From contig CAYSXR010000001.1 of the NCBI GenBank assembly GCA_964435035.1, positions 55,259 to 119,258 on the forward strand: a stretch of DNA of 64,000 bases. Reading direction: 5' to 3'. A program made the position numbers and the translations under genes. The notes under the pieces were generated by a model, which made no database searches, had not been told where the DNA came from, and saw nothing but the letters and a program-made list of their open reading frames with translations. This DNA comes from an uncultured Gammaproteobacteria bacterium (GTDB lineage: Bacteria > Patescibacteriota > Patescibacteriia > Magasanikbacterales > UBA922). Below, piece by piece: positions 1 through 64,000 of this stretch; position 1 is the first letter of the stretch, and the number at the start of each line of letters is the position of its first letter.

Positions 1-20
1 TTGAAAGTTGTGGTGTAAAA

Positions 21-1733
21 GTGAGGGCACAAAATGCGGAAAAATCTTGGAGATTCCCAAGTCCCAAATCGCTGCTCAGCGAACTTGAAAAGATAGTTCG
101 TGGGTTTCAAACTGAGTTACTTGCTGATCAGATTCCTGCAAGTATATTTTCAGAAATTGGCAAGGAACAATTTCAAAGATTGACAGGAAATACTCGATGG
201 AAACGGGGAGATAGTGTCGACATACTACTCACACAGTGGCAACAGACAGTAGAAGAACAACCGGAAATAGCGATACTCCCTAGAGGGTATACAGAAGAGC
301 ATTTTCAGGTGCGAGAAGTGAGAAGTGAAAACAGTACACCAAAACGAAACGAAGATACATTGACTGAACTTGAAAAAATGTGGGCGAGCGCAGAAGTGGG
401 CGAGCAGTATACTCCGTTAGCAGAAGCTATTCATCATACATTTCATGTAGATGACGCATATTGGGAACAAAGGAGAGAGGAGCTGATGTCATCTCTTAAA
501 GAATCAATTGAGATATTTTCGCATGAGTTTGAAATGAGTCAGGAAGAATGGCAGCAGGCAATTATGAGTGAGCCAAGTGAACAAAAAAAGTCTATACTTG
601 CAAAAAAACAAAAGGCGCTTGCCAGTGAACGGGGTCGAGCGGGGATGCAAAAGCAGATTGAAGGGCTGCGTAATATGTATGAATCAGCTGTGCGCCTCTC
701 TGAGATTTGGAGCGCTAATATTGATGTAGAAGATACGTACGTAAAAACCATGGAAATTCTATCGCAGATTACTGACCCGAAAGCGTTTAAGATGCTCCGA
801 GAAATGTCCATGGCTCATATCTTAAAAATTGCTCCAGAAGGGTGGAGAGACTCACTCCTCCAACATTTTGGTGGAGACTCTCGTGTAACTGAAACACGTG
901 TGGCTGAGCTTGCTCGCTTCTCGCGCGAGTATCTCTCCGAACATTACCTTGCAAAAAAACAAGATCCGGCACATACGGGACATACCCCATTTTCTTCAGG
1001 TCTTGTGTTTGCACTGGAGCGTGCGTGGCAACAGCAAGAAAGTAGTAAAGGAGAAAAACCGATTGAAAAATTGGCCCAAAAAATCAAACATATTGTTAAT
1101 CCTACAATCGAAAAAACAGATAAGATGATTGGAGTTGCTATGGTGCCAGTCGCTGGGCCTCTGCGTATCTATTCTGGTGATATAGGGGACGCTTGTTATA
1201 CATCACAACATATGGTTCTCGCAAAAGGAGAATGCGTGAGACTTCACTCCTGGATATATGTAACCGGGCGTAGTACGAATCAGGAAACACTACAAGGGTC
1301 ACTCCTTGGAGTACAGACCACTGATGAATTGGGCATCTCGACTCTTGTTGCTCGAGCAAATAATCCACAAGAAAATTTTATCCAAGGATTAGATGGGGAT
1401 GAATTTGTTGTCGAAAGTCTGAAAAAAGTTATTGATACGGCAAGACGATTAAGTAATGAGCGGGTGAAAAATGGCAGGGGAGACAAAAAACAACGTGTGG
1501 TAATTCCAATGGATCCTAGTACTACGTCGTCTACCAATAGACCTGCTGTATCATCATCCTACCACAATCGTTGGAAAACATGTTCCAGGATAGGTTTAAC
1601 ATATGAGCCAGAAACGAATTTCAATGGATATCCAATTTGGAATAAAAATGGAGGAAATCCGTGTGTAATTATTTGGGAGATGGATGAGCAGGGACAGGAA
1701 ACATGGTACGGAGATTGGAAACCAAAAACCTAA
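21..1733 (+). CDS. hypothetical protein (570 aa). Start uncertain (GTG at 21), and the frame is open to the window start, so it may be 5'-partial
   Basis: Long ORF with genome-typical composition. No recognisable motif. Confidence 0.45.
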   Translation: MRAQNAEKSWRFPSPKSLLSELEKIVRGFQTELLADQIPASIFSEIGKEQFQRLTGNTRWKRGDSVDILLTQWQQTVEEQPEIAILPRGYTEEHFQVREVRSENSTPKRNEDTLTELEKMWASAEVGEQYTPLAEAIHHTFHVDDAYWEQRREELMSSLKESIEIFSHEFEMSQEEWQQAIMSEPSEQKKSILAKKQKALASERGRAGMQKQIEGLRNMYESAVRLSEIWSANIDVEDTYVKTMEILSQITDPKAFKMLREMSMAHILKIAPEGWRDSLLQHFGGDSRVTETRVAELARFSREYLSEHYLAKKQDPAHTGHTPFSSGLVFALERAWQQQESSKGEKPIEKLAQKIKHIVNPTIEKTDKMIGVAMVPVAGPLRIYSGDIGDACYTSQHMVLAKGECVRLHSWIYVTGRSTNQETLQGSLLGVQTTDELGISTLVARANNPQENFIQGLDGDEFVVESLKKVIDTARRLSNERVKNGRGDKKQRVVIPMDPSTTSSTNRPAVSSSYHNRWKTCSRIGLTYEPETNFNGYPIWNKNGGNPCVIIWEMDEQGQETWYGDWKPKT

Positions 1734-1759
1734 ATAAACACCATTAACATGATAACTCT

Positions 1760-3097
1760 ATGAATCGAGAAACTGGATATGTCCCACCGGAAGCACGAGA
1801 GCTAAAAAACATTGCCGAACTTGATGAAGATGGGGGGCGAGAAATAGCAGGTTTGGAATCTAAAACAGAACACTTTTCTCATCTTGAGGAGAATGTCGAC
1901 TACCATTTTACCAAAGTAAATGACGCGGTACATTCAGCAAGATCTCTACAAGATTTTCTTATTTTCATCAATCCATCTGGTGGTACTGAAGAACGTATAA
2001 TACACGCACCACACTGGAGATCTTCGACCAAAGATGGTGTACACAGTTCTCTCTCGGTGCGAACAATTGAAAATGGAAAATGGACTACTCATGAAGAACC
2101 ATTTTATTGTGTGAACACCAAAGGTGTGGGTTACCTCAAGCCTACACTCAAAGGTGAAAATATTGAAAATTACGATGTGTGGACAAAACCCGATGAACCT
2201 GAACACAGTTTTGGATACAAAATGTTGGGACTCTCCTCAAAAAAGGAATATGAGACGGGGGATATCATGGCAAAGTCACGTATGCTGATTGAGGAGGGAC
2301 TTCGCACTGAAACCTACTGGGCAATTGCGCGATTAGATGGGGTTTATTTCAAAGGGGATAAAGTATCAGTTGATGAGCTTCGTCAAAAAGAGGTTATTAT
2401 TAAGCGAAAAGACTACCATCCGTATATGGGAGTCCGATTGCTCAAAACAAATGATCGAATCGAAGAAGCTCGTTATGCAGAATCCCGAAGACAAGAAATT
2501 TTTGAACATGCGTTTGAAATTTATAATCAGGAAAATCATGATACTGATCAAAATGCACGAGATCTTGCGATAGAAAAAACAGACGATCAAAAAGAATTTT
2601 TTAAAAGATTTTTTATACGAATGGGGGAGAATATAGCAGTGTTGCTAAACACTGGATATTTTCATTTTCGCCTACATTCGTCAAATATTACGCTTGCGGC
2701 AGAGATAGTAGATATCGGAACTATGTCTCACTGGACCGAAGGGAGAAATGATCCAGCATTTTCAAAAGAGTATAATGGTGTGCGGCGTGCGCATCTCAAA
2801 GATATGCGGGATATGATTCGTGGACTTAAAAAATTACGTGCTGCAGCAAAAGCAGCAGGATTGAAAACAGGTGAGTCAGAAGAATTACAAGTAGCCTTGT
2901 TGAACGGATTTGATAGAAAGTTGGGCACTAAAAAAGTTAGTAGTGTGCAAGAAACTGATCCGGTAAATGCACGAAAATGGCTTGAAGGGATATTTCGAGC
3001 AGTAATTATTGAAGGTAAAAAACTTCCCGCACTTCTGAATGATGATACTGAAGACTATTCAAAAATCGAAAAAACATGGGATATTAAAATCGACTAA
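1760..3097 (+). CDS. hypothetical protein (445 aa)
   Basis: Long ORF followed by a terminator hairpin at 3122-3148. Confidence 0.45.
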   Translation: MNRETGYVPPEARELKNIAELDEDGGREIAGLESKTEHFSHLEENVDYHFTKVNDAVHSARSLQDFLIFINPSGGTEERIIHAPHWRSSTKDGVHSSLSVRTIENGKWTTHEEPFYCVNTKGVGYLKPTLKGENIENYDVWTKPDEPEHSFGYKMLGLSSKKEYETGDIMAKSRMLIEEGLRTETYWAIARLDGVYFKGDKVSVDELRQKEVIIKRKDYHPYMGVRLLKTNDRIEEARYAESRRQEIFEHAFEIYNQENHDTDQNARDLAIEKTDDQKEFFKRFFIRMGENIAVLLNTGYFHFRLHSSNITLAAEIVDIGTMSHWTEGRNDPAFSKEYNGVRRAHLKDMRDMIRGLKKLRAAAKAAGLKTGESEELQVALLNGFDRKLGTKKVSSVQETDPVNARKWLEGIFRAVIIEGKKLPALLNDDTEDYSKIEKTWDIKID

Positions 3098-3121
3098 GAA
3101 AATAGTAGTGTATAGATTATT

Positions 3122-3330
3122 AAAAAACACCCTATTCGGGTGTTTTTTAATGTGTCCATTTGGGATATCCCTCTCGGATACCCAGCAGGCATGTCTATTT
3201 TGGTGCACACCCTCAGTCCAGAATTTTTCATCTACAGTCAACCATGGGCTTTTTCGAGGTAGTTTTAAAGGGTAGGGGAACCCGTCTCGGTCGGGGGTCA
3301 ATTTTTATTAAAATGAGACAAATGAGACAC
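3122..3330. repeat. Dispersed ~200-bp repeat, copy A (begins with the AAAAACACCC-loop-GGGTGTTTTT terminator hairpin; ends with tandem AATGAGACA x2)
   Basis: Near-identical to 13602-13804 over the 3' ~150 bp and related to 11646-11846. The hairpin aaaaaacaccctattcgggtgtttttt lies at 3122-3148. Confidence 0.65.
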
Positions 3331-3332
3331 CG

Positions 3333-3360
3333 CATGACTCTTACTAAGAGTCATGTTTTT
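3333..3360 (+). terminator. Hairpin catgactctt-ac-taagagtcatg followed by TTTTT
   Basis: Perfect 10-bp inverted repeat plus a T-tract, seen directly. Confidence 0.45.
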
Positions 3361-3371
3361 AATACTCAAAT

Positions 3372-3421
3372 TTGACATTGCAAATGAATTGCAGTAATAT
3401 ATATTGAAACTCATTTGCAAT
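3372..3421 (+). promoter_or_regulatory. Consensus sigma70-type promoter (TTGACA-17-TAATAT) overlapped by a 10-bp perfect inverted repeat (ttgcaaatga...tcatttgcaa), a likely operator
   Basis: TTGACA at 3372-3377, a 17-bp spacer, TAATAT at 3395-3400. The IR arms are at 3378-3387 and 3411-3420. The RBS and ATG of the downstream gene are at 3455. Confidence 0.45.
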
Positions 3422-3454
3422 TAGCAAATAAGCACGCAAGGAGAATAAGGAAAC

Positions 3455-3817
3455 ATGTCGCAGGGAAAAACGGCTGTAGTAGAAAAGATCGGCACCTTCG
3501 CAAGTATTCTGTGTCTGATTCACTGTCTAGGGCTTGCCATACTGACTCCTCTGATTCCAGTACTCGGTGTTCTCGCCCACAACGAATGGATCGAAATCCT
3601 GTTCTGGGGTGTGGCACTGGCAACTGCCCTCTGGCAAATCTTCCAGACGTGTGGTTGGTTGAGAATCGTATTTATCGGAGCAAGTATCACGGGAACCGTA
3701 GGACTCGCAATCGATGAGCATCTTCTGCTGCATCTAGGCTTCGCGGGAATCGCGCTGGGGCAAATTGTCCTTTTACAAAGAAGGAAAGCAGCACACACGT
3801 GCTCGCATGATCATTGA
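3455..3817 (+). CDS. Small polytopic membrane protein with CxxxC in TM1 and a His/Cys-rich C-terminus (HTCSHDH). Possibly a metal-ion transport or binding protein (MerC/MerT-like guess). GC about 50%, so atypical for this window
   Basis: About four hydrophobic segments, CLIHC and C-terminal HxCxHxH. GC is much higher than the neighbours. Followed by a GC-rich hairpin at 3822-3858. Confidence 0.45.
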   Translation: MSQGKTAVVEKIGTFASILCLIHCLGLAILTPLIPVLGVLAHNEWIEILFWGVALATALWQIFQTCGWLRIVFIGASITGTVGLAIDEHLLLHLGFAGIALGQIVLLQRRKAAHTCSHDH

Positions 3818-3870
3818 CTAGGGGATCGGGAGCGTCCTAACGCGTTCCCGATCTCTACCTAACTATATTT

Positions 3871-4833
3871 ATGAAAATAGCATTTGTCGGAAAAGGAGGA
3901 AGCGGGAAAAGTACGGTAACGGGACTTTTCTTAAAGTTTTTAACTGAACAGAAAAAGCATTGGCTTTGTATTGATGCAGACATCAATATGCACATGAGTG
4001 GGTTATTGGGTGTAGCGCTTTCCCGAGAAAAAGCATTGTCACTTGAGAGTAATGAAAGGGGTGTAAAAGCATATATCCGTGGAAACAATACTCGTATTAG
4101 TAGTCCTGGACATATCGTTAAAACAACTCCACCGACCAGAGAATCTAATTTTTTATATATCACTCCTACACATGAATTAATTCGTTCATATGCAACGTCC
4201 GTAGGAGAATACGGACATCTGATGCATGTGGGAACCTACGAAGAAGAGGGTATTGGTGAGAGTTGTTATCACACAAATCTAGCAGTGTTTGAAGCTCTTA
4301 TTTCGCATACGATTACCGATGAACAGCATGTTTGTGTCGCAGACATGACCGCAGGAACCGATGCATTTGCCGGGTCACTTCATGCGTCCTTTGATCTGGT
4401 ATGTCTCGTAGTTGAGCCGACTGCCGAAAGCGTGAGCCTGGCTCGAGAATATCTCTCATTGGCTGAGTCAGGAAAAGTTTTGAAATATATCTGCATTATC
4501 GGAAATAAAATCGAAGACGATGAGGATGTTGCGTATATAGAAGCGGAGCTCGGACACAGAGTACTATGCACCATACCATTGCTTAAAAAATTAAAAACAT
4601 TCCGGAGAGAAGGAAAAAATGTATTTGAACTGGATTTAGATGAGAGTATTTTATTTTCTGAAATTATAAAAAAGGCAGCTCAAAACATGGTGAGTATTAA
4701 TGAGCGTCTCAAATTACTCTTTGATCTGCATCGAAAGCACTCCCAAGCTGATTATATTATCAATCGACATGGTGATCTGAGTGTACAAATTGATGAATCA
4801 TTTTCATATACTGATCTGTCGTATGAAAGATAA
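3871..4833 (+). CDS. P-loop ATPase of the MinD/ParA/CooC superfamily (deviant Walker A VGKGGSGKST)
   Basis: N-terminal KGGxGKS[T] motif and a length of 320 aa. Confidence 0.55.
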   Translation: MKIAFVGKGGSGKSTVTGLFLKFLTEQKKHWLCIDADINMHMSGLLGVALSREKALSLESNERGVKAYIRGNNTRISSPGHIVKTTPPTRESNFLYITPTHELIRSYATSVGEYGHLMHVGTYEEEGIGESCYHTNLAVFEALISHTITDEQHVCVADMTAGTDAFAGSLHASFDLVCLVVEPTAESVSLAREYLSLAESGKVLKYICIIGNKIEDDEDVAYIEAELGHRVLCTIPLLKKLKTFRREGKNVFELDLDESILFSEIIKKAAQNMVSINERLKLLFDLHRKHSQADYIINRHGDLSVQIDESFSYTDLSYER

Positions 4834-4837
4834 TCAG

Positions 4838-6250
4838 ATGTTACAGTTATCTCCAAGAATACACTCGCACATTGGGGAATATCTGAGTGACTCTACACGA
4901 GTGCGAAGCGTGTATGAAAAGGCGGGAGGAGCAGTGAATATCGTATTCCCTGAGATTATTGTTGAAAATTATCAGAAATTCAGACAGGTGTGTGAAGAGC
5001 GAGGTGTGAGGCATCAGATCCAATATGCACATAAACCAAATAAATCATCGGCTCTGGTTAGTGCTCTCGCACATATTCCTAGCGCACGGATTGATGTGGC
5101 ATCATCGGGTGAGCTTGAGTCGGCGATTCGCGCAGGATTTGAAGGAATACGAATTTCGGGTGGTGGACCCAAGAACAGACATTATATCTCTTCGTTGATT
5201 AAGGTAGACGCTTCAATTGTCGTGGATAGTATGAGTGAACTCAATGCAGTTATTCAAGAAGTTAAACTGCAACAGAAATGGCAATATCCTGTACTCATGC
5301 GTCTTAATGTGGATAGTATTCTCTCAACCGGTACGGAAAGCAGGTTTGGGATACTCACTCATGAAATCGAAACAGTACTAGAAATCATGGTGAGAGAAAA
5401 AGAATATGTACAGTTTAGAGGGTTTGCTTTTCATATCAATGCAGATGCAAAAAAATTACGGAAACCAATGCTTGAACAAACGCTTGCGTATACCCTGAAT
5501 GCACTTAATCGAGGTCTTCACCCAACAGAGATAAATATCGGCGGAGGATTTGGAGTGAATTATTGCAGCTCGGAAACTGAATGGAATACGTTCACCACTG
5601 CATTAATTGAATCAGTTCAAACGCAGTACAATCATCTGGGATGGAATAAGTCAGGATTAGGATATTGGAGTGAGCAGCGTGTGCTTCGTGGGAGTCCACA
5701 GTTTGCTCCTCAGTATAAAGGAGAAGATCAGTATGAAGAACTCTCCTCGTTTCTTGACGATACAATAGAGAGTTATCGCGCATCTGTAGGAGAGGTGCTT
5801 GCTGATCACATGCTCACACTTGTGATTGAGCCAGGACGTGCACTCCTCGATTCAGTAGGAATTACGGTAACGGAGATCGTGGATAAAAAACATTCATCAT
5901 TCGGTAATAATGTACTTATTGTCGACATGAATCGATCTCAATTGGGAGGGAGTGATCAGATGTATATGGTTGATCCGGTAGTTATTTCCGACGATGAGTC
6001 ACCCAAAGAATACAAGTCATTCGCCACATTTATCGCAGGAAACTTATGTATGAAAAGCGATATGATTGCGAGACGAAAAATATATATGCCCTATGAGCCT
6101 CATTGTGGAGATCTACTCATATTCATAAACACGGCAGGATATTTTATGGATTTTACGGAAAGCCACATGCTCATGCAGCCGATCGCTCCCAAATATGTCG
6201 CATATCTTACCAACGGTGCCTGGGAAAGTATTGAAGATATGAAAATATAA
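4838..6250 (+). CDS. PLP-dependent decarboxylase, Orn/DAP/Arg decarboxylase family 2 (alanine-racemase fold)
   Basis: TIM-barrel N-terminal region and a C-terminal '...FIAGNLCMKSDMIA...GDLLIFINTAGY' pattern typical of DAP/ODC-type decarboxylases. The ATG at 4838 is preferred over the overlapping 4781 start. Confidence 0.5.
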   Translation: MLQLSPRIHSHIGEYLSDSTRVRSVYEKAGGAVNIVFPEIIVENYQKFRQVCEERGVRHQIQYAHKPNKSSALVSALAHIPSARIDVASSGELESAIRAGFEGIRISGGGPKNRHYISSLIKVDASIVVDSMSELNAVIQEVKLQQKWQYPVLMRLNVDSILSTGTESRFGILTHEIETVLEIMVREKEYVQFRGFAFHINADAKKLRKPMLEQTLAYTLNALNRGLHPTEINIGGGFGVNYCSSETEWNTFTTALIESVQTQYNHLGWNKSGLGYWSEQRVLRGSPQFAPQYKGEDQYEELSSFLDDTIESYRASVGEVLADHMLTLVIEPGRALLDSVGITVTEIVDKKHSSFGNNVLIVDMNRSQLGGSDQMYMVDPVVISDDESPKEYKSFATFIAGNLCMKSDMIARRKIYMPYEPHCGDLLIFINTAGYFMDFTESHMLMQPIAPKYVAYLTNGAWESIEDMKI

Positions 6251-6253
6251 TAT

Positions 6254-7588
6254 ATGAAATATACACACATTACGGAAATAATCGGAAACACTCCACTCTT
6301 GGAAATAGATGCTACTATTCATGGAATTCCAAACCTTACTTTATACGCAAAACTCGAATACATGAATCCATTCGGTTCAGTAAAAGACCGTGCAGTGTGG
6401 GGTATGCTTCGGGACGATATTAGTGATCTAAAAGATAAACAGAAAACAATCATTGAAATGTCGAGTGGGAATACGGCAAAAGCAATTCAGGGAATTGCAA
6501 GTACGTTTGGAATACCGTTTAAAACTATTACCAATCGAATCAAGGTGGATGAAGTGAGAGATATTTTACAGATCATGGGAGCCGTGATCGAAGAATTGCC
6601 AGGGAAAAGTGATTGTCATGATCCGAATGACCCAAATGATCCTCTGGTGTATATTCACCGTGAACTCGAACTGGATGCGGACAAGAAGTTTTTTACGTCT
6701 CAGTATAACAATCAAAAAAATTTAGATGAGCATTACCGAACCACGGGAGAGGAAATTATGCGTGACCTTCCGAAAGTGGATTATTATTTCGCAGGACTCG
6801 GCACGACTGGCTCATCTCGCGGCCCGGCATCAAAGATCAAAGAACGTGATCATGATCTAAAGACGATTGGGGTCGTTGCTGCTAAAAATGATTATATTCC
6901 AGGCATTAGAACAAAAGATGAGATTCACGAGGTGGGGTTACTTGATCCTACGTTTTATGAAGAAATTATACCTATAGATTCGCTCAGTGCTCTCAAAGGA
7001 TCACTTCAATTAATACGCAAAGCAGGAGTTATGAGTGGTCCAACAGGGGGAGCGGTATACCAAACTGCAATTGAGTATTTCAAAAAGCATCCGCCCCAAG
7101 AGAAAACAGTAGTGGTATTTATTGTATGCGATCGAGTAGAGTGGTATGTATCATATATCAAAAAACGCATGCCTGAGTTGTGGGGTAATAGTAAAAAACT
7201 ATCATGGAAAGATAGTGGTCTTGAAATCATGTCTCCTAAAGAACTCTCTATCTCTTCTCGTGAATTACATGAGACACTCCATGATCCCTCAGTCATGATT
7301 GTGGATATGCGAACACCACGTGCATTTGCAGCAGCACATATACGGGGTTCGATGAATATGCCCTTTGAGTATCTTGATAGCATGTTTGAGGAAGATGCGA
7401 TGCCTTTTGGAATCGGGAAAAAGATAATTATCGTATGCGCTGTCGGAAGAAAATCGCTCATGGTAACTAATTATCTGAGAAATAAAGGTGTAGACGCACG
7501 ATCGCTTACTAATGGTATTACTGCCTGGAGTATTGAGGGATTTGAGATGTGCAAAACAGATCATGAAGCTTGTGTGCGATCAGTTTAA
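6254..7588 (+). CDS. Fold-type II PLP enzyme (cysteine synthase/CBS-like) fused to a C-terminal rhodanese domain
   Basis: N-terminal IGNTPL...KLEYMNPFGSVKDR (PLP-lysine motif) and C-terminal AHIRGSMN...IVCAVGRKS (rhodanese CxxGxR active-site loop). Confidence 0.55.
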   Translation: MKYTHITEIIGNTPLLEIDATIHGIPNLTLYAKLEYMNPFGSVKDRAVWGMLRDDISDLKDKQKTIIEMSSGNTAKAIQGIASTFGIPFKTITNRIKVDEVRDILQIMGAVIEELPGKSDCHDPNDPNDPLVYIHRELELDADKKFFTSQYNNQKNLDEHYRTTGEEIMRDLPKVDYYFAGLGTTGSSRGPASKIKERDHDLKTIGVVAAKNDYIPGIRTKDEIHEVGLLDPTFYEEIIPIDSLSALKGSLQLIRKAGVMSGPTGGAVYQTAIEYFKKHPPQEKTVVVFIVCDRVEWYVSYIKKRMPELWGNSKKLSWKDSGLEIMSPKELSISSRELHETLHDPSVMIVDMRTPRAFAAAHIRGSMNMPFEYLDSMFEEDAMPFGIGKKIIIVCAVGRKSLMVTNYLRNKGVDARSLTNGITAWSIEGFEMCKTDHEACVRSV

Positions 7589-7589
7589 T

Positions 7590-8177
7590 ATGTACAGATT
7601 GATCACAAAGATCATAGAGAACACGAGACAGCGAATATATACAAAAAGACGTAAACGCTTTGCATCTTTTTTCAATCTTTCCTCTGCTCATTCACTTTTG
7701 GATATTTCCTGTGGCAATGGCGATGAATTGAGGGCACTCCATATAGCTGCTCCGAATATCCAGTTTCACGGTATAGATATGTCAAAAAGCTGTATCAATA
7801 AGGCAAAAGAAAAATACCCCTGGTGTTCGTTTACCGTCGGGTTAGCCGAGGCTCTGCCGTATGGAAAGAGTCGATTCGACGCCATCCTTTCCTGCATGGC
7901 ACTACATCACTACCAAAAACCTGTAGAAGTGTATAAAGAAGTAGCTCGAGTAATGTCTCTAGGTGGGTCATTCTATATTATAGACACCATACCATCAGGG
8001 AGAATATTCCAATGGTTGTATAATCTGGATGCATGTGATGAACCGTATCATTTTGAAAGGTATTGTACTGAGTATGATATACAAAAATTTGCAGAGAGTG
8101 CAGGATTGTATGTTACGAGTATAGTACCTATGAGAAAATTTGATTCAACCAAAATAGTAACACTGCGGAAACTGTAA
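7590..8177 (+). CDS. Class I SAM-dependent methyltransferase
   Basis: LDISCGNGDE (motif I) and a methyltransferase type-11-like layout. The ATG at 7590 lies just after the upstream stop. Confidence 0.5.
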   Translation: MYRLITKIIENTRQRIYTKRRKRFASFFNLSSAHSLLDISCGNGDELRALHIAAPNIQFHGIDMSKSCINKAKEKYPWCSFTVGLAEALPYGKSRFDAILSCMALHHYQKPVEVYKEVARVMSLGGSFYIIDTIPSGRIFQWLYNLDACDEPYHFERYCTEYDIQKFAESAGLYVTSIVPMRKFDSTKIVTLRKL

Positions 8178-8335
8178 TTGAACGTAAATGCTATGATATA
8201 CTGTATAAATCTCTAACAATTTTTTATGTGCATGGGGTGTGATCTTATAAAACAAGAAATTGCACAAGGTCCGTCGACCATAAGGTAGCTCCCGTAGGGT
8301 ATTCAAATGAAAAGAGAATAGATAAACCTTGTAGT

Positions 8336-9097
8336 GTAATAGTTGACCCAGAGAGAATGCATACCGTAAGGCAAATATTTGAGAAAGTTGCGTACGAAGG
8401 ATGGAGTGGAAGAAAGGTGTATCTGTGGCTCAAGGAAATTAATTTCAAATCAAGAACAGGGAAATATATTACCGTCTCAAATTTATTCACGATTCTCAAA
8501 AACACCTTTTACTATGGTGTTTTTGAATATCCGACCGGGAGTGGCACATGGTACACCGGCAAATATGAATCACTGATTACAAAAGAGTTATTCGACAGAG
8601 TACAGCAGGTACTCAAAGAACATCAAACTAATGCAACCATGAAGAAGAACAAAGAATTCGCATTCACCAGAATGATGACCTGTGGAAATTGTGGTTCAGG
8701 AATCACTGCTGATGAAAAATTCAAACATCAGCAGAATGGGAATGTACATAGGTATGTATATTATGTATGTACGAGGAGTAAAGACCAAAACTGTAGGGGA
8801 GTGAGTATGAATGAAAATGAGGTGATAAAGCAACTAATTGAGATAATAGATAAGGTGAGTCTAGATAAATTAGGAATCAAGCAGAAGCTTGAAGCTGAGT
8901 TGGATCGGTATAGTCAGTTTAGGTATGCAGTGCTTGGGTTAGAGGAGAAGGAATTAGAGAAAAAGAAAGGTGTAGATATGAAGAAGTATGCAAAGTATAT
9001 ATTAGAAAAAGGAGGAGTTCAGGAGAAAAGAGAGTTATTTTTTAATATTAAGAATAAACTAGAATTAAAAGAAAATAAGATAATTTTGAAAACATAA
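8336..9097 (+). pseudogene. 5'-truncated large serine recombinase: recombinase domain, zinc ribbon and coiled-coil are present, but the N-terminal resolvase catalytic domain is absent
   Basis: ERMHTVRQIFEKVAYEGWSGRKVYLWLKE...ILKNTFYYGVFEY matches the recombinase domain. CGNCGS...YYVCTRSKDQNCRG matches the zinc ribbon. The frame is closed by a stop at 8333 with no catalytic Ser domain upstream. Confidence 0.55.
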
Positions 9098-9172
9098 ATA
9101 AGAACTTCTTATAGTCAACTTTGATTGACCAGACTGGTAGGGCGTAGTAGAATCCAGAGTATAATATAAGAT

Positions 9173-11038
9173 ATGTTCTTAAAAAAGATAGTGATTGTTA
9201 ATTTTAAAAGTTGCAGAATTATCGTCCAGGATTTTTCTGAAGATAAGCCGAATATATACATAGGACCAAATGATTCAGGTAAGAGCGTTATTCTTGAGTC
9301 TATAGGTTGCATACTCAATAACAAGAAATTGGATTTTGAGTCAACAGGGAAGATAACTTCGGATGTCTCTAATACTCCAATTGATGAGTTACAATTTAAT
9401 AATTTATTCGTCACACTAAATCTTCCTATTTTTAAGTATGACCCGACATCGATTTATATAATTGGTTTTTTTGAATGTGAAGAATCAGATTCAAAAGAAT
9501 TTTTTGATGAAAATGCATCTAATCATCTTAAATGGAGTAGAGAAAGTTTTTCAGGTAATGATATAGTAATTTTAAAAAAATACTGTATTCAGCAAGAAAA
9601 TGGAGCTACTTTTTTATGTACGAAAGATAGTACTGATCCTTCGACCACTAAAGAATTGTGGAAACAGACTAAAACTGTTCTTGCAGGACTGACAAAGCAA
9701 TTAGGTATCGAAAAAGACGAAATTGATAATGAAAATGGAACTGGACCATTCAAAAATATAGAAGTACTCAGAGCTATTTATGCGAAAAGTGTAACTGAAT
9801 TGTGTTGGAGTGAATATCTTGATTATACTAAGGATTTAAAGACACTGTTCCCCATATTCAGATACTTTGATGCTAAAATTTCAATGGATGATGTAAAATC
9901 TATAGCTAAAGATACTTTGGCGGAAAAAATAGCCCCACATAAAGAAAAAATTGCTAAAGAAGCTGAAAAGATTAGTAAGGATGTAAGCGATGAAATAAAC
10001 AAGGATCTAAAAGAATTATCTGAAAAATTATTTGCAGATTTAGACTCGGTAAAAAGTATACAAATGGGGGTTAATTTTAATATACAGGAAAATATTTCAG
10101 ATGTTATTGTTCAAAAGTCTTCTAGTGATGGTGACATCAAATTAGATTCGCAGGGTGATGGTATTAAAAAACAAATATGGCTTGCCTTAATAAAATGGAA
10201 AAGCATGCAATCTATAAATGAGGGAGAGAAAAGCAAAAAAATGATTTGGTGTTTTGACGAGCCTGAAATACATTTATTTCCAAAAGCACAACGAAATTTA
10301 TTCACTGATATTAAAAATATATCAAAAGGAGTAGTTCAAAGTTTTGTCTGTACACATTCAACGATTTTTATTGATAAATTCGATATTGATTCAATACGAT
10401 TAGTTTCTCTTGAAAATCAATATTCTGTAGTATCTTCTTGTAAAGATGTTTCTGATATCCACTCTTCTTTATGTGTTAAAAATAGCGATATACTATTTCA
10501 TGATAAATTTTTTGTGGTCGAGGGTGAGACTGACATGCTCTTAATGCCACATTTTTATAAACTACACTTTGGTAGAGATATCAAAGAAGATAATATTCAA
10601 TTAATACATCTAGGGGGTAAAGATAATAGAAAGAAAAACTTAGAAATTTTTAACCAAATTTTGGAAGGTTTTAAGAAGCAAGATGATCTTGTTAATTATT
10701 TTTTCGATGGGGACTCGGCAATTCCTGCTACTGATAATGTATGTGTGATAGGTAGGTATGATATGGAGGATAGTATTTCTGATGAAATTTGGGTAAAACT
10801 TGTGAAAGAATCTTGTGATTTTGATATAACCACCTCTGATTTGCAAGAAATAAGAAGTTGTTTGGGCACCGAGCGTGATAAAAAATTTCATAAGTTATTA
10901 TCTAATCTTCTTGCGTCTAAGAATTCTCCAAAGTATTTACCGTCGAAAGGGCAAACTTTGGCTAATGAGTTAATTAAAATAATAAAGGCCGAACATGTGC
11001 CTAAAGAAATTTTAGAATTCTTTAAAAAAATAAAATAG
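9173..11038 (+). CDS. OLD-family ATP-dependent nuclease (ABC-type ATPase plus C-terminal Toprim), with a GajA/class-2 OLD-like architecture
   Basis: Walker A GPNDSGKS near the N-terminus, Walker B IWCFDEPEIHLF, Toprim VVEGETD plus DGDS. 621 aa, about 27% GC. Confidence 0.65.
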   Translation: MFLKKIVIVNFKSCRIIVQDFSEDKPNIYIGPNDSGKSVILESIGCILNNKKLDFESTGKITSDVSNTPIDELQFNNLFVTLNLPIFKYDPTSIYIIGFFECEESDSKEFFDENASNHLKWSRESFSGNDIVILKKYCIQQENGATFLCTKDSTDPSTTKELWKQTKTVLAGLTKQLGIEKDEIDNENGTGPFKNIEVLRAIYAKSVTELCWSEYLDYTKDLKTLFPIFRYFDAKISMDDVKSIAKDTLAEKIAPHKEKIAKEAEKISKDVSDEINKDLKELSEKLFADLDSVKSIQMGVNFNIQENISDVIVQKSSSDGDIKLDSQGDGIKKQIWLALIKWKSMQSINEGEKSKKMIWCFDEPEIHLFPKAQRNLFTDIKNISKGVVQSFVCTHSTIFIDKFDIDSIRLVSLENQYSVVSSCKDVSDIHSSLCVKNSDILFHDKFFVVEGETDMLLMPHFYKLHFGRDIKEDNIQLIHLGGKDNRKKNLEIFNQILEGFKKQDDLVNYFFDGDSAIPATDNVCVIGRYDMEDSISDEIWVKLVKESCDFDITTSDLQEIRSCLGTERDKKFHKLLSNLLASKNSPKYLPSKGQTLANELIKIIKAEHVPKEILEFFKKIK

Positions 11039-11047
11039 GTTTAAACT

Positions 11048-11587
11048 GTGAAAGAAAAGAATTTTCAAAAGATGTTTGACGTGGATAGGCTCGAGTATAA
11101 TCTGAGAATATCGTCATTATATTTAACAGCCTATGAACTCTTAAAAAGTTCAATAGTGGACAGGCTTGTTAGTTTTTTTTCAGATTTTAATTATAAAGAT
11201 GGTAAGCCTGTAAAAACACTTGAATATAAAAATGAGCTTAATAAATTTGATAAAAATGATAAATTTAGAGCTTCATGTCTATGGCTTCATGATATGAAAG
11301 CCTTAGATATGAAGGATGTAACTGAAATTCTAAAAATTAGAGAACATAGAAATGAAATTGCTCATGAACTAGCAAAATTTTTGATAGATGATACGCAAGA
11401 GATCGATATAAATAAATTCCACAGTATCAATAATTTATTAAAAAAAGTTGATGTTTGGTGGATTATTAATTTCGAGATGACTATTATGCCAGACTTTAAT
11501 ATTAATTCAGAACAAGGTGTAAATGAAGTGGAATCTGGTAATATGCTCCTTTTGGAATATTTAATATCAAAAGTTAAAATAAGTTGA
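11048..11587 (+). CDS. hypothetical protein (179 aa), probably co-transcribed with the OLD-family gene
   Basis: 9-bp gap from the upstream gene and the same AT-rich composition. No motif recognised. Confidence 0.4.
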   Translation: MKEKNFQKMFDVDRLEYNLRISSLYLTAYELLKSSIVDRLVSFFSDFNYKDGKPVKTLEYKNELNKFDKNDKFRASCLWLHDMKALDMKDVTEILKIREHRNEIAHELAKFLIDDTQEIDINKFHSINNLLKKVDVWWIINFEMTIMPDFNINSEQGVNEVESGNMLLLEYLISKVKIS

Positions 11588-11645
11588 ATAAAGTTCAAGA
11601 AATGTAATGTAGTTTTAAGGATATTCAGTAAAATTAATAACAAAA

Positions 11646-11846
11646 CAAAAACACCCGAATTCGGGTGTTTTTAGGAGGGGATGACTAGCGGTCACCCTCC
11701 AGGGTGTGTCCAACAGTGTGCACCACCACGGTCCAGATAATTACACCTACAGTCAACCAAGGGATTTTATAGGGGTATTTTTAGGTAGTGAGGGATGCCT
11801 CTCGGTCGGGGGTCAGTTTCTATGGGAAATGAGACAAATGAGACAG
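11646..11846. repeat. Dispersed ~200-bp repeat, copy B (hairpin aaaaacacccgaattcgggtgttttt at 11646-11672; ends ...aatgagacaaatgagaca)
   Basis: Shares the hairpin, the 'gatgactagcggtcaccctccaggg-gtgtccaacagtgtgc' block, 'ctacagtcaacc', 'ctctcggtcgggggtca' and the terminal tandem 9-mer with copies A, C and D. Confidence 0.6.
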
Positions 11847-11919
11847 TTTATAAGATAGGTGAAAAAGAGCTAATTTAAGCAAATTTTGCTAGGTTGAGTC
11901 AAATTATTGCATAAATACC

Positions 11920-11948
11920 TTGACAAAATCATTAATATATGGTATACT
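11920..11948 (+). promoter_or_regulatory. Consensus promoter TTGACA-17-TATACT, followed by a 10-bp perfect inverted repeat (gtacaggcac...gtgcctgtac, 12012-12057) in the leader
   Basis: Seen directly. The downstream RBS AAGGAG is at 12101 and the ATG at 12114. Confidence 0.4.
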
Positions 11949-12113
11949 CCTTTGTTGAATATTTACTATATAGTTCTTTAATAAAATCTCAGATATTACT
12001 TTAAGGTATCGGTACAGGCACGTTCTATATCAAAAATGGTATGAAGTGTGCCTGTACTTAGGCCCATATCCTTTCACGAGGTGTCACAAAGGCACCATTC
12101 AAGGAGTGAAGTC

Positions 12114-12338
12114 ATGTCCGAGACCAAGAAGAATTTCGAGAAGCGCGTGTTCGAGGCCACTGGCGTCGAGCTGTCCCAGATCCCGGTCGGAGAACCCAAC
12201 GATGCTCTGCTGCACATCATGTGCAAGAGGGGTAACGTCTACATCGTGGCGTATGGCTATCCTGACTATCAGGATGACAACGGCAACGATGTCTGGGAGT
12301 CCCGTCCGGAGAACTTCCGGGTCGTGACGCTCTCGTAG
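12114..12338 (+). CDS. Small high-GC hypothetical protein (75 aa), compositionally foreign
   Basis: Strong RBS and about 58% GC in a roughly 35% background. The hairpin ggggaaggt...accttcccc (12396-12422) lies downstream. Confidence 0.4.
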   Translation: MSETKKNFEKRVFEATGVELSQIPVGEPNDALLHIMCKRGNVYIVAYGYPDYQDDNGNDVWESRPENFRVVTLS

Positions 12339-12558
12339 TTTCAACTCTCCTAGTCCGCTAAACCCGGACGACTAGATAGGAGATCGTACAATCATGGGGA
12401 AGGTTTTTTAGTCACCTTCCCCATTGCCTCTACCGTTGAAAACGGTACTGATGAGTCCTTAACTAGAGGACGAAAGGTAAAAAGAGCCAGTCATTCTGGT
12501 CTTTTTTGTTTTAAGTTTTTCTGTTACCATAGATTTACCTTACTTAATTAAAATAAAT

Positions 12559-13581
12559 ATGGAGAGTTTTGGTCAGTATAGACCTGAGTCAGTAACTAAA
12601 AGACCTAATGATTTTAAAGAGCAGGTAAGAGTGGTGTATGAAAAGATGTTTCCTGAGATAATTAACCAAAATTTGGAAGACAGGGAAAAAATGCAGACGG
12701 ATGTTCTTGAGAGAGAGCGTGCTTTGGAAGCTAAAGACTTTTTTGATGCACTTAAAGGGTATGGTATTGATACTTCTATTATTGAGATTACTGAGAATAA
12801 TTTATTAAAAATATCTGTAAAAAATCATTTTTCAGAAAGACGGCTACCAGAAGGGTATGCGTATAAAGGTGGCGCGGCTCGGTCATTACTTTTACGGAAT
12901 TTACGAATTGACGCAAAGAATATTCCACGAGATGTCGATGTTGTTCGAATGGTAGAAAACGAACCAAACGAGGGTGACGATAATAGAGTTTCTCAAGAAT
13001 TTATGCCTGAGGATTTTGAGACGGGATATGGGGTAGAAAAGATGTTGGATCAGGACGAGTATTTTGAATCACGGGACTTAACACTCAATGAAGTTTTAGC
13101 TACCGATGAAGAAATTATAGCAACACCTACATGTGTTTTGGATAACGTGAGACGTATTATACGGATTACAGAATATGAAAAAGATGAGAATGGGAGAGTG
13201 AATTCAAAGATGCTTGCTAAAGTGCTAAGACTATATGCAGAATCAATTCATAAATATGGTGATGCACAAATTGAGGGTGTGGATGATTGGCAATTTGAAG
13301 AAGCGTTTATCTCTCCATTTTGGTGTGCATTACAACTTGACCGAGCTTTTAATATAAATAGGCAGGTGGCGGTAGAATATATAGCACAATTAAAAGAACG
13401 TCGTCAGATTCCATTGGATATTGAAACTCCTGAACAGGCAGCTGAATATTTTCTTTCGTCAATTACAGGAAATTTTTATTATAGACATGCGGAATTAGAG
13501 AAGTTTGAATTGGAAGATAAATGGGAAGAGGAATTTGAGCGTTTACCTAAATTTGAAGGTAGTTCTCGAAGAAGTATTTAA
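12559..13581 (+). CDS. Nucleotidyltransferase of the CCA-adding/poly(A)-polymerase head-domain type (divergent)
   Basis: YKGGAARSLLLRNLRIDAKNIPRDVDVV resembles the GGaVRDxLLG...DxD head-domain signature. 340 aa, low GC. Confidence 0.35.
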   Translation: MESFGQYRPESVTKRPNDFKEQVRVVYEKMFPEIINQNLEDREKMQTDVLERERALEAKDFFDALKGYGIDTSIIEITENNLLKISVKNHFSERRLPEGYAYKGGAARSLLLRNLRIDAKNIPRDVDVVRMVENEPNEGDDNRVSQEFMPEDFETGYGVEKMLDQDEYFESRDLTLNEVLATDEEIIATPTCVLDNVRRIIRITEYEKDENGRVNSKMLAKVLRLYAESIHKYGDAQIEGVDDWQFEEAFISPFWCALQLDRAFNINRQVAVEYIAQLKERRQIPLDIETPEQAAEYFLSSITGNFYYRHAELEKFELEDKWEEEFERLPKFEGSSRRSI

Positions 13582-13601
13582 CTTATATTAAGTTAAATAT
13601 T

Positions 13602-13804
13602 AAAAAACACCCAAAAACCGGGTGTTTTTTAATGGGGGGATGACTAGCGGTCACCCTCCAGGGGGTGTGGAACAGTGTGCACACCCTCAGTCCAGAATTT
13701 TTCATCTACAGTCAACCATGGGCTTTTTCGAGGTAGTTTTGAAAGGGTAGGGGAACCCTCTCGGACGGGGGTCAATTTTTATTAAAATGAGACAAATGAG
13801 ACAC
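13602..13804. repeat. Dispersed ~200-bp repeat, copy C
   Basis: Hairpin aaaaaacacccaaaaaccgggtgtttttt, then sequence nearly identical to copy A through ...aatgagacaaatgagacac. Confidence 0.65.
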
Positions 13805-13826
13805 AGAATACTGTATTTAAATGATA

Positions 13827-13852
13827 AGCCCTCTCCTTGTTTGGAGAGGGCT
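13827..13852. terminator. Perfect 10-bp stem hairpin (agccctctcc-ttgttt-ggagagggct) at the 3' end of the minus-strand Hsp70-like gene
   Basis: Seen directly, 34 bp past the stop of the 13886-15169 (-) gene. Confidence 0.45.
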
Positions 13853-13885
13853 CTGTCTTGCCACGTGGACGCGTTTCTTGGCTTC

Positions 13886-15169
13886 TCAGCCGTTACGCGC
13901 ACCATAGGTAGCGAGACCATACGCGACTGATGCGAAGGCGTCACCTGTCACGACCTTGCCTGTTTCGGGGAACAAGTCCTTGAGCCTGCGTTGAAACGCT
14001 GGAACATGGGACGTGCCACCCGTCACGAAGACGTGGTCGATTTCGTCAGGGATGATGTCATGCTTGTCGAGGAACTTTTCCAGCTCCGAGATGATGCCAT
14101 CGATGACTTGTAAGGTATAGGCTTCGAATTCATCGCGAGTCAACGTCGTGTTGACGTCGAGGTCGTCCTCCTCGAAACGAAGCGCAGTGCTATCGGTTCC
14201 GGTGAGGTTTTTCTTTGCCTGCTCGATCTCCCTGAAGAGTTGCAGACCGTAGTTACCCTGCACGAGGGTCATGAGCCGTTTGATCGCCTTGGGATTGTCC
14301 GAATGACGTTGGATCTCGATGATCGTGTTGATCGTCTTTCGGTCCCGAAGCAGGGGGATCAGGTGCGGTCGCCGGAGTTGGTAGGTGATCGCATGCGGCA
14401 TGGGCATCACGTTGCCGAACATGCTCTTGTAGGTGCTGTTGCGCCCGAAGAGATGTGCCAACTTTTCCCACATGATGGCCGAATCGAAGTCGTCTCCTCC
14501 CAATCGAGTACCGGCTACACCGATGACGTCGATGGTTCCTGACGGCATGACTTTGGCCAGGGTGAAGTCGGATGTTCCTCCGCCGATGTCGCACACCACG
14601 ACCGTTTGAGGGTCGGTGTTGTGAAGCTTGTGGGCGTAGGCGTAGAGCGCACCGACCGGTTCTTCGCAGAGCGTAATCGGACCAAAGCCAGCTCGTGCTG
14701 CGGCTCGGGTCAAACGCTCTTTTGCGATCTGGTGCATTTCCGGATCGTTCGAGAACCTGACAGGATGTCCGAGGACCACCTCCTTAATCTCGATCCCCGT
14801 CTCATCGAGGACTCGTCGCTTCAGAAGGTTGAGGAAGGTATAGACCAAATCCTCCGCGTTCATCTGCTTGCCCTGGATGATGGTGTGGTCGAACGTTCTA
14901 CTCGACAACGTCGACTTGATCGAGCGGAGGTAGCGACCATTGTCAGGATCGTCCATGTACTCTCTGGTAGCCGCTTCTCCGATCAGGATTCGTGATGTTC
15001 CATTTTCAAAGAAAAGGACAGTTGGAGTTGAGTTTACGCGTGTATCTCCTTGAGAAAAGGTGAGGGGTACCGTAGTGGTGCCATCGCTCACGGCGACAAC
15101 AGTATTGGTGGTTCCGAAATCCAGACCGATTACCTTTTTCACTTTCTTGTTCCTTGCGTGTATGAACAA
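13886..15169 (-). CDS. Hsp70-family ATPase, nucleotide-binding domain only (YegD-like), high-GC foreign gene
   Basis: IGLDFGTTNT, VVCDIGGGTSDF, LGGDDFD and VFVTGGTSHVPAFQ match Hsp70/actin-fold NBD motifs. There is no substrate-binding domain. GC is about 57%. Confidence 0.6.
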   Translation of the reverse strand: MFIHARNKKVKKVIGLDFGTTNTVVAVSDGTTTVPLTFSQGDTRVNSTPTVLFFENGTSRILIGEAATREYMDDPDNGRYLRSIKSTLSSRTFDHTIIQGKQMNAEDLVYTFLNLLKRRVLDETGIEIKEVVLGHPVRFSNDPEMHQIAKERLTRAAARAGFGPITLCEEPVGALYAYAHKLHNTDPQTVVVCDIGGGTSDFTLAKVMPSGTIDVIGVAGTRLGGDDFDSAIMWEKLAHLFGRNSTYKSMFGNVMPMPHAITYQLRRPHLIPLLRDRKTINTIIEIQRHSDNPKAIKRLMTLVQGNYGLQLFREIEQAKKNLTGTDSTALRFEEDDLDVNTTLTRDEFEAYTLQVIDGIISELEKFLDKHDIIPDEIDHVFVTGGTSHVPAFQRRLKDLFPETGKVVTGDAFASVAYGLATYGARNG

Positions 15170-15400
15170 AAGCTACTCTAGCATAATAAGTGAAAAAATC
15201 AAGGCTAATGCTAGAATTAAGAATTTCTAGTAGATTAAGATTTTTTGGCTAGTTTATCATTGTTTTACCGATAAAAAGTTGACGAAAAGCTATGTATAAA
15301 GTATAATTTTCGTATTCTAAAGATATATGAAAAGATTGGTATTAGAAAAGTTTTTACTATGTTAACGCAATAAAACCGTCCAATTAGGCGGTTTTTCTAT

Positions 15401-17239
15401 ATGCTAAATGATAATGTTAAAAAAATAATGGTTGATACTGCTAGAAAGCATATCAAGCAAACGCAAGAAAAGATTAGCGAAGCCGTAGAAATTCAGGAGG
15501 AACGTTTGCGTACTAAAAATAAAAGAACAATTGGCTTAATGCCAAGTGATGTATTAGTTGAAGCAAAATTAACAAGTATTCTCCAAGAGCAGGTTGAACA
15601 TTTAAAGCAGCTATTTCCATCACCTTACTTTACATATTGTGAATTCGAAACAGATTCAGGAGATAACAAGAGACTGTATTTTGGAAAATTTTCATTTCGT
15701 GATCAGGATATTTATTCGTGGGTTACTCCGATTGCAACACTTCGTTTTGAACAGTTAGGTCGTGTAAGTTATAAAAGACCTGATAATGCGATTAAGCATG
15801 GAACCTTACTAAAAAGAGATCAGTATCTTATTGTTGATGGTAAATTAGTTTTTTTAGCAACTGAAGAAAAAGGAATACCAAGAGAGTTGGTATATCAAGA
15901 ACATTTTAGTCAAAAAAAAGAAGGATTCATATTGCCCGAAGTAATTGAGCAAATGGAAAAAGCCCAGGATCAGATTATCCGTGCAGGATATCGAGGCCCC
16001 TTAGTAATATCTGGCCCTGCAGGTTCTGGAAAAACAACTTTAGCTTTACATCGAGTAGCATTTTTAATGCAATCACCTGACAGTGCTGAATATTTTCCGC
16101 ATGATAAAATTTTAGTTTTTGTTCAAGATGAAAACACCAAAGATTATTTTTCACATCTCCTTCCTGAACTTGGGATTAAAGGTGTAGAGATTGTAACATT
16201 TACTGGGTGGGCATTGCAGGTATTAAGATTAAATGGTGTAGTTATCGAAAAAATAAATAATACGCAGGATACTAATCTCGAAATTTATAGGTATAATAAA
16301 TTAGAAATTCTAAAATTGGAAAAAAATATAGAGTGGAAAAAGGGAAGTCTTTTTTCTTTTTTGGATAAAGTTTACAAAAATACATTATCAGCAAAAGAGT
16401 ATAGTATTTTTGTAAAACAAAAAAAAGAAAAAAAGCTTGATCGTATTGATTTAATTTTTTTACTCACAGCAAAATATAATTCTTCAAAAGAATTTTCAGT
16501 ATTTCATGAAGTATACGAAGAATTAAAAAATGGCAGTTATCGCAAGAAGAAAATTGCACAGCCAACTCTGTATAATCTGCTCATTATTGATGAGTTTCAG
16601 AACTACCTTCCTGAAGAATTAAAAATACTGAAGTCATGTCTTAATAGTAGACTTAATTCAGTTGTCTACACGGGCGATTTCAATCAACAAGTAATTTCAG
16701 GCTCGATTAAGAATTGGAATGAAATTGATGAATTGGTGGATATTGAAAGAATGATTATTTTACAAAAAGTATATAGAAATACGAAGCAAATTTTATTATA
16801 TATTCGTTCTTTGGGATATGAAGTTAATATTCCGGAACAGTTAAAAGAGGGAGAAGAGGTTAGAGAGATTAAAACAAATAGTTGGAAAGAAGAAATTGAG
16901 TTTATCACTAGTAAAGATGAATCTCAGGATATGGTTATCGGTGTTTTAGCGTTTAATGAAAATTATCTAAAACCCTTTAAAGATTATTTTTCCAATAAAT
17001 CAAATATTCATATAATGACTATTAGTGAGTCACAGGGTGTGGAGTTTGAGTCAACATTTTTGGTAGGAATTGACGCTAGTATCTTTGATGTAAGTTTATT
17101 TCCAACACAAATGCAGGAAGAGAGAAAAAAAATGATAAAAGATTTGTTATATGTAGGCCTCACCCGTGCCATGAGTGGTATGCATGTTTGTGGTAAATAT
17201 TCTCTACGTGAACTATTTAAAGAATTTAATCCAAGTTAG
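15401..17239 (+). CDS. Superfamily-1 UvrD/Rep/HelD-like DNA helicase
   Basis: GPAGSGKTTLALHR (Walker A), LLIIDEFQNY (motif II), YVGLTRAM (motif VI), and a ~190-aa N-terminal extension as in HelD-like proteins. Confidence 0.55.
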   Translation: MLNDNVKKIMVDTARKHIKQTQEKISEAVEIQEERLRTKNKRTIGLMPSDVLVEAKLTSILQEQVEHLKQLFPSPYFTYCEFETDSGDNKRLYFGKFSFRDQDIYSWVTPIATLRFEQLGRVSYKRPDNAIKHGTLLKRDQYLIVDGKLVFLATEEKGIPRELVYQEHFSQKKEGFILPEVIEQMEKAQDQIIRAGYRGPLVISGPAGSGKTTLALHRVAFLMQSPDSAEYFPHDKILVFVQDENTKDYFSHLLPELGIKGVEIVTFTGWALQVLRLNGVVIEKINNTQDTNLEIYRYNKLEILKLEKNIEWKKGSLFSFLDKVYKNTLSAKEYSIFVKQKKEKKLDRIDLIFLLTAKYNSSKEFSVFHEVYEELKNGSYRKKKIAQPTLYNLLIIDEFQNYLPEELKILKSCLNSRLNSVVYTGDFNQQVISGSIKNWNEIDELVDIERMIILQKVYRNTKQILLYIRSLGYEVNIPEQLKEGEEVREIKTNSWKEEIEFITSKDESQDMVIGVLAFNENYLKPFKDYFSNKSNIHIMTISESQGVEFESTFLVGIDASIFDVSLFPTQMQEERKKMIKDLLYVGLTRAMSGMHVCGKYSLRELFKEFNPS

Positions 17240-17240
17240 T

Positions 17241-18320
17241 ATGAAAGAACTCACCGTCTCGCTTCCTCATGGAAAAAAACAAAAGATTTATATAGGCTCA
17301 AATTTGAGTGAGCGTCTGGTGGAAATTACGCGAAAAGAATATGACCGAGTATTTTTAGTAATTGATAAAGAGGTATATAAGAGGTATAAAGTTTTTATAC
17401 AGAATTTAATTTCAAAGATAAAACCAGTGTCAATACATGTGATAAGAGCAGGTTCAAAAGATTTATCAGAAAGTGTAAAACTTATTAATGCAATGGTGGA
17501 GGCAGAGTTGAACCGAAATAGTTGCGTGCTTGCATTTGGAGGAGGATATGTGGGTGATTTGGTAGGATTTTGCGCGTCAATTTACATGCGGGGTATTGAT
17601 ATGCTGTATTATCCGACTACGTTTATTTCCCAGGCTGATACTGTATTAGGAAAAGTTGGTGTCAATTATGATAATCATAAACATATTTTAGGAAGTTTCT
17701 TTTGTCCACGTTACACATTTTGTGATGAAGAGTTCTATCCCAAGAATGTATCAGAAAGTTTTTTATACGGACTAGTCGAAGTATGGAAGCATACACTCAT
17801 CAAAGAAGACAAGATTGTTTCGGACTACGTTGATGGTGCATTATTTCATAAAGAACTTCCTCCATTTGAAACAATCACATATCGATCAGTTGCAGCAAAG
17901 AAATTTTTTGTGCAAAATGATTTTCATGACACGAAAGGTCTGCACAAAGCTTTGAGTCTCGGACATACACTTTCAAATCACTTAGAATCTTTGGCAGAAA
18001 TACACCATGGTGTGGGAGTATTGATCGGTATTATTTTTGATACATTTTTATCAAAAGAACTAGGGCTTATTGATGATAAAAAGATGGGTTCAATATTGCG
18101 AATAGCGTCTCAGTTTAAAGAAAATTTTACAATTCCTCGGTCTATAGCGAGTATACTTAAAAGTAAGAATTTTTTAAGACGTGTTAAGTATGACAAGATC
18201 AATTCCCATAGTACCTTTACATTTGTTTTGCCCACTACCAAAGGTTATGTGATTAAAAAAGATATATCTGAGATAATGGTACAAAATGCGATTCGGTCTC
18301 TAAATAAATTTTTGCTATGA
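17241..18320 (+). CDS. Sugar-phosphate cyclase of the 3-dehydroquinate-synthase superfamily (DHQS/DOIS/EEVS-like)
   Basis: AFGGGYVGDLVGFCASIYMRGIDMLYYPTTFISQADTVLGKVGVNY closely matches the DHQS NAD/phosphate-binding core. GHTLSNHLE and HHGVGV match the metal ligands. Confidence 0.6.
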   Translation: MKELTVSLPHGKKQKIYIGSNLSERLVEITRKEYDRVFLVIDKEVYKRYKVFIQNLISKIKPVSIHVIRAGSKDLSESVKLINAMVEAELNRNSCVLAFGGGYVGDLVGFCASIYMRGIDMLYYPTTFISQADTVLGKVGVNYDNHKHILGSFFCPRYTFCDEEFYPKNVSESFLYGLVEVWKHTLIKEDKIVSDYVDGALFHKELPPFETITYRSVAAKKFFVQNDFHDTKGLHKALSLGHTLSNHLESLAEIHHGVGVLIGIIFDTFLSKELGLIDDKKMGSILRIASQFKENFTIPRSIASILKSKNFLRRVKYDKINSHSTFTFVLPTTKGYVIKKDISEIMVQNAIRSLNKFLL

Positions 18321-19435
18321 AAATACACCTAAAATCTCCAATATCTGACAGTTGGAGACAAGATGCTTTAAAAAAAATAAAAGACATTCAGGAAAAGAAT
18401 CCAGGCATTTCTATAACTAAAGAGCTACTGGGTGGAGCAACGAATACTCTTAAATATTTAGCAACATTTGATGGAGCTAAACTTTTTATTAAAATCGGAG
18501 AAAAAGTCGAACGTGAAAAAGAAGTGTATAAGCAAATAGAAGATAATGATATTTTTTTAAAAAACGTAAATCTGCAAAATGAATCCTCAGATCTTTTAGT
18601 GCTTCCTTATTATGAAGGGGTTTCTTTAGAAGAAAAAACATTACAAAATCCTTCAGAAATAGCTAAGCATACTAAATTAATTATAGAAGTTTTACAGAGA
18701 ACGTTTTCAAAGTATTGGGTGAGGAACATAAAAAAGAACGGAGGTAGTGATTTTGGAGTGAGTTTGTTGAAAAAGCGCTATCTTGAATTAAATAATCATA
18801 TTAATGCAATTTCATTCGAAAGTGGTGATGAATATAGTTTTGATGGTTTTGCTACTCGTCCAGTAGTGATACAGAAAAATAACAAAGAAATTAAGCTCCC
18901 CTCAATAAAGCAGATGACGGAGAAAATTCTCAAACTACTTGATAAACTTAAGCCTTATGATGGGTACGGGATATTAGGTGATTTTCAACCGCCAAATATT
19001 CTGATTTCAAAGGAAGGAATAAAAATAGTAGATATTTCAAATGTTGTAGATGCGGGCGACATTGCGTTCGATATTGGAAAATTTTTCAATTACTATAATA
19101 GATTTTTTTCAATTGCAGTAGTACGTGATGGTCATAAGAATAATAATTCTCATAAAATTACTATTAAAAATGGTATCATATATGTACATCAAGAAAAAGA
19201 TCATTACTCATATGCAGATAAAAAAATCATTGAAACGGTGGAAGAGGATTTTTGTGTGCATGTTGCTAAAGAATTGAATGATTACACAATTTCAGACCGA
19301 GTAAAATTGTATAAATTTGTTGTTTCTCTACTAACCATTAAAAGACATCTACAGTTCGATGGGTTAGATGAAATGCTTATTGGAAATCTTGTTGACGCAT
19401 ATTACGAGATACATAGAAAAGTTTTACATATATAA
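18317..19435 (+). CDS. APH/choline-kinase-fold small-molecule kinase
   Basis: Glycine-rich N-lobe, catalytic ILGDFQPPNILIS and DISNVVDAGD...DIG (Brenner-type motif and DFG-like). Confidence 0.45.
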   Translation: MKIHLKSPISDSWRQDALKKIKDIQEKNPGISITKELLGGATNTLKYLATFDGAKLFIKIGEKVEREKEVYKQIEDNDIFLKNVNLQNESSDLLVLPYYEGVSLEEKTLQNPSEIAKHTKLIIEVLQRTFSKYWVRNIKKNGGSDFGVSLLKKRYLELNNHINAISFESGDEYSFDGFATRPVVIQKNNKEIKLPSIKQMTEKILKLLDKLKPYDGYGILGDFQPPNILISKEGIKIVDISNVVDAGDIAFDIGKFFNYYNRFFSIAVVRDGHKNNNSHKITIKNGIIYVHQEKDHYSYADKKIIETVEEDFCVHVAKELNDYTISDRVKLYKFVVSLLTIKRHLQFDGLDEMLIGNLVDAYYEIHRKVLHI

Positions 19436-19436
19436 T

Positions 19437-20702
19437 ATGACAAGAAGAATTGAAGGATCGCTTGTTTCTCACGAGCATACAAATCCTAAACAAGAAATAA
19501 CAACACTTGAGAGATTAGAGGCAAATGCTGAAAAATGGGTGCTTTCATTTCTTGAAAATGAAGGTATAACTGGAGCATCAGTCACTGAAATTAATAAAAC
19601 AACAAAGAGCGTTTTTGGGTCAGTTGAATTTGGAGAAAAAAAACACTTCTTTAAAATTTCTGATGCAGAAAAAATTGCCTATGAGCTTGAAGGCTACAAG
19701 ATTGCGGAGGACTACAAACATGAGACGATCCACCATCATTATTTTGATGCAGAAGAAGGTTATGGACTATACATACAAGATTACTGTGATGAAGTAAGTG
19801 TTGATTCGGGTCTTGCAATACATGAGATAAATAGCGCTCTTGGCAAATCACCCGAAGAACAAAAAAAGATTGAGGATAAATTGGCAGAGGTATATCGAAA
19901 AATTCATGAAATATTTGAATCAACGCTTACTGAGGATAGATATGTTTTGTCAGGTAGGAACGATGCATTCTTCCATGAACGACTTAAAAAAGATGGACGT
20001 ATTGATAGCTATTATGGAAAAAGGAGTTTTAAATTTGAAGATTCAAAAAAAGATATCGTTGCTGAGGAGTTATTTACGTATTTAATTAGCTGCAATGGAG
20101 AAGACGGAATTGTCATACAAGATGTTATTGAAAAAGCACAACATGATCTTGATCCTGAAAAACCTCGCGTATTCGTGGTGTCCCAAGGAGACTTAACAGA
20201 GAGTAATGTTAGTGTAGAAGGAACTTTTTTTGACTTTGAAGCAGCTGGTTTAAATTCATTGATTCAGGAATTAGCTATTTATTTGGTATATACATATGTG
20301 AATGGTCACTACATCACCCCAAAGTATTCAAAGTCTACTGATCAAACATTTTCAAAGCAATTCGAACAATCAATTACAACCGAATATGTTCTTGATGAAG
20401 AAAGTAAAAAAATGGATATAGTAATGAATTATCCATTACCTGAATTAAAGCGAGCCCTCATCGAACGTTTTACAGATATTGTAATAGCTCCTATAGAAAG
20501 AAAATTAAATCCAGCTGAAAGTACTCAACTCGTTAAAGAATTACAATCTGCAATTGCATTGCGTCTGATTGCGGTTAAGAATATACTCAAATTTGAAGAA
20601 AAGGACGTATTGGTAACGCTCGGACTTTTGAGCAAATTATGTAAGGCGGGAGATGAAAAAACTTTAGAAGAATTTATAAAACAACGTTTTGTTAGTATAT
20701 AG
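19437..20702 (+). CDS. Second kinase-like protein (APH fold, more divergent)
   Basis: VFVVSQGDLTESNVSVEG...FDFEAAG resembles the hGDlhpgNvlv...iDfE catalytic loop. The ATG at 19437 is preferred. Confidence 0.3.
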   Translation: MTRRIEGSLVSHEHTNPKQEITTLERLEANAEKWVLSFLENEGITGASVTEINKTTKSVFGSVEFGEKKHFFKISDAEKIAYELEGYKIAEDYKHETIHHHYFDAEEGYGLYIQDYCDEVSVDSGLAIHEINSALGKSPEEQKKIEDKLAEVYRKIHEIFESTLTEDRYVLSGRNDAFFHERLKKDGRIDSYYGKRSFKFEDSKKDIVAEELFTYLISCNGEDGIVIQDVIEKAQHDLDPEKPRVFVVSQGDLTESNVSVEGTFFDFEAAGLNSLIQELAIYLVYTYVNGHYITPKYSKSTDQTFSKQFEQSITTEYVLDEESKKMDIVMNYPLPELKRALIERFTDIVIAPIERKLNPAESTQLVKELQSAIALRLIAVKNILKFEEKDVLVTLGLLSKLCKAGDEKTLEEFIKQRFVSI

Positions 20703-20704
20703 TT

Positions 20705-21685
20705 ATGAACATCACTTCACTTATTGATAAAAATAAAAAAACTATTTTGAGCCTTGATCTGGATAACACGATAGTAAATCGAAAGAAAGGGGATAATTAT
20801 GTACTACCTGCTCTTAAGAAAGCTCTCGAAAGGATAATGAAAAGCGAATCGATTATCCCTGTTATCAATACAGGACGCGACATTATCGGATATCGCGCAT
20901 TCCAGCGAGAAGTGTTGGATATCGGCGATGCAGTTCTTGGATCAGGAACATTGATAGTTCATGACAATACGATAGATTTAAATGAAAAAGGTTTTATTGA
21001 TGTCGTGTGTATTGAAATTCTGGAGAATGCCGTGAAAAAAGGTAAATTGCCTTTTATAGATATAACTCATGCAGAAGGTAGGATCATTGTATATAATGAA
21101 CAGGAAGTTAAAGATCTTAACGCAGAAGACCTATTTTATTCTCAGACACCAAGAACATGGTTTGAAACCAAACAACCGATAACTAAAATTAATGATTATA
21201 TACGTCCAAAACACATTTTCCGTATTGAAATCCCAGTCTTTAAAGATCATATAGAAAATCTCTATAATGAACTAGTTAATAAATCAGATGATGCATTGGT
21301 AGATTTAAATAAGTTTTTGCATTCCGAGATTGATATACGGAAGTTTGTCCTTAACAGAAAAGTATTTTTTAATGATTCATTTCAAGGAAGAGTAATTTTT
21401 GGAAGGTTCCAGAAAAGCGAATCTGAGATGAATAAAGGTTTTGGTCTCCAAAAATGGTTAGCCTCCAAAGAGTTTACACCTCTAGATTTTAATATCTTCC
21501 ATATAGGAGATAAAGATAAAGGTTTAGTGAATGACGTACTTATTAAAGATCATGTACCCAATGCCCATATTATAATGGTTAATAGTAGGACAAAAAATAA
21601 TCCGGCTGTAAGTTTGTATCTAGAAGGAGATACTGATAAAAGCATTGTAGAATTTATAACAAGTATTGTTGAAGCCTATGTTTAA
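20705..21685 (+). CDS. HAD-superfamily phosphatase-like protein
   Basis: N-terminal LSLDLDNTIV (DxDxT motif I) and a length of 326 aa. Confidence 0.35.
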   Translation: MNITSLIDKNKKTILSLDLDNTIVNRKKGDNYVLPALKKALERIMKSESIIPVINTGRDIIGYRAFQREVLDIGDAVLGSGTLIVHDNTIDLNEKGFIDVVCIEILENAVKKGKLPFIDITHAEGRIIVYNEQEVKDLNAEDLFYSQTPRTWFETKQPITKINDYIRPKHIFRIEIPVFKDHIENLYNELVNKSDDALVDLNKFLHSEIDIRKFVLNRKVFFNDSFQGRVIFGRFQKSESEMNKGFGLQKWLASKEFTPLDFNIFHIGDKDKGLVNDVLIKDHVPNAHIIMVNSRTKNNPAVSLYLEGDTDKSIVEFITSIVEAYV

Positions 21686-22247
21686 AAAAAAGATATTTTC
21701 TCAAAACGATTTACATTGGATTAATTACTTTATTATCAAAGAAGATCGTGAGAAGATGGGGGAAAAAATTAAAGGGACTCGTACAGAAAAGCTATTTGCA
21801 TTTAAGAGTGGAGACTATTCACATATACAAGAAATAGTAGGATGGGTTGCTGACATATTAGATACTGACCCTATCGTAATTGTCCCATATCCATCGACTA
21901 ATCCAAATAAAGATAAAAGTATTCAACTTCCGTATGTAGTAGCAGGGGAACTCGCAAAAATAAACAAGAATTGGATTGATGGATCAGGATATCTTAAGCG
22001 TAAATTTGAGTTACCTAAAAATACCAGAGATGTTAATTCGCAGTATGAAAGTTTGGAATTTGAATTAAACAAGGAATTTAAGAATTTTCCTATTCTACTA
22101 CTTGATGATGTGACCACCTCTGGTAGTTCACTTGAAGCAGGGCTAAAGGTAATCCGAGAGAAAAGTGAAAAGGGACAAGAAATTAGCAGTCTTGCGGTGG
22201 CAAAGAAGGTTTTCTTGAAAGAAGTTCCACCAGGAGCTTTATATTAG
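21678..22247 (+). CDS. Type I phosphoribosyltransferase-domain protein
   Basis: PILLLDDVTTSGSSLEAG matches the PRPP-binding motif. Confidence 0.4.
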   Translation: MFKKKIFSQNDLHWINYFIIKEDREKMGEKIKGTRTEKLFAFKSGDYSHIQEIVGWVADILDTDPIVIVPYPSTNPNKDKSIQLPYVVAGELAKINKNWIDGSGYLKRKFELPKNTRDVNSQYESLEFELNKEFKNFPILLLDDVTTSGSSLEAGLKVIREKSEKGQEISSLAVAKKVFLKEVPPGALY

Positions 22248-22251
22248 AATT

Positions 22252-23433
22252 ATGCTGTATTACATAAGCCATAGTGCTGTTGAAAAGGAAGAGCGTGGAA
22301 ATCAACTCCAGGTTAAGCTGTCTTTTGAATATGTATCAAAAAAGATTCCAGTAGTAGGGATATTTTTAAGTGGCAAAAAGAAGATATATACCAAGATACA
22401 GCATGCGGGCAATAAATATATAATTGACTATAACACTTGCTTTGATTGGATCGAAAAAATATTGGGTATTATTTCTTTTAAGAAAAATATTACTCCAAGT
22501 TTATTTGCCTTTAAAAGCAGTAAAATAATAAAAAAAGATACTCAAGAAAAAGACGTTTATTTGCGAATTTTTAGTCTTATTGACGGTATCTTCTTTATTA
22601 AAAGAATGAATAAATTCAAGATACGTAAGCTTGCGTGTGAGTTCCATGACATTGATTATAAGTTGCCAATGTACAAAAAGAACATAGACAGAATCTTTAG
22701 AAAATATATTTTTAAGTCTTTTATTAAACATGCGGTAAATGCCGGAGAAAAAGTAACCTTGGTAACGGTATCGCATACCTTAGCTGAACAATTTTCTAAA
22801 GAATTTAGCTATCCATATAAAATCGCTGTAATCCCTAATGGTCATAATTTTGAACATTTAGAGCCTAAAAATAAATATTCTTTTGGGAACGACCATATAA
22901 AGATTATTTATACAGGCTTGAATTTGTATAAAATGAAAGGACTCAATCATCTTATTGAAGCTTTAGATTTTCTTGACCATAGATTTTTAGTGCATATCAT
23001 TGGGGGAACCGATGCACACCGCAATGAACTTAATCAGAAATATAAAAAATTTGTAGCTCAAAAAAGGTTGATTATTGATCCACCGAAAAATCATCAGGAA
23101 ATGATAGGTTATATGCAAAAAGCTGATCTTGCGGTAATTCCACTTCCTAAGAATGATTTTTCTTTATTTACTTCGCCATTAAAATTGTTTGAGTATATGG
23201 CTGCGGGGTTACCAATTGTGGCGAGTGATGTACCGACAATCAAAGAAGTTATTAATGATAGGCAAGACGGTCTGTTGTATGAAGCTGGAGATGTGCATTC
23301 TATGGTCCAAATGATTAAAATTTTAGTTAGTCATAAAAGTTTAGCTGAAACTATAGGAAAAGGAGCGTATAGAACCTCTAAAAATTATACATATGAGAAA
23401 CGTGCAGAGAGAATATTAGAGATTTTTAATTAA
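22252..23433 (+). CDS. Glycosyltransferase family 1 (GT4-like, GT-B fold)
   Basis: C-terminal FTSPLKLFEYMAAGLPIVASDV...DGLL matches the GT1 E-x7-E region. Confidence 0.55.
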   Translation: MLYYISHSAVEKEERGNQLQVKLSFEYVSKKIPVVGIFLSGKKKIYTKIQHAGNKYIIDYNTCFDWIEKILGIISFKKNITPSLFAFKSSKIIKKDTQEKDVYLRIFSLIDGIFFIKRMNKFKIRKLACEFHDIDYKLPMYKKNIDRIFRKYIFKSFIKHAVNAGEKVTLVTVSHTLAEQFSKEFSYPYKIAVIPNGHNFEHLEPKNKYSFGNDHIKIIYTGLNLYKMKGLNHLIEALDFLDHRFLVHIIGGTDAHRNELNQKYKKFVAQKRLIIDPPKNHQEMIGYMQKADLAVIPLPKNDFSLFTSPLKLFEYMAAGLPIVASDVPTIKEVINDRQDGLLYEAGDVHSMVQMIKILVSHKSLAETIGKGAYRTSKNYTYEKRAERILEIFN

Positions 23434-23538
23434 AAAAAATTACTTTTTATTTCATTTTACTAAACAAAAAAACTGCAGAAGAAGGAGGGTACTTCAGCAG
23501 GTTATTATGCCTCATAAGGAGGTAATTATATTATAATT

Positions 23539-23997
23539 TCACTTCTTCTTAAACTTACTATCTCCCTTAATAAGGCCAACCAAATCCTCCTCCCGCTCAT
23601 ACCCTCGTAACCTCCCACTCACATATCCCATCCTATAACTCACCCCGTCACTCGTGAGTCTCCAATTCGTATCCTTCAAGGTCTTCTTAAGTATTTTCTT
23701 CAACTCATACTCACTTTCCTGTTGAGGACGATCACTCTTACTATCATAGATGCCAAACGGCACAATCACATCTTTGGTAATCTGAGGAGGAGATAACTGT
23801 AACTTAGTATATCCTTCATTCTCTAACGTAGTACTAAGCAGTTTTTCAAGATCAAGAATCGTGAGCTTCTGAATCTTTGCAACTTTCTCATACAACTCAG
23901 TATTCGCTTCTTTCTCTTTCCATTCTTTGACCATGTCCCCAATGCGCTCAATACCAGCGAATTCTATTCTCCATTTTTCTCCCTCTTCTTCTGACAA
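23539..23997 (-). CDS. hypothetical protein (152 aa; TTG start). Overlaps the upstream ORF by 34 nt, so it may be the frameshifted 3' part of one gene
   Basis: Lys/Glu-rich ORF in the same orientation as, and overlapping, 23964-24263. Confidence 0.3.
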   Translation of the reverse strand: MSEEEGEKWRIEFAGIERIGDMVKEWKEKEANTELYEKVAKIQKLTILDLEKLLSTTLENEGYTKLQLSPPQITKDVIVPFGIYDSKSDRPQQESEYELKKILKKTLKDTNWRLTSDGVSYRMGYVSGRLRGYEREEDLVGLIKGDSKFKKK

Positions 23998-24263
23998 ACA
24001 AAACCTGGCACGGTCAGCTTCAAAATGTAGATCAGGTACATCAGTCTGAACTGTTCTTTTGTATCTGAATTTACTAAGTATATAGGAGCAAAAGCAGAGC
24101 CACCCTCAAAAGTAACGGATGTTTTATTTTTGCTTAATGCAGAGGCTAAAAGTTTAAGAGCGCTTTCGCACTCTAATATATTATCCCCATGAATTCTTAA
24201 ATGCTGGATTCGTGACATTTTAGACGTTATATAATGAAAATACGATAACATTTTTTGTTCCAA
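23964..24263 (-). CDS. hypothetical protein (99 aa)
   Basis: ORF only. Confidence 0.3.
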   Translation of the reverse strand: MEQKMLSYFHYITSKMSRIQHLRIHGDNILECESALKLLASALSKNKTSVTFEGGSAFAPIYLVNSDTKEQFRLMYLIYILKLTVPGFVCQKKREKNGE

Positions 24264-24339
24264 GATACAAATTTGAGATTTATTTAAGCATTGACAAAAC
24301 CAACTTTTGATCCTACATTAGAAGAGTAAATTTTAGTTA

Positions 24340-25623
24340 TTGAAGTTTGTTAAAAAATTATTTCTTATGGAGGATCAGCCTACAGCATTAGATTATCACC
24401 TTAATAAAAAACCTCATAGAACGTATGTGAGCAAATCCTTAAAGAGAACAAATCCCGTGGACAATACCACACATTTTACGAGAATTGTTAGTAAGGTTGT
24501 CGACTGTAAGAATTTTTACGAGATGTATAAAGAAAAGAACTCAGTAGTTTTAAGGTTAAGTCCGGGAGAAAGGCAGGAAGTGATAGCGAAGGTCGATGAG
24601 GATAGTAGGGGATTTTACTTACTTATACAAAGATTTAATAAAAGATCAGGCACCCCTACTCAAGAATCTTTTTGTTTTAGGTCTGATGAATTGAAAAAGC
24701 TTTTAGACTTTATAGAATCCTTGTCAATTATTGATTTTAGTGACAAGAACAAATTTAAAATTGAGGATGCTGCATTATTAGCAGCAAAAAAATTACTCAA
24801 TGATGATCCAGATTTAGCACTAGAAATTATTCAAAATAAAATTACGAAATCTGACGTTGTTGCTCTTGCTTACCGTAAAACTCAGTTGCAGATATTTCAT
24901 AACTTGCTAAATGATGAAAGTTTTTTTGAAATGAAAAAAAACGAATGGAACAAAGCCAGAAACGAAGATGTTTGGCAGTATTTTTTTGAAGAAAATAAGT
25001 GGATTTTTGGTTATGGTCTAAACTTTGTATTTAACTCTTCTCTCGAGGGGAAAAAACTAGAGCAAGTTATTAAAGGGGCAGATTTGGAAAATGCAGGTAA
25101 ACGTGTGGACGCTCTACTCAAGACAAGAGGAATAATTAATTCCCTTTGTTTAGTTGAAATAAAAACGCATCTTACCCCGTTGTTGAAACAAGTAAAAAAT
25201 TCATATCGCTCAGCTGCATGGAGCGTCTCTGATGAATTTAATGGCGGATTGGTGCAAACACAAAAAACTTCGCAAATTGCATTGGAAAATATAAAAAACA
25301 AATTTGAAACTACAGACAATGAAGATAATCCAACTGGTGAAACGATTTATTCTTATAAACCAAAATCGTATTTGATAATAGGAAGTCACCGAGAGTTTCT
25401 GGCAGATAATGGATTCGTTAATAAAGAAAAATATTCTTCCTTTGAGTTATTTAGAAAAAATATTCTTAATCCAGAGGTAATAACTTTTGACGAATTATAT
25501 GAACGAGCTAAATTTATTGTTCATGATAATGAAAAGAGTGCAGAAAAAAAGGATGAAAGTATTGTGGAGGTAGAAGCAGAAGAGACGATAAATGAAATCA
25601 ATATAAGTGATATACCTTTTTAA
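24340..25623 (+). CDS. Protein with a C-terminal PD-(D/E)xK nuclease-like core. Possibly Shedu/DUF4263-like
   Basis: ...RVDALLKTRGIINSLCLVEIKTH...Q gives D-(x15)-E-x-K. The N-terminal 230 aa are unassigned. Adjacent to a tRNA. Confidence 0.35.
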   Translation: MKFVKKLFLMEDQPTALDYHLNKKPHRTYVSKSLKRTNPVDNTTHFTRIVSKVVDCKNFYEMYKEKNSVVLRLSPGERQEVIAKVDEDSRGFYLLIQRFNKRSGTPTQESFCFRSDELKKLLDFIESLSIIDFSDKNKFKIEDAALLAAKKLLNDDPDLALEIIQNKITKSDVVALAYRKTQLQIFHNLLNDESFFEMKKNEWNKARNEDVWQYFFEENKWIFGYGLNFVFNSSLEGKKLEQVIKGADLENAGKRVDALLKTRGIINSLCLVEIKTHLTPLLKQVKNSYRSAAWSVSDEFNGGLVQTQKTSQIALENIKNKFETTDNEDNPTGETIYSYKPKSYLIIGSHREFLADNGFVNKEKYSSFELFRKNILNPEVITFDELYERAKFIVHDNEKSAEKKDESIVEVEAEETINEINISDIPF

Positions 25624-25650
25624 AACCTATTTTAATAACTTAAATTAAAC

Positions 25651-25728
25651 AAAAACACCCAAACGGGTGTTTTAATGTGTCCTTCAGGACTATGACTAGC
25701 GGTCACCCGGGAGGGGTGTCCAACAGTG
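25651..25728. repeat. Partial copy D of the dispersed repeat (hairpin aaaaacacccaaacgggtgtttt plus the 'tgactagcggtcacccgggaggggtgtccaacagtg' block), abutting the 3' flank of tRNA-Leu
   Basis: Shares about 75 bp with copies A, B and C, then runs directly into the tRNA instead of the remainder of the repeat. Confidence 0.55.
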
Positions 25729-25810
25729 TGCTCAGGAGAGGACTCGAACCTCCAAGCCTTTCGGCGCTACCACCTCAAGGTAGTGCGTCTACCAATTTCG
25801 CCACCTGAGC
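25729..25810 (-). tRNA. tRNA-Leu (anticodon GAG), type II with long variable arm, CCA not encoded
   Basis: Reverse complement is GCTCAGGTGGCGAAATTGGTAGACGCACTACCTTGAGGTGGTAGCGCCGAAAGGCTTGGAGGTTCGAGTCCTCTCCTGAGCA. The cloverleaf folds, with anticodon loop TTGAGGT and T-loop GGTTCGAGTCC. Confidence 0.8.
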
Positions 25811-25912
25811 TCAATTTGCTTACATAGAATGCCACAATATTTTCCATTAGTCAAGGCTTTTTAGTTTGCTTAGACACTTAATTCTTGGTACACTTAAGCC
25901 ATATTTTACTTT

Positions 25913-27331
25913 ATGAAACGTTCCGAAGGAATGCTCATGGTGCTTCAGGTGCCACTCGACTACATCCTCATCTTACTCGCAGCAGTCACGGCATACGGCA
26001 TACGTTTTTTGCCCTTTTTTGTTGAACTTCGCACGGTACGATTTGATCTTACCCTCCCTGAATTTTTTATACGTGCTGCGGTTGCAGGCTTGGGAATCAT
26101 TCTTATTTTTGCGCTTGATGGACTCTATAGCCCTGATCCAAATAGGAAACTTGCCGAAGTATTGAAGCGTGTTCTAGTCATGTCTACAGTTGGTCTCGCA
26201 TTTGTGGCGCTCGGTATTATATTTCTCTCTGCTCAATTCGAATCACGTTTTCTATTGGTAAGTACGTGGTTTTTCACGATTGTATTTGTATCGGGTGGAA
26301 GAATTCTTATGCGTGCGCTCCGAGGAGTTATGTATCGTCTGGGAGTGGGACTACGAAATGTCATTATTGTAGGTGATGAGCATGTGGGTGAGCGAATTGG
26401 CGAAGAACTTACTCGAAGACAAGAGCTAGGATACCGGGTACTTACGATTTCAAACCATTTCACTGAAAGTGATGCGCGAAAATTTGGGAAACGCGGGATT
26501 GATGAAATTATATTTGCGCATCCGAGAGGGCGGGAAGCAGAAGCGCTCAAAATTATTGAATATTGTACTCGTCATCATATTGTATTCAAATATAGCGCAG
26601 ATATGTTTGCTGCATACGCTGCAAATGCGACGATTACAGCCCTCGCCGGAATGCCAATGGTGGAATTGAAGCGTACACCGCTCGAAGGATGGGGTAAAGT
26701 CATTAAGCGAGTGTCAGATGTCTTCTTTAGTCTTATATTAATCATACTGTGTTCTCCTATATTGCTTCTAGTAGCATTGATTATTTTTATAGAGACTGGT
26801 CGGCCGATTTTGTATAAAAACAAACGAGTGGGGTACCAGGGAAAAGATTTCTTTACCTATAAATTTAGATCCATGTACCAAAAAGATAGTACTGGTCCGC
26901 AATTTGGCAGGGCAGGAACATTTGCTGAAAAAAGAGAAAAGCAATTGATAGAAAAGCAAAATACCCGCACTGGTCCCATATATAAAATTGGAAATGATCC
27001 ACGTATCACACCCGTAGGAAGGTTTTTGAGAAAATGGAGTCTTGATGAATTGCCTCAGTTTTTCAATGTGTTGGTAGGGACGATGAGTATCGTTGGTCCT
27101 CGTCCGCATCAGCCACGAGAAGTAGATCTCTATCGCGATGCATATCCGACCGTATTTGCGGTAAAGCCAGGAATCACCGGACTCTCACAAATTTCAGGCA
27201 GATCAGATCTGGAATTCGAAGAAGAAATGAGACTCGATGTGCTCTATATTGAGCGCTGGACATTGTTCCTTGATTTGATTATCATGCTAAAGACGCCCTT
27301 TATTCTCTTCAAGAAACGAAAAGCGGAATAA
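25913..27331 (+). CDS. Polyprenyl-phosphate sugar phosphotransferase (WbaP/bacterial sugar transferase family)
   Basis: N-terminal TM segments and a C-terminal ...DELPQFFNVLVGTMSIVGPRP... conserved sugar-transferase domain. Confidence 0.7.
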   Translation: MKRSEGMLMVLQVPLDYILILLAAVTAYGIRFLPFFVELRTVRFDLTLPEFFIRAAVAGLGIILIFALDGLYSPDPNRKLAEVLKRVLVMSTVGLAFVALGIIFLSAQFESRFLLVSTWFFTIVFVSGGRILMRALRGVMYRLGVGLRNVIIVGDEHVGERIGEELTRRQELGYRVLTISNHFTESDARKFGKRGIDEIIFAHPRGREAEALKIIEYCTRHHIVFKYSADMFAAYAANATITALAGMPMVELKRTPLEGWGKVIKRVSDVFFSLILIILCSPILLLVALIIFIETGRPILYKNKRVGYQGKDFFTYKFRSMYQKDSTGPQFGRAGTFAEKREKQLIEKQNTRTGPIYKIGNDPRITPVGRFLRKWSLDELPQFFNVLVGTMSIVGPRPHQPREVDLYRDAYPTVFAVKPGITGLSQISGRSDLEFEEEMRLDVLYIERWTLFLDLIIMLKTPFILFKKRKAE

Positions 27332-27420
27332 AAAAGCCTGAAAGGCCGGAAATGCTTGAAATGCCTGAAAGGCTGGGCAGGCTTTTCTATACCCTTTCAG
27401 GCTTTTTTAGCCTTTCCAGC
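27331..27420. terminator. Nested palindromic element: the 15-bp perfect IR aaaaagcctgaaagg...cctttcaggcttttt encloses further gcctgaaaggc mini-hairpins
   Basis: Arms are at 27331-27345 and 27393-27407, with internal 'gcctgaaaggc' repeats. Lies between the convergently or tandemly arranged sugar-transferase and GT genes. Confidence 0.4.
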
Positions 27421-27428
27421 CTTTTAAT

Positions 27429-28535
27429 ATGAAAATCGCCCTCGTACATGATTATTTAGCTCAAGACGGAGGAGCGGAGCGCGTACTCCTCTCTCTCCAT
27501 CGCATGTGGCCCGAAGCCCCTATTTTTACGTTATTTCACCAGAAAGGATCGGTAAGTGGGTTTGATGATGCAGACATCCGTGAATCGTATATTGCGCGCC
27601 TTCCGTGGGGTAGAAAAAAATATCAGTGGTATTTGCCACTCATGCCACAAGCCTTTGAGTCTTTTGATTTTACCGGGTTTGATGTCGTAATTTCCTCAAC
27701 GAGCGCTTTTGCCAAAGGTATTATTACACCTCCTGAAACAGTACATATTTGCTATTGCCATACACCGACCCGATATCTCTGGACTGATACTCAGGAGTAT
27801 ATTGCCGATTTGAAATATCCAAAAGTAATAAAAATATTTCTTCCCCGGTTATTTCACAAACTTCGAGTAGTAGATCAGCTTGCTGCAGGAAGAGTGGATA
27901 CATTTATCGCGAATTCACATACCGTACAAGAACGAATTCTCAAATATTATCGACGTGAAAGTGAAGTAATTTTTCCACCAGTAGATTTGTCGCATACGAC
28001 GATTGCATCTCCGATTGATGATTATTTTGTATCAGGAGGACGATTGGTTCCATACAAGCGATTTGATTTGATTATCGAAGCTTTCAACCGGCTCAAACAC
28101 AAATTGATTATTTTTGGTGATGGTCCAAGCATGAATGAACTGAAAATTCGTGCAAAAGAAAATATTGTGTTTACCGGAAGAATAAGTGAAGAAGAAAAAA
28201 TGAGATTATTATCTCGGGCAAAAGCTTTTATTCATCCTCAGCTTGAAGATCTAGGCATTACCCCGATTGAATCTATGGCAAACGGACGACCAGTGATTGC
28301 CTATGGAGCGGGCGGAGCCCTTGAAACGGTTGTTGATGGAGTGACGGGAGTATTTTTCAATACGCAATCATGGAATGCTTTGTTTGAAGTGGTAGAAAAA
28401 TTTGATCCAGCTGCATGGAACTCTACAGTCATTCGAGCACATGCAGAGAAATTTTCTACCGCAGTATTTGAGGTACGTATGAAAGAGATTGTCGAGCGTA
28501 TACATAGAGAACACGAGGGGAAAATTCCACAATAA
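27429..28535 (+). CDS. Glycosyltransferase family 1 (GT4)
   Basis: MKIALVHDYLAQDGGAERV N-terminus and a GT-B C-terminal region. Confidence 0.6.
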   Translation: MKIALVHDYLAQDGGAERVLLSLHRMWPEAPIFTLFHQKGSVSGFDDADIRESYIARLPWGRKKYQWYLPLMPQAFESFDFTGFDVVISSTSAFAKGIITPPETVHICYCHTPTRYLWTDTQEYIADLKYPKVIKIFLPRLFHKLRVVDQLAAGRVDTFIANSHTVQERILKYYRRESEVIFPPVDLSHTTIASPIDDYFVSGGRLVPYKRFDLIIEAFNRLKHKLIIFGDGPSMNELKIRAKENIVFTGRISEEEKMRLLSRAKAFIHPQLEDLGITPIESMANGRPVIAYGAGGALETVVDGVTGVFFNTQSWNALFEVVEKFDPAAWNSTVIRAHAEKFSTAVFEVRMKEIVERIHREHEGKIPQ

Positions 28536-28536
28536 T

Positions 28537-29664
28537 ATGAAGGTTGCAATCGATATCAGGAATTTGGTCGAGGAAACCTTAACCGGTATTGGTTACTATA
28601 CTCAATCGCTCGTAGGCGAATTGGTAACACATTCTTCAATCGAGTGGTATTTGTTTTATAATCAAGGAAAACGTGCCAAAGAACCAGATGTGTTACAAAA
28701 ATTAGAGAGTCTCCCGCATGTGCATATTATCCGTACCAGATACCCAAATAAACTGTTCAATCTATTACTGTGCTTGGGTCTGGTCTCTCTAGACCGCGTC
28801 GTCTGTTCACGAGCAGGAATAGAGAAATTGGATTGGATTTTTTTCCCGAATTTGGGATTTATTTCAGTTTCAAAAAAAATAAAAGTAATGCTTGCGGTGC
28901 ATGATCTCACGTTTGATCGCTTCAAACAGTATTACTCACTCAAACGTTTGTGGTGGCATTTATTTCTGCAACCAGGACGCCTCATTGCACGTGCTAATAC
29001 GATTATTACTCCCTCACGAAGTACCAAGGAAGATTTGGCAGTGCTTTATTCTATCGAACATGCACGAGTGCGAGTAGTGCCACATGGAGGTTTGGTGGAG
29101 GGAGTAGAAATGTCTGGAAAAGAATCTTCATCTGAATCATCAAAGCCTTATTTTTTGGCACTTGCAACTATTGAGCCTCGGAAAAATTTCGAAGGAATTA
29201 TTGCTGCGTACAAAGAAAGTGGTCTGCATGCGCAGGGGGTAGAGCTTGTAATCTGTGGAGCATTGGGGTGGAGATATCGGGAGAGTGTACAAAAATTTAA
29301 CACTACTCCGGGAGTGGTGTTTCGGGGGTATGTGAGCCATGCAGAGAAAAAGAAACTACTGTCTGGTGCTCTAGCGCTGGTGTATCCTAGTTATTATGAA
29401 GGATTTGGACTTCCGATTCTCGAAGCCTTTGGGTATGGAGTACCCGTCATTACGTCAGATCGGTCATCGCTTCTCGAAGTATGCGATGGTGCTGCGTATC
29501 TCGTCCGCCCCCATATTACCTCAGACATAACGCATGCGATGAGAGATTTGGCGCACAGTCCTGCACTTCGAGAATGGTATGCCGCGAAAGGTAGAGAACG
29601 TGCCGGAAAATTTTCATGGGGTGTTGCATCTGACACGGTGCTCAAATTATTACACAATTTTTAG
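28537..29664 (+). CDS. Glycosyltransferase family 1 (GT4)
   Basis: YYEGFGLPILEAFGYGVPVITSD matches the GT1 signature. The ATG at 28537 follows the upstream stop. Confidence 0.6.
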   Translation: MKVAIDIRNLVEETLTGIGYYTQSLVGELVTHSSIEWYLFYNQGKRAKEPDVLQKLESLPHVHIIRTRYPNKLFNLLLCLGLVSLDRVVCSRAGIEKLDWIFFPNLGFISVSKKIKVMLAVHDLTFDRFKQYYSLKRLWWHLFLQPGRLIARANTIITPSRSTKEDLAVLYSIEHARVRVVPHGGLVEGVEMSGKESSSESSKPYFLALATIEPRKNFEGIIAAYKESGLHAQGVELVICGALGWRYRESVQKFNTTPGVVFRGYVSHAEKKKLLSGALALVYPSYYEGFGLPILEAFGYGVPVITSDRSSLLEVCDGAAYLVRPHITSDITHAMRDLAHSPALREWYAAKGRERAGKFSWGVASDTVLKLLHNF

Positions 29665-29665
29665 T

Positions 29666-30889
29666 ATGAAAAAAATTGCAATTGATGCCCGAATGTATGG
29701 AAAAGGATTTGGGCTTGCTCGATATGTAGAATCTCTGGTGCATGGACTTCAATCCGCCCAAGGCGGACGAGGGCATTATTCCCATCAGCTCGCTCTGAAA
29801 ACCTCCTATGGCGACACACCGTCCGTTTACGGCGGGGAAATTCATAAAACCGAGTCCGAATTTTCATATACTCTCTATCTAAAGCCTGAAGAAGTAAAGA
29901 ACTATCGGAATAACGGTGGACGATTCGAGGTAATCGAAGCGCCGTTTCATTGGTATGGATGGGAAGAACAAACGTCATTTCTATCACTGCTAAATAAGGG
30001 TAGTCATGATCTCGTACATTTTCCTCATTGGAATGTACCGATTGGATATAGACGTCCCTATATTGTGACGATTCACGATCTGATTATGTTTCATTTTCCA
30101 AGGTACGAAGCAACGACGAGGAGTGCTCCTGTGTTTTGGCTCAAAGACAAAGTACATCGTTTTGTCGTAAAACATGCCGCGCATCGTGCGGTAGAAATTA
30201 TGACGACCAGCGAATTTACCAAGAGAGATATCGTGGAACATATACCTGTTCGCGAAGAAAAAATTTCAGTCACGTATCAGGCACCGTATCATGACACCAA
30301 AAGTGTTCAGGACTGGAAAATAGTACAGTCGAAATTACAGATGGAAAAACCATATGTATTGTATGTGGGTGCTGCCTATCCGCACAAAAATTTGAAACGA
30401 CTGATTGAAGCATGGGGAATGATTGCGTCGAATGTTCCAGATCATGAGCTCGTATTGGTTGGAACAAAAAGCGTATGGTATGAAAAATTAGAAGCGCATA
30501 TTCAGGACCTACAAATTCCTCGCATTCGACTACTTGGATTTGTAGAAGACCACGATTTAACCGAGCTCTATCGTCATGCAGCGGTGGTGGTTTTCCCTAG
30601 TCTTTACGAGGGATTTGGGCTCCCAGCTCTCGAAGCTATGAGTATGGGGGCACCCGTACTGGCTTCCTGCACGAGTTCTCTTCCTGAAGTATTGGGAGAA
30701 GCTGCATATTATATCGATCCCCTGGATGCAAGTCAGATTGCATACGGGCTGGAGCGCGTGTTACTAGACCATGATATGCAGATTGAGTTGAAGGCCAAAG
30801 GTAGGGAACAAGTACAGCTTTTTTCACCTTTAGTGTTCATCAAAAAAACGCTCAGTGTATACGAGAAAGCATTTCAAAATAAATCGTAG
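29666..30889 (+). CDS. Glycosyltransferase family 1 (GT4)
   Basis: LYEGFGLPALEAMSMGAPVLAS matches the GT1 signature. The ATG is at 29666. Confidence 0.6.
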   Translation: MKKIAIDARMYGKGFGLARYVESLVHGLQSAQGGRGHYSHQLALKTSYGDTPSVYGGEIHKTESEFSYTLYLKPEEVKNYRNNGGRFEVIEAPFHWYGWEEQTSFLSLLNKGSHDLVHFPHWNVPIGYRRPYIVTIHDLIMFHFPRYEATTRSAPVFWLKDKVHRFVVKHAAHRAVEIMTTSEFTKRDIVEHIPVREEKISVTYQAPYHDTKSVQDWKIVQSKLQMEKPYVLYVGAAYPHKNLKRLIEAWGMIASNVPDHELVLVGTKSVWYEKLEAHIQDLQIPRIRLLGFVEDHDLTELYRHAAVVVFPSLYEGFGLPALEAMSMGAPVLASCTSSLPEVLGEAAYYIDPLDASQIAYGLERVLLDHDMQIELKAKGREQVQLFSPLVFIKKTLSVYEKAFQNKS

Positions 30890-30983
30890 ACACTTGTACA
30901 CAACAAGTATTCAAAAAGCGGCGTAAATCATAGCTACAGAGAGAGAAAATATGCTATACTCCGTACATGCTTGATGTGTTCCC

Positions 30984-33653
30984 ATGCCGCAACAAAAATA
31001 TACTTCATCAAATAAAAAACGCGCACCTCTTCGTCGTTGTGCTACATGCGACAAGATAGGACATAATGCGCGTACCTGTATCGAAAATGGAGTGAAACAA
31101 TCAACTCCTATTTCTGCTACCCCGATTACAGTTATCAAGACTGCACCTGTTGAAATATCAAAAATAGTTACCAAAAAAGGTAAAAAATCATCACGATCAA
31201 TTCCAGTGAATGTGATTCCAGGGGCACCACCAGTATCACCACATGTCGTATCACTTAAAAATGAAGCATTGGAGAGTGCGTGGAAAAATCTCGAGGTGTA
31301 TAGTCCTCGCGTAACCAAAAAATCCATACGTCAAGCAATAGATGTGGCAGAATTGGTGCGCCAGGCAAATCACCCTCGCACCAAAGAAAAAAATAATGGA
31401 GCACTAGAAACACTCAAAAAACCCGCAATCGATATTCTCAAAGAAATTGCACGACTCGAAGGAGTGAGAGATGTGGAAATTACAATTACTCCTCGGATTG
31501 GAGCAACGGTGCCTCAAGCAAGTATAGAATTGCCTGAAAAGTCGGCAGCATTCATTGTTCCATCAGAAAAGCCTCGTTCTTTGATTCTCTCTTTTAGAGA
31601 GCAGGTGATACAAAAAAAAGACAAGATAAAACAATCATTTCATATAAAAAAATTTGTAATCTCACTGCTTGTCTTGGTAACTGTTGCAGCAGCTCCATTT
31701 CAGGCACTGGGGTATTATCGTGATGTTGAAAAAAATACCAAGGATATTATTGCTGAGAGCACGAATGCATTTCTATCACTACAAGCTTCGACTGTTGCAG
31801 CATTCAACCAAAATTTACCTCAGGCTGAATCAGACTTAAACAGTGCTCTCAATTCATTTGGTACAGCGCGAACCATGGTAGATAAGGAATATAAAGCGTT
31901 GGTATATGTACTAGACTTATTGCCTGTGATTGGTACAAAAATCAAAAGCAGGCAAGAATTATTAGAGGCAGGACATTATTTGGCGATGGGTAATGCATAT
32001 CTCATTAAGGGTATTAATGAAGTGAGTGTGGCAACAGATGCCACAAACATTGATCGGTTGAAAACACTTCGGGTACATATACGAGGAGCAATCCCTCAAT
32101 ATACCGAAGCATTGGAGCGTTTGGATAAAGTAGAACCAACCTCTCTTCCTCCTGAATACCAAGAATCATTTGGTGAATTTCGAGAATTATTCCATACACT
32201 CATTGGAGATATTCAAAATGTGTCGGATGTAATCTCGGGTTTGGAACTTATGCTCGGGAGTGATGGTTTCAAGCGATATTTGGTGGTATTCCAAAATCAA
32301 TATGAGCTTCGTCCAACAGGTGGATTCATTGGAAGTTTTGGGGTGATTGATGTGCAAAATGGAAACATATTGAACATCGATATCCCAGGTGGTGGAAGCT
32401 ACGATTTGCAGGGACAATTGAGTGCACATGTATTGCCACCAGTACCACTGCAGCCTATTAATAAACGATGGGAATTCCAAGATGGTAATTGGTTCCCAGA
32501 TTTTAAGGCTACGGGGGAAAAATTGGCGTGGTTTTATCAGAAAAGTAGAAATACTACCGTTGACGGAGTTATTGCGGTCAATGCAAGTGTGCTTGAGCGG
32601 CTCGTGCATATTATTGGGCCCATTCAAAATGAACAATATGATCTCATGCTCACGAGTGATTCAGCAATCAAAGATTTGAGCTATGAGATTCAATCCTACG
32701 AGAATACTGATGGTACAAATAAACCAAAAGCAGTACTCTCAATTTTGTTTGAACAAATTACTGAAGTAATGAAGACAATACAACCTGAACAATTGATTTC
32801 ATTGGTTACCGAACTTTCAGACGCATTAAGTGAACGTGAAATTCAAGCATATTTTGCAGACAATCGTGTACAATCATTTGCTCGTTCGTATGGATGGAGT
32901 GGAGAAATAATTCAGAGTGAAGAAAATCAGGATTATTTGATGGTAGTGAATGCAAATATCGGAGGAGGAAAGAGTGATGTGAACATGATACAAACCGTAG
33001 AACATCAGGCAGTAGTTGAAAGCGATGGTTCAATCGTAGATACAGTAGTGGTTACTCGGAAACATGAGGGGCATGATGAGGCTACCTTATTTGGGCAGCC
33101 TAATAGTAGTTATATTCGTATCTATGTGCCAGCAGGAGCAGAATTATTAGACGCAGGCGGATTTATATATCCAGATGAATCGTCATTTCATGTGGCACCC
33201 GACTGGTATGAGAAAGACTCAGATCTGTTCCGGTACGAAGTTGAAGAAGGAATACATCGAGGCTCAGGTACAAGAATTGTAAAGGAATTTGGCAAAACAT
33301 CATTTGGAAATTGGGTTGTGACATATCCGAATGCTGAGACCAAAGTATATTTTACCTATCGGCTGCCATTCTCTGCATTTAATAGTAAAAGAGATTCAGT
33401 TGAGGGCGAAGGAATCTTAAAAGAATATATATCCAAATTATCTCAATCAGCACGCGGTACATCCAAATATAGTATGGTGATACAGAAACAGTCGGGTATT
33501 AATAGTGAGTATACAAGTACGGTTATATATCCGGATCACTGGCGCCCAGTGTGGAAGACGAGTGATAAAATCCAGCTTTCACTCAATGGAGCCTCAACTC
33601 ATGGTATACTAGAAGAGGACGAGGTATTCGGAATTGTGATGAAGCAAGAATAA
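30984..33653 (+). CDS. Large (889 aa) single-pass membrane protein with an N-terminal CX2CX4HX4C zinc-knuckle-like motif and a large extracytoplasmic domain. Function unknown
   Basis: CATCDKIGHNARTC at residues 20-33, a TM segment around residue 225, and a position inside the polysaccharide gene cluster. Confidence 0.4.
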   Translation: MPQQKYTSSNKKRAPLRRCATCDKIGHNARTCIENGVKQSTPISATPITVIKTAPVEISKIVTKKGKKSSRSIPVNVIPGAPPVSPHVVSLKNEALESAWKNLEVYSPRVTKKSIRQAIDVAELVRQANHPRTKEKNNGALETLKKPAIDILKEIARLEGVRDVEITITPRIGATVPQASIELPEKSAAFIVPSEKPRSLILSFREQVIQKKDKIKQSFHIKKFVISLLVLVTVAAAPFQALGYYRDVEKNTKDIIAESTNAFLSLQASTVAAFNQNLPQAESDLNSALNSFGTARTMVDKEYKALVYVLDLLPVIGTKIKSRQELLEAGHYLAMGNAYLIKGINEVSVATDATNIDRLKTLRVHIRGAIPQYTEALERLDKVEPTSLPPEYQESFGEFRELFHTLIGDIQNVSDVISGLELMLGSDGFKRYLVVFQNQYELRPTGGFIGSFGVIDVQNGNILNIDIPGGGSYDLQGQLSAHVLPPVPLQPINKRWEFQDGNWFPDFKATGEKLAWFYQKSRNTTVDGVIAVNASVLERLVHIIGPIQNEQYDLMLTSDSAIKDLSYEIQSYENTDGTNKPKAVLSILFEQITEVMKTIQPEQLISLVTELSDALSEREIQAYFADNRVQSFARSYGWSGEIIQSEENQDYLMVVNANIGGGKSDVNMIQTVEHQAVVESDGSIVDTVVVTRKHEGHDEATLFGQPNSSYIRIYVPAGAELLDAGGFIYPDESSFHVAPDWYEKDSDLFRYEVEEGIHRGSGTRIVKEFGKTSFGNWVVTYPNAETKVYFTYRLPFSAFNSKRDSVEGEGILKEYISKLSQSARGTSKYSMVIQKQSGINSEYTSTVIYPDHWRPVWKTSDKIQLSLNGASTHGILEEDEVFGIVMKQE

Positions 33654-33665
33654 TTTTTTTATCTT

Positions 33666-35756
33666 ATGGCACACGAAAAAAATCCAAAAGATATTGAGGA
33701 TGTAGAAGAACTTGAACGCGAATGGAATGATGATACTCCTGCCCATGAAGATAAGGATACTCTTAAGATTGAAGAGTCTAAACATGGTGAATTTATAGAG
33801 CATAATTTGGAAACAGGGGAAAAAATAGAAATAAAGTCCGCCTTGGGTGGAAAGAAAAATGGAAAACATATGGTGAAACATGAAAAAAAGAAAAAACATA
33901 CGCATAGACATGCAACAGTATCTGAAGTTGATGAAGATGTTGTTGATGATGAGATAATGACGATTCCGACAGAAGATAGTGGAAGTCGTGGAAAAGTGAT
34001 TGCAGATCAACTTTCCCAGATCTATGAAAATAGTGATGGATCCATGCCAGACATGAAAACATTTGAAAGTAGAAAAACGAGTAGATTTGTTCGTGCATTA
34101 ATGATTTTTTTGATTTCGTGCTTATTTTTTGGAGCATCTGCATGGGTAGGACTTTTTATACTCCAGCCAAAATCACAGTTTTCTGAAACCGATGTGACAC
34201 TAGAAATTTCTGGAGAAGATCGTGTGCTTGCGGGAAGTGAAGTGACCTACCGGATACGATATCGAAATGCTCAGAGTGTTTTGCTTCGTGATGTAGTACT
34301 TGAAGCACGTTTTCCTGGAGGATTTAGAATTACTACGACCACGAGAGCTGGAGATGATGATTCAAATGCCAAGTGGACTTTAGGCACCCTTGATCCAGGG
34401 AGCGGAGGTTATATTGATATAACAGGGAGATTTTTCGGTGATAGTGGTAGAGAACAATCAATTCGAAGTTTTTTATCGTATAAGCCAGATAATTTTACCT
34501 CCACTTTCCAGGCAGTAACCACCAAAACGATTCAAGCAAAATCAGATGCTACAACGCTCGAAATTGGTATGGCAGACAGTGTTCCTCGTGGTGGAAAAAC
34601 TCCGATCACGATTACCATCACACCTGCTCCAGATGTGTTACTTCAGCATGTGCAGCTTAGTTGTATTCCAATTGAATTTACTCCTGATATCAAGAGTACG
34701 CCTGCGTCAGTCGAAGGTTCTCCTTGTTCTTGGGTTTTTGATACGATACGCGAAAAAACAGTGATTGAGCTTTCAGGTATGTTTTCAAGCCCCTCATCCT
34801 CAAGTGATTTTGTGATTGAGCTTCGTGGATGGGAGAATGAAGATCAGATTGGGGAAGGGTATATATTAGGGAGTGTACAAAAGAGTGTAATATTGACTGA
34901 GTCAACAACGAATGTGAGTCTGGTGATTAATGGTGGAGCGGGAGATACTACTATTTCTCCCGGAGAAACAATGTCTGCTAGTATTGTGGTACAAAACAAA
35001 GGAGAAACATCGTTAACAGACGTGGTAATCGAAGCGGTGATTGACGGTCCATCATACAGTAGCCGTAGTATTCTCGGATGGCAAGATTTGGTACTTACAG
35101 GAGATGCTGATGTGGGTGGTGAACAACTCGCTCCTGATACTCGTCGAGGAAAAATCACCTGGAATAAACAATATGTTCCAGAACTCGCATCAATTGCTCC
35201 GGGAGAACAAGTTCGTGTTGATGTTTCAATTCCAATTCGCTCGGGAGACCAGATTACTCTTGGTAATTTTACTACCAATAATATTGTATTTGCATCGAGC
35301 TTCACTCATGGAAAAAAAGATGAACGCAAAACAATTTCTTCAAATCAAATTAATCTAACTCTTGTATCTGATTTTGCACTTAAAACAGAGTATGATTTTA
35401 CTTCTAGTAGTGGTTTGGCTGGAACGTATGATATCTCATGGAGGCTCACCAATTCTTTCCATGATTTGAAGAATATTAAATTAGAAATGGATTTGTATGG
35501 CGACGTAGAAGTTGATCCAAGTAAATTTACGGTCGCTGCAGGTGAGATGAAATATGATGCAACAAACAAGCGTATTACGTGGACTATACCTGAAATGCCA
35601 ACTAGTGTTGATATTCTTTCGGCAGAATTTCCAGTAATTTTAAAAGCAGACAATCCGACACAAAAAGATCTCGCATCAAAGGTGCGCATGAGTGCAGATG
35701 ATCAGACTACGAATGTAACCATAAAGAAAGTGGGGGACGGGATTCAACTTCGTTAG
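33666..35756 (+). CDS. Cell-surface protein with DUF11/CARDB-like repeat domains, acidic N-terminus and one TM
   Basis: Repeated 'SPGETMSASIVVQNKGETSLTDVVIEA' and 'LAGSEVTYRIRYRNAQSVLLRDVVLEARFPGGF' type beta-sandwich repeat patterns. Confidence 0.45.
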   Translation: MAHEKNPKDIEDVEELEREWNDDTPAHEDKDTLKIEESKHGEFIEHNLETGEKIEIKSALGGKKNGKHMVKHEKKKKHTHRHATVSEVDEDVVDDEIMTIPTEDSGSRGKVIADQLSQIYENSDGSMPDMKTFESRKTSRFVRALMIFLISCLFFGASAWVGLFILQPKSQFSETDVTLEISGEDRVLAGSEVTYRIRYRNAQSVLLRDVVLEARFPGGFRITTTTRAGDDDSNAKWTLGTLDPGSGGYIDITGRFFGDSGREQSIRSFLSYKPDNFTSTFQAVTTKTIQAKSDATTLEIGMADSVPRGGKTPITITITPAPDVLLQHVQLSCIPIEFTPDIKSTPASVEGSPCSWVFDTIREKTVIELSGMFSSPSSSSDFVIELRGWENEDQIGEGYILGSVQKSVILTESTTNVSLVINGGAGDTTISPGETMSASIVVQNKGETSLTDVVIEAVIDGPSYSSRSILGWQDLVLTGDADVGGEQLAPDTRRGKITWNKQYVPELASIAPGEQVRVDVSIPIRSGDQITLGNFTTNNIVFASSFTHGKKDERKTISSNQINLTLVSDFALKTEYDFTSSSGLAGTYDISWRLTNSFHDLKNIKLEMDLYGDVEVDPSKFTVAAGEMKYDATNKRITWTIPEMPTSVDILSAEFPVILKADNPTQKDLASKVRMSADDQTTNVTIKKVGDGIQLR

Positions 35757-35904
35757 TTTATTAGTGATCAGACAATAAAATTATTCTAATTGACCTAATT
35801 GTTCTAAAAAGATACAAGTAACAAACAATTATCAATTAACAAAAATCAATTTTCTATTTCGAATTTTCAGTTTAAATCTGTTTTAATCTGTCTAAATCAA
35901 TGTT

Positions 35905-36123
35905 ATGATTAAACTTGGAAAATATAGACACTACAAAGGTCATGTATGTAATGTGATTGGTGTTGCAAAGCATAGTGAAAATCCTGAAGAGGAATTGGTA
36001 GTCTATTCCCATCCAAATGAAAAAGGGGAAGATCAGTTGTGGGTACGACCAAAGAGTATGTTTGAAAGTGATCTAGAAGTTGAGGGAAAGACAATGAAAA
36101 GATTTGAGTATGTAGGAGAGTAA
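35905..36123 (+). CDS. DUF1653-family small protein
   Basis: MIKLGKYRHYKGHV...VIGVAKHSENPEEELVVYSH...LWVRPKSMF matches the family consensus. Confidence 0.5.
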   Translation: MIKLGKYRHYKGHVCNVIGVAKHSENPEEELVVYSHPNEKGEDQLWVRPKSMFESDLEVEGKTMKRFEYVGE

Positions 36124-36178
36124 ATATTACGAAATAAAAAAACAGCCTTGCTATACTCAAGACTGTTTTTTTGTATAG

Positions 36179-36250
36179 TGCCTCCAGAGGGAATCGAACC
36201 CCCATCAACGGTTCCGAAGACCGTAGTTTTATCCATTAAACTATAGAGGC
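36179..36250 (-). tRNA. tRNA-Arg (anticodon TCG)
   Basis: Reverse complement is GCCTCTATAGTTTAATGGATAAAACTACGGTCTTCGGAACCGTTGATGGGGGTTCGATTCCCTCTGGAGGCA, with anticodon loop CTTCGGA. Confidence 0.8.
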
Positions 36251-36254
36251 AATT

Positions 36255-36326
36255 AAGAAAGTTCAAAATTTAAATTTCAAAGGTCAAATTATATTTGAAA
36301 TTGTCATTTAAATTTTGAACTTTCTT
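36255..36326. repeat. Perfect 21-bp inverted repeat (aagaaagttcaaaatttaaat / atttaaattttgaactttctt) with an inner palindromic loop, filling the whole tRNA-Arg/tRNA-Lys spacer
   Basis: Arms at 36255-36275 and 36306-36326. The right arm abuts the encoded CCA of tRNA-Lys. Confidence 0.6.
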
Positions 36327-36402
36327 TGGTGGGTTGCCTGGGGATCGAACCCAGGACCTTGGGCTTAAGAGGCCCCTGCTCTACCAACTGAGCTAGCAAC
36401 CC
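36327..36402 (-). tRNA. tRNA-Lys (anticodon CTT), CCA encoded
   Basis: Reverse complement is GGGTTGCTAGCTCAGTTGGTAGAGCAGGGGCCTCTTAAGCCCAAGGTCCTGGGTTCGATCCCCAGGCAACCCACCA. Confidence 0.85.
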
Positions 36403-36487
36403 ATGAGGGAATAATGACTCACGAATAAACGTGAGCGTGAGTATATACCAAGTGGTATGTAAAATCAAGAGGGTGGGTATCAGAATC

Positions 36488-37249
36488 TTATCCAATAGGA
36501 TCATCACTTTTTCGAGGTGTCACCTGTATTTTGGGTCCTTTCCATGCTTTTACCTTCAGAGCTGCTTCAGCTGCGGCAGTTTGTGCTTCTTGTTTGCTGG
36601 TTCCAAAGCCTTCGGCAACTTTTTCTTTATTAAGAAATATACCAACCACAAAGTTTTTTGCATGATCAGGACCATCTTCGCTCATTACTTTGTAGGTTGG
36701 TGTAATGCCAGTTATTTCTTGTGCTGCTTCTTGAAAGCGTGATTTTGCATCCATCCAAAGTCCTTGTTCAAGAACTTCAGGAAGTTTGGTAATAATAAAA
36801 CGAGTAACAAATTGTTCGGCCATTTCCCAACCACGATCAAGATATATTGAGCCGATTACTGCTTCCAGTGCATTCGCAAGAATATAGTCGCGTGCTTTTA
36901 CATTTACATCCTTTGATTCACCGTGGCTCAAAAACAAAAATTGTTCGAGATTAAGTTCTCTTGCGACTCGTGCGCACATGGTGCCGTTTACGAGTGCTGC
37001 TCGCCAGTTGGTAAGCTCTCCTTCAGGGTTGAGATAGTTTTCAAATAAAAATTCAGTGACTGCAAGTTCGAGAATTGCGTCACCAAGAAATTCGAGTCGT
37101 TCGTTATGTCCGAGAGGGAAATCACGATTTTCATTGAGGTATGATCGGTGAACGAATGCTTGTACTAAGAGTTTTTTGTCATTAAAAACAACTCCGATAA
37201 CATCTTCAATTTGGTGGAATTCTTTTTCTTCGTATACAGCGAGAGACAT
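36488..37249 (-). CDS. rnc: Ribonuclease III
   Basis: HNERLEFLGDAILELAV signature and a C-terminal dsRBD (...GFGTSKQEAQTAAAEAAL). Confidence 0.8.
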   Translation of the reverse strand: MSLAVYEEKEFHQIEDVIGVVFNDKKLLVQAFVHRSYLNENRDFPLGHNERLEFLGDAILELAVTEFLFENYLNPEGELTNWRAALVNGTMCARVARELNLEQFLFLSHGESKDVNVKARDYILANALEAVIGSIYLDRGWEMAEQFVTRFIITKLPEVLEQGLWMDAKSRFQEAAQEITGITPTYKVMSEDGPDHAKNFVVGIFLNKEKVAEGFGTSKQEAQTAAAEAALKVKAWKGPKIQVTPRKSDDPIG

Positions 37250-37377
37250 AAAGGGAAAAGGGGAAATTTCTAATTGTTCTAATTACTCTAAATCAAAGAT
37301 GTGCTGAGATTATTTTTAGAATAATTAGGTCAATTAGAGTAATTAGAATAATTAAAATGAGTATCGATTAATTGATA

Positions 37378-37854
37378 CTAAGCCTCTTTTTTTGGTTCCT
37401 CATTGTCATGGGGAGTTTCCTTCACCACTCCTTTTTTTACGAGGTCTTTGTAGAGTGCACCGAGTATCCCATTGACGAATTTTCCGCTGGTTGGTCCTCC
37501 ATAATTTTTTGCAAGCTCAATTGCTTCATTGATTGCAACTTTAGGAGGAACATCGGAGGTATTATATAGAATTTCATACATGCCGATACGCAAAATATTT
37601 CGGTCTACCAGAGTCATCTGTTCGACCGACCAGTGTGTTGCGTATTCAGCAATATGTTCGTCAATTTCTTTCTGATGTGTGATTACACCATCAATCAGAG
37701 ACTCGACAAAAGGCTCATGTTCTTCCAGTCCAACACCAAATTCATGCATCGTCTCCTTGATAATCGCAGGAATCGCAGCGGAAGGATTGCCACGAAAATC
37801 CCATTGATAGAGCGTCTGCATAGCGATTGATCGGGCAAGGTGGCGTTTGGACAT
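37378..37854 (-). CDS. nusB: Transcription antitermination factor NusB
   Basis: [14 protein letters not shown]... NusB signature. The ATG at 37854 is preferred over the extended ORF. Confidence 0.7.
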
Positions 37855-37864
37855 ACTGCAAGTA

Positions 37865-38080
37865 TTATTTAGCAGCTTTGTGTGCTCGAGCAAATCGTGC
37901 TTTTCGTTTGGTAGTGTTTACTACCGTTTTACCTTTGTATTTACCCGTTGTTTTATTTGCGCGATGAGGAAGCTGAGGATTACCGGCTTCATCGTAGGTT
38001 ACATGAACTTTAGTTAATCCATGGTGTGCTCGGCGTTCTCTTTGTGAACGCTTGGTGCGCTGTTTTGAGGGGACTCCCAT
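37865..38080 (-). CDS. rpmF: 50S ribosomal protein L32 (with a C-terminal basic extension)
   Basis: [22 protein letters not shown] matches the bL32 N-terminal consensus. The ATG is at 38078-38080. Confidence 0.65.
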
Positions 38081-38181
38081 ATACAGGTTACTCATTAAAA
38101 AATAAGGGCCATCGAGTAATTCGATGAAATATAGCTTGAGTATAGCTAATTCCAGAAAAAAAATCAAGCCCTTTCCATATA

Positions 38182-38838
38182 TTGCATCTACCCTCTAACT
38201 ACGCTATGCTTACCCATATGTTACACACAGTATCTATCACTGAACCAGAAGCCCTTGATCAAGCTCTAAAAGCTCTGTATAGCGGCTCTACCCTCATTTA
38301 TCCAACTGAAACATGCTATGGGCTTGGTTGTGATGCGAGGAATAGTGCAGCGGTTGACCGTATTTTTAAGATTAAGGTGCGAGAACCTGGTAAGGCAGTA
38401 TTGGTACTAGTGCATGATATTTCAATTATAATGAAATATGTAGAGTGGAATGAGACTATTGATGAATTGGCACGTACCTATTGGCCTGGACCATTGACTA
38501 TTATAGCTCCATTAAAAACATCAGCCCTATCTGAATTGGCAACAGGAGTCGTAGGCGAGGATAGTACGCTAGCATTTCGAGTTACTAGCCATCCGTTTGC
38601 TGCTTCTCTTGCTCAAAGCCTCAAAGCACCTATTGTTTCAACATCTGCAAACATTAGTTCATACTCAAATCCGTATGATATTCACTATATCACGAGTATG
38701 TTTGACGGACGTGAATATGTACCTGATCTTATTGTTGACGCAGGTAATCTACCGCACCACAGCCCGTCAACGATTGTGAAGGTTGAAGTCGATGGTAGTA
38801 AAACGATTCTACGACAAGGGGAAATTATTATTGAGTAA
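38182..38838 (+). CDS. tsaC: L-threonylcarbamoyladenylate synthase (YrdC/Sua5 family)
   Basis: LIYPTETCYGLGCDARNSAAVDRIFKIK matches the YrdC domain signature. Confidence 0.65.
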   Translation: MHLPSNYAMLTHMLHTVSITEPEALDQALKALYSGSTLIYPTETCYGLGCDARNSAAVDRIFKIKVREPGKAVLVLVHDISIIMKYVEWNETIDELARTYWPGPLTIIAPLKTSALSELATGVVGEDSTLAFRVTSHPFAASLAQSLKAPIVSTSANISSYSNPYDIHYITSMFDGREYVPDLIVDAGNLPHHSPSTIVKVEVDGSKTILRQGEIIIE

Positions 38839-38845
38839 GAAATGT

Positions 38846-38948
38846 AAATCCGTGTCTATCCGTCTAATCCGTTCAATCCGCGTTCTATTCTAAAATATTT
38901 GCTTAATGGAACGCGGATGACACGGATCTAGCGGGTTGTAACGGATTT
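38846..38948. promoter_or_regulatory. ATCCG iteron array: four direct (A/T)ATCCG(T/C) repeats, then an inverted set of three CGGAT repeats, forming a large imperfect palindrome upstream of ksgA
   Basis: aaatccgtgtctatccgtctaatccgttcaatccgcgttc ... gaacgcggatgacacggatctagcgggttgtaacggattt. Confidence 0.4.
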
Positions 38949-38968
38949 TAGACATATAAATTATTACT

Positions 38969-39790
38969 ATGCTACTTACTCCAACACAAATAAAAAAACT
39001 CTGTAATGAGTACAGTCTGACTCCGAGTAAAAAATACGGGCAGAATTATTTGATTTCAGAGCTACCAGTACAGAAGATGGTTGAGGCTGCTTGTATCAAG
39101 CCAGGGGATGTGGTGTATGAGATAGGTCCAGGTTTTGGTATTTTAACCTTTGAATTATTGAAAGCTGGGGCGTTGGTAAGAGCATTTGAAATCGAACAAA
39201 AATTAAAACCATATTGGGAATTATATGAAGCAGAATATCCGGATTTGGAAATTGTGTGGGGAAATGTATTGTGGCAATGGGATGAGTATATAAAAAATGA
39301 AAAGCGTCCATATAAAGTAATTGCAAATTTGCCCTATCAAATCACGTCTGAAGTACTAGAAACCATACTTGAATCTTCCAATCAGCCAGAGCAAGTGATC
39401 TGTATGGTACAAAAAGAAGTAGCTGAACGTATTGTGGCACGACCGGGGGATATGTCTATTCTTGCTACTTCAATTCAGTACTTTGGAATTCCAAAGATTG
39501 TAGGAAAAGTATCTCGCGGATCGTTTTGGCCGAGTCCCAAAGTGGATTCAGCAGTGATTTCAATTACCGATATTAAACCTCGAGGCGATAGTACGATTTT
39601 TTTTACACTCGTTAAAGCAGGTTTTCATCATAAACGAAAAAAATTGCTCAATAATATTGTTGAAGCGTATCACATAGCAAAAACAGAGGTTGAGGGGGTG
39701 TTTGAAAGTCTCAATCTTAATAAGAATGTTCGGGCGGAGGAGTTGTCGATTGAAGAGTGGGAAAAATTTTCAAAGTTACTCACAAGATAG
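38969..39790 (+). CDS. rsmA: 16S rRNA (adenine1518/1519-N6)-dimethyltransferase
   Basis: KKYGQNYL, VYEIGPGFGILT (SAM motif) and NLPYQITS match KsgA signatures. Confidence 0.8.
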   Translation: MLLTPTQIKKLCNEYSLTPSKKYGQNYLISELPVQKMVEAACIKPGDVVYEIGPGFGILTFELLKAGALVRAFEIEQKLKPYWELYEAEYPDLEIVWGNVLWQWDEYIKNEKRPYKVIANLPYQITSEVLETILESSNQPEQVICMVQKEVAERIVARPGDMSILATSIQYFGIPKIVGKVSRGSFWPSPKVDSAVISITDIKPRGDSTIFFTLVKAGFHHKRKKLLNNIVEAYHIAKTEVEGVFESLNLNKNVRAEELSIEEWEKFSKLLTR

Positions 39791-39851
39791 TTTTGTCGGG
39801 TGTATGAATTTTTGCTATACTTAGGCTTGAATATATTTAAGCTCTGATTTC

Positions 39852-40520
39852 ATGAATTCGTCGGAGCCACGACAATTAGATTCTGCACAAAAGGCTGGAT
39901 TTATTTCTTTGCTTATTTTTGCCTTAGTGACATTCTCATTCAGTTTTCTACATTTGAGAAATACCGTGTATGGTCGTTTTACGACAGCACGGCAAACACC
40001 TTCTGAATTACAACTTGGCGAATATAGTGAGACCGTTCGTTTACAGAGTATTGATACAGACAAAGATACATTGAGTGACTACGATGAATTATATATGTAT
40101 AGCACGAGTCCTTATCTGCCGGATAGTGATAGCGACGGTAGGACTGATGCGACAGAAATTACGGAAGGTACTGATCCGCTATGCCCCGAAGGGGATCAAT
40201 GCGGTGAAGGAGAATTTGGATCTGGTACACCTGAGGAAATTTCACCTGAGTCGCCACTTCTTGGAGACAGTGCTACACCGAGCGATATTGTACTGCAGAG
40301 TCAGCTTGGCACTACAAGTGGAGGGGCGATTGATCCCGCGGCAGTGGCAGCAATCCTTCAGGACCCCGCACAAATCAGACAATTAATCCTAAATACGGGA
40401 AAAATATCAAAAGAAGATCTGGACCGAATTGATGATGCGACATTGAAACAACTCGCAGAAGAAATGATCAAAGAATATAGTGCTACAGAAAATAATTCCT
40501 CAACTTCGACTGGCCAATAA
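39852..40520 (+). CDS. Secreted or membrane-anchored protein with thrombospondin type-3-like calcium-binding repeats (D-x-D-x-D-G...D)
   Basis: N-terminal hydrophobic segment, then DTDKDTLSDYDE and DSDSDGRTDATEITEGTDP. Confidence 0.45.
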   Translation: MNSSEPRQLDSAQKAGFISLLIFALVTFSFSFLHLRNTVYGRFTTARQTPSELQLGEYSETVRLQSIDTDKDTLSDYDELYMYSTSPYLPDSDSDGRTDATEITEGTDPLCPEGDQCGEGEFGSGTPEEISPESPLLGDSATPSDIVLQSQLGTTSGGAIDPAAVAAILQDPAQIRQLILNTGKISKEDLDRIDDATLKQLAEEMIKEYSATENNSSTSTGQ

Positions 40521-40522
40521 GT

Positions 40523-43500
40523 ATGTTTTTTCTCTCCAAAAGAACAAAGAAGCATTCAGTCATCGCCATAATCGCGGTGGTTATAGTAGTAAATGTACTT
40601 GGTTTTAATTTATTTCGTCCGATCCCCGTTCGTGCGTTTGTCGATGTAAATCAGGGACTTCGAAACGTCACTGATAATATTGGTGATTCATTGCTAGCTG
40701 CTGGACTTGGTGCTCTCGTAAATGGAGCGTCGTATTTCATGCGAAAAATAGCATATGATACGGCAAAATATATCGCTTCGGGTGGAAAAGGACAGGGAGC
40801 ACTCGCATTCCAGGATGGTTTTGGTAGTTATCTAGGAAATGTTGCTGCAGATAGTGCGTTTGATGCGATTGATGAATTGGGAAAACCATTTGGATTGAAT
40901 ATTTGTCAACCTTCTGATATACGATTACAAATCGGTCTTCAAGTGAGTATTTCAAATATTTTTGAAAATGAATTAGATGCACAGGGTGGTCCGCAACCGA
41001 GCTGTACGTACAATCAGTTCAAGGAAAATTGGGACAATGCACGTGATAGTATGGTAGGTGACCAAAACCTACTGGAAAACTTCAATGTATCACTCAAAAC
41101 TTCTCAAGGAAGTTTGGGGGCAGCACTGGGAATTTTGGGAAAAGTAGATAGTATTGTTGCAAAGAATGAACTTGGTGCACAATTGGAACGACTAGAGGGT
41201 GGAGGATTTAAATCGATTACAGGGCTTATTTCGGGTGCGATCAAAACTCCTGCACAAATAACTAAAGAAGAAGCAACTGGACAATTAACCGCAACAGCTC
41301 AGACCAAATCAAGTGCTGAACAAATTGCTGGGCTCTATGGAGCAGATGCACTTTCGATTTTTCCTATGGCTCTGTCAGTATTTGCTAATACATTAGCAAG
41401 TACACTACTTCAAAATGTACTTGAAAAAGGGTTGTTCCCAACCAAAGGGGACCCTTCTTCAGTTGCTGATTTTTATGCATCAACAGTAAATAGAAATCGT
41501 CAGGTTGCAGAGACCGCATTCTCATACCTCATTGCAGGAATTCCTCAAAGACCGTTGACCGCATATGATGTCGTCACTGAGTATAGTACCTGCGGAAGTA
41601 ATCCTGGGCTTAATAATTGTGTTATGGATTCAGGGCTTGTACAGGCTCTTGATCGTGCACGACTAGGAACACCTCTTACGATTGGAGAGGCGATGTCATC
41701 TCAAAATAATTTACTCCACGATGACTGGTTGTTGATAGCAGATCACCTGGAAGGAATTGATCCAAATGTAAGTAAAACAAATCTTACTAATACTAATTTA
41801 GAGTATTGCCACAGTTCTGCATACTGTATTTCTAATGTTGAAAAATTGAGAAAAGCTCGTATTCTCCCTCTTGGATTTGAAATCGCCGTAATGAAATCTC
41901 CTCCAGATAATCCATGGAAATTAGGTGATGTGGTGAGGGGATTTAATACCTGTGATCCGAGTGGTAAACCAAGTGATGCGTATCCTTACTGTAAATTGAT
42001 CGATCCTAATTGGATACTCAAAGCTCCGGAAGCTCGCTGTGAAGCTCGGGTGTCTGGTCCTGAACTTTTGACTGAATCCACTCCAACGAGACGTGAAGAA
42101 TGTGTGGATTTTTCAACATGCCTTGAAACAGATGAGAATGGTCAGTGTAAAGGTTTTGGGTATTGCACCAAAGAAGAAAATATGTGGAACATGCCTGGTC
42201 AGGCTTGCGCTCCACAGTTTAATACGTGTAAAACATATGTTTCTGCGACTGATGGGCAAATTGCCTCATATCTTTCGCGTACTCTCGATGTAGAGTCATG
42301 TAGTGCGGATTCAATCGGATGTCGTGCCTATAGTTTGGAAAAGACAGGAGGGGATACCTGGGTAACCTCTGCTGAGGCTGATCCTGCTACTGCATTTTCG
42401 GGACGCACACAAGCAATTCATTTCACGAATATTGCTCAGTGTCCATCATCGGCTGAAGGATGTTCGCTCTTCATGGATCCAACGATTAGCGATACCTCGA
42501 GTGATGAGGCACGGGTATTCCTAAAAAAAGCTCCTGATTATTTACAATGCTATGACACTAATCTGGTAACTCCAGATGTAGTTGAATGGCCACAAACTCA
42601 GGCTGAAATTGTGAAGCTCAATACACAAAAAGCTGCGGCATGTTCGTCATTTGCTGGGGCGTGTACAGGGGAAGAAGTGGGGTGTGAAGTGTATACTCCT
42701 AAAAATGGAGGCGCGTCGGTTACAGGGATTATCGGAGGAAATAGTTGTCCTACTCAATGTGTGGGGTACGAAACATTCAAGCAAGAAGCTACGGCGTTTG
42801 AATCTGAAAAATTCCCTCTACATTTTATTGCATCAAATGCGAGAACTTGTACTAGTTTGCAAGTAGGGTGTGATGAATTTACTAATATCGGTGTAGCAAG
42901 TGAAGGTGGAGAAGCGCTTGAATATTATACTTCGCTTAAGCGCTGTGAACGCCCAAGTGGGGATAATAGTGAAGTATTTTATTCGTGGGAAGGATCTGAA
43001 AGTCAGGGATATCAATTGAGAAGGAATATTTTATTACCTATTACCTCATCTGATCTAAACTACATTAGTAGTCATGGATTGAATTATAAGTCGGGTGATT
43101 CACTTGAATCAGTATTCCCTGTAGGTTCACCTGCATATGTGGAAGACCTTAAATCAGTCATGCAATCCAATTATGATCAATGTAATCAGGAATCATATAA
43201 TTTGTTGTTGAATAATGTCTTGAATGATTCTCGAGTCGCAGATAATGATTGTCGAGCGCTCTATAATTCAAATGGACAAATTTTTTATCGAGTATTTAGA
43301 AATACCGTTACTGTGTCAAATTCTTGTACTCCTCTTCGAAAGACCAATTCAGAATTAATCGTGGATGAAAATATCACTGCTGGAAATGGCGGACAAACTC
43401 TTTGTGAGGCAAAAGGTGGTGTATGGGGTGCGGGAGAATGTAAGCGTTGTGCGTCTGGTGGAAATTATGAAATAAATTCTGAAGGAGTTGGTTCGTGTGT

Positions 43501-46500
43501 GTACCAATCGATCAAAGCTGAGGCAACAAGTTGTCCTGCAGCTGCAAATGGATGTCGATCATATGTTGGAAACACAGGAAATAATTTGCAAATTATCACT
43601 ACCTTTGGATTTGAGCCAGTAGGAACCGGAGTAGATGCACTTAATGCCGCAAAACAGGGATGGAGCGAAAATACGGTGGTTCAAGCAGAAGCACTGCAGG
43701 TGGGTTTGCATTCTCTCCGAGTAAATGGACAAAGTGCTAATTATGTATTTGATCCAGGGACATTAGAGACAGGTGCTTGGTATGAAATTCGTTTCTCTGC
43801 TCGAGGTAATACAGCATTTGGATTATCAATTGGATTTAGTCAGGGTGGGCAAAATATCGGAAACGCATTTACCTTTGATCCTTCTCTTAACCAGAATGCA
43901 CCCGCGTCTGTTAGTTCACAATGGCAGGAATATCGGGTAGGTCCAGTACAATTTACAGGTAATAGTAATGAGTCTGTACAATTATACTTTGATGGAGCTG
44001 GCGGAAATTCTCAGTTTTATTTCATTGATAATATCGAATTTGCAAAGATTGGTGACTCAATAGATGATCATATCTTCCGTATCAAAAATTCATGGAGAAC
44101 TTCTGAAGGATACGAAGTCCCACGTGCGTGTGATTCAGAGCCTAATAATGGACTTCCTGGTGAATATTTAGGATGTCGTGAGTATACAAACAATGGAGTA
44201 TCCTTCCCATTAACTGGTTTTGATAGGCTTTGTCGTGATGAGGCTGTAGGCTGTCGTGCGCTCGTCGATACTCAAAATACGGTTGAGGGAGTTCGTCCAG
44301 CAGAAAAACAGGCGTATGGGGTAGTATGCAGAAAAGCTATTGGAGTAACCGCGCCAACCCCATGCTCAGTCACACTAACTGAATCACCAACAGTGTCTGC
44401 AACTTATGGTTGTACCGTACCTCGAGGAGAACGCGAATGCCGGGTACTAAACTCTGTGGTAATTCCTGCGGAGGCAGAGGATGTGCCAGTAGTATTTGCT
44501 AATCTGCAGCAGCTTGAGGGTAGTTGTATTTCACTCAATGGATCATGTGCGATCAATAATAATGATAAATTACTTATTGATGAATCTACGGTTGTTGTAA
44601 GAGAAGATTCTGGTTTGATTTATCTTGCTGCACAGGATCAATTTGTGTGTCAGGAAGATAACCTTGCGTGTACACGTGTAGGATTAGAAACAAAAAATGT
44701 AAATGCCAATACGTCGAGCGCCTACAGTTATAGAGATGCGTTTATCAAAAATGATCCACGTATTTATGCAGATATTTTGTGCTCGGGTGACGAAGTAGGT
44801 TGTGCGGCATTCAAAAATGATAATTCACTCGTCTATTTCAAGGATCCAGAAGTAAGTGGAGGTACACAGTGTGTCTATAAAGATAAAGTCACCTTGGGTG
44901 AAGGATTGGCAGCTCGAACGTATAGTGGGTGGTTCAAAGATACAGGGAAATGTGCGGTAAGTAATCAGGAATGTCGGGCTGATGTGGATTGCGGGGGCAA
45001 TGATCGGTGTATTGATATTGGAGTCGTTCCATGTTACGAAAACTATTTGGATTCAGGTAATGAATATAATATCTGGTCACAAGGAAGTTTACAGTACGAA
45101 GGTAATGTGGGAATGTGTGATACTAATAACAACGGCTGTACCGAACTTATTGATCGTGCAGCAATTACCTCTTCGACACCAAATGGAAAATCCTACTACG
45201 CACTGATGAACGATCGACTCAAAGAAAATATTGGTCAGTGTGAAGGTAAAGTAAGTCAAAAAGAAGGGTGTGTATTATTCGATGTAACTGAGAATCCAGA
45301 TAAAATCTTTGATACTTCAGCGTCATATGATGCAAGTCGAGCTGCAACACCGATCGACAGTCTCGTAAATCCGGTTCGCTCACAAAATACAAATGATGCT
45401 AATTTTATTCTTAAAGTTGAACGTGATAGACAGTGCAGTGAATGGCTTGCTTGTGGTAGTTCAATTACCGTGACTGATGAGAATGGAAATGATCAAGTAT
45501 TGTGTCAGCAATATATCGCATGTAGTAAATTCAATTCGACTGGTGAGTGTATTCAGCCAGTGAATAACTCGCGTGATAACTCGCAGATGACTGAAGAAAA
45601 ATATATTGCCCGAAGCACAGGCTGGACTGCTCCGGAATATTCAGGATATTCATTCTTTGGCATGTATAATGCAAGTAATTTTGTCTACCTGTTATTTGAA
45701 GGGAAGACAGAGGCATACATGGGATATGAAATGAGTCATTCATTCTTTGTGGGACAAGATGTGGGTGCAGGTTGTCGTGAAACAGTGTCTACTGCAGGTG
45801 ATACTAATTATGTAAAAGCTGATGGAGCCGTATGTGGATTTGACGCAGGAGGGCGATGCTATCGTCAGCGATGTATTTATCCGATTGAAGGAAGATTTGA
45901 TTTTACTCCAGCCCCAGGAAATGATTTGGCTACATCACAAGCAAATGTAGAAAAAATGTTGATAGAGATGCAGCCAGGAATTTGTAAAGCATATCCAGAA
46001 TCCACCAGTCCATTCTCTGTTGAGGTTGCGGTGAAAAATATTGATGAAGAGGTCGACATGAAAAGAAATGATGAATTTACTCGATTCGACTTTACTGAGA
46101 AAAAAGAATTGTATGAACGTGCAAATGTGTGTCAACCGGGTAGTAATTCTATTGATTGCTCATGTGAATATTTGAAGGTTGAATATAAGAATGGGGTAGT
46201 AGACTATTGGGCAACCAAAGATAGCGAATTAGTAGCTCCAGGTATTTGTACGGGCGGAGATAATGATGGAAATCCATGTACTACAGCAAATGAATGTGGA
46301 AGCGGTAGTATGTGTAGTGTGGTGAAGCAAAAAGGAACATTTATTGGTCAGCGAGGACTTTGTATTGAATATGATTTAAGTCGACCACTTGGAACTTCAA
46401 AATCTACGGCACGATTGCACGAAGCATTTGCCTGCCTCACCTGGCTCCCAATTCAGGTTTCTGCATCCTCAATTGATTTGAATAATATGGATCCTGCTGC

Positions 46501-49500
46501 TGGGTACTATCCAGTAGCAAATTATGACTCTCCACTTGGTGGCGGGCATGCATATTGCACTGAGAGTACCAATCGTGGTGCGGGATATTATAATCCCATA
46601 CTAGACGGATCTGGTTCTGAATCTGATCTTGATGTGTTTGGAAGTAGATTTGGGCCTGCGGGAAGTACAATAAATGGTTTACAAATGTTTCTGTATCGTG
46701 AGGGTGGAGTCAAAAATTTTTATGATGCTGTTAATAATCCAAACGGTGTTTTTGATTCACGTGATCAAACAAATTATGATGTAGATAGAGGAACAGGTAT
46801 TTACGCAGGGCTTATGGCAAAAACAGATACTGATATGGCTACAAAATTGAAAGTGTATCGTTCAATGCAAGCTTGGGCATGGGAAAATATTGGGCCATCA
46901 TCACGCATACTCCGTCTGGATACAAAGGGAGGAGACAGAATCTATTATTACTCTAAAGTTGATGATAAGACTAATGTGTATGGTTTTGCGACATTGACAG
47001 ATGCGGGTAATAGCATTCCAAATGATTCTGGAACTCTCATGCATCCTCCTCGCTTGTTTGAGAATCTGGGAACAAGTCTTGATATTGGCGGATACTACAT
47101 GAATCCAGGTAAGGGGTACTTTTTTCCACTGGTTGGTACTGCAGCACTTTCTCCTGAAATTGGGTTCAGTGGGGATGAAGAACTTATGAAATTTATAGAA
47201 ACAGACGCACAAGTAGAATCTTCTCTTAAAGAAGAGGATTTGGAAAGTGTACATTTTGTACCAATATCATTTCCTGACGGGGCAGAAGGTTTTAATCCAG
47301 CCATCCTTACTCCAAATGTGAGTATTGATTTTGCTGCATTGCGAAGAGTTGAAGCTGGGCCAGCTCGTGCATACCGAGAAGATGTATATGCGTATACAGG
47401 TGCCCCTTCGGGTCCTGGGTGTGATGGACAGCCTAGATATAGAGTATGTGATTCAAATAATCGAATGATTGGACTTTCCTACCTTCTTGAGCGTGGAACT
47501 ACAGGGGTGAGTGGTAATGGATTGCTGTCTTTTGATAACTATTCACAAAGTCGTGAAGGTGAATATTATTCTTCTTATATTGAAAGTTCTGCAGATGTGC
47601 GCCAACGTTCAGAGATCTACCGTCGATATGTGTCATTTATCTTTTCTCCTGATGAGGTTGCATTTCAGAGTTTGAAAACTGGGGATGCACGAATTCCAGA
47701 TATGAATTCTGATCCATTTACTGCTGAATGTAAATTTCCGGGTGGTAAACAGGATCGAAATTGGTTGGCAATTGGCATGGACTTCAATGAGGATGGAGAA
47801 TTTTTGGGCTATATTACACGGTGGTGCATGAATACTGATAATACAGATGGAGAAGCAAATGGTATTCGTTTTGCAACAATTGCTAAGATGCAGGATAGAT
47901 GTCTCGAATATAGTGCCGTGGTGGATAATGAAGTCCCTTTGAACGAAGATAATAATAAGGCATGGACTGATCGTGTATGGATCAATAGTACCTATCGATC
48001 AGGATCAAGTTTGCTTGCGATTCTTAAAGCAGAGACAACTGGCCTAGCGCCTTATGGATCACTCCCACAAAGTGTTGCAAGTGCTGAGATTCTCCGGGCA
48101 AATCCTACAAAACCTGTGCCATACTACGGTTTCCCAGACTACGATTTCGGTGTACCATATCAGTGTGACGGTGGTGATGGATTCAAAAATAATGCAACCC
48201 CCATGTTTGGTTCAAGAAGTTGTGCACGTCCTGCAGGAGAATCAGAGAGCCTTACCAACATTGCTTTCGAGATTACGAGAGATCCAAAAGAAGGGCAGGA
48301 AAAATTACGAGAGCTATTCATGAAATATTATGAAATGAAGAATTTTGTGAATATAGGAAGTTTGCCAAACACAGCAATTGCTGATGCTGATAGAGACAAA
48401 AGCGGTGTGATAGGTGAAATTGGTACAGCTACCAGACCTCCACAGATTTTTTCTCTCAATCCATACACCTGTAGTCAGCGAGGAGGAAATTGTACTGCAG
48501 CAGAAGCAGATGCATTCACCATAAATTTTAGAAACTTTACCACTACTGATTATAATAATGATGGTAGTCCTGATGAAGATACAAATCGACAAGATGGTGT
48601 TGACCCGATTGTTGCTGAGGGAACGTATTATGCGATTGCAAACTTCTTTGCTTATGCTGATGACAATCGGATGCCTATTAAGCGTGTAAAAGTAGAGTGG
48701 GGCGATAATTCATTCCAGAATGATAGTCCTGATGGATTATATAAAAATCGAAAGCCCTATTGTGGTGCAACCGATGATTTTACGTATAACCATAATGCAA
48801 ATACCAATAGTGGACTTGGGCGCTGTGTGGGTACACAAATTACTTGTAGTAATAGTGAAGATTGTCAGTATGCAGGAGTGGGCGGAGTTGCTGTAGCATG
48901 CGAGAGCCCAGGGATTCCTACTCCCTCTCGAGTAGGTGTGTGTAAGTATAATCCAACAGGTCCAGCTACAATTCCATCAGGCACTGCATGCCAATCTGAT
49001 AGTGATTGTCAGCCATATGATGATGCAAACTATTTGACGGAGTGTGTATCGCCAGATCAAGGTAGTGATCATAGTGTTGGGCAGTGTCTTTCGACTAGAC
49101 GTCAAAATACTGAATTTACTAATAATGTAAGTTGCCAACAGACGAGCAATTGCCCGGTAATAAGTGGTTCAACTGCAACATGTGATTTACCTCCACTTGC
49201 TGCCCCTCCTGAAGGACAACGACATTTCGGAGACGCACCACGCGCGTGCAGGAGCCAGTATTTCGAATACTCGCATACCTATCAGTGTACGAGTGCTGAG
49301 GTGAATGCGAAGGTAGGAGATTTACAAAACTCTGGTGAGCTGGGGGATATTGAGGCATACAGACGATTGATTGGTCGAGCAGGAGTTACACCTACAACAG
49401 ATATTTGTGTGTTTAGGCCGAAGGTCCAGGTAATAGATAATTGGGGATGGTGTAATGGGACGTGTGATAGTGGTAACGGCACTCTACGAAATGGTTGCTA

Positions 49501-49678
49501 TGGTGTAAGAGGTAGTTCGTGGACCCAATATAGTAGACTTGATGGTGATATGGTTTCACAATGTGCCCCAGAGTCAGATGCATATTTGAGAACTGATCCT
49601 TGGACGTATTATGGTCAAGACCTAACCGGTGATGGTAAAGGAGATGGAAAAATAATTATTATTCCAACAAGTGACTAG
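40523..49678 (+). CDS. Giant (3051 aa) Cys-rich cell-surface protein, N-terminally membrane anchored
   Basis: Uninterrupted 9.2-kb ORF with genome-typical composition, an N-terminal TM (IAIIAVVIVVNVLGF), very many Cys pairs, and no internal stops. The only opposite-strand ORFs are short and spurious. Confidence 0.6.
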   Translation: MFFLSKRTKKHSVIAIIAVVIVVNVLGFNLFRPIPVRAFVDVNQGLRNVTDNIGDSLLAAGLGALVNGASYFMRKIAYDTAKYIASGGKGQGALAFQDGFGSYLGNVAADSAFDAIDELGKPFGLNICQPSDIRLQIGLQVSISNIFENELDAQGGPQPSCTYNQFKENWDNARDSMVGDQNLLENFNVSLKTSQGSLGAALGILGKVDSIVAKNELGAQLERLEGGGFKSITGLISGAIKTPAQITKEEATGQLTATAQTKSSAEQIAGLYGADALSIFPMALSVFANTLASTLLQNVLEKGLFPTKGDPSSVADFYASTVNRNRQVAETAFSYLIAGIPQRPLTAYDVVTEYSTCGSNPGLNNCVMDSGLVQALDRARLGTPLTIGEAMSSQNNLLHDDWLLIADHLEGIDPNVSKTNLTNTNLEYCHSSAYCISNVEKLRKARILPLGFEIAVMKSPPDNPWKLGDVVRGFNTCDPSGKPSDAYPYCKLIDPNWILKAPEARCEARVSGPELLTESTPTRREECVDFSTCLETDENGQCKGFGYCTKEENMWNMPGQACAPQFNTCKTYVSATDGQIASYLSRTLDVESCSADSIGCRAYSLEKTGGDTWVTSAEADPATAFSGRTQAIHFTNIAQCPSSAEGCSLFMDPTISDTSSDEARVFLKKAPDYLQCYDTNLVTPDVVEWPQTQAEIVKLNTQKAAACSSFAGACTGEEVGCEVYTPKNGGASVTGIIGGNSCPTQCVGYETFKQEATAFESEKFPLHFIASNARTCTSLQVGCDEFTNIGVASEGGEALEYYTSLKRCERPSGDNSEVFYSWEGSESQGYQLRRNILLPITSSDLNYISSHGLNYKSGDSLESVFPVGSPAYVEDLKSVMQSNYDQCNQESYNLLLNNVLNDSRVADNDCRALYNSNGQIFYRVFRNTVTVSNSCTPLRKTNSELIVDENITAGNGGQTLCEAKGGVWGAGECKRCASGGNYEINSEGVGSCVYQSIKAEATSCPAAANGCRSYVGNTGNNLQIITTFGFEPVGTGVDALNAAKQGWSENTVVQAEALQVGLHSLRVNGQSANYVFDPGTLETGAWYEIRFSARGNTAFGLSIGFSQGGQNIGNAFTFDPSLNQNAPASVSSQWQEYRVGPVQFTGNSNESVQLYFDGAGGNSQFYFIDNIEFAKIGDSIDDHIFRIKNSWRTSEGYEVPRACDSEPNNGLPGEYLGCREYTNNGVSFPLTGFDRLCRDEAVGCRALVDTQNTVEGVRPAEKQAYGVVCRKAIGVTAPTPCSVTLTESPTVSATYGCTVPRGERECRVLNSVVIPAEAEDVPVVFANLQQLEGSCISLNGSCAINNNDKLLIDESTVVVREDSGLIYLAAQDQFVCQEDNLACTRVGLETKNVNANTSSAYSYRDAFIKNDPRIYADILCSGDEVGCAAFKNDNSLVYFKDPEVSGGTQCVYKDKVTLGEGLAARTYSGWFKDTGKCAVSNQECRADVDCGGNDRCIDIGVVPCYENYLDSGNEYNIWSQGSLQYEGNVGMCDTNNNGCTELIDRAAITSSTPNGKSYYALMNDRLKENIGQCEGKVSQKEGCVLFDVTENPDKIFDTSASYDASRAATPIDSLVNPVRSQNTNDANFILKVERDRQCSEWLACGSSITVTDENGNDQVLCQQYIACSKFNSTGECIQPVNNSRDNSQMTEEKYIARSTGWTAPEYSGYSFFGMYNASNFVYLLFEGKTEAYMGYEMSHSFFVGQDVGAGCRETVSTAGDTNYVKADGAVCGFDAGGRCYRQRCIYPIEGRFDFTPAPGNDLATSQANVEKMLIEMQPGICKAYPESTSPFSVEVAVKNIDEEVDMKRNDEFTRFDFTEKKELYERANVCQPGSNSIDCSCEYLKVEYKNGVVDYWATKDSELVAPGICTGGDNDGNPCTTANECGSGSMCSVVKQKGTFIGQRGLCIEYDLSRPLGTSKSTARLHEAFACLTWLPIQVSASSIDLNNMDPAAGYYPVANYDSPLGGGHAYCTESTNRGAGYYNPILDGSGSESDLDVFGSRFGPAGSTINGLQMFLYREGGVKNFYDAVNNPNGVFDSRDQTNYDVDRGTGIYAGLMAKTDTDMATKLKVYRSMQAWAWENIGPSSRILRLDTKGGDRIYYYSKVDDKTNVYGFATLTDAGNSIPNDSGTLMHPPRLFENLGTSLDIGGYYMNPGKGYFFPLVGTAALSPEIGFSGDEELMKFIETDAQVESSLKEEDLESVHFVPISFPDGAEGFNPAILTPNVSIDFAALRRVEAGPARAYREDVYAYTGAPSGPGCDGQPRYRVCDSNNRMIGLSYLLERGTTGVSGNGLLSFDNYSQSREGEYYSSYIESSADVRQRSEIYRRYVSFIFSPDEVAFQSLKTGDARIPDMNSDPFTAECKFPGGKQDRNWLAIGMDFNEDGEFLGYITRWCMNTDNTDGEANGIRFATIAKMQDRCLEYSAVVDNEVPLNEDNNKAWTDRVWINSTYRSGSSLLAILKAETTGLAPYGSLPQSVASAEILRANPTKPVPYYGFPDYDFGVPYQCDGGDGFKNNATPMFGSRSCARPAGESESLTNIAFEITRDPKEGQEKLRELFMKYYEMKNFVNIGSLPNTAIADADRDKSGVIGEIGTATRPPQIFSLNPYTCSQRGGNCTAAEADAFTINFRNFTTTDYNNDGSPDEDTNRQDGVDPIVAEGTYYAIANFFAYADDNRMPIKRVKVEWGDNSFQNDSPDGLYKNRKPYCGATDDFTYNHNANTNSGLGRCVGTQITCSNSEDCQYAGVGGVAVACESPGIPTPSRVGVCKYNPTGPATIPSGTACQSDSDCQPYDDANYLTECVSPDQGSDHSVGQCLSTRRQNTEFTNNVSCQQTSNCPVISGSTATCDLPPLAAPPEGQRHFGDAPRACRSQYFEYSHTYQCTSAEVNAKVGDLQNSGELGDIEAYRRLIGRAGVTPTTDICVFRPKVQVIDNWGWCNGTCDSGNGTLRNGCYGVRGSSWTQYSRLDGDMVSQCAPESDAYLRTDPWTYYGQDLTGDGKGDGKIIIIPTSD

Positions 49679-49701
49679 GAGTTGTATTTAAAAAACAACA
49701 T

Positions 49702-49726
49702 AAAAACACCATAGAATGGTGTTTTT
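49702..49726 (+). terminator. Hairpin aaaaacacca-tagaa-tggtgttttt after the giant gene
   Basis: Perfect 10-bp stem plus a T-tract. Same AAAAACACC...GGTGTTTTT flavour as the repeat-family hairpins. Confidence 0.5.
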
Positions 49727-49736
49727 ATGTTTCGAT

Positions 49737-49760
49737 CCCGCGCATGCATGCATGCGCGGG
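49737..49760. repeat. 24-bp perfect GC-rich palindrome CCCGCGCATGCATGCATGCGCGGG
   Basis: Self-complementary, seen directly. It lies at the boundary between the low-GC backbone and the high-GC islet. Confidence 0.6.
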
Positions 49761-49787
49761 GTCTACGAGACCAGACGTGGGATCATG

Positions 49788-50165
49788 TCAGGGAATCCTG
49801 CATGTGTTTCGGACTGTGTTCTCACTCGTTCCAGTAGGTCCCCAGGGGGATCCTTCAGGATGCAGGCACTGTGCTCGACAGTTATCGAGCCAGGTGAGAG
49901 TACAGTCGTACCCAGAACAGATGACCTGTGTTCCCTCAGGGAAGGGGGGGTTACACGCGACCTGCAGTGTGTCGATCGTCTCGTTGTTGGCAGTTTCCGA
50001 GACTGCCGTGTCGTTGATGATTTCTCCGCCGGAATCGGAGAAAGACGTGTCGTGTTGGCTGGGATCGTCTCCCTTACCAGTCGACGTGTCGGTGGTAGTG
50101 ATGGGACCGGGCTCATTGCCTGGATCCCCGTCGCAAGCCGCCATCGCGAGGGCGGCAGCGATGAC
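49788..50165 (-). CDS. High-GC putative lipoprotein (signal peptide plus LAMAAC lipobox; Cys-rich mature part)
   Basis: MIVIAAALAMAAC-DGDPG... lies in a ~58% GC segment. Both strands carry overlapping ORFs here because of the high GC. The minus-strand ORF is chosen on the signal/lipobox, so strand and start are uncertain. Confidence 0.4.
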   Translation of the reverse strand, partial: VIAAALAMAACDGDPGNEPGPITTTDTSTGKGDDPSQHDTSFSDSGGEIINDTAVSETANNETIDTLQVACNPPFPEGTQVICSGYDCTLTWLDNCRAQCLHPEGSPWGPTGTSENTVRNTCRIP

Positions 50166-50458
50166 TATCATCCTGCAGTGCCACATGGCACATCTCCTCA
50201 ATAATGGGGCTTTTTCTAGATCGGACTTTCCGATTCAGAAATCACTCCAACATATCAAACCAATAAGATTGGGCTTATATAGGGGCCTAATACGTTGGAG
50301 CGAAGATACGACTTAAGAAGGTACATTCTATGGTGATTAAACCATATTTTAGGCATTTTGTCAAGTTAATGTTGATTTTTTGGCTTAGTAGGGCTTGAAA
50401 AAGCCTGTGGGAGCTGGTACACTCAGAGTACTGTTTCTATAGTTAAATTACATAAAAT

Positions 50459-52225
50459 ATGTACCGAACGCATACATGTGGGGAGTTAACAAAGGGGTCA
50501 GTAGGGGCATCTGTCACTCTGGCTGGATGGGTGAATAAGCGACGAAAATTTGGAAATCTGGTATTTGTAGATTTGCGTGATCGATATGGTATTACACAAG
50601 TAGTTTTTAACCCTGAAAAAACAAAAGAATTCGAATTAGCTGAAAAATTGAAGTATGAGTTTGTAATTTCAGTTACAGGAACGGTGGTTGCTCGCGATGA
50701 GAAGAACATTAATACAGAAATTGGAACAGGGACTATCGAACTTCTCGCAAGTGAGATTAAAATTCTCAGTGAAGCTGAAACGTTGCCATTTGAAATTTTT
50801 GATTCAGGAAAAGGTGAGGAAGATGAGGAACTTCGTCTCAAATATCGTTTTCTCGAACTTCGTCGTGAGCGGCTCAAAGAAAATATTTTGTTTCGTGCAC
50901 GCATGATTGGACACATTAGAAACTTCATGGAGTCACGAAATTTTGTGGATATTGCAACTCCGATTCTCACCGTGAGTTCTCCTGAAGGAGCTCGTGATTT
51001 TCTCGTTCCCTCACGACTCCACAAAGGAAAGTTCTATGCACTTCCACAGGCTCCACAGCAATACAAACAATTGCTCATGGTTGCAGGATTTGATCGTTAT
51101 TACCAGGTAGCACCTTGTATGCGTGATGAAGATCCTCGTGCAGATCGATCACCTGGAGAATTTTATCAGCTTGATTGTGAAACCAGTTTCATGACTCAGG
51201 ATGAATTTTTTACACTCATGGAGCCGTTGTTTGTTGAACTTACTGAGAATGTTGCGGGTAAAAAAATAAAATCAAAACCATTCCCTCGAATTCCATTTCG
51301 AGAAGTAATGGAAACATATGGCAGTGATCGTCCTGATTTGCGGTATGATTTGAAGATTACAGAAGTAACTGAATGGGCAAAAACAAGCTCGTTTGAAGTA
51401 TTTACCAAAGCTGATCATGTGCGATTACTCGTAATCCCGGGTGGAGACAAATTTACTCGAGCTGAAATTGATAATGAATATACTGATGCGGCAAAGCGTG
51501 CACATGGCAAAGGTCTCGCGTGGATGAAATTTTCAGACGGAAAATTTGACGGTGGTATCTCAAAATTCTTTGATGCTACACAATTAGAACAGCTTCAACA
51601 ATTACAACAATTACAACAAAACAGCATTCTCTTCTTTGTTGCTGATGTGTGGGAAGTTTCGTGTAAGGCACTTGGAGCCGTGAGAGACCTTGCGGGTAAG
51701 AAATTAGAGCTTGCAGATCCAAATGAAATCGCATGGGCGTGGGTGGTTGATTTCCCATTTTACGAATGGAATGAAGATCAGAAAAAAATTGATTTTGCGC
51801 ATAATCCATTTTCAATGCCACAAGGTGGAATGGATGCACTACTCAATCAAGAACCGCTAACTATCAAAGCATTCCAATACGATATTATTGCAAATGGTCT
51901 CGAGCTCTCAAGTGGGGCGGTACGAAATAAAGATGCGAGTCTCATGTACAAAGCATTTGAAATCGCAGGATATGGTCCAGAAGTGGTAGACAAGAAATTC
52001 GGACATATGATCAAGGCATTTAGCTATGGAGCTCCACCTCACTGTGGATTTGCTCCTGGAATTGAGCGCCTCGTCATGCTTCTTCGTGGTGAAGATAATA
52101 TCCGCGCAGTAGTTCCATTCCCCAAGAACCAAAAAGCAGAAGAACCAATGGTTGGAAGTCCTGCAGAAGTAGAGGACATACAATTGAAAGAACTGGGAAT
52201 AAAAGTTGATCTCTCCAAAAAGTAA
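50459..52225 (+). CDS. aspS: Aspartyl-tRNA synthetase (bacterial type)
   Basis: N-terminal OB-fold anticodon-binding domain, class II motifs, 588 aa. Contains a (caacaatta)x3 tract encoding QLQQLQQLQQ at 51591-51617. Confidence 0.85.
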   Translation: MYRTHTCGELTKGSVGASVTLAGWVNKRRKFGNLVFVDLRDRYGITQVVFNPEKTKEFELAEKLKYEFVISVTGTVVARDEKNINTEIGTGTIELLASEIKILSEAETLPFEIFDSGKGEEDEELRLKYRFLELRRERLKENILFRARMIGHIRNFMESRNFVDIATPILTVSSPEGARDFLVPSRLHKGKFYALPQAPQQYKQLLMVAGFDRYYQVAPCMRDEDPRADRSPGEFYQLDCETSFMTQDEFFTLMEPLFVELTENVAGKKIKSKPFPRIPFREVMETYGSDRPDLRYDLKITEVTEWAKTSSFEVFTKADHVRLLVIPGGDKFTRAEIDNEYTDAAKRAHGKGLAWMKFSDGKFDGGISKFFDATQLEQLQQLQQLQQNSILFFVADVWEVSCKALGAVRDLAGKKLELADPNEIAWAWVVDFPFYEWNEDQKKIDFAHNPFSMPQGGMDALLNQEPLTIKAFQYDIIANGLELSSGAVRNKDASLMYKAFEIAGYGPEVVDKKFGHMIKAFSYGAPPHCGFAPGIERLVMLLRGEDNIRAVVPFPKNQKAEEPMVGSPAEVEDIQLKELGIKVDLSKK

Positions 52226-52246
52226 CCTGGGTGTAATAATCCGTGC

Positions 52247-53881
52247 ATGCTTAAGAAATTTTTAAGCTCCTACATTTTTCTGATTATTTCAGGCGCCATT
52301 GGTGCGTTACTCTTTTTGCTTTTGTATAGTGAATTGCTCGATACGTCTTACATCGAGTGGACCTTGTGGATCGGGGGAGATCCATTTCAGCACTACATTG
52401 GCTGGGAATTATTCAGGGATTCTCCCTGGTCATTTCCGCTGGGGAATATTAGTCATCTCGTATATCCAAATGGTGTACCGCTTACCTTCACGGACTCGAT
52501 TCCATTGTTTTCATTTATTTTGAAATTATTTTCAACATGGCTTCCATTTCCATTCCAGTTTGATGGTATCTGGATACTGAGTTGTTTTATTCTGCAAGGA
52601 ATTTTTGGGTATCTACTTACGTATCACTATCTACAGAAGAAATTGTTGTCTGTAATCGGAAGTATATTTTTTATTCTGTCTCCGATCATGCTCTTCCGTC
52701 TCGGAGGACACTCAGCACTCGGAGCACACTGGCTTATCCTCTGGTCATTGTGGTTGGTGTTAAAAAACGGAAAAACTCGAATCTGGCAGTGGACTGCAAT
52801 TTTAATATTGACGGTATTGATTCATCCGTACCTTCTATTTATTTGCGGAGCGTTATTTGTGGCGGATTTGGTGAGACGAATACAGAAGTTAAAAATACTG
52901 TCATGGGGAAGAGGAAGTATTTTTTTTGGAATTGAAGTTTTACTTGTACTCTTGCTTTCATGGGTTGTGGGCATATTCTCAGCTGGAAGCGGAGCGGCAC
53001 CCGGATATGGAGTATTTTCCCTTGATCTGAACAGTCTTATTAATCCCTATGGCTGGTCAACGATTATCAAAAACATGAATGTTCGTGAGCCAAATGAAGG
53101 GTTTGCGTATCTAGGACTTGGTATTCTCATACTACTAGGTCTTTCCCTATACCAGCTCATACAAGATAAAAAATATACTCAGATTAAGGAAAAACTGCAG
53201 GGGTGGTGGCCGTTAGTTACCGTAGCATGTGTTCTGACATTACTTGCAATAACAAATGTTGTTTCAGTATGGGGAAAAGAGATAATTACTATTCCATTAC
53301 CCGATAGTATTCGTGAAGGAGTCATGGGAATTGTGCGATCATCAGGTAGATTGTTCTGGCCTGTGTATTATCTGATCATACTCACATCTTTTTTTGTTAT
53401 AAAAAAATCTCGCCTCTATGTTGCGTATGGGCTTATGATTTCTGCTGTTTTAATACAGGGCTATGACTTCAAAGATAAGCTTTTGGAATTGGATAATTTT
53501 TATGAGGACGTTGAGTGGCATAGTCAACTGATAGATCCATTTTGGGAAAAAGCAGCAGCTACTATGGAGCATATTTCTTTTGTGCCATCATATGCTGGAG
53601 GAATAACATATGAGACCGTGGCACTTTTTGCAGCAAAACATAATATGACTCTAAATACAGGGTACGTAGTCAGGGCAGCAGGGCTTCTCAACAAAGATTT
53701 TATGGATGCAGAAGCAAAGTCTCTTCAAGAAGGAATAGTTGCAGATAATACGCTATATATTTTTCTAGATGAAAAAATAGCATTTCAGATGACTGAGAAA
53801 GTAGATGAATCATTGTATGTAGTAAAAACAATTGATGGATACACCGTACTCGCTCCGGTAGATTTGGTAACAGAGAAATAA
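52247..53881 (+). CDS. Polytopic integral membrane protein, possibly a GT-C-type glycosyltransferase or polymerase
   Basis: About 10+ hydrophobic segments. Sits next to the GT2 and GT-C genes. Confidence 0.4.
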   Translation: MLKKFLSSYIFLIISGAIGALLFLLLYSELLDTSYIEWTLWIGGDPFQHYIGWELFRDSPWSFPLGNISHLVYPNGVPLTFTDSIPLFSFILKLFSTWLPFPFQFDGIWILSCFILQGIFGYLLTYHYLQKKLLSVIGSIFFILSPIMLFRLGGHSALGAHWLILWSLWLVLKNGKTRIWQWTAILILTVLIHPYLLFICGALFVADLVRRIQKLKILSWGRGSIFFGIEVLLVLLLSWVVGIFSAGSGAAPGYGVFSLDLNSLINPYGWSTIIKNMNVREPNEGFAYLGLGILILLGLSLYQLIQDKKYTQIKEKLQGWWPLVTVACVLTLLAITNVVSVWGKEIITIPLPDSIREGVMGIVRSSGRLFWPVYYLIILTSFFVIKKSRLYVAYGLMISAVLIQGYDFKDKLLELDNFYEDVEWHSQLIDPFWEKAAATMEHISFVPSYAGGITYETVALFAAKHNMTLNTGYVVRAAGLLNKDFMDAEAKSLQEGIVADNTLYIFLDEKIAFQMTEKVDESLYVVKTIDGYTVLAPVDLVTEK

Positions 53882-53886
53882 AAAAT

Positions 53887-54624
53887 ATGGAAACACATCG
53901 AGCTATAATTATTCCCGTATATAATGGGGCATCATACTTGCCTGAAACATTTCGAGAATTAGGTCAGTTAATAATAAATCATCAGATTATTTTTGTTAAT
54001 GACGGGAGTATTGATGAGACAGGTGCACTTCTAGAAAAATTCTATACAGAAAATACGTCTTCAGTTGCGATAGTGACATATACAAAAAACATGGGTAAGG
54101 GATATGCGATACGCGAAGGATTAAAGAAAGTTCAGGGAGAGTGTACGGTGGTTGCATTCACTGATGTAGAAATTCCTTATGGTGTCGAAGCTCTTCAGTC
54201 TGGATTTTGTGTTCTTGAGGAGAGAGATGAATTATCATTTGTGTATGGAACAAGAACTGCTGCGGAAAAAACTAAGAGTCAATATTCAGCATATCGAAAA
54301 ATTGGCACACGGTTATTTCGATTATTATTGCCCCGAAAATTGAGAAATATTTCAGATACCCAGAGTGGATTAAAAGTATTCAAGAGAAAAGCTGCGGAAA
54401 TAATTTTCCCATTGGTCAAAACAAATCGGTGGGTATTTGATCTCGAGATTTTTCTGATTGGGGAAGAACATGAAATGAACTACCAAGAATTACCTGTACA
54501 ATTGAAACCGACGTGTATAACACGTAGGGGAGGGGTGCACTTTGTAAAACATGGGTGGAAAATTTTAGCCGATATTATTCGTATTCGCTCCTATGCATTT
54601 CGCGGACTATATAAAAAAACCTAG
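53887..54624 (+). CDS. Glycosyltransferase family 2 (polyprenyl-phosphate glycosyltransferase-like)
   Basis: IIPVYNGASYLPETF...FVNDGSIDETGALL N-terminal GT-A signature. Confidence 0.65.
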   Translation: METHRAIIIPVYNGASYLPETFRELGQLIINHQIIFVNDGSIDETGALLEKFYTENTSSVAIVTYTKNMGKGYAIREGLKKVQGECTVVAFTDVEIPYGVEALQSGFCVLEERDELSFVYGTRTAAEKTKSQYSAYRKIGTRLFRLLLPRKLRNISDTQSGLKVFKRKAAEIIFPLVKTNRWVFDLEIFLIGEEHEMNYQELPVQLKPTCITRRGGVHFVKHGWKILADIIRIRSYAFRGLYKKT

Positions 54625-56248
54625 AGTACAACACTGCTTGATCGGTGCGATACTTTTGATACTAGGGTTTATATTGTATTCTAAGACACTTACGGTTGGA
54701 TTTTTGAGTGATGATTGGCATGCAGTGTCAGTCGTCAAAGATGCAAAAAATATTTTTCAATTTTTCGTTACTAATATTGTGGGAACTACTGCTGGCAGTA
54801 GTTATGGACCCTTCTGGAATCTTGCATTATTTTTTCAGTATCAATTATTTCACCTGCAGTCAGTGGGCTACCATGTCGTAAGTATACTGACGATGGTTAC
54901 TACCGCTTTCGTATTGTACGGTTTTGCTCGTCGACTAATCAGATCATTTGTCATTGCAAGTGTCGCGGCAATAGTATTTTTATTTGTACCAAGCCATGTT
55001 GAATCGGTTGCTTGGATTTCGGGCCAGCCGCATTTGATAGCGACGGCACTCTATGTAGCTGCACTATATTGCTATAGTGTGTTCTCGTCACAAAAAAAAG
55101 TAATGTATTATGTTAGTGCATGCGCTTTGGCTCTTGGTTCGTTATTAACAAAAGAAATTGGTATCAGTGTTATCGTAATTTTTTTCCTTATTGATATATG
55201 GTTTGGTACCATTTTATTAAAAAAAACAGAACTAAAAAAAACAGTAGTATATGTGCTGAAATATTATCTGCCACTGATGGTGATTTTTGTGTTGTACATG
55301 GTAATGCGTAGGTACACAACGGGGGTAGTACTAGGCTATTACGGAAGTCAGTCGCTGATTTTTTCAGTAACAGAAATGATTGAAATGGCGATTCGAATGA
55401 CTATTGGGTTATTTATGTCATATCCACTAAGAGAGGGCGTGGTTCTTGAAATCATAGGTCACCTTAGAATTGTGGCGGTGTGTATCATGGTCGCATACGC
55501 AGGTATTCTCTGGGTGTGTAGAAAGCAGGTGTATACCATAGTATTGATTACACTCTGTTATGTAGCTTCACTCGTACCGTACCTTACGCTTCAGTATAAT
55601 GCACTAAGTAACGAGGGCGAGCGTTACACCTATGTACCTTCCTTATTTGCATCGTTGGGTATAGCGTATTGCCTGTATGTTATCCTAAACCGATTTCGTG
55701 GAGGTAAAATAATGTATGGGGCAGTTGTAGTGCTTATTGTGGTGGCTTGTATCTTTCCTATTCAGAAAAAAAATGCTGAATGGATCAAGGCAGGAGTAAT
55801 TGTGCGAGAAACATTACCAACGATTCAGAATCTATCACTTACTACTGATAAGCCGATCATCTTGGTGGGGCTGCCCGATCGAATTGAGGGGGCACAACTA
55901 TTCAGAAATGGGACACTACTCGCGATAGAATTATTAGGATATGGAAAGTATACAGGAGATCGCGTGTTGATGGCGCCCTTATTATCAGAGAGTTATTCAG
56001 AAGAAGTTGAGGTTATTGATATGCGTACATGCGAGGACGATATGGAAGCGCTGTGTATATTATCAGGTGAAGGTAGGCATCGTGTGTTCACTGGATTACC
56101 AGCCGTAGAGATGTACGACATAAAATTTATTTTAGAAGATTTTAGAAAAACTGATCATACGGGAGAGTATCTACGGATTGAGGGTGCAGCTGAGGGCGTC
56201 AATTTAGTGTATTTCAATCATAATGCGTTTCAATTATTCGCCAAATAA
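54593..56248 (+). CDS. Polytopic membrane protein, GT-C fold glycosyltransferase-like (ArnT/PMT-like)
   Basis: Multi-TM with a periplasmic C-terminal domain. Paired with the GT2 gene. Confidence 0.4.
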   Translation: MHFADYIKKPRVQHCLIGAILLILGFILYSKTLTVGFLSDDWHAVSVVKDAKNIFQFFVTNIVGTTAGSSYGPFWNLALFFQYQLFHLQSVGYHVVSILTMVTTAFVLYGFARRLIRSFVIASVAAIVFLFVPSHVESVAWISGQPHLIATALYVAALYCYSVFSSQKKVMYYVSACALALGSLLTKEIGISVIVIFFLIDIWFGTILLKKTELKKTVVYVLKYYLPLMVIFVLYMVMRRYTTGVVLGYYGSQSLIFSVTEMIEMAIRMTIGLFMSYPLREGVVLEIIGHLRIVAVCIMVAYAGILWVCRKQVYTIVLITLCYVASLVPYLTLQYNALSNEGERYTYVPSLFASLGIAYCLYVILNRFRGGKIMYGAVVVLIVVACIFPIQKKNAEWIKAGVIVRETLPTIQNLSLTTDKPIILVGLPDRIEGAQLFRNGTLLAIELLGYGKYTGDRVLMAPLLSESYSEEVEVIDMRTCEDDMEALCILSGEGRHRVFTGLPAVEMYDIKFILEDFRKTDHTGEYLRIEGAAEGVNLVYFNHNAFQLFAK

Positions 56249-56275
56249 CCCTTGCGACCAAGGGTTATTTTTGCT
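56249..56275 (+). terminator. Hairpin aacccttg-cgac-caagggtt plus a T-tract
   Basis: Perfect 8-bp stem followed by atttttg. Confidence 0.5.
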
Positions 56276-56291
56276 AGACTAGACCGTACGT

Positions 56292-56978
56292 ATGGATATA
56301 AAAGTAGGACAATTTAGCGGTCCGCTTGATCTGTTGCTCGGGCTTATTCAGGAAGAGAAATTGGAAATCAGTGAGGTTTCAATGGCACATGTTACTGAGC
56401 AATTTCTTTTGTATCTAGAAAAACTCGAGGAAACAGATGCTGTTGAACTTGCTGATTTTCTCGTAGTCGCTGCAAAATTGTTGTTTGCAAAATCAAAACA
56501 CCTACTATCTTCGATTGAACCAGATGAAGAAGAGGGTTCTCCGTTGGAAGAACAATTGAGGCTCTATCGACTATTTGTTGAAACGAGTAAAAAAATAGAT
56601 GCACTGTGGATGGGGTCATTTCATAGTTATGTGAGAATCGAGGAACCGAGGCTTCCAGTGTCTATTCCAGTGCCTGAAAATTTGACGCTGAACAATTGGA
56701 GTATTTCAATTGCGAATCTCCTCAAACGTTTGTCGCCTCCGAAAGCACTGCCTGAGACTCGAATTGACCGTACTGTTTCTTTGAAAGAAACTATATCCCG
56801 TTTGAAAAAATTATTGGAAGTAGAAGGACAGACCAAATTTTCAGATATTTTGGGGGGTAGTGCAACAAAAACGGAAATTATTGTCAGTTTTTTGGCACTA
56901 CTCGAATTGGTAAAACAGCGGGAGGCAGAAGTAAATCAAACAGCCGCGTTTTCAGACATTCATATTGTTAAAGCCTAA
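56292..56978 (+). CDS. scpA: Segregation and condensation protein A
   Basis: FSGPLDLLLGLIQEEKLEISEVSMAHVTEQFLLYL matches the ScpA N-terminal signature. Confidence 0.7.
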   Translation: MDIKVGQFSGPLDLLLGLIQEEKLEISEVSMAHVTEQFLLYLEKLEETDAVELADFLVVAAKLLFAKSKHLLSSIEPDEEEGSPLEEQLRLYRLFVETSKKIDALWMGSFHSYVRIEEPRLPVSIPVPENLTLNNWSISIANLLKRLSPPKALPETRIDRTVSLKETISRLKKLLEVEGQTKFSDILGGSATKTEIIVSFLALLELVKQREAEVNQTAAFSDIHIVKA

Positions 56979-56987
56979 CATTCTTGT

Positions 56988-57539
56988 ATGAAAGACATTG
57001 TCAGTATTCTCGAATCAATTCTATTTGTCGCATCAAAACCGCTCACCGTGAAAGCTCTTGCACGAGCACTGGAAGTGAGTGAAGGAGATATTGAAGGTGG
57101 CTTAGTTCGTATAAGTGAAAAGTATACTGGGGTATGTGGAATACACTATCTGCGCGTGGATGATACGTTGCAATTGGTGACCAATCCTGAAAATACTGTC
57201 GAAGTTGAAAAATTTGTAGCACGGGATATATTAGGCGAACTCACTAAAGCGCAATTAGAGACACTCACCGTCATCGGCTATCGAGGTCCGATTACCAGAC
57301 CTGAAATTGAAGAAATCAGAGGAGTGAATTGTGCAGTCATACTTCGTACATTATTAATTCGTGATTTGGTAGAAGAACATGAGTCAAGTGATAGTGTGCT
57401 GCCAACATATACAGTGTCAATTACCGCGTTACGGCAATTAGGTGTAGATAAAGTGGAAGAATTACCTGACTATGTGGAAATTCATAATCATGCATATTTT
57501 TCTCGACCGGGAGAAAGTTCACATTCTGAAATTAAGTAA
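56988..57539 (+). CDS. scpB: Segregation and condensation protein B
   Basis: ILESILFVASKPLTVKALARAL matches the ScpB winged-helix N-terminus. Confidence 0.7.
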   Translation: MKDIVSILESILFVASKPLTVKALARALEVSEGDIEGGLVRISEKYTGVCGIHYLRVDDTLQLVTNPENTVEVEKFVARDILGELTKAQLETLTVIGYRGPITRPEIEEIRGVNCAVILRTLLIRDLVEEHESSDSVLPTYTVSITALRQLGVDKVEELPDYVEIHNHAYFSRPGESSHSEIK

Positions 57540-57558
57540 CTGTCCGAGGATTTTGTAT

Positions 57559-58611
57559 ATGAAAGAATCAAACATAAATGATACGATGAATACGATATCT
57601 CCAAACACCTGGAGAAATATTATGTGCGTGGTAGTTTTGGGTGTGATTGCGAGTGGATGGGGGCTCTACGTATTCCACGATCGTCTATATAAACCCCTTG
57701 AACTCACTGAAACTGAACAGACCTTGCTCGCGGTGAATAAACCTATCACTGGAGTAAAAGGGATAAAAGAATATCGCCCCTATATCATCGGTGGAGATGT
57801 TGCTCGTACAGTTATCATACCAAAAAAACGGGACATGTTTATTCCATTTGATATGAGAGGAATTTCTGCAAATACTGTATTGATAAAAGATATGGAAACC
57901 GGGGAGGTGTTGTTTGGTAATAATGAATATACTCCTCGCGCACTTGCGAGTATTACTAAATTGATGAGTGCACTCGTACTCGAAGAGTGTATCTCTGATT
58001 GGAATGTAGTTGTCTCAAGTCCTGCTGATACCATATTTGACTCTCATATATATGCATACGACTCCACGTCTCTTGAAGAATGGTTTAGAGTCGCGTTGAT
58101 TGGGTCATCTAATCGAGCAATGCTTACATTGGTTGATGGTAGTGAGTATACACGTGAGGAATTTGTTCATCGTATGAATGAAAAAGCATTCGAGCTCGGT
58201 ATGACTGATACATTTTTTACAGAGCCTACAGGAATTGATTCAGGGAATGTTTCTACTGCATCAGACGTCGCTCTCCTTCTTCGTGAAGCATTGCGCCACG
58301 AGCATATTGTAGCCTCACTTGGAATACATTCTATTGATCACCGGTCTTCTGTAACAGAAAAAACAACTACTATTCGGAATACAAATCGATTGTTAACTCA
58401 ATGGGTTGAAAATGAATTTGCTGAATCAGTGATAGGGAAAACAGGGTATATCGTCGAGTCTAAATATAATTTTGCAGGTAAATTTTCAAAAAGCCTTGAC
58501 CGTCAAGTATTGGTTGTAGTACTAGGGTCAGAAAACGAAACAACACGTTTTACTGATGCAACAACTCTTGCAGAATGGACATTTACGAACTATGAGTGGA
58601 TAGTTAACTAA
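57559..58611 (+). CDS. D-alanyl-D-alanine carboxypeptidase (peptidase S11, PBP5/6-like)
   Basis: SITK (SxxK), SSN (SxN) and KTG motifs with an N-terminal TM. The ATG at 57559 is preferred over the overlapping 57472 start. Confidence 0.65.
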   Translation: MKESNINDTMNTISPNTWRNIMCVVVLGVIASGWGLYVFHDRLYKPLELTETEQTLLAVNKPITGVKGIKEYRPYIIGGDVARTVIIPKKRDMFIPFDMRGISANTVLIKDMETGEVLFGNNEYTPRALASITKLMSALVLEECISDWNVVVSSPADTIFDSHIYAYDSTSLEEWFRVALIGSSNRAMLTLVDGSEYTREEFVHRMNEKAFELGMTDTFFTEPTGIDSGNVSTASDVALLLREALRHEHIVASLGIHSIDHRSSVTEKTTTIRNTNRLLTQWVENEFAESVIGKTGYIVESKYNFAGKFSKSLDRQVLVVVLGSENETTRFTDATTLAEWTFTNYEWIVN

Positions 58612-58643
58612 GAGGTGAACAATTAATTTTTGTTAATTGCTCC

Positions 58644-59603
58644 TTATTTATTGTTAGTTGTTAATTGCCCATTGCTAATTGTCAGAAGTACAATCTCTGG
58701 CATGCAGAATAATCGTGCACGTGGCTCTGATTCTCCAAGCCCACGTGACACAAAAAGATACTCTCCTTTTCGTTCGGGTTCATGAAGTCCTTGATAAATA
58801 TTTTTTGGGATGATGTTATCTACTTTTGCGAGTGGTCCGATATAGGGGAGTCGGAGTTGACCTCCATGAGTGTGTCCAGAAATCGTCAGGTCAATGCCCT
58901 CTGGGTGAGGGTGGTACAGATAGGCTGGATTATGTACAAGAGCAATGATAGGGAATTGTATATCTCTTGTATTAACGGATGAATAATTGAGCGTATTTTT
59001 CCATACTTCATCTCCACCAAATAGATAGAATTCCTGATTTTTGATTTTTAATTTAAGAATTTGGTTTTGAAGATATTTTATTCCATATGAATGGAGTGTT
59101 TTTTTTGTATATTCACTTACGTCGGCGTATCGTTTCTGTGTAGGGTTGGTACCTATATGATCACTCAGTCCATATTCATGATTTCCATGCACTGCATAGA
59201 CAGGATATTTCTCGGTTAATTTTTTGAGTGGAGATAAGTAATTTACTTCATCTCGATTGGGCACACAATTAAACGCATGATCACCAACCAATACTACAAT
59301 ATCTGGGTTGAGTTTAATAGTTTCTGCGACTACACGTTCAAAAAAATTGGTCTTTTTGTACGGACCTGCGTGTAGATCAGTAAGTACAGCTATCGTAAAT
59401 TCATAGCGTACTTTAGAGAGTTTAATTGGCACGTGTTTTATTTCAATTATTTTTGGTTCAATGAAACTTCCCCAGATTAGTATAATCGCTACAATCAAGG
59501 AAAAAACTGAGAGTAGAGGGATAAATAGCAAAAATCCAAGCCACATGAGGAGACTGACGAGGATTCCCCCTCCAATGATTGAATCGTAGTATACAGGTTT
59601 CAT
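58644..59603 (-). CDS. Membrane-anchored calcineurin-like metallophosphoesterase
   Basis: TDLHAG, VLVGDHAFN and GNHEY metallophosphatase motifs, plus two N-terminal TM segments. Confidence 0.6.
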   Translation of the reverse strand: MKPVYYDSIIGGGILVSLLMWLGFLLFIPLLSVFSLIVAIILIWGSFIEPKIIEIKHVPIKLSKVRYEFTIAVLTDLHAGPYKKTNFFERVVAETIKLNPDIVVLVGDHAFNCVPNRDEVNYLSPLKKLTEKYPVYAVHGNHEYGLSDHIGTNPTQKRYADVSEYTKKTLHSYGIKYLQNQILKLKIKNQEFYLFGGDEVWKNTLNYSSVNTRDIQFPIIALVHNPAYLYHPHPEGIDLTISGHTHGGQLRLPYIGPLAKVDNIIPKNIYQGLHEPERKGEYLFVSRGLGESEPRARLFCMPEIVLLTISNGQLTTNNK

Positions 59604-59786
59604 ACGTTAGTTTATTTGTTCTTCAAGCGGAATAGTGTTCAAAGATGAAATGGAGTCTAGCATAACATGTTCTTTTTGTACACATTAGGTATTCAAAAAC
59701 CGCATATAAATGCGGCTACGTATTTTGGTAGGAACAAGGTCGAGCAGCACTTTGTGTTGCGCTGCACTCGACCTTGTCCATAGAGT

Positions 59787-60392
59787 TCATCCGGCCTTCC
59801 GCACGTGTTGCGGGGGATCGAAGTTGAACTTGGGCTGACCGTTGGCGTCGCGTCCAAGGTAGGCGATGGTACCGGTAAGCGCCTTGATTGCCCTCCCAAG
59901 ACGTTTCCAGCCAAGGCTCTGGCCTTCTTTGAGAATGACCGCGATCTCGGCTATTTTGCCGCTGCTTGCGTATTGAGGACTCCTGGGCTTGGACCAGCGA
60001 TGACCTCGGGCAAGTACGACAATGTCTGGAGTAGGGGTGAACCAGGCGTTGTTCAGGGCGCCGAGTCCCGAGTCGAGGTGGCAGACCACCAAGACTCTGT
60101 TGTCGAGAAGGGAGTGTAGCGAAGCTTCCACAATGAGAGGTCTGCCCTCGTTAGTGAAGATCACATCCACTCCTCCAGAAATGAACTGTCTCACACCGGA
60201 TTTGTTGAGGTCGTCGATGTATGGCTCACGAATGATGCCGTACTGTACGCCCCGACTCAGGTGAACCGAACGACGTTCTTGTCCACCTCTTCCGATGTCA
60301 CCAACTACGAGCTGGTTTTTCTCGAGTTTGATCCGAGGACCATACTCGATTTTCCCGATGTCACGAGGTATCGTAATCTCGCTCAGATACAT
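59787..60392 (-). CDS. High-GC hypothetical protein (201 aa), compositionally foreign, adjacent to tRNA-Leu(CAA)
   Basis: About 58% GC. The GC-rich hairpin acaaggtcgag...ctcgaccttgt lies at its 3' end (about 59733-59775). Confidence 0.4.
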   Translation of the reverse strand: MYLSEITIPRDIGKIEYGPRIKLEKNQLVVGDIGRGGQERRSVHLSRGVQYGIIREPYIDDLNKSGVRQFISGGVDVIFTNEGRPLIVEASLHSLLDNRVLVVCHLDSGLGALNNAWFTPTPDIVVLARGHRWSKPRSPQYASSGKIAEIAVILKEGQSLGWKRLGRAIKALTGTIAYLGRDANGQPKFNFDPPQHVRKAG

Positions 60393-60501
60393 TGTCCCTC
60401 CAAAAACGGGTTTGTTTACACATAGGATAGTGTAAATAAGCTAAAAAGTCAAGATATATTACTCAAAACAAAAGAAGTCTCTAATAAAGACTTCTTCGTA
60501 G

Positions 60502-60585
60502 TGCCCAGAGAGAGAATCGAACTCTCACGATATTGCTATCACGGGATTTTGAGTCCCGCGTGTCTACCAATTCCACCATCTGGGC
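60502..60585 (-). tRNA. tRNA-Leu (anticodon CAA), type II, CCA not encoded
   Basis: Reverse complement is GCCCAGATGGTGGAATTGGTAGACACGCGGGACTCAAAATCCCGTGATAGCAATATCGTGAGAGTTCGATTCTCTCTCTGGGCA. Confidence 0.8.
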
Positions 60586-60786
60586 ATTTATTGACAATTA
60601 ACAGTCTACCATTAACAATTAAGAAGTTCGAAACCAGAAAACTAGATAACTAGCAAACCAGACAATTTGAATTCCTTAGTAAACTTAGAAAACTTAGCTA
60701 ACCTAATCAACTTCAATACCCACGATTATAGCCTCAACTCGCCCTTTTGTCAACGATATGTTATAATTAACATCGATTCTACATCT

Positions 60787-61551
60787 ATGGCAAAAGTCAT
60801 CTCAGTCGTAAATCAAAAGGGTGGGGTAGGGAAAACCACTACTACAGTCAATGTGGCTGCTTTTTTGGCTGAGCTTGGAAAAATGGTATTGATTATTGAT
60901 ATGGACCCACAGGGTAATGCTTCGAGTGGTCTTGGCGTCAATCGAAGCGAAGTAAAACATGGAATCTACGAGGCACTCGCAAAACAAAAGCATATTTCAG
61001 ACACGATATTAGATACAAACCACGTTGGGCTTCGTATTGCACCAGCTACTCAGAATCTTGCAGGAGCATCAGTCGAATTAGTGTCAGTTGAAAACCGAGA
61101 ATTTCAGCTACGAGAATTGTTGAGTGAAATTCGGCACGGGTATGATTATATTTTAATTGATTGCCCTCCATCACTAGGTTTGCTTACCGTTAATAGTCTC
61201 GTCGCTGCAGATCAGCTTCTCATTCCCGTCCAGGCAGAATATTACGCACTTGAAGGATTGGGGCAATTACTTGAAACCGTAAAATTAGTGCAGACACATA
61301 TTCATCCAGACTTACAGGTATTAGGTGCAGTGCTCACTATGTTTGATAAACGAACCAAACTTTCAACTGAAGTCATGAATGAATTATATAAATATTTTCC
61401 AAATAATATTTTTCGATCAGTAATTCCTCGTACGATTCGTCTAGCTGAAGCACCAAGTTTTGGTCAATCAATTTTGCAATACGAACCTAATGGTAAAGGC
61501 TCAAAAGCATACGAAAAGCTAGCGAGAGAAATTCTCGAACGTCACCAATAA
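60787..61551 (+). CDS. parA: Chromosome partitioning ATPase ParA/Soj
   Basis: KVISVVNQKGGVGKTTTTVNVAA (deviant Walker A). ParB follows. Confidence 0.8.
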   Translation: MAKVISVVNQKGGVGKTTTTVNVAAFLAELGKMVLIIDMDPQGNASSGLGVNRSEVKHGIYEALAKQKHISDTILDTNHVGLRIAPATQNLAGASVELVSVENREFQLRELLSEIRHGYDYILIDCPPSLGLLTVNSLVAADQLLIPVQAEYYALEGLGQLLETVKLVQTHIHPDLQVLGAVLTMFDKRTKLSTEVMNELYKYFPNNIFRSVIPRTIRLAEAPSFGQSILQYEPNGKGSKAYEKLAREILERHQ

Positions 61552-61561
61552 TTTTTTCTAT

Positions 61562-62425
61562 ATGGCACTTGGCAAGGGTTTAAGCTCTCTCATTCCTCAA
61601 CAAGCAAAAGTACGTGATATTATCCGCAAAGAAACCGGATTAGTTCCGCAAAAAAGAGATGCAATTCTCCAGGTTTCTATTGCTGAAATTAGTCCTAATT
61701 CAGAACAGCCTCGTAAGGAATTTAATCATCAGGATTTAGAAGATTTGGTGGCATCAATAAAAAAACATGGCATTCTGCAACCACTTGTCGTGACTGAAAA
61801 AACAGAAGGTGGATATGAACTTATTGCGGGAGAACGTCGTCTTCGGGCTTCACAGATTGCAGGACTTGCAACCGTTCCGGTAATTGTACGCACAGCCACA
61901 CAGCAAGAAAGACTTGAACTTGCGCTCATTGAAAACATTCAGCGTCAGGCATTGAATGCGATTGAAGAAGCGTATGCGTATTCGAGACTCATGGAAGAAT
62001 TTAATTTGACTCAAGCGCAAGTTGCAGAACAGGTTGGTAAGAGTCGTCCTGCAGTTGCAAACACGATTCGATTACTAGACCTTCCTTCAGTCATCCAGAA
62101 AGCACTTATTAGTGGAGAAATCAATGCAGGAAAAGCTCGCGCACTACTTAGTTTGAAAGATGAAACGGAACAACTCGAAGTATTCAAAAGTATGGCAGGT
62201 CGAGAGATGAGTGTTCGTTCACTCGAAGCAGAAGTATCTGGCAAAGGTGCGGCATCTCGCAAAGGATCAGTAAGGCGCGACCCAAATTTATCGGCACAGG
62301 AGCGTATGCTCGAAGATCGTCTTCATGCAAAAGTGCGAATTACCAGAAAGGGGGATCGTGGTACCATTGTAATCGAATATCACACCAGAGAAGAATTGAA
62401 ACGAATTTTAGAAGAAATTATTTAA
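61562..62425 (+). CDS. parB: Chromosome partitioning protein ParB/Spo0J
   Basis: ParB box GERRLRA and an HTH domain. Confidence 0.8.
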   Translation: MALGKGLSSLIPQQAKVRDIIRKETGLVPQKRDAILQVSIAEISPNSEQPRKEFNHQDLEDLVASIKKHGILQPLVVTEKTEGGYELIAGERRLRASQIAGLATVPVIVRTATQQERLELALIENIQRQALNAIEEAYAYSRLMEEFNLTQAQVAEQVGKSRPAVANTIRLLDLPSVIQKALISGEINAGKARALLSLKDETEQLEVFKSMAGREMSVRSLEAEVSGKGAASRKGSVRRDPNLSAQERMLEDRLHAKVRITRKGDRGTIVIEYHTREELKRILEEII

Positions 62426-62542
62426 GTAAGGTCAAAACCAGGCAGTACAATGTCTGGTTTTTTGATATAGTAAGAAATAGATATTAGTATTAAATTAGTG
62501 TAAATCTTGCCAAAAAAGTACGTGAGTGATACATTGAATAAT

Positions 62543-64000
62543 ATGATCAAAAGAAACAGAAATGAGACAATTGATGGCTTGATTGAGCTTGTTCGTGGGT
62601 ATAATCCCAAGGCTGATTTTGATATGATCCGTCTGGCGTATGATTTTGCAGAAGAAGCTCATCGTGGACAGACTAGAAAATCAGGAGAACCGTATATTAC
62701 GCATCCCTTATCTGCAGCATATATTTTGGCAGATATTAGAATTGATCCGATTATTGTGATTGCAACATTACTTCATGACGTACCAGAAGATACGTCGCGT
62801 ACACTTGAGGATGTTGAGAAGAATTTTGGATCAGAAGTAGCGTCAATGGTTCGGGGTATTACGAAGCTTGGAAAATTGAAATATCGCGGTGTTGAGCGCT
62901 ATATTGAAAATCTCCGTAAGATGTTTGTGGCCATGGCTGAGGATATTCGAGTAATGATTATCAAATTTGCTGATCGTATTCATAATTTAGAGACACTTGA
63001 CGCACTTCCTCCACAAAAAAGATATCGAATCGCACTTGAGAGTCTCGAGATTTATGCTCCAATTGCAAATAGATTGGGAATGGATGATATCAAGGGACAA
63101 TTGGAAGATCTATCTTTTAAACATGTATATCCAAAAGAATATGAACGAGTAAAGAAGATTCGCGATGAGCGTCTTCAGGGAAAAGAAAAATATGTGGCAA
63201 CGATTATCAAGAGGGCCAGTGAAGAATTGATTAAAGCAGGAATTACACCTATTTCAACCGAGGGTAGAAATAAACGTCTGTATAGTTTATATCGAAAACT
63301 TCTCCGTAAAAATAATGATATTAATAAGGTATATGATCTTGTTGCAATTAGAATTGTCGTAAAAACCGTGGGTGAATGCTATGCAACATTGGGAATTTTG
63401 CATCATGTGTGGACTCCGATGAAAGGAAGAATCAAAGATTATATTTCTCAACCAAAACCAAATGATTATCAGTCACTTCATACGAGTGTGTTTGGGGACG
63501 AGGGGGAAGTGGTGGAATTTCAAATCAGAACTGAAGAAATGGATGAAAATGCTGAGTTTGGTATTGCTGCACACTGGCATTATACCGAGAGCGGTAGTCG
63601 TATGCCGTCACGAGAAATAAAATGGGTAAAGGAACTTGCAGAAATTCAGAAAGATATTTTGAATAAATTATCGGATCTTGAAGAAATCAAAGTTGATTTT
63701 CTGCAAAGTCGTATTTTTGTCTTCACTCCAAAAGGCGATGTGATTGATCTGCCTGAAGGAGCGACTTCGATTGATTTTGCCTATCATATCCATTCTGAAA
63801 TCGGCAACAAGTGCACTGCTGCTATTGTGAATGATAAAATGGTTTCTCTTGATACGGAACTCAATAATGGAGATGTGGTTGAAATTGTTACTGATAAGAA
63901 TCGCAAACTTCCCAGTCAAGATTGGTTGAAAATTGTAAAGACACATAGTGCGCGCGAACATATCCGAAACGCCTTGAGACAAGACGGAAAAATGACGATC
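62543..64000 (+). CDS. Bifunctional (p)ppGpp synthetase/hydrolase RelA/SpoT homolog, 3'-partial (runs off the window)
   Basis: HD-domain HRGQTRKSGEPYITHPL, synthetase RIVV...DYISQPKPNDYQSLHT, and the start of the TGS domain. The frame is open to position 64000. Confidence 0.75.
   Translation, partial: MIKRNRNETIDGLIELVRGYNPKADFDMIRLAYDFAEEAHRGQTRKSGEPYITHPLSAAYILADIRIDPIIVIATLLHDVPEDTSRTLEDVEKNFGSEVASMVRGITKLGKLKYRGVERYIENLRKMFVAMAEDIRVMIIKFADRIHNLETLDALPPQKRYRIALESLEIYAPIANRLGMDDIKGQLEDLSFKHVYPKEYERVKKIRDERLQGKEKYVATIIKRASEELIKAGITPISTEGRNKRLYSLYRKLLRKNNDINKVYDLVAIRIVVKTVGECYATLGILHHVWTPMKGRIKDYISQPKPNDYQSLHTSVFGDEGEVVEFQIRTEEMDENAEFGIAAHWHYTESGSRMPSREIKWVKELAEIQKDILNKLSDLEEIKVDFLQSRIFVFTPKGDVIDLPEGATSIDFAYHIHSEIGNKCTAAIVNDKMVSLDTELNNGDVVEIVTDKNRKLPSQDWLKIVKTHSAREHIRNALRQDGKMTI

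Follow-up and report, generated by a model that had tools for sequence, protein, structure and literature searches.

Composite repeats beside a tRNA-Leu(GAG) gene in a Candidatus Magasanikbacteria genome as probable junctions of serial insertions

The ~200-bp repeats found on a 64-kb stretch of DNA from a Candidatus Magasanikbacteria (CPR) genome (the whole stretch is called the window below) are, with a probability that we put at roughly 70%, junctions of the att type, left by site-specific insertions that followed one another at the very 3' end of a tRNA-Leu(GAG) gene. Directly observed are the composite anatomy of the repeats, the fixed junction between their parts, the native character of one of these parts, and the presence of occupied as well as unoccupied sites among related genomes. 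The mechanism is a variant of the well-known way in which genomic islands are built, and its unusual feature is that no cassette carries its own recombinase. Among the readings offered in a preliminary description of this DNA, that of a recombination target capturing foreign genes comes closest, since the segments sit at a fixed insertion site and the repeats mark their junctions.

The repeats are bipartite: a hairpin with ~55 bp (module 1) is followed by a conserved stretch of ~125 bp (module 2). Alignment recovered all four copies first described, A to D, in one shared orientation (Table 1). The conserved blocks are real: AATGAGACAAATGAGACA, GACTAGCGGTCACCC, TCTCGGTCGGGGGTCA, and CTACAGTCAACCAWGGG each occur three times in the window with up to three mismatches, against 0.12–0.35 per block in shuffled sequences, and none of 100 shuffles reaches three. 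The close likeness claimed for copies A and C holds, with 92% identity over 133 bp and 97% within module 2, and copy D is indeed partial, its end lying inside the last 3 nt of tRNA-Leu(GAG). The copies had been called dispersed, which they are not: All of them lie within one tRNA-linked variable region that ends at tRNA-Leu(GAG) and has a conserved flank at its other side. A scan for the conserved blocks found no further copy elsewhere in the 64-kb window; a fifth, decayed copy, Z, lies 2.8 kb to its left (L076 5458-5610). Z is the copy farthest from the tRNA and the most decayed of all, and its flank is orthologous to that of the far copy in the related genome L065. Copies Z, A, B, C, and D are co-oriented, and a hairpin with trailer closes every segment. 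Only three genomes carry module 2. Its exact pattern gave no match in a genome contig collection or in a metagenome contig collection scanned twice; viral contigs, searched with three module-2 patterns, gave none to the composite pattern and only unrelated 18-mer and 15-mer matches (coding repeats, GAGACA iterons).

Sequence comparison identifies module 1 as the trailer and terminator that tRNA-Leu(GAG) natively has on its 3' side. A shared terminator hairpin had been recognized correctly; overlooked was its nature as the trailer/terminator of this tRNA, together with the adjoining ~55 bp. In eight related Candidatus Magasanikbacteria genomes (L044, L045, L048, L062, L065, L067, L072, L073), some of them without islands, tRNA-Leu directly adjoins module 1. 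Where relatives have no island at this place, the tRNA is followed by a ~55-nt trailer with a small hairpin and then by the terminator AAAAACACCC..GGGTGTTTTT. The trailer occurs in two main forms among the relatives, one matching copies B, C, and D and the other copy A, whose module 1 is 90–92% identical to the trailer directly after tRNA-Leu in L044 and L062; the trailer hairpin is kept in all trailer types, though its sequence differs between them. Next to Z and to the far copy of L065 the neighbouring gene points away, so that the hairpin there can terminate tRNA-strand transcripts only. Copy D is the resident tRNA-linked copy and not a truncated element, a point that the preliminary description had missed.

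Whether module 1 is followed by the tRNA or by module 2, it breaks off after the same GTGC in copies A, B, C, and D as well as in L065 and L081, and this point is constant across three different trailer types. When tRNA-linked and module-2-linked copies are compared, homology stops after GTGC, the last 3 nt of the block being the 3' end of the tRNA; module 2 always starts exactly at the would-be tRNA position and ends in two tandem copies of AATGAGACA. L074 shows the order 296-aa gene, hairpin, trailer, GTGC, tRNA. L081 begins with the same 296-aa gene, hairpin, and trailer, joins GTGC to module 2, and continues with six genes, a different hairpin and trailer, and GTGC joined to the tRNA. Judged by this arrangement, L081 looks like L074 plus a 4.9-kb segment at the junction (module 2, six genes, own hairpin, own trailer), and the two constitute a before/after pair. 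In L067, only 58 bp separate the hairpin from a convergent gene, and both module 2 and a recombinase are absent, so that the site is unoccupied.

Table 1. Coordinates of the repeat copies, the inserted genes, and the tRNA anchor within the window.
Feature	Position	Strand	Remarks
Terminator hairpins of the copies	3122-3148 (A), 11647-11672 (B), 13602-13630 (C), 25651-25673 (D)		
Copy A, whole repeat	3122-3330		
Copy A, module 1	3122..3206	-	hairpin and type-2 trailer ending GGTGC; displaced copy of the tRNA-Leu trailer/terminator
Copy A, module 2	3207..3330	+	blocks GTCCAGA, CTACAGTCAACCATGG, TCTCGGTCGGGGGTCA, AATGAGACA x2 (3312-3329)
MerC-like gene	3455..3817	+	GC3 0.50; promoter TTGACA-17-TAATAT at 3372-3400
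Rest of first segment	3871..8283	+	ParA/CbiA-like, PLP decarboxylase, PALP-rhodanese, methyltransferase, start of a small ORF (8228-8283)
Remnant of large-serine-recombinase island	8284..11645	+	
Truncated recombinase ORF	8357-9097		without ~160-aa catalytic N-terminus
OLD-family nuclease	9173-11038		in the recombinase-island remnant
Copy B, whole repeat	11646-11846		
Copy B, module 1	11646..11721	-	hairpin and type-1 trailer ending AACAGTGTGC
Copy B, module 2	11722..11846	+	9-mers at 11828-11845
74-aa ORF	12114..12338	+	GC3 0.81; promoter TTGACA-17-TATACT at 11920-11948
340-aa protein	12559..13581	+	last gene of the smallest segment (1.96 kb); relative of CCA-adding enzymes (class II nucleotidyltransferases)
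Copy C, whole repeat	13602-13804		
Copy C, module 1	13602..13680	-	hairpin and type-1 trailer
Copy C, module 2	13681..13804	+	9-mers at 13786-13803
Hsp70/YegD-like gene	13886..15169	-	GC3 0.67
Low-GC cargo of tRNA-proximal segment	15401..25623	+	UvrD-like helicase, DHQ-synthase-like, glycosyltransferase, unknown genes
Shedu SduA	24340-25623		in the tRNA-proximal segment
Copy D	25651..25731	-	trailer/terminator now serving tRNA-Leu; last 3 nt (25729-25731) are the tRNA 3' end
tRNA-Leu(GAG)	25729..25810	-	anchor of the insertion hotspot

Each inserted segment carries module 2, the conserved stretch of ~125 bp, at its tRNA-distal end, and at its tRNA-proximal end a hairpin and trailer copy of its own that ends in GTGC. 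In the mechanism that we propose, insertion would take place after the GTGC in which the three final tRNA nucleotides lie: The tRNA would receive the trailer and terminator of the incoming segment, the old trailer and terminator would fuse to module 2 and thereby yield the ~200-bp "repeat", and every new insertion would push the older segments away from the tRNA. The recombinase would be supplied in trans, and module 2 would be the arm of the attachment site to which protein binds, the two AATGAGACA copies serving as putative arm-type binding sites. As trailer types differ across some segments (Z/A, L065), extra events must be assumed, and the 97% identity of module 2 in A and C counts against serial insertion, which implies different ages for the two. 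Also counting against it are the presence of module 2 in only three genomes, the absence of an integrase or transposase from its segments, and the lack of the 9-mer at their other end.

The array reads from the conserved flank toward the tRNA as follows: flank, Z, a 1407-aa and a 445-aa gene, A, the MerC operon and then a deletion, an island with the truncated recombinase and the OLD-family nuclease, B, the 74-aa and 340-aa genes, C, a segment running from the Hsp70-like gene to Shedu, D, tRNA. Segments measure 2–12 kb and hold several genes with their own promoters. The segment that opens with module 2 of copy A, and whose first gene is the MerC-like one, has lost its own trailer here through the deletion. 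In L044 this MerC operon is tRNA-proximal and lies directly beside a type-2 trailer and tRNA-Leu; type 2 is also the type of the old trailer upstream in copy A. The contigs of L044 and of the relative P0007 end at or near the locus, and the recombinase-island remnant of the window also holds a 179-aa gene. The genes upstream of the copies had been taken for native low-GC genes, which they are not. The genome baseline is ~40% GC, and these ~30% GC genes are island cargo, including the OLD-family nuclease, Shedu, and the UvrD-like helicase, and much of the island cargo consists of defence genes.

Searches of all genes with Pfam, PADLOC, and PHROGs found no integrase or transposase in the six module-2 segments seen, from which we infer that the enzyme acts in trans. 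The sole recombinase at the locus is the large serine recombinase of neighbouring islands, truncated in the window and with full-length orthologues in L045, L074, and L081. It is probably not the enzyme responsible: Serine-integrase att sites should show dyad symmetry, which is missing around the junction, and the recombinase islands of L045 and L074 have no trailer copy at their far end. The 340-aa protein was likewise discarded as a hidden recombinase, since its family is related to the nucleotidyltransferases of the CCA-adding-enzyme type. A tyrosine recombinase would fit the sequence features better than a serine recombinase because of the short identity block (AACAGTGTGC) beside the junction and the distant tandem repeats.

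Module 2 is conserved blockwise, and its consensus folds weakly on both strands (−9 and −13 kcal/mol). A covariation test on only five sequences, and hence of low power, supported no covariation on either strand, with at most one compensatory pair and several broken ones. Block conservation, the lack of compensatory pairs, and weak folding together fit protein-binding DNA. Consensus folding, run for both strands on full copies as well as on module 2 alone, supported no structure beyond the terminator and the trailer hairpin. Rfam searches of the window and of copy B at gathering and permissive thresholds returned only tRNAs and terminator-driven noise, the best sub-threshold match being RNAI over the trailer (23.5 bits). 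The 9-mer is not enriched overall (22 found, 21 in shuffles), and no second set of 9-mer sites was found at the opposite segment ends. Other identities of module 2 were considered and rejected: for a decayed tRNA or tRNA-like sequence, ARAGORN and Infernal find nothing and a by-eye alignment to tRNA-Leu is unconvincing; for a small ORF, the frame is not conserved between A and B owing to a stop codon in B; and for a diverged LOOT RNA, there is no match to the LOOT model.

These results bear on the suggestion that the repeats form a structured sRNA family, for which module 2, with neither an Rfam match nor covariation on either strand, offers no support. Its most explicit form is a family of minus-strand small-RNA genes in which module 2 and trailer are transcribed in the direction of the tRNA and ended by the shared terminator; we consider this unlikely. 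Functional sRNAs cut from tRNA 3' external transcribed spacers exist, and the postulated RNAs would resemble them. The hairpin natively terminates tRNA-Leu on the minus strand, the 3' part on that strand folds into two hairpins and the terminator and is weakly like RNAI (E 0.016 for the above match), and the persistence of the trailer hairpins despite differing sequences is in line with a functional RNA. Moreover, copy B has a plausible promoter, TTGACT-18-TTAAAT, ~30 nt upstream of the 9-mers, and in L045 and L074 the position and strand analogous to those of module 2 are taken by LOOT, which is a bona fide structured RNA. However, no promoter is conserved across copies, the terminator of the Hsp70-like gene directly precedes copy C, and folding z-scores are modest (−2 to −3), alike on both strands, and dominated by the terminator; the broken pairs affect one or two of the five sequences. 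The small-RNA explanation is compatible with module 1 as a functional trailer RNA, but it leaves the fixed junction and the before/after pair unexplained.

It is also improbable, in our estimate, that no dedicated recombinase is involved and that hairpin/trailer and module 2 are portable homology patches, through which strains that take up DNA would exchange cassettes by homologous recombination of the RecA type. On this view the GTGC junction arose once and was inherited thereafter. Segments without a recombinase would be expected on this account, gene conversion could explain the near-identity of A and C, and copies are mosaic, A resembling D just after the hairpin and C in module 2. L073 carries a single-gene insertion bounded by two hairpins only, with no module 2, and several assemblies break at the locus. 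Against this, three trailer types that are otherwise non-homologous all meet module 2 at the same GTGC, which homologous exchange cannot create, and RecA would not recombine efficiently over an invariant block of only 10 bp.

The three high-GC genes beside the copies are real compositional outliers, as had been proposed (GC3 in Table 1; window median 0.31). Of the consensus promoters ascribed to them, near-consensus sigma-70-type sequences stand before two of the three. The association with the repeats is genuine, as four of five intact copies abut such a gene, but it is neither universal, being absent from L081, nor exclusive, since the window holds further high-GC single genes that are not near any module 2. 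In the copy-adjacent single genes, only the ORF and its 3' hairpin are high in GC; a search for the donor of the 74-aa ORF found none and left it an orphan. We consider unlikely a more specific reading, by which module 2 would be the capture site of an integron-like gene-acquisition platform of CPR bacteria with its recombinase in trans: The 3' end of tRNA-Leu would be the docking place of segments, ORFs from high-GC donors, possibly hosts, would preferentially be placed by the 9-mer end, and these foreign ORFs would be installed downstream of resident AT-rich promoters. Such a platform would account for the GC-rich single gene at four of five intact copies.

A true integron-like cassette array, with the repeats as attC-type folded recombination sites, is very unlikely. 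Both show segments ordered in one orientation, repeats where the cassettes meet, and foreign single genes beside these repeats, yet the window and related loci hold no IntI-type integrase, the imperfect palindrome with two arms that marks attC is missing from the repeats, the sole RYYYAAC-like word, GTCCAAC, is missing from copies A and C, and the segments are 2–12 kb long, multigene, furnished with their own promoters, and anchored at a tRNA. Least credible of all is a MITE-like non-autonomous transposon dispersed in the genome, as had also been proposed: Size (~200 bp), intergenic position, and multiple copies would suit it, but half of the repeat unit is native tRNA trailer, the copies occupy one locus in the window and related loci and share one orientation, each is joined to the same GTGC, and alignment reveals neither terminal inverted repeats nor target-site duplications at their ends.

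Serial insertion at the tRNA has well-known counterparts. Tandem arrays are formed by integrative elements, among them some that have an identity block and whose crossover lies at the 3' end of a tRNA gene, and the integration sublocations in tRNA and tmRNA genes were reportedly classified by Williams in 2002. Such tRNA island arrays resemble the present locus in the insertions beside a tRNA gene with a junction in its last nucleotides, in direct repeats bounding the inserted segments, in newer insertions pushing older ones outward, in the decay of older copies, in defence-rich cargo, and in occupied and unoccupied sites among relatives. They differ in that the duplicated block here contains only 3 nt of the tRNA, the rest being its trailer and terminator, so that a segment would replace the tail of the tRNA and not part of its body; that no segment encodes an integrase; and that the 125-bp arm with its tandem 9-mers is the only shared element-specific sequence. 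In the tycheposons of Prochlorococcus, multiple elements lie side by side with a partial tRNA copy alone between them (bioRxiv 10.1101/2020.12.28.424599). Tycheposons bring along replication genes and a tyrosine (or small serine) recombinase of their own, and partial tRNAs form their repeats, whereas the repeat here is trailer plus module 2 with 3 tRNA nt and the host is a CPR bacterium; no tyrosine recombinase, primase, or replication module was found in the module-2 segments. LOOT RNA (Rfam RF03000), a metagenome-derived RNA motif of unknown function, lies in L045 and L074 at the tRNA-distal island edge of the tRNA-Leu locus, on the strand of the tRNA and with ~130 nt near the length of module 2. 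Module 2, in contrast, does not match the LOOT model (241-nt search, E up to 10), shows no covariation, and does not pair with a full-length large serine recombinase gene as LOOT does.

CPR bacteria (Patescibacteria) have tiny genomes, and little is known of how they gain genes. The locus records in order at least five insertions beside a single tRNA gene (~28 kb), and much of the cargo is anti-phage defence. Its recombinase-less segments share a 125-bp end, and each gives the tRNA a new trailer and terminator in place of the old ones. GC-rich single genes recur, which points to frequent recent import from high-GC donors. Island regions of this kind usually break assemblies in MAGs. Identification of the enzyme would define a mobilisable cassette system in CPR bacteria and would also provide, with module 2 and the GTGC junction, a sequence handle for finding such islands in MAGs.

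Alignment of the four ~200-bp repeats confirmed the positions given for them in the preliminary description and revealed that all of them share one common orientation. With up to three mismatches allowed, each of the four conserved blocks occurs three times in the 64 kb; in shuffled sequence the corresponding number is 0.12–0.35, with no shuffle reaching three. The near-identity of copies A and C also held up, amounting to 92% over 133 bp and to 97% over the right-hand part. Searches with the block pattern and with a profile detected no further copies elsewhere in the 64-kb window, and the repeats can hence not be called dispersed. The part common to all four copies is module 1, a hairpin plus about 55 bp that terminates in GTGC, the final three bases of which constitute the 3′ end of a tRNA. 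From GTGC onward, copies A, B, and C continue into the ~125-bp module 2, which contains the blocks GTCCAGA, CTACAGTCAACCAWGG, and TCTCGGNCGGGGGTCA and ends in two tandem units of AATGAGACA; copy D continues into tRNA-Leu(GAG) instead. We interpret the repeats as junctions of serial site-specific insertion at the 3′ end of tRNA-Leu, a reading to which we assign a probability of about 0.7; our confidence in any particular enzyme class or role of the 9-mers is much lower.

Repeat copies, array order, and additional GC-rich genes (window coordinates)
Feature	Position	Strand	Remarks
Conserved flank, then copy Z			start of the array; Z is a decayed fifth copy left of the window, and the order takes in its locus (L076)
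1407-aa gene and 445-aa gene			after Z, followed by copy A
Copy A	3122-3330		hairpin 3122-3148
MerC-like gene and four-gene operon			after A
Serine-recombinase island remnant with OLD-family nuclease			after the MerC operon, followed by copy B
Copy B	11646-11846		hairpin 11647-11672
74-aa ORF and 340-aa gene	12559-13581 (340-aa gene)	+ (340-aa gene)	after B, followed by copy C; smallest segment
Copy C	13602-13804		hairpin 13602-13630
Hsp70-like gene, UvrD-like helicase, eight more genes, Shedu			after C, followed by copy D and the tRNA
Copy D	25651-25731		hairpin 25651-25673
tRNA-Leu(GAG)	25729-25810	-	copy D ends at 25731
GC-rich predicted lipoprotein gene	about 49770-50188	-	GC3 about 0.6; abuts terminator 49699-49726; no module 2
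GC-rich 201-aa gene	59787-60392	-	GC3 about 0.6; directly after the terminator of tRNA-Leu(CAA) (60501-60585); no module 2

The origin of module 1 became apparent from related genomes. When the 22 nt at the 3′ end of the tRNA were used to scan species-representative genomes, eight loci were returned in which tRNA-Leu is identical at 81–82 of 83 positions and the gene order on the downstream side (sugar transferase and glycosyltransferases) is conserved. According to the protein names, the lineage is Candidatus Magasanikbacteria, a CPR group. The Magasanikbacteria-type locus, complete with a near-identical tRNA-Leu and flanking genes of 70–90% identity, is present in five MAGs labelled 'uncultured Gammaproteobacteria' (L044, L045, L053, L062, L067), whose taxonomic labels are probably wrong. 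In the relatives, module 1 directly adjoins tRNA-Leu and occurs in two main forms: The type 1 trailer (..GGTGACCGCTAGTCATCCC..) of L045, L067, and L072 equals that of copies B, C, and D, and the type 2 trailer (CCAAAATAGACATGCCTGCTGGGTGTCCGAGAGGGAT..) of L044 and L062 is 90–92% identical to module 1 of copy A. Other trailer variants are present in L048, L065, and L073, and L053 has the terminator only. No insertion occupies the site in L067, where the hairpin, with trailer and tRNA behind it, is approached convergently by an RNase P RNA gene and a gene with a metallo-beta-lactamase fold. Next to copy Z, and likewise next to the far copy of L065, the adjacent gene points away from the hairpin, which can consequently serve only transcripts of the tRNA strand there. 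Since module 1 directly follows tRNA-Leu in the relatives, the hairpin previously described as a shared terminator is the native terminator of tRNA-Leu. The type 2 trailers of L044 and L062 open with CCA right after the discriminator base, i.e., the CCA end of the tRNA is genome-encoded; the type 1 trailers (window 25720–25731, L045, L067) open with CAC and do not encode it. As the trailer type sets CCA encoding, the tRNA-adjoining segment decides whether enzymatic CCA addition is needed.

Module 2 copies outside the window were located with a profile built from the three full copies. One lies in L065, 6.3 kb from tRNA-Leu at the far island edge; relative to the tRNA, it is oriented like the window copies (E 1.6e-22). 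In the genome from which the window comes, the decayed and internally deleted copy Z precedes the window start by 2.8 kb (L076 5458–5610); the sequence to its left and the flank of the L065 copy are orthologous. L081 has a full-length copy (E 7e-53). Both L081 and L074 contain a serine-recombinase island ending with the same 296-aa gene, hairpin, and type 1 trailer. In L074, the trailer continues via GTGC into tRNA-Leu. In L081, it continues via GTGC into module 2, six genes (S66 peptidase, an AlaX-like gene, a methyltransferase, two dCTP-deaminase-like genes, and NUDIX), a different hairpin and trailer, and only then via GTGC into tRNA-Leu. This difference implies that a 4.9-kb segment, flanked by module 2 at one end and by a trailer of its own at the other, was inserted exactly at the tRNA 3′ end; we regard this pair as decisive. 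The only invariant stretch flanking all six aligned junctions is AACAGTGTGC. L073, a 93%-related genome, shows that the hotspot also holds an insertion of another kind, bounded by hairpins: A lone low-GC 273-aa gene (6037–6972, minus strand) lies beside tRNA-Leu between two AAAACACCC..GGGTGTTTT hairpins, with no module 2. In several independent assemblies contigs end at or beside the locus (L001/L076 in copy A, L028 (A to C), L082 starting in the repeat, L084, and L079). Such breaks are expected for repeats or population heterogeneity, and islands of this kind are thus probably under-represented in MAGs.

The genes upstream of the repeats, which had been considered native low-GC genes, are island cargo. 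In L044, the PALP-rhodanese gene, the methyltransferase, and the small ORF of the MerC operon directly adjoin the type 2 trailer and tRNA-Leu. The same small ORF (MCMGCDLIKQEIAQGPSTI..), intact in L044, occupies window positions 8228–8283 and is joined at 8284 to codon ~162 of the recombinase. This junction is a deletion that took the catalytic domain of the recombinase and, presumably, the trailer/hairpin copy of the segment. In the promoter region of the MerC-like gene (3372–3440), related palindromic words, TTGCAAATGAATTGCA and, downstream, TCATTTGCAATTAGCAAAT, overlap and follow the −35/−10 hexamers; they resemble the operator of a metal-responsive repressor. The gap separating the 74-aa high-GC ORF from the 340-aa gene holds a complete type III hammerhead-ribozyme-like motif (12425–12479, plus strand), which has both cores (CUGAUGA and GAAA), three stems, and the triplet CUC for cleavage and is closely followed by a terminator (12486–12500). 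Its score of 28.3 bits (E 7.7e-4, with 711 nt searched) compares with a gathering score of 48.5. Right after the sugar transferase gene, positions 27332–27384 comprise six 9-bp units (AAAGCCTGA / AAGGCCGGA / AATGCTTGA ...).

We found no recombinase gene in any segment. Pfam, PADLOC, and PHROGs all gave no match for the 340-aa protein, a member of an unannotated family of 491 cluster representatives with invariant GGAAR..RDIDIV and TRDFTINE motifs. By these motifs, together with weak profile similarity to 1miv, a CCA-adding enzyme (E 0.018), it was identified as a class II (CCA-adding/poly(A) polymerase) nucleotidyltransferase and rejected as a recombinase. Its gene lies beside a tRNA gene whose type 1 trailer encodes no CCA. 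A large serine recombinase, the sole recombinase of the locus, is present at full length in L045, L074, and L081 and in truncated form in the window and L065. Because its islands carry no trailer copy at the far end and the repeat junction is devoid of serine-integrase-like dyad symmetry, we did not assign the insertions to this enzyme. LOOT RNA (Rfam RF03000) was detected in L045 (356–488, minus strand; 72.8 bits) and L074 (4354–4489, minus strand; 71.2 bits) above the gathering score of 46.4. It lies ~120 bp upstream of the full-length recombinase gene, divergently oriented, at the tRNA-distal edge of the islands beside tRNA-Leu; L081 has the same recombinase and has lost LOOT. We know of no function assigned to LOOT, which may be linked to serine-recombinase islands in CPR genomes.

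With respect to module 2, no Rfam match was obtained even at E up to 10 in a 241-nt search. Consensus folding of five sequences (69–97% identity), which give little power, yielded −9 kcal/mol for the minus and −13 kcal/mol for the plus strand, with at most one compensatory pair and several pairs broken. Single-sequence folding z-scores of −2 to −3 are terminator-dominated and alike on both strands. The conservation instead resides in primary-sequence blocks, a pattern that, within the power of five sequences, appears to fit protein-binding DNA better than structured RNA. Given block conservation without supported structure, module 2 may be read as the element-side arm of an attachment site, with the tandem 9-mers, which lie some 105 bp away from the junction, as putative arm-type binding sites.

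Among the three readings initially put forward, the evidence supports that of a recombination target. The closest known process is the tandem accretion of integrative elements at tRNA genes. In the tycheposon paper, neighbouring elements are described as having nothing but a partial tRNA copy between them, and successive integrations are interpreted as pushing older elements deeper into the island (bioRxiv 10.1101/2020.12.28.424599). The present array shares the anchor, direct repeats, ordering, and decay gradient of such arrays; unlike them, it duplicates the trailer and terminator of the tRNA together with just 3 nt of the tRNA itself, its segments have no recombinase, and what these share as element-specific sequence is an arm of 125 bp. 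Defining features are missing for each of the integron, MITE, and known-RNA readings.

The proposed association with high-GC genes stands for four of the five intact copies; it breaks down at L081, where the gene adjoining module 2 has ordinary composition, and it is not exclusive to module 2. The three window genes are strong outliers, with a GC3 of 0.50 for the MerC-like gene, 0.81 for the 74-aa ORF, and 0.67 for the Hsp70-like gene (median 0.31 over 51 ORFs), and the MOSC-domain gene adjoining module 2 in L065 is the only GC-rich gene of that locus (GC3 0.675). By our own arithmetic, adjacency in three of three cases has a chance of ~1 in 1000, given about six GC-rich genes among the 51 window ORFs. 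The two additional GC-rich genes (Table) lie in a genome baseline of 40% GC. Moreover, Hsp70/YegD-like homologues on two further contigs, L077 (1037–2293, 84% identity) and L078 (3375–4655, 48%), form GC-rich islets (0.52–0.61) in surroundings of ~0.32 GC, with ~240 bp between the latter and the 3′ end of a tRNA-Thr(GGT) gene. In each case, high GC is limited to the ORF and its 3′ hairpin, and the promoter region is AT-rich. From these compositional patterns we conclude that the lineage imports single genes from high-GC donors repeatedly, and that the imported genes tend to land at terminator/tRNA-flank hotspots, the module 2 end included.

Follow-up and report, generated by a model that had tools for sequence, protein, structure and literature searches.

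We suggest that the OLD-family gene and the 179-aa open reading frame (ORF) behind it, at 9173-11587 of the window (the whole 64,000-nucleotide stretch of DNA analyzed here), are most likely two unrelated single-gene modules and not a dedicated two-component system. The two genes are probably transcribed together, with one promoter-like site before the OLD gene and one terminator-like hairpin after the 179-aa ORF. Given that the helicase farther downstream is HelD-like and that the pairing of the OLD gene with the 179-aa ORF is not conserved, we regard the locus as an ordinary mosaic defense island and not as a new system. The unit consists of the following features.

9125-9153, forward strand: promoter-like site TTGACC-17-TAGAAT, 10 of 12 matches in a consensus scan, putative in function
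9173-11038, forward strand: OLD-family ABC-ATPase and Toprim nuclease gene, 621 aa, with all catalytic motifs intact
11048-11587, forward strand: 179-aa ORF, predicted to be all-helical, with a HEPN R-x4-H motif (R101, N102, H106), a predicted RNase
11646-11673, no strand assigned: palindromic, GC-rich, terminator-like hairpin that ends the unit and begins repeat copy 1

A preliminary description had assigned the full OLD architecture to the gene at 9173-11038, and this assignment holds. Pfam places AAA_15 on residues 1-400 (4.8e-32) and OLD-like_TOPRIM (PF20469) on residues 441-495 (2.9e-10), and the motifs GPNDSGKS, DEPE, EGETD and DGD lie at residues 31, 362, 450 and 512. Across 30 members of the OLD subfamily, the ATPase residues of Walker A (G31/K37), the signature (Q327-G328-G330), Walker B (D362-E363) and the H-loop (H395) are invariant, as are the Toprim residues E450, D512 and D514. 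The GC content of about 27% first given for this gene needs correction: the OLD gene measures 30.3%, and the value of 27.6% belongs to the 179-aa ORF. The promoter-like site lies 20 nt 5' of the OLD start codon. The only other contig with this OLD protein has the same arrangement, from upstream of the OLD gene through a 340-aa ORF that lies beyond the hairpin. The exact proteins are restricted to one NCBI contig and to Logan contigs, and a collection of species-representative genomes contains no identical locus.

Set against the defined classes of OLD systems (PMC7049728, PMC10568477, PMC12392090), the gene is best read, judged by its gene context, as a helicase-less OLD of Class 1 type. Like the Class 1 OLDs (P2 Old, Ts OLD 6P74 and Vc OLD), it is accompanied here by neither a helicase nor a reverse transcriptase nor a separate AriB, and Ts OLD (6p74) is its best and sole significant match among solved structures, with E-values of 2.9e-7 for the single sequence and 6.9e-13 for the subfamily profile. 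The similarity to Ts OLD is distant, however, with a single-sequence match of about 150 residues and a best profile-match stretch of about 58, and the protein is longer (621 aa versus 528 aa). Whereas Class 1 genes are described as isolated (PMC10568477), this one lies in a defense island and is closely followed by another gene, its immediate neighbors being a recombinase remnant upstream and the 179-aa HEPN-like ORF downstream. A comparable setting is the P2 'old-tin' hotspot, where an OLD gene lies beside a second defense gene, considered independent of it (PMC9122126, PMC10952713); here, too, the OLD gene directly adjoins another putative defense gene. The neighbor is a different gene, though, and the surroundings are a tRNA-adjacent island and not a prophage, in a genome that is probably from Patescibacteria, as the best helicase and OLD hits suggest.

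The remaining classes compare as follows. PADLOC scores the protein with its Old (1.2e-31) and AriA (3.5e-31) models ahead of the best GajA model, a partial match at 3e-22. The likeness to PARIS (AriA/AriB, Class 4, including fused forms) lies in the full-length AriA model, which aligns to residues 1-400. However, the nuclease half matches OLD-like_TOPRIM, with no Pfam DUF4435 match, and there is no separate AriB gene; no AriB model is among the 25 PADLOC matches listed, and a PDB sequence search gave neither Gabija nor PARIS chains against the OLD protein at E <= 0.01. For Class 3 (retron) OLD, the difference is that Pfam, PADLOC and NCBIfam detected no reverse transcriptase domain (nor DUF4435) in the ORFs of 8-21 kb, and Rfam scans detected no retron RNA families.

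The 179-aa ORF starts 9 nt past the OLD stop codon, as had been noted. From its sequence we predict a HEPN-fold RNase that belongs to a large, uncharacterized family of solitary genes. The motif H-R-N-x-x-A-H is invariant among seven close homologs, and across 82 diverse family members R101 and H106 never vary and the conservation of N102 is at least 90%; Y60, W79 and an 'ASC' stretch (A75-S76-C77, before W79) are further conserved positions specific to the family. Sub-threshold Pfam matches recur across members, to RiboL-PSP in 16, Cthe_2314 in 11, MAE_28990 in 6, HepT in 4, Apea in 2, Csm6 in 2 and LA2681 in 1, and the best E-value of the HEPN matches is 1.8e-4. Such matches to DUF4145, which we take to be a member of the HEPN clan, occur in 18 members. 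For the 179-aa protein itself, the models of Pfam, NCBIfam, PADLOC and PHROG all stay below threshold, a difference from the known stand-alone HEPN RNases and toxins (HepT of HEPN-MNT, RiboL-PSP, Cthe_2314-like and ApeA-like). The family profile had no matches among PDB sequences, and Foldseek against the PDB and viral structures returned only a weak Csm6 match and nothing significant; an hhalign comparison of the family with two single HEPN proteins of related loci gave no signal and was uninformative. Unlike HepT of HEPN-MNT, the ORF has no adjoining MNT or antitoxin gene. With few exceptions, the 1,397 cluster representatives of the family have a single domain and are 175-215 aa long.

One of the two proposals in the preliminary description was that the OLD gene and the 179-aa ORF form a new two-gene system, and here the comparative evidence is unfavorable. 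We examined 79 genome loci with OLD relatives, and none has a member of the 179-aa family within +-7 kb. Conversely, 61 loci of the HEPN family lack an OLD partner: no OLD relative occurs in the flanks of 57 metagenome loci, which were retrieved with the 7-sequence alignment as query because the 82-sequence alignment was too diverse, and no OLD gene occurs in four contexts of the closest homologs (L002-L004 by DNA search, a JGI contig by its gene table only). Genes of the 179-aa family are usually solitary, with neighbor gaps of >50 nt or flanking genes on the opposite strand, and no neighbor recurs in the 57 metagenome loci and the four closest-homolog contexts.

The genes downstream of OLD vary within the subfamily and are mostly PD-(D/E)xK nucleases, or none. 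Among 52 genome loci of the same OLD subfamily, a tightly coupled same-strand gene (<=30 nt) follows in 24, and these partners are of many unrelated kinds. In ten loci the partner is a protein of 343 aa whose D134...E150-x-K152 motif is invariant, and in three it is DUF2130, a PD-(D/E)XK family according to PMC3424549; three more partners of the DUF2130 cluster lie 43-73 nt downstream of subfamily OLD genes. The closest OLD relatives each have a different downstream gene. Relatives at 63% identity are followed by a gene of 97-99 aa and then by a 497-aa PDDEXK_1/RNase_H_2 gene (two contexts), and relatives at 56-57% identity by a gene of 293-295 aa. At locus L045, a PD-Lambda-3_B / Aga_HEPN-like protein lies 8 nt downstream of OLD, a HEPN-type protein other than the 179-aa one. 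Other tight neighbors are Type I S and M subunits, an nSTAND3-Mrr protein and leucyl-tRNA synthetase. In 13 of the 52 loci the downstream neighbor is on the opposite strand, and those OLD genes therefore stand alone, which indirectly favors an OLD gene that would act by itself.

Given that predicted nucleases form the largest groups of these tight partners, the subfamily may have a swappable partner slot. The OLD gene and the 179-aa HEPN gene would then be a genuine two-gene system, in which a sensor/ATPase-nuclease chassis carries an exchangeable downstream effector slot that is usually filled by a PD-(D/E)xK nuclease and here by a HEPN RNase. Consistent with this are the 9-nt gap, the shared promoter-like site and terminator, the frequency of tight downstream genes with predicted nucleases as their largest groups (the 343-aa and DUF2130 proteins above), the PDDEXK_1/RNase_H_2 gene that follows a small ORF in two contexts, and the L045 protein. 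We nevertheless consider such a system rather unlikely, because in the loci examined the pairing is confined to this genome, the HEPN family is typically solitary, the 13 subfamily OLD genes just mentioned have no partner, and many tight neighbors, down to leucyl-tRNA synthetase, belong to other systems. That the subfamily is the core of an unclassified two-gene kind, with an OLD-HEPN variant outside Classes 1-4 at this locus, is improbable. If it were true, the effector would usually be the 343-aa D...ExK family, DUF2130 or a PDDEXK_1/RNase H-like protein, replaced here by a HEPN RNase.

The other proposal was that the OLD gene and a helicase downstream are a Gabija or Class 2 OLD pair (GajA and GajB) that later insertions have split apart. 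The SF1/UvrD-type helicase is indeed where it had been placed, some 3.8 kb downstream; its start lies 3,813 nt past the 179-aa stop and 4,362 nt past the OLD stop.

15279-15307: promoter-like site of the helicase gene, a consensus match, putative in function
15401-17239, forward strand: HelD-like SF1 motor protein, 612 aa, recognized from NCBIfam, the PDB, an AF2 model and its context

A comparison with GajB had been suggested, and it points elsewhere: the NCBIfam model HelD_BACSU matches the helicase at 3.4e-35, and the PADLOC GajB models match it partially and at best at 1.2e-13. The HelD_BACSU score of 121 bits is below the equivalog cut-off of 419, so we call the protein HelD-like and not a HelD equivalog. 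In a PDB search the best match is B. subtilis HelD (6wvk_H, 1.2e-24), with PcrA at 6e-11; residues 61-270 align to residues 85-296 of B. subtilis HelD. The AF2 model (pLDDT 86) predicts an N-terminal antiparallel coiled coil (helices 4-45 and 48-71) and, between these helices and Walker A at residue 205, a beta domain. Class I HelD from B. subtilis is built in the same way, its long antiparallel hairpin of helices at the N terminus being followed by the beta domain and then the SF1 core, but it is longer (774 aa). Across 32 members of the helicase family S106, W107 and P110 are invariant, and the putative DWR site reads Y-S-W-V-T-P in this protein and S-W-[VI]-T-P in the family. We placed this site by eye from the DWRAP sequence and presume that it corresponds to the HelD motif. 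At this putative position D and R are absent, and the DWR motif of HelD has been reported to be absolutely conserved (PMC8655204).

The helicase family has more than 1,000 full-length relatives of about 610 aa, the closest named ones in Patescibacteria, and three contexts of helicase relatives contain no OLD gene. At 17241, 1 nt beyond the helicase stop codon, a sugar-cyclase/kinase operon begins with a DHQS-like gene. The best reading is that the helicase is a HelD-like RNA-polymerase-associated motor, of a type that is common in Patescibacteria, at the head of a separate operon and with no functional tie to the OLD gene.

The locus does resemble Gabija in the OLD-type ATPase-Toprim architecture and in the presence of an SF1 helicase in the neighborhood, and a split pair would agree with the partial GajA and GajB matches and with the clearly inserted DNA between the two genes. 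We find it extremely unlikely. Class 2 OLD/Gabija is defined by a helicase immediately downstream (PMC7049728), and here the 179-aa ORF occupies that place. The helicase is 4.4 kb from the OLD stop in another operon, coupled to downstream genes of biosynthetic type; it is far closer to HelD than to GajB or PcrA, has a HelD-type N-terminal arm in its model, and belongs to a family for which the examined contexts show no link to OLD and whose closest named members are in Patescibacteria. On the OLD side, GajA models score below Old and AriA, and no Gabija chain matches the subfamily profile at E <= 0.01. A helicase-profile search of the OLD loci found no helicase partner of its own for any subfamily OLD. 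The same search recovered GajB-like genes at L041 and L061, each after a separate 580-aa GajA-like gene, and these serve as its positive control. Both proposals essentially run into the refuting conditions that the preliminary description had itself named.

The island around these genes is larger than first described. It is AT-rich, as had been reported, but it extends beyond 8336-17239: it begins at about 8.2 kb, ends at tRNA-Leu(gag) and spans about 17.5 kb, with a GC content of 34.9% versus 41% in both flanks. Its other features are as follows.

8357-9097, forward strand: truncated large serine recombinase (Pfam Recombinase 3.4e-15, Zn_ribbon_recom 1e-7)
11647-11823, forward strand: repeat copy 1, made up of the hairpin, a 40-nt box (ATGACTAGCGGTCACCC...GTGTCCAACAGTGTGC) and about 100 nt in common with copy 2
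11920-11948: strong promoter-like site upstream of the high-GC patch
12000-12510, forward strand: high-GC patch (50% GC over 12000-12500) with a 74-aa ORF, a hammerhead-like motif and a terminator-like hairpin
12114-12338, forward strand: the 74-aa ORF, with an AAGGAG ribosome-binding site
12425-12479: the hammerhead-like motif
12559-13581, forward strand: 340-aa ORF with no family match in Pfam, PADLOC, NCBIfam or PHROGs
13603-13782, forward strand: repeat copy 2, a direct repeat of copy 1
13886-15169, reverse strand: Hsp70-like (YegD/PRK11678-like) ATPase gene, 54% GC, compositionally foreign to island and genome
24340-25623, forward strand: Shedu (SduA_C) defense gene at the right end of the island (Pfam SduA_C 8.6e-30)
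25662-25810, reverse strand: repeat copy 3, hairpin and 40-nt box (25662-25731), the interval also spanning the adjoining tRNA-Leu(gag)
25728-25810, reverse strand: tRNA-Leu(gag), the right boundary of the island

The recombinase is a remnant, as had been recognized: it retains the Recombinase and zinc-ribbon domains, lacks the N-terminal resolvase catalytic domain and matches positions 265-497 only of the 651-position phrog_95 integrase profile. It lies 180 nt from the upstream methyltransferase gene and is probably a relic of the element that delivered the left part of the island. The view that the DNA between OLD and the helicase was inserted is borne out by the two repeats of about 160 nt and by the GC-rich patches of 50% and 54%. 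Copies 1 and 2 are 77% identical over 159 nt (11665-11823 versus 13624-13782), and copy 3 abuts the 3' end of tRNA-Leu(gag). We considered the repeats as structured RNA and rejected this, with folding z-scores of +0.5 to -1.9 on either strand and Rfam matches that were weak and centered on the hairpin. Pfam, NCBIfam and PHROGs assign the 74-aa ORF to no family, and a 96-aa ORF (12048-12338) that contains its frame is negative in PADLOC. The island, which has the OLD and 179-aa genes at its left end and also carries the Shedu gene, was probably assembled by successive insertions. The dead recombinase bounds it on the left, and tRNA-Leu(gag) bounds it on the right.

A Class 1 OLD gene alone suffices for defense in the case of Vc OLD (PMC12392090), and P2 OLD is a tRNase (bioRxiv 10.64898/2026.07.10.737580). 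By analogy with these systems, the ABC ATPase and dimerization region of the OLD protein may detect nucleic acid that is aberrant or comes from phage, and may govern the oligomeric state, and this would license the two-metal Toprim site to cut. Its target would be DNA if the enzyme resembles Ts OLD and Vc OLD, or tRNA, the reported substrate of P2 OLD. The 179-aa protein is predicted to be a metal-independent RNase that uses its R-x4-H dyad, possibly in an abortive-infection or toxin-like role. The OLD gene might instead have no defense role: its ATPase could serve in housekeeping or in the cell cycle, as archaeal Cran1 does, or the gene could be a relic in decay. A non-defense OLD class is known in archaea (PMC12796447), and the recombinase next to the gene is dead. 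We think this very unlikely, because the reading frame is intact with every catalytic residue conserved, the GC content is foreign, the gene lies within a variable island, and its relatives are surrounded by restriction-modification, Lamassu, DRT, TIR and Gabija genes, with a patchy distribution across Patescibacteria, Bacteroidota and other phyla.

As two single-gene modules side by side, the locus calls for a routine defense-island annotation, comprising a helicase-less OLD, a Shedu gene and a HEPN gene of the solitary kind in a probable candidate-phyla-radiation genome. The helicase represents a divergent HelD-like clade, apparently without the DWR motif, whose closest named members are Patescibacteria proteins. 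The pairs of OLD with PD-(D/E)xK nucleases that recur in related loci fall outside the four-class OLD scheme. The solitary HEPN-motif proteins, with roughly 1,400 cluster representatives and no Pfam or PADLOC model, are a candidate single-gene abortive-infection family.

The AT-rich tract runs from ~8.2 kb to tRNA-Leu(gag) and extends beyond the region covered by the preliminary description, with a GC content of 34.9% against 41% in both flanks. It opens with a recombinase remnant, the OLD gene, the 179-aa gene and a first repeat copy. A 50%-GC patch, a 340-aa ORF, a second repeat copy and, on the opposite strand, a 54%-GC Hsp70-like gene come next. The helicase is next, with a DHQS-like gene 1 nt beyond it; two APH-like kinases, a HAD-like phosphatase and a glycosyltransferase come after that. 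A Shedu gene, which the preliminary description did not include, lies directly ahead of the tRNA gene at the right end of the tract.

8357-9097, remnant of a large serine recombinase, reduced to its Recombinase and zinc-ribbon domains
9173-11038, OLD gene, 621 aa
11048-11587, 179-aa gene, predicted HEPN
11647-11823, 13603-13782 and 25662-25731, repeat module in three direct copies
12425-12479, + strand, hammerhead-like motif with a complete type III core by sequence
12559-13581, + strand, 340-aa ORF
13886-15169, - strand, Hsp70-like ATPase gene (NCBIfam PRK11678/YegD-like, 2.2e-52)
15401-17239, + strand, HelD-like SF1 helicase gene, 612 aa
24340-25623, + strand, Shedu defence gene (SduA_C, 8.6e-30)
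25728-25810, tRNA-Leu(gag)

Of the 651 positions of an integrase profile, the recombinase remnant, recognized as such earlier, matches only 265-497, so that the catalytic domain has been lost. Between OLD and the helicase, the repeat and high-GC zone noted previously comprises a pair of direct repeats of ~160 nt (77% identity) along with two patches of high GC. The Hsp70-like gene looks like a recent foreign insertion, with its 54% GC in an island of ~30-35% and a genome of 41%. The 340-aa ORF has no profile match in Pfam, NCBIfam, PADLOC or PHROGs. By eye, and without profile support, it contains a G-G-A-A-R-S-L-L...D-V-D-V-V stretch that resembles the nucleotidyltransferase head motif of CCA-adding/poly(A) polymerase-type enzymes.

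The OLD architecture proposed in the preliminary description is borne out. AAA_15 (4.8e-32) covers residues 1-400 and OLD-like_TOPRIM (2.9e-10) residues 441-495, and the motifs GPNDSGKS (aa 31), DEPE (aa 362), EGETD (aa 450) and DGD (aa 512) are invariant across 30 aligned full-length relatives, so that the ABC ATPase and Toprim catalytic set is intact. The GC content of ~27% attributed to this gene is in fact 30.3%, and the lower figure is closer to that of the 179-aa ORF (27.6%). In PADLOC the Old (1.2e-31) and AriA (3.5e-31) models score above every GajA model (best 3e-22). Among solved structures, the sequence reaches only the Class 1 OLD of T. scotoductus (6p74; 2.9e-7, improving to 6.9e-13 with the subfamily profile), and no Gabija or PARIS chain was found at E <= 0.01. 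Together with proteins of ~620-640 aa at 35-64% identity it forms a well-defined subfamily, whose hosts are Patescibacteria, Bacteroidota, Chloroflexota, Gammaproteobacteria MAGs and one Asgard MAG. With neither a helicase nor a retron or AriB partner, the gene fits Class 1 of the published context-based scheme (PMC10568477, PMC12392090); the feature that defines Class 2 is absent at this OLD gene.

The 179-aa ORF starts with GTG 9 nt past the OLD stop, as the ORF map confirms. H-R-N-x-x-A-H is invariant in seven close homologs, and 82 diverse members show no variation at R101, H106, Y60 or W79 and at least 90% conservation at N102. R-N-x-x-x-H corresponds to the HEPN R-x4-6-H signature (PMC3710099). 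No curated model from Pfam, NCBIfam, PADLOC or PHROG reaches threshold for the family. Recurrent sub-threshold Pfam matches among the 82 members point to named HEPN families, namely RiboL-PSP (16), Cthe_2314 (11), MAE_28990 (6), HepT (4), Apea (2), Csm6 (2) and LA2681 (1), and to DUF4145 (18), which we take to be a HEPN-clan family. AF2 predicts an all-helical structure (pLDDT 84, pTM 0.80). The protein is likely a HEPN protein. A word-indexed search returned only six homologs. An exhaustive profile search recovered 1,397 cluster representatives, with E-values below 1e-10 for 946; almost every one has a single domain and a length of 175-215 aa (typically ~190 aa), and the genes are typically solitary. 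At one comparison locus (L002) two paralogs lie in tandem behind a ResIII/methylase system, and at another (L003) a family member overlaps an ion-channel-like gene by 4 nt.

The preliminary description had suggested that OLD and the 179-aa gene might form a two-gene system, and linkage was sought from both sides. A scan of species-representative genomes yielded 79 loci with OLD relatives, and the 179-aa-family profile found no member within +-7 kb in any of the 79. Conversely, no OLD gene occurs in the four contexts of the closest 179-aa homologs or in 57 metagenome loci of the family, which have no recurrent neighbour either; most family genes in these 57 loci lie more than 50 nt from their neighbours or between opposite-strand genes. 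The OLD + 179-aa pairing is unique to the source genome, because the searches from both sides found no linkage, and the two-gene proposal is not upheld. A single other contig carries this OLD protein, and its gene order is unchanged from a point upstream of OLD as far as the 340-aa ORF.

The downstream genes of the subfamily are heterogeneous. Of the 52 loci where the subfamily OLD is full-length, 13 have the next gene on the opposite strand and 15 have it on the same strand at more than 30 nt; in the other 24 it is tightly coupled (same strand, within 30 nt). Ten of the downstream neighbours are a 343-aa protein with invariant D134...E150-x-K152, and six form a DUF2130 cluster (three tight, three at 43-73 nt), a family classed as PD-(D/E)XK (PMC3424549). 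Others include Type I specificity and methylase subunits, an nSTAND3-Mrr protein, other ATPases, leucyl-tRNA synthetase and, in a single case (L045), a PD-Lambda-3_B/Aga_HEPN-like protein. The closest OLD relatives differ from the window too: at 63% identity, a 97-99-aa gene and a 497-aa PDDEXK_1/RNase_H_2 gene come after OLD, and at 56-57% identity a 293-295-aa protein does. The 343-aa PD-(D/E)xK partner (L006, L010, L019, L024, L026, L028, L033, L037, L054 and L063) spans Patescibacteria and Bacteroidota, with gaps of -10 to +14 nt. The DUF2130 partner occurs at L008, L009, L011, L016, L017 and L050.

The alternative proposal was that OLD and the SF1 helicase represent a Gabija-like or Class-2-OLD-like pair split by insertions. 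The helicase does start 3,813 nt past the 179-aa stop, in agreement with the ~3.8 kb given before. Its best NCBIfam match is HelD_BACSU (3.4e-35, under the equivalog cut-off) and among solved structures it is closest to B. subtilis HelD (6wvk_H, 1.2e-24, residues 61-270 against 85-296), with PcrA well behind at 6e-11. In the AF2 model (pLDDT 86), two long antiparallel helices (4-45 and 48-71) precede a beta domain and a Walker A at aa 205, and this predicted N-terminal layout is that of the HelD secondary-channel arm (PMC8655204). We call the protein HelD-like rather than HelD because the DWR motif, reported to be absolutely conserved in HelD proteins (PMC8655204), is apparently replaced by S-W-[VI]-T-P in this family (alignment A6; position placed by eye). 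At ~610 aa the family is also shorter than Class I-III HelD and may constitute an additional HelD class. The relatives of the helicase number more than 1,000; the top 120 are all full-length, with 43-54% identity, and the few of these that carry names are from Patescibacteria.

In three genomic contexts of helicase relatives the neighbours include RecQ, ribosomal-protein, RuvC and tRNA-synthetase genes, and OLD is absent. In the 79 OLD loci the helicase-family profile has two matches only (L041 and L061), both directly behind a 580-aa GajA-like gene of their own. These serve as a positive control, because they show that the search can pick up true Gabija pairs and that such pairs differ from the subfamily OLD. 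In these two Bacteroidota genomes the Gabija-like pair (L041 9241-12617, L061 9029-12405), a 580-aa GajA-like gene and an overlapping UvrD-like helicase, lies directly 3' of the subfamily OLD, so that two different OLD-type systems stand side by side. The window helicase also has its own strong promoter-like site (15279-15307; consensus scan, 11/12 matches). Its HelD-like character, this site and the contexts of its relatives argue against a split pair. The preliminary description stands at the level of domains, and neither of its system-level hypotheses is supported. The helicase heads an AT-rich, same-strand, operon-like run (15401-23433, +) that continues with a DHQS/AroB-like sugar-phosphate-cyclase (TIGR01357 1.9e-62, under cut-off), two APH-like kinases, a HAD-type phosphatase-like protein, a 193-aa ORF and a GT1 glycosyltransferase. 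It is possibly an operon of the cyclitol or sugar-phosphate kind, with an RNA-polymerase-associated motor encoded at its head.

Each repeat module starts with a palindromic terminator-like hairpin and a 40-nt box. Copies 1 and 2 have a further ~100 nt in common (77% identity), and the third hairpin and box directly abut the 3' end of tRNA-Leu(gag). The 17-mer ATGACTAGCGGTCACCC has three exact copies in 64 kb, with 0.01 expected by chance. The modules are probably junctions left behind as one insertion after another entered next to the tRNA gene. Folding z-scores of +0.5 to -1.9 give no convincing support for the repeats as structured RNA. The hammerhead-like motif lies 3' of a 74-aa high-GC ORF (12114-12338) and ahead of a terminator-like hairpin, and its core comprises UGCC-UC|U, stem I ACCGU/ACGGU, CUGAUGA, stem II GUCC/GGAC, GAAA and GGUA. 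Its MFE fold gives a three-way junction (z = -3.1). Against Rfam RF00008 it scores 28.3 bits, under the gathering score of 48.5, with an E-value of 8e-4 in 751 nt and 0.07 over the whole window. The motif may be a genuine ribozyme that processes mRNA, or the match may be due to chance.

The two genes, whose families show no linkage at other loci, lie between a promoter-like site (9125-9153) ahead of OLD and a terminator-like hairpin (11646-11673) past the 179-aa ORF. Ts OLD is a two-metal nuclease under ATPase regulation (PMC7049728), Vc OLD nicks DNA and suffices for defence by itself (PMC12392090), and P2 OLD is a tetramer that opens to dimers and cuts tRNA upon sensing ssDNA hairpins (bioRxiv 10.64898/2026.07.10.737580). 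By analogy with such characterised Class 1 enzymes, the OLD protein described here would be a self-contained sensor-effector, and the 179-aa protein would be an independent HEPN RNase module that shares its transcript by chance. The two may be likened to P2 old and tin, which are adjoining but independent genes (PMC9122126). That the subfamily instead has an exchangeable downstream nuclease slot, occupied here by the HEPN protein, seems to us improbable. The OLD + 343-aa and OLD + DUF2130 arrangements have no PADLOC model and lie outside OLD Classes 1-4. The OLD gene itself is a new, distant member within an already known OLD kind, and the HEPN-like gene adds a new member, at family level, to a known superfamily.

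Follow-up and report, generated by a model that had tools for sequence, protein, structure and literature searches.

The window analysed here, a stretch of 64,000 nt, comes from an AT-rich candidate-phyla-radiation genome that is Magasanikbacteria-like (Patescibacteria), and has a mean GC content of 39%. Within it, a GC-rich ORF of 74 aa and a GC-rich gene for an Hsp70 ATPase domain lie on either side of a 36%-GC nucleotidyltransferase (NTase)-like gene, and two direct repeats of about 215 nt, B and C, enclose the small ORF and the NTase gene (Table 1). The features described in an earlier note on this DNA were all recovered in place, with small corrections: the ORF encodes 74 rather than 75 aa (75 codons including the stop), and GC contents come to 57% for this ORF (given as 58%) and 55% for the Hsp70 gene (given as 57%). 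Their standing as compositional outliers held, with GC3 values of 81% (74-aa ORF, z = 6.1) and 67% (Hsp70, z = 4.4) against a mean of 32% (sd 8) in the 43 other ORFs of the window. Since both genes are such strong outliers and carry promoter-like sites and terminators of their own, the label 'cargo' given to them fits.

Table 1. Coordinates of the repeats, genes and RNA features in the window.
Feature	Position	Strand	Description
Direct repeat A	3118-3331	.	Further copy, additional to those of the earlier note
Direct repeat B, ~215 nt	11645..11856	.	Bidirectional terminator hairpin (11646-11673), tRNA-Leu-trailer-like hairpin region, ~130-nt core
Sigma-70-type promoter of small-ORF cassette	11920..11948	+	Near-consensus; TTGACA-17-TATACT with TG extension; 11/12 positions match
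Structured 5' leader	11987..12113	+	Fold against shuffled sequences, z = -5.5
GC-rich ORF, 74 aa	12114..12338	+	GC 56.9%
Two 3' UTR hairpins	12346..12424	+	12346-12383 and 12394-12424; z = -4.3
Type III hammerhead ribozyme (predicted)	12425..12479	+	RF00008, 28.3 bits, full model 1-54
Cassette intrinsic terminator	12486..12510	+	GCCAG-tcatt-CTGGT then T-run; terminator scan
Divergent class II nucleotidyltransferase, 340 aa	12559..13581	+	CCA-adding / poly(A)-polymerase head and neck fold; GC 36.4%, GC3 25.5%
Direct repeat C	13600..13813	.	83% identical to copy A, with a 64-nt identical core in common
GC-rich terminator-like hairpin 3' of Hsp70 gene	13817..13842	-	AGCCCTCTCC...GGAGAGGGCT; by eye, not called in terminator scan
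YegD-type Hsp70 protein, nucleotide-binding domain only	13886..15142	-	418 aa from GTG at 15142; GC 54.7%
Hsp70 upstream region	15190..15231	-	Promoter-like TTGATT...TAGAGT and palindrome CTAGAAATTCTTAATTCTAG (15212-15231); by eye, weaker than other promoters
Partial repeat copy	25633-25734	.	3' trailer and terminator of tRNA-Leu(gag)

The small ORF lies in a cassette with a near-consensus promoter and an intrinsic terminator called by the scan, and both the promoter motif and the leader inverted repeat reported earlier between B and C were confirmed in the sequence. None of 200 shuffled sequences folded as stably as the leader, in which the inverted repeat 12011-12021/12047-12057 forms a long hairpin and a further hairpin lies at 12080-12096. 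The Shine–Dalgarno sequence AAGGAG (12101-12106) was paired with an upstream CCUUU in the minimum-free-energy fold. The strong promoter would drive transcription of this leader, and the ribosome-binding site is probably masked by it. We found many small homologues of the 74-aa protein (69-100 aa; 34-62% identity across 41 aligned), and its AlphaFold2 model reached a pLDDT of 96.9, indicating that the ORF is a real gene. The protein belongs to a conserved small-protein family with no assigned function; searches of Pfam, the PDB and viral folds gave no match. Large multi-repeat matches were ankyrin-like and were dismissed as spurious. The best match, with 62% identity, was on a contig labelled Gemmatimonadales, and hence as coming from a GC-rich phylum. 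The conserved 74-aa protein was probably acquired horizontally.

Downstream of the ORF, the second 3' hairpin has an 11-bp stem and ends immediately 5' of a type III hammerhead ribozyme, which the earlier note had overlooked. The catalytic core (CUGAUGA ... GAAA) is complete, as in other type III hammerheads of RF00008, with three stems of which stem III is open (I, UACCGU/ACGGUA; II, GUCC/GGAC; III, UUGCCU/AGGUAA), the canonical closing pairs G10.1-C11.1, A15.1-U16.1 and U1.1-A2.1, and the NUH cleavage triplet CUC. The minimum-free-energy fold was the three-way junction, and the core pattern is expected by chance 0.07 times per window. Unlike Rfam hammerheads, this copy scores below the gathering threshold (48.5 bits). 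A homologous hairpin–hammerhead–terminator module was found in a Magasanikbacteria contig, L187, about 100 nt 3' of an unrelated 176-aa ORF (GC3 98%) and upstream of an NTase homologue; its stem I covaries, being UAGCAG/CUGCUA. When the Rfam E-values were rescaled to the two intergenic stretches alone, they came to about 1e-4 and 1e-3, so the joint chance of the two hammerheads is negligible.

Self-cleavage is predicted between C12430 and U12431. The ribozyme would cut the transcript after C12430, leaving an mRNA that ends at a stable hairpin with a 2',3'-cyclic phosphate, and the terminator, or read-through into the next gene, would be cut off carrying a 5'-OH. In bacteria, hammerheads that lie close to integrase or prophage genes flank variable genes, and a role in processing long transcripts has been suggested for them (Perreault et al. 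2011, PMC3088659). The window copy likewise adjoins a variable gene at a hotspot of integration and is placed to cut messenger RNA. It differs from known bacterial hammerheads in that just one copy is present, at the 3' end of a one-gene cassette and flanked directly by a protective hairpin and the terminator, and in that it recurs upstream of a particular NTase family. No hammerhead from Patescibacteria, the lineage of the window's host, was reported in the literature searched.

The 340-aa protein had been called 'CCA/PAP-head-like', and this description was upheld. It carries the conserved motifs GG...DxD and RDxTxNE, and in Foldseek its AlphaFold2 model (pLDDT 87) best matched class II CCA-adding enzymes and the poly(A) polymerase of E. 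coli (probability 1.0, E = 1e-4). It shares with these enzymes (PF01743; PDB 6qy6, 1miv, 3aqm, 4x4w) the Pol-beta-type head with GG...DxD, motif B (RDxTxN) and the head-plus-neck fold, whereas it lacks a significant Pfam match, is only 13-19% identical to the solved structures and has an additional helical N-terminus of about 90 residues. Furthermore, the EDxxR templating motif is apparently missing, with (G/N)SKML in its place, so the protein is not expected to be a standard CCA-adding enzyme; the housekeeping CCA enzyme of the host was not located, so the protein may conceivably fill that role. The family search returned only 61 related clusters, of which the named ones were Magasanikbacteria, Uhrbacteria or unclassified Patescibacteria, in agreement with the earlier description of the gene as native. 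No Shine–Dalgarno sequence was visible upstream. The gene encodes a lineage-typical, non-canonical class II NTase and is probably transcribed alone.

The Hsp70 protein is annotated publicly (P0001) from the GTG at 15142; the alternative TTG at 15169 would give 427 aa. The motifs quoted in the earlier note are intact and fall on columns that are invariant across the family alignment, which on our reading include the equivalents of DnaK catalytic residues D8, K70, E171, D194 and T199. As also described there, the substrate-binding domain is missing. The protein shares with E. coli YegD and YegD-like Hsp70 derivatives (NF008673; review PMC13580251) a DnaK-like nucleotide-binding domain without linker or substrate-binding domain, a length of about 420-450 aa and a full set of ATPase motifs. 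NF008673 was its best family match (E = 2e-52), at 178 bits against the equivalog cut-off of 331, and its identity to proteobacterial, myxobacterial and other relatives was only 30-39%. Unlike those relatives, it falls in a small clade of genes that are GC-rich inside AT-rich contigs: in the window and in the closest relatives with usable contigs (L005, L006 and L090) the genes have 49-57% GC and their flanks 25-44%, the neighbours differ, and the four proteins are 48-84% identical. At the DNA level, similarity to the 84%-identical homologue in L005 began exactly at the start codon and ceased shortly after the stop. In the more distant Patescibacteria homologues (L087, L089) the GC is native, and the next matches outside the clade were 37-39% identical. 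The Hsp70 gene probably came as a separate cassette on the opposite strand.

Repeats B and C, said earlier to surround the first two genes, are 77-80% identical across about 200 nt. The right end of B holds two tandem AAATGAGAC units, and a GC-rich cassette adjoins each of A, B and C directly on the right. Contigs of two independent short-read assemblies end exactly at the 64-nt A/C identical core, so the adjacency of the NTase and Hsp70 genes is given by the 276,756-bp NCBI contig alone. A search of public sequences found the repeats nowhere else. They appear to be copies of an element made up of terminator and trailer, related to the tRNA-Leu 3' flank, and most likely mark the junctions of successive insertions; with three copies, the element may be an integration scar or a small-RNA gene. 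The surrounding genes include an OLD/GajA-like nuclease, a UvrD/HelD-like helicase, a Shedu SduA_C protein and a truncated serine recombinase. Where integrative elements accrete in tandem at tRNA genes, att copies are left behind as repeats, for instance with cis-mobilisable elements next to integrative and conjugative elements. The window resembles this arrangement in its several direct repeats, one of them a tRNA gene flank, which frame blocks of accessory and defence genes, and in its recombinase remnant. It differs in that the repeats share the trailer and terminator of the tRNA rather than the 3' part of the tRNA itself, that A, B and C hold a further core of about 130 nt instead of a tRNA, and that the only recombinase is truncated.

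Taken together, we lean towards reading the interval as a patchwork of three independent transcription units rather than one system, inside a variable, defence-gene-rich island at tRNA-Leu(gag). The earlier note had instead linked the Hsp70 and NTase to conflict systems. Both protein types do occur in some published conflict systems, and the location beside the OLD-family nuclease, UvrD-like helicase and Shedu would suit a single anti-phage system of the two proteins, perhaps with the 74-aa protein. However, the two genes are convergent, with repeat C and terminators between them, they differ greatly in GC and codon usage, and their adjacency spans the repeat where the assemblies break. None of five Hsp70 contexts (L005, L006, L087, L089, L090) had an NTase neighbour and none of three distinct NTase contexts (L187-189, L190/191, L192) had an Hsp70, and this missing co-occurrence largely refutes the conflict-system reading. 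PADLOC gave no match for the NTase and only a 38-residue, motif-length match for the Hsp70 (E = 0.0014), and the Hsp70 belongs to a widespread YegD-like family, making a common system very improbable. Of the two outcomes that the note had named as telling against it, GC-rich Hsp70 genes were indeed found at unrelated loci in relatives, whereas identity of the NTase with the housekeeping CCA enzyme was not shown. That the GC-rich pieces are contaminant DNA misjoined into an AT-rich genome is barely conceivable: GC changes sharply at the ORF borders and short-read contigs end at the repeats, but the junctions B/74-aa ORF/NTase and Hsp70/UvrD are unbroken in L001-L004 from two separate sequencing runs, every GC-rich ORF has a properly placed AT-rich promoter, ribosome-binding site and terminator, and the pattern is repeated in unrelated samples (L005, L006, L090, L187).

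What emerges from this analysis as a lead is a possible connection of the hammerhead cassette with the NTase. The 3' ends of RNA are the substrate of class II NTases such as CCA-adding enzymes and poly(A) polymerase, and exactly these two units lie between the direct repeats. The cassette and the NTase could form one conserved functional module, the 1.96-kb B-C interval being a mobile or formerly mobile unit with att-like sites from the tRNA-Leu flank and the NTase acting on ribozyme-processed RNA, for instance to add a tail to its end or to repair it. In L187, also near a tRNA gene, the elements are arranged as in the window (GC-rich ORF, hairpin, type III hammerhead, terminator, NTase homologue), even though the NTases are just 51% identical (48% in one alignment) and the upstream ORFs unrelated. 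We nevertheless consider this unlikely: the hammerhead was upstream of the NTase homologue in only two of the four contexts examined (not in L190 or L192), a terminator separates ribozyme and NTase gene in both positive cases (the gap is 480 nt in L187), the 5' product would end in a cyclic phosphate that an NTase could not directly extend, an intact integrase is absent, and the repeats have diverged by about 20%. Another view is that the GC-rich ORFs are long-resident, their high GC3 being actively kept in AT-rich CPR genomes, for example by selection on mRNA structure or stability or by dedicated spreading of promoter–ORF–terminator cassettes. A simple recent import would predict closer homologues in GC-rich genomes; none was found for the Hsp70 clade among 5.8 billion proteins or the GTDB representative-genome matches listed, and the best for the 74-aa protein was the 62% match. 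All four clade members are GC-rich despite their divergence, and the L187 cassette ORFs (GC3 96-98%) exceed the 65-78% of their own genome. These are four loci only, three of them on 2-6 kb contigs, and the GC3 of 56% in L090 against 75% in its close relative L006 looks like partial amelioration, as transfer followed by decay predicts. With the best 74-aa homologue labelled as coming from a GC-rich phylum, and with donors that may have been missed, the GTDB result covering only the matches listed, we regard long residence as quite unlikely.

Under the favoured reading of three independent units, the small-ORF unit is best described, by analogy, as a moron-like cassette. Morons are prophage promoter–ORF–terminator units of deviant composition, which are transcribed autonomously and spread through horizontal transfer (PMC3594210). 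The window cassettes resemble them in having a single ORF with its own promoter and terminator, from which each would be transcribed, a sharp GC contrast to their neighbours, and related genes in different contexts; the GC-rich genes would have entered the AT-rich host from outside. They differ in lying in a chromosomal island beside tRNA genes, with no phage genes nearby, which argues against membership, and in their structured leaders or operator-like palindromes and, in one case, a ribozyme. Cassettes of the same build were also found at 3455-3817, 49788-50201(-) and 59787-60392(-), and in L187.

We read the region as an integration hotspot in which independent units form a mosaic. The units are a hammerhead ribozyme, a moron-like cassette (a single GC-rich ORF with its own promoter and terminator), a YegD-like ATPase and a class II nucleotidyltransferase (NTase), and each is of an already known kind. 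The features listed in the earlier note were all present in the sequence. With a mean GC of 39% in the window and a GC3 near 32% in ordinary genes, the composition check gave the contrast described there, a low-GC NTase gene between two high-GC genes. Both flanking genes were GC-rich outliers, and only their figures needed correction, since the small ORF had been given as 75 aa at ~58% GC and the Hsp70-like gene as ~57% GC.

Features of the studied interval and its surroundings, in window positions
Feature	Position	Strand	Remarks
Repeat A	3118-3331
MerC-like membrane ORF	3455-3817		~50% GC; Pfam MerC 4e-07; then GC-rich hairpin
Truncated serine recombinase	8357-9097		Recombinase and zinc-ribbon domains alone remain
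Island	~9.1 kb to 25.64 kb		30% GC; serine recombinase left, tRNA-Leu(gag) right
OLD/GajA-like ATPase-TOPRIM nuclease	9173-11038
Repeat B	11645-11856
74-aa ORF	12114-12338	+	GC 56.9%, GC3 81% (z = 6.1)
Type III hammerhead (RF00008)	12425-12479	+	Rfam search, core and fold; starts 87 nt past the 74-aa stop codon
Intrinsic terminator	12486-12510	+	Terminator scan; follows the hammerhead
NTase gene, 340 aa	12559-13581	+	GC 36%, GC3 25.5%
Repeat C	13600-13813
Hsp70-like gene	13886-15142	-	GC 54.7%, GC3 67% (z = 4.4)
UvrD/HelD-like helicase	15401-17239		PADLOC GajB 1e-13, NCBIfam HelD 3e-35
Shedu SduA_C protein	24340-25623		8.6e-30; at tRNA-Leu end of island
Partial repeat copy	25633-25734		Trailer and terminator downstream of tRNA-Leu
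tRNA-Leu(gag)	25728-25810	-
GC-rich ORF, ~137 aa (region 49690-50370)	49788-50201	-	Up to 60% GC; no Pfam match
201-aa ORF (region 59737-60500)	59787-60392	-	58% GC; no Pfam match; directly 3' of tRNA-Leu(caa)
tRNA-Leu(caa)	60501-60585

The island is bounded by a recombinase and a tRNA gene and carries defence genes, and is therefore a variable, defence-rich region at a tRNA gene; sugar-related genes are present as well. Among the genes examined in and around it, none had phage structural or replication domains. The studied interval falls within the 4.3 kb that separate the OLD/GajA-like nuclease from the UvrD-type helicase. These two could be unrelated, or the halves of a Gabija-like pair that insertions have separated. 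Repeats A and C enclose 10.3 kb (3331-13600) with a ParA/CbiA-like ATPase, the truncated serine recombinase and the OLD nuclease. A short-read Logan contig of the same locus, L001, has its start within the right end of A and its end within the left part of C; as both ends fall inside the two repeats, an excised circular form of the A-C segment is possible.

A word-indexed protein search with the 74-aa protein returned itself as the sole match. Exhaustive HMMER searching revealed many stand-alone homologues of 69-100 aa (34-62% identical across the 41 that were aligned) with the common pattern F..RV...TGV...IP.G..D.L.G.I.CRRG..YVV..GYPD..DEDG...W..P.NFR.V, overturning the idea of an orphan or non-coding ORF. 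The ORF is a real gene. Large multi-repeat matches were set aside as spurious, being ankyrin proteins that share a short LLHI.C..G segment. An AlphaFold2 model built from the family alignment reached a pLDDT of 96.9 and had no fold match in the PDB or among viral models; Pfam and PADLOC gave no match for the protein, and neither it nor the NTase family had relatives in the phage, plasmid and viral-contig collections. The closest homologue, 62% identical, is labelled Gemmatimonadales, which is compatible with a GC-rich donor. A family of 70-80 aa with a confidently predicted fold and no assigned function is a lead for follow-up.

The 3' end of this cassette carries a hammerhead motif that the earlier note had missed, directly preceded by an 11-bp hairpin (12394-12424). 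All core bases are there, with CUGAUGA at 12448-12454 and GAAA at 12472-12475 (C3 U4 G5 A6 N7 G8 A9; G12 A13 A14), and three helices surround the core, stem III being open. The core-adjacent pairs are canonical (10.1-11.1, G-C; 15.1-16.1, A-U; 1.1-2.1, U-A) and the cleavage triplet, CUC, satisfies the NUH rule. Core bases, core-adjacent pairs and an NUH triplet are the rules by which hammerheads were accepted in Perreault et al. (PMC3088659), and the window sequence conforms to them. The three-way junction was also the minimum-free-energy fold of the cassette 3' UTR (z = -4.3). Rfam aligned the whole RF00008 model at 28.3 bits, below the gathering threshold of 48.5 bits, with an E-value of 0.0045 in a 4.1-kb search and 0.07 over the whole window. 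In shuffled versions of the window, the core pattern has an expectation of 0.07 occurrences each.

A counterpart was found in a Magasanikbacteria contig, L187, where a homologue of the 340-aa NTase (51% identical, or 48% in A4, the alignment of the NTase family) is preceded by a 176-aa ORF of 71% GC and 98% GC3. The order there is 176-aa ORF, hairpin, type III hammerhead (7456-7520; Rfam score 26.2 bits), terminator and NTase homologue. We found no homology between the 74-aa protein and the product of the 176-aa ORF. Between the two hammerheads, stem I differs in four of its six pairs (UACCGU/ACGGUA in the window, UAGCAG/CUGCUA in L187), and pairing is kept at each of them; stem II is the same, and stem III differs and is still paired (n=2 sequences). 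The L187 locus gives independent support to the window hammerhead. Scaled to the two intergenic stretches, in the window and in L187, chance expectation came to ~1e-4 and ~1e-3 by arithmetic from the Rfam E-values. On the strength of the full core, the fold, the L187 counterpart and the low chance expectation, the sequence at 12425-12479 was accepted as a genuine hammerhead ribozyme, one predicted to cleave itself. The cut is predicted between C12430 and U12431; it would leave the protective hairpin as the end of the cassette mRNA and would release whatever follows, be it the terminator or a read-through transcript. The ribozyme is a well-formed addition to the candidate phyla radiation, where none was found reported in the literature searched, and it has a clear architectural role, at the 3' end of a single-gene cassette between protective hairpin and terminator, a placement that recurs in a second genome. 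Upstream of the NTase homologues of two further contigs (L190 and L192), a hammerhead was looked for and not found.

The 340-aa protein matched no Pfam, NCBIfam, PHROG or PADLOC model. Forty homologues share GYAYKGGAAR...PRDxDxVR and YFxTRDLTxNEVLATD, which contain the class II NTase motifs A (GG ... DxD) and B (RDxTxN); G104, G105, R108, D125, D127, R172, D173, T175 and N177 were invariant or nearly so in 40 family sequences. The predicted structure (pLDDT 87.3) has the head-and-neck fold of that class, and its best eight Foldseek matches were all to CCA-adding enzymes or to PAP I, including the poly(A) polymerase of E. coli (E 1e-4 to 3e-3, probability 1.0, with TM-scores of only 0.28-0.38). 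The CCA/PAP-head-like character proposed in the earlier note is thus borne out by both the motifs and the fold matches. In Pfam searches of the family, only 3 of 40 members gave a match, at E-values of at least 0.023, and the window protein gave none in the test of PF01743. The names of the homologues place the organism of the window in Patescibacteria near Magasanikbacteria and Uhrbacteria. Collectively, the protein is a divergent, lineage-restricted class II NTase.

Motif D of class II enzymes, EDxxR, provides the amino-acid template by which CTP and ATP are selected, and this motif defines a true CCA-adding enzyme. A weak alignment of the family profile to PDB entry 1miv, insignificant at E = 0.3, set REDALRMMR opposite (e)lgsKMLAK, NSKMLAK in the window protein. 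Judged by this alignment, the NTase probably lacks EDxxR and has (G/N)SKML in its place, and the protein is probably not a canonical CCA enzyme. The tRNA-Leu(gag) gene has no encoded CCA, so that a canonical CCA enzyme must exist somewhere in the genome. A lineage-restricted class II NTase that apparently lacks the CCA templating motif is a further lead for follow-up. In the stretch before the gene (12511-12561) no Shine-Dalgarno sequence can be seen, and the hexamer TAAAAT stands a few bases upstream of the ATG; the NTase mRNA may be leaderless.

The Hsp70-like protein (418 aa) matched Pfam HSP70 at E = 6e-34 and DnaK nucleotide-binding domain (NBD) structures at 9e-30. The actin-like ATPase domain has its phosphate-1, phosphate-2 and adenosine motifs together with its catalytic residues, D8, K76, E161, D185 and T190 being among the invariant columns of the family, and there is no interdomain linker and no substrate-binding domain. 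Positions 83-445 of the 450 in the YegD model NF008673 align to residues 58-423, reaching the C-terminus, which together with the invariant catalytic columns upholds the description of an Hsp70 with intact ATPase motifs and without a substrate-binding domain. NBD-only Hsp70 derivatives of YegD type are described in PMC13580251. The score of 178.4 bits lies below the NCBIfam equivalog cut-off of 331 bits, and the protein is YegD-like and no YegD orthologue.

Among relatives, a homologue 84% identical adjoins ndk in contig L005, and DNA similarity to the window there is confined to the gene, beginning at its start codon and ending shortly beyond its stop. Homologues 48-49% identical lie in other AT-rich contexts in L006 and L090. 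In these four sequences, including the window, the gene has 49-57% GC and its flanks 25-44%; more distant Patescibacteria homologues, in L087 and L089, have native GC. In the latter two contigs (L087 4216-8617, L089 3028-9259), radical-SAM, NUDIX and metallophosphatase genes flank the Hsp70-NBD gene, a neighbourhood that may be conserved in the family. A genome-collection scan with the Hsp70 alignment listed matches that were 29-37%-identical proteobacterial, myxobacterial and acidobacterial genes, uninformative for synteny.

These results bear on the suggestion in the earlier note that the NBD-only Hsp70 and the NTase recall a conflict system. The two genes are convergent, with a terminator for each and repeat C between them, and in the relatives examined no NTase stands next to an Hsp70 homologue and no Hsp70 next to an NTase homologue; synteny showed the Hsp70 cassette at different loci with no NTase beside it. 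No PADLOC-DB model matched the NTase, and the one match of the Hsp70-like protein, to PDC-M61B, covered 38 residues at E = 0.0014, which is not convincing. Repeats A and C share an identical 64-nt core, and two short-read assemblies stop either side of it, so the NTase-Hsp70 adjacency depends on one assembly. The call of an 'Hsp70 + NTase defence system' is tempting and unsupported, and the present analysis removes it.

The repeat family has four members in the window. Full copies consist of a bidirectional terminator hairpin, a ~130-nt core and two tandem AAATGAGAC units, past which similarity ends abruptly, and directly right of each stands a GC-rich gene: the MerC-like ORF (A), the 74-aa ORF (B) and the 3' end of the Hsp70-like gene (C). 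As a known RNA the repeats were rejected, since Rfam on both strands of A, B and C gave nothing at gathering or E-value threshold, apart from noise that resembles terminators (IS128, RNAI and rimP, for example). ARAGORN detected no tRNA in them, and consensus folding of the three copies on both strands showed no convincing covariation. A transposon end was likewise rejected for the TGTCTCATT terminus, which has no inverted partner within the window. The 17-mer CTACAGTCAACCANGGG occurs in 90 metagenome and 6 viral stretches with nothing in common beyond the 17-mer; all are therefore chance matches. In L090, unrelated direct repeats of ~150 nt (1620-1770 and 2573-2720), ending in tandem GTTCAC, flank a GC-rich 180-aa ORF. 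In the related contig L006 (4860-4970) their counterpart is a terminator together with the 3' part of a genuine tRNA gene, with which they align. This alignment suggests that repeats of this kind are decayed copies of tRNA flanks. Together with the further GC-rich cassettes in the window and in L187, described below, it favours the reading that tRNA-flank-derived repeats mark junctions where autonomous cassettes accumulate.

The cassette after repeat A matches the architecture of that after B. In its sequence (3118-3870), a hairpin is followed by the promoter TTGACA-17-TAATAT, which is bracketed by a 10-bp palindrome, TTGCAAATGA / TCATTTGCAA. Further sharply bounded GC-rich ORFs in the window, at 49788-50201 and 59787-60392, have near-consensus promoters and palindromes or structured leaders. 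The promoter of the former (TTGACAAAAT...TGGTTTAAT) is very similar to its counterpart in the 74-aa cassette, a GC hairpin at 49738-49762 and a bidirectional terminator come after the ORF, and the product, with a signal peptide and a lipobox-like Cys, is a putative lipoprotein. The promoter of the latter is overlapped by the palindrome TTTACAC...GTGTAAA, with a GC-rich hairpin of ~49 nt downstream. An integron-like reading was rejected, given that an integrase and attC-like sites are both absent and every cassette carries a promoter of its own. Of the marks of a moron, deviant base composition was found, and an own promoter and terminator were found by consensus matches only; a location in a phage or prophage genome was found neither for the island genes nor through the phage, plasmid and viral-contig collections.

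We consider it improbable that Magasanikbacteria-type genomes carry an undescribed kind of cassette, made of extreme-GC3 promoter-leader-ORF units, some hammerhead-ended, near a divergent NTase and tRNA-derived repeats. In the boldest version, ribozyme and NTase may be the machinery of a system, the ribozyme defining an RNA end and the NTase modifying it; if true, such machinery would serve control of cassette expression, even RNA-mediated capture or spread.

Two leads stand beside the preferred reading of a mosaic of independent units, namely that hammerhead cassette and NTase show a recurring link and that extreme GC3 persists in the genes of the cassettes. The results point to a genome-wide pattern in AT-rich CPR genomes, in which GC3-extreme genes have sharp boundaries and promoters of their own. 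It bears on the ways in which these bacteria, reduced and dependent on hosts, take up foreign genes and express them.

In L187, whose Magasanikbacteria genome has ~57% GC, three promoter-leader-ORF cassettes stand in succession at 4100-7560 with GC3 of 84%, 96% and 98%. Two of them have long leader inverted repeats (5357-5408 and 6709-6764), and the last ends in the hammerhead module. In the window, the stretch 40523-49678 is one ORF of 3051 aa.
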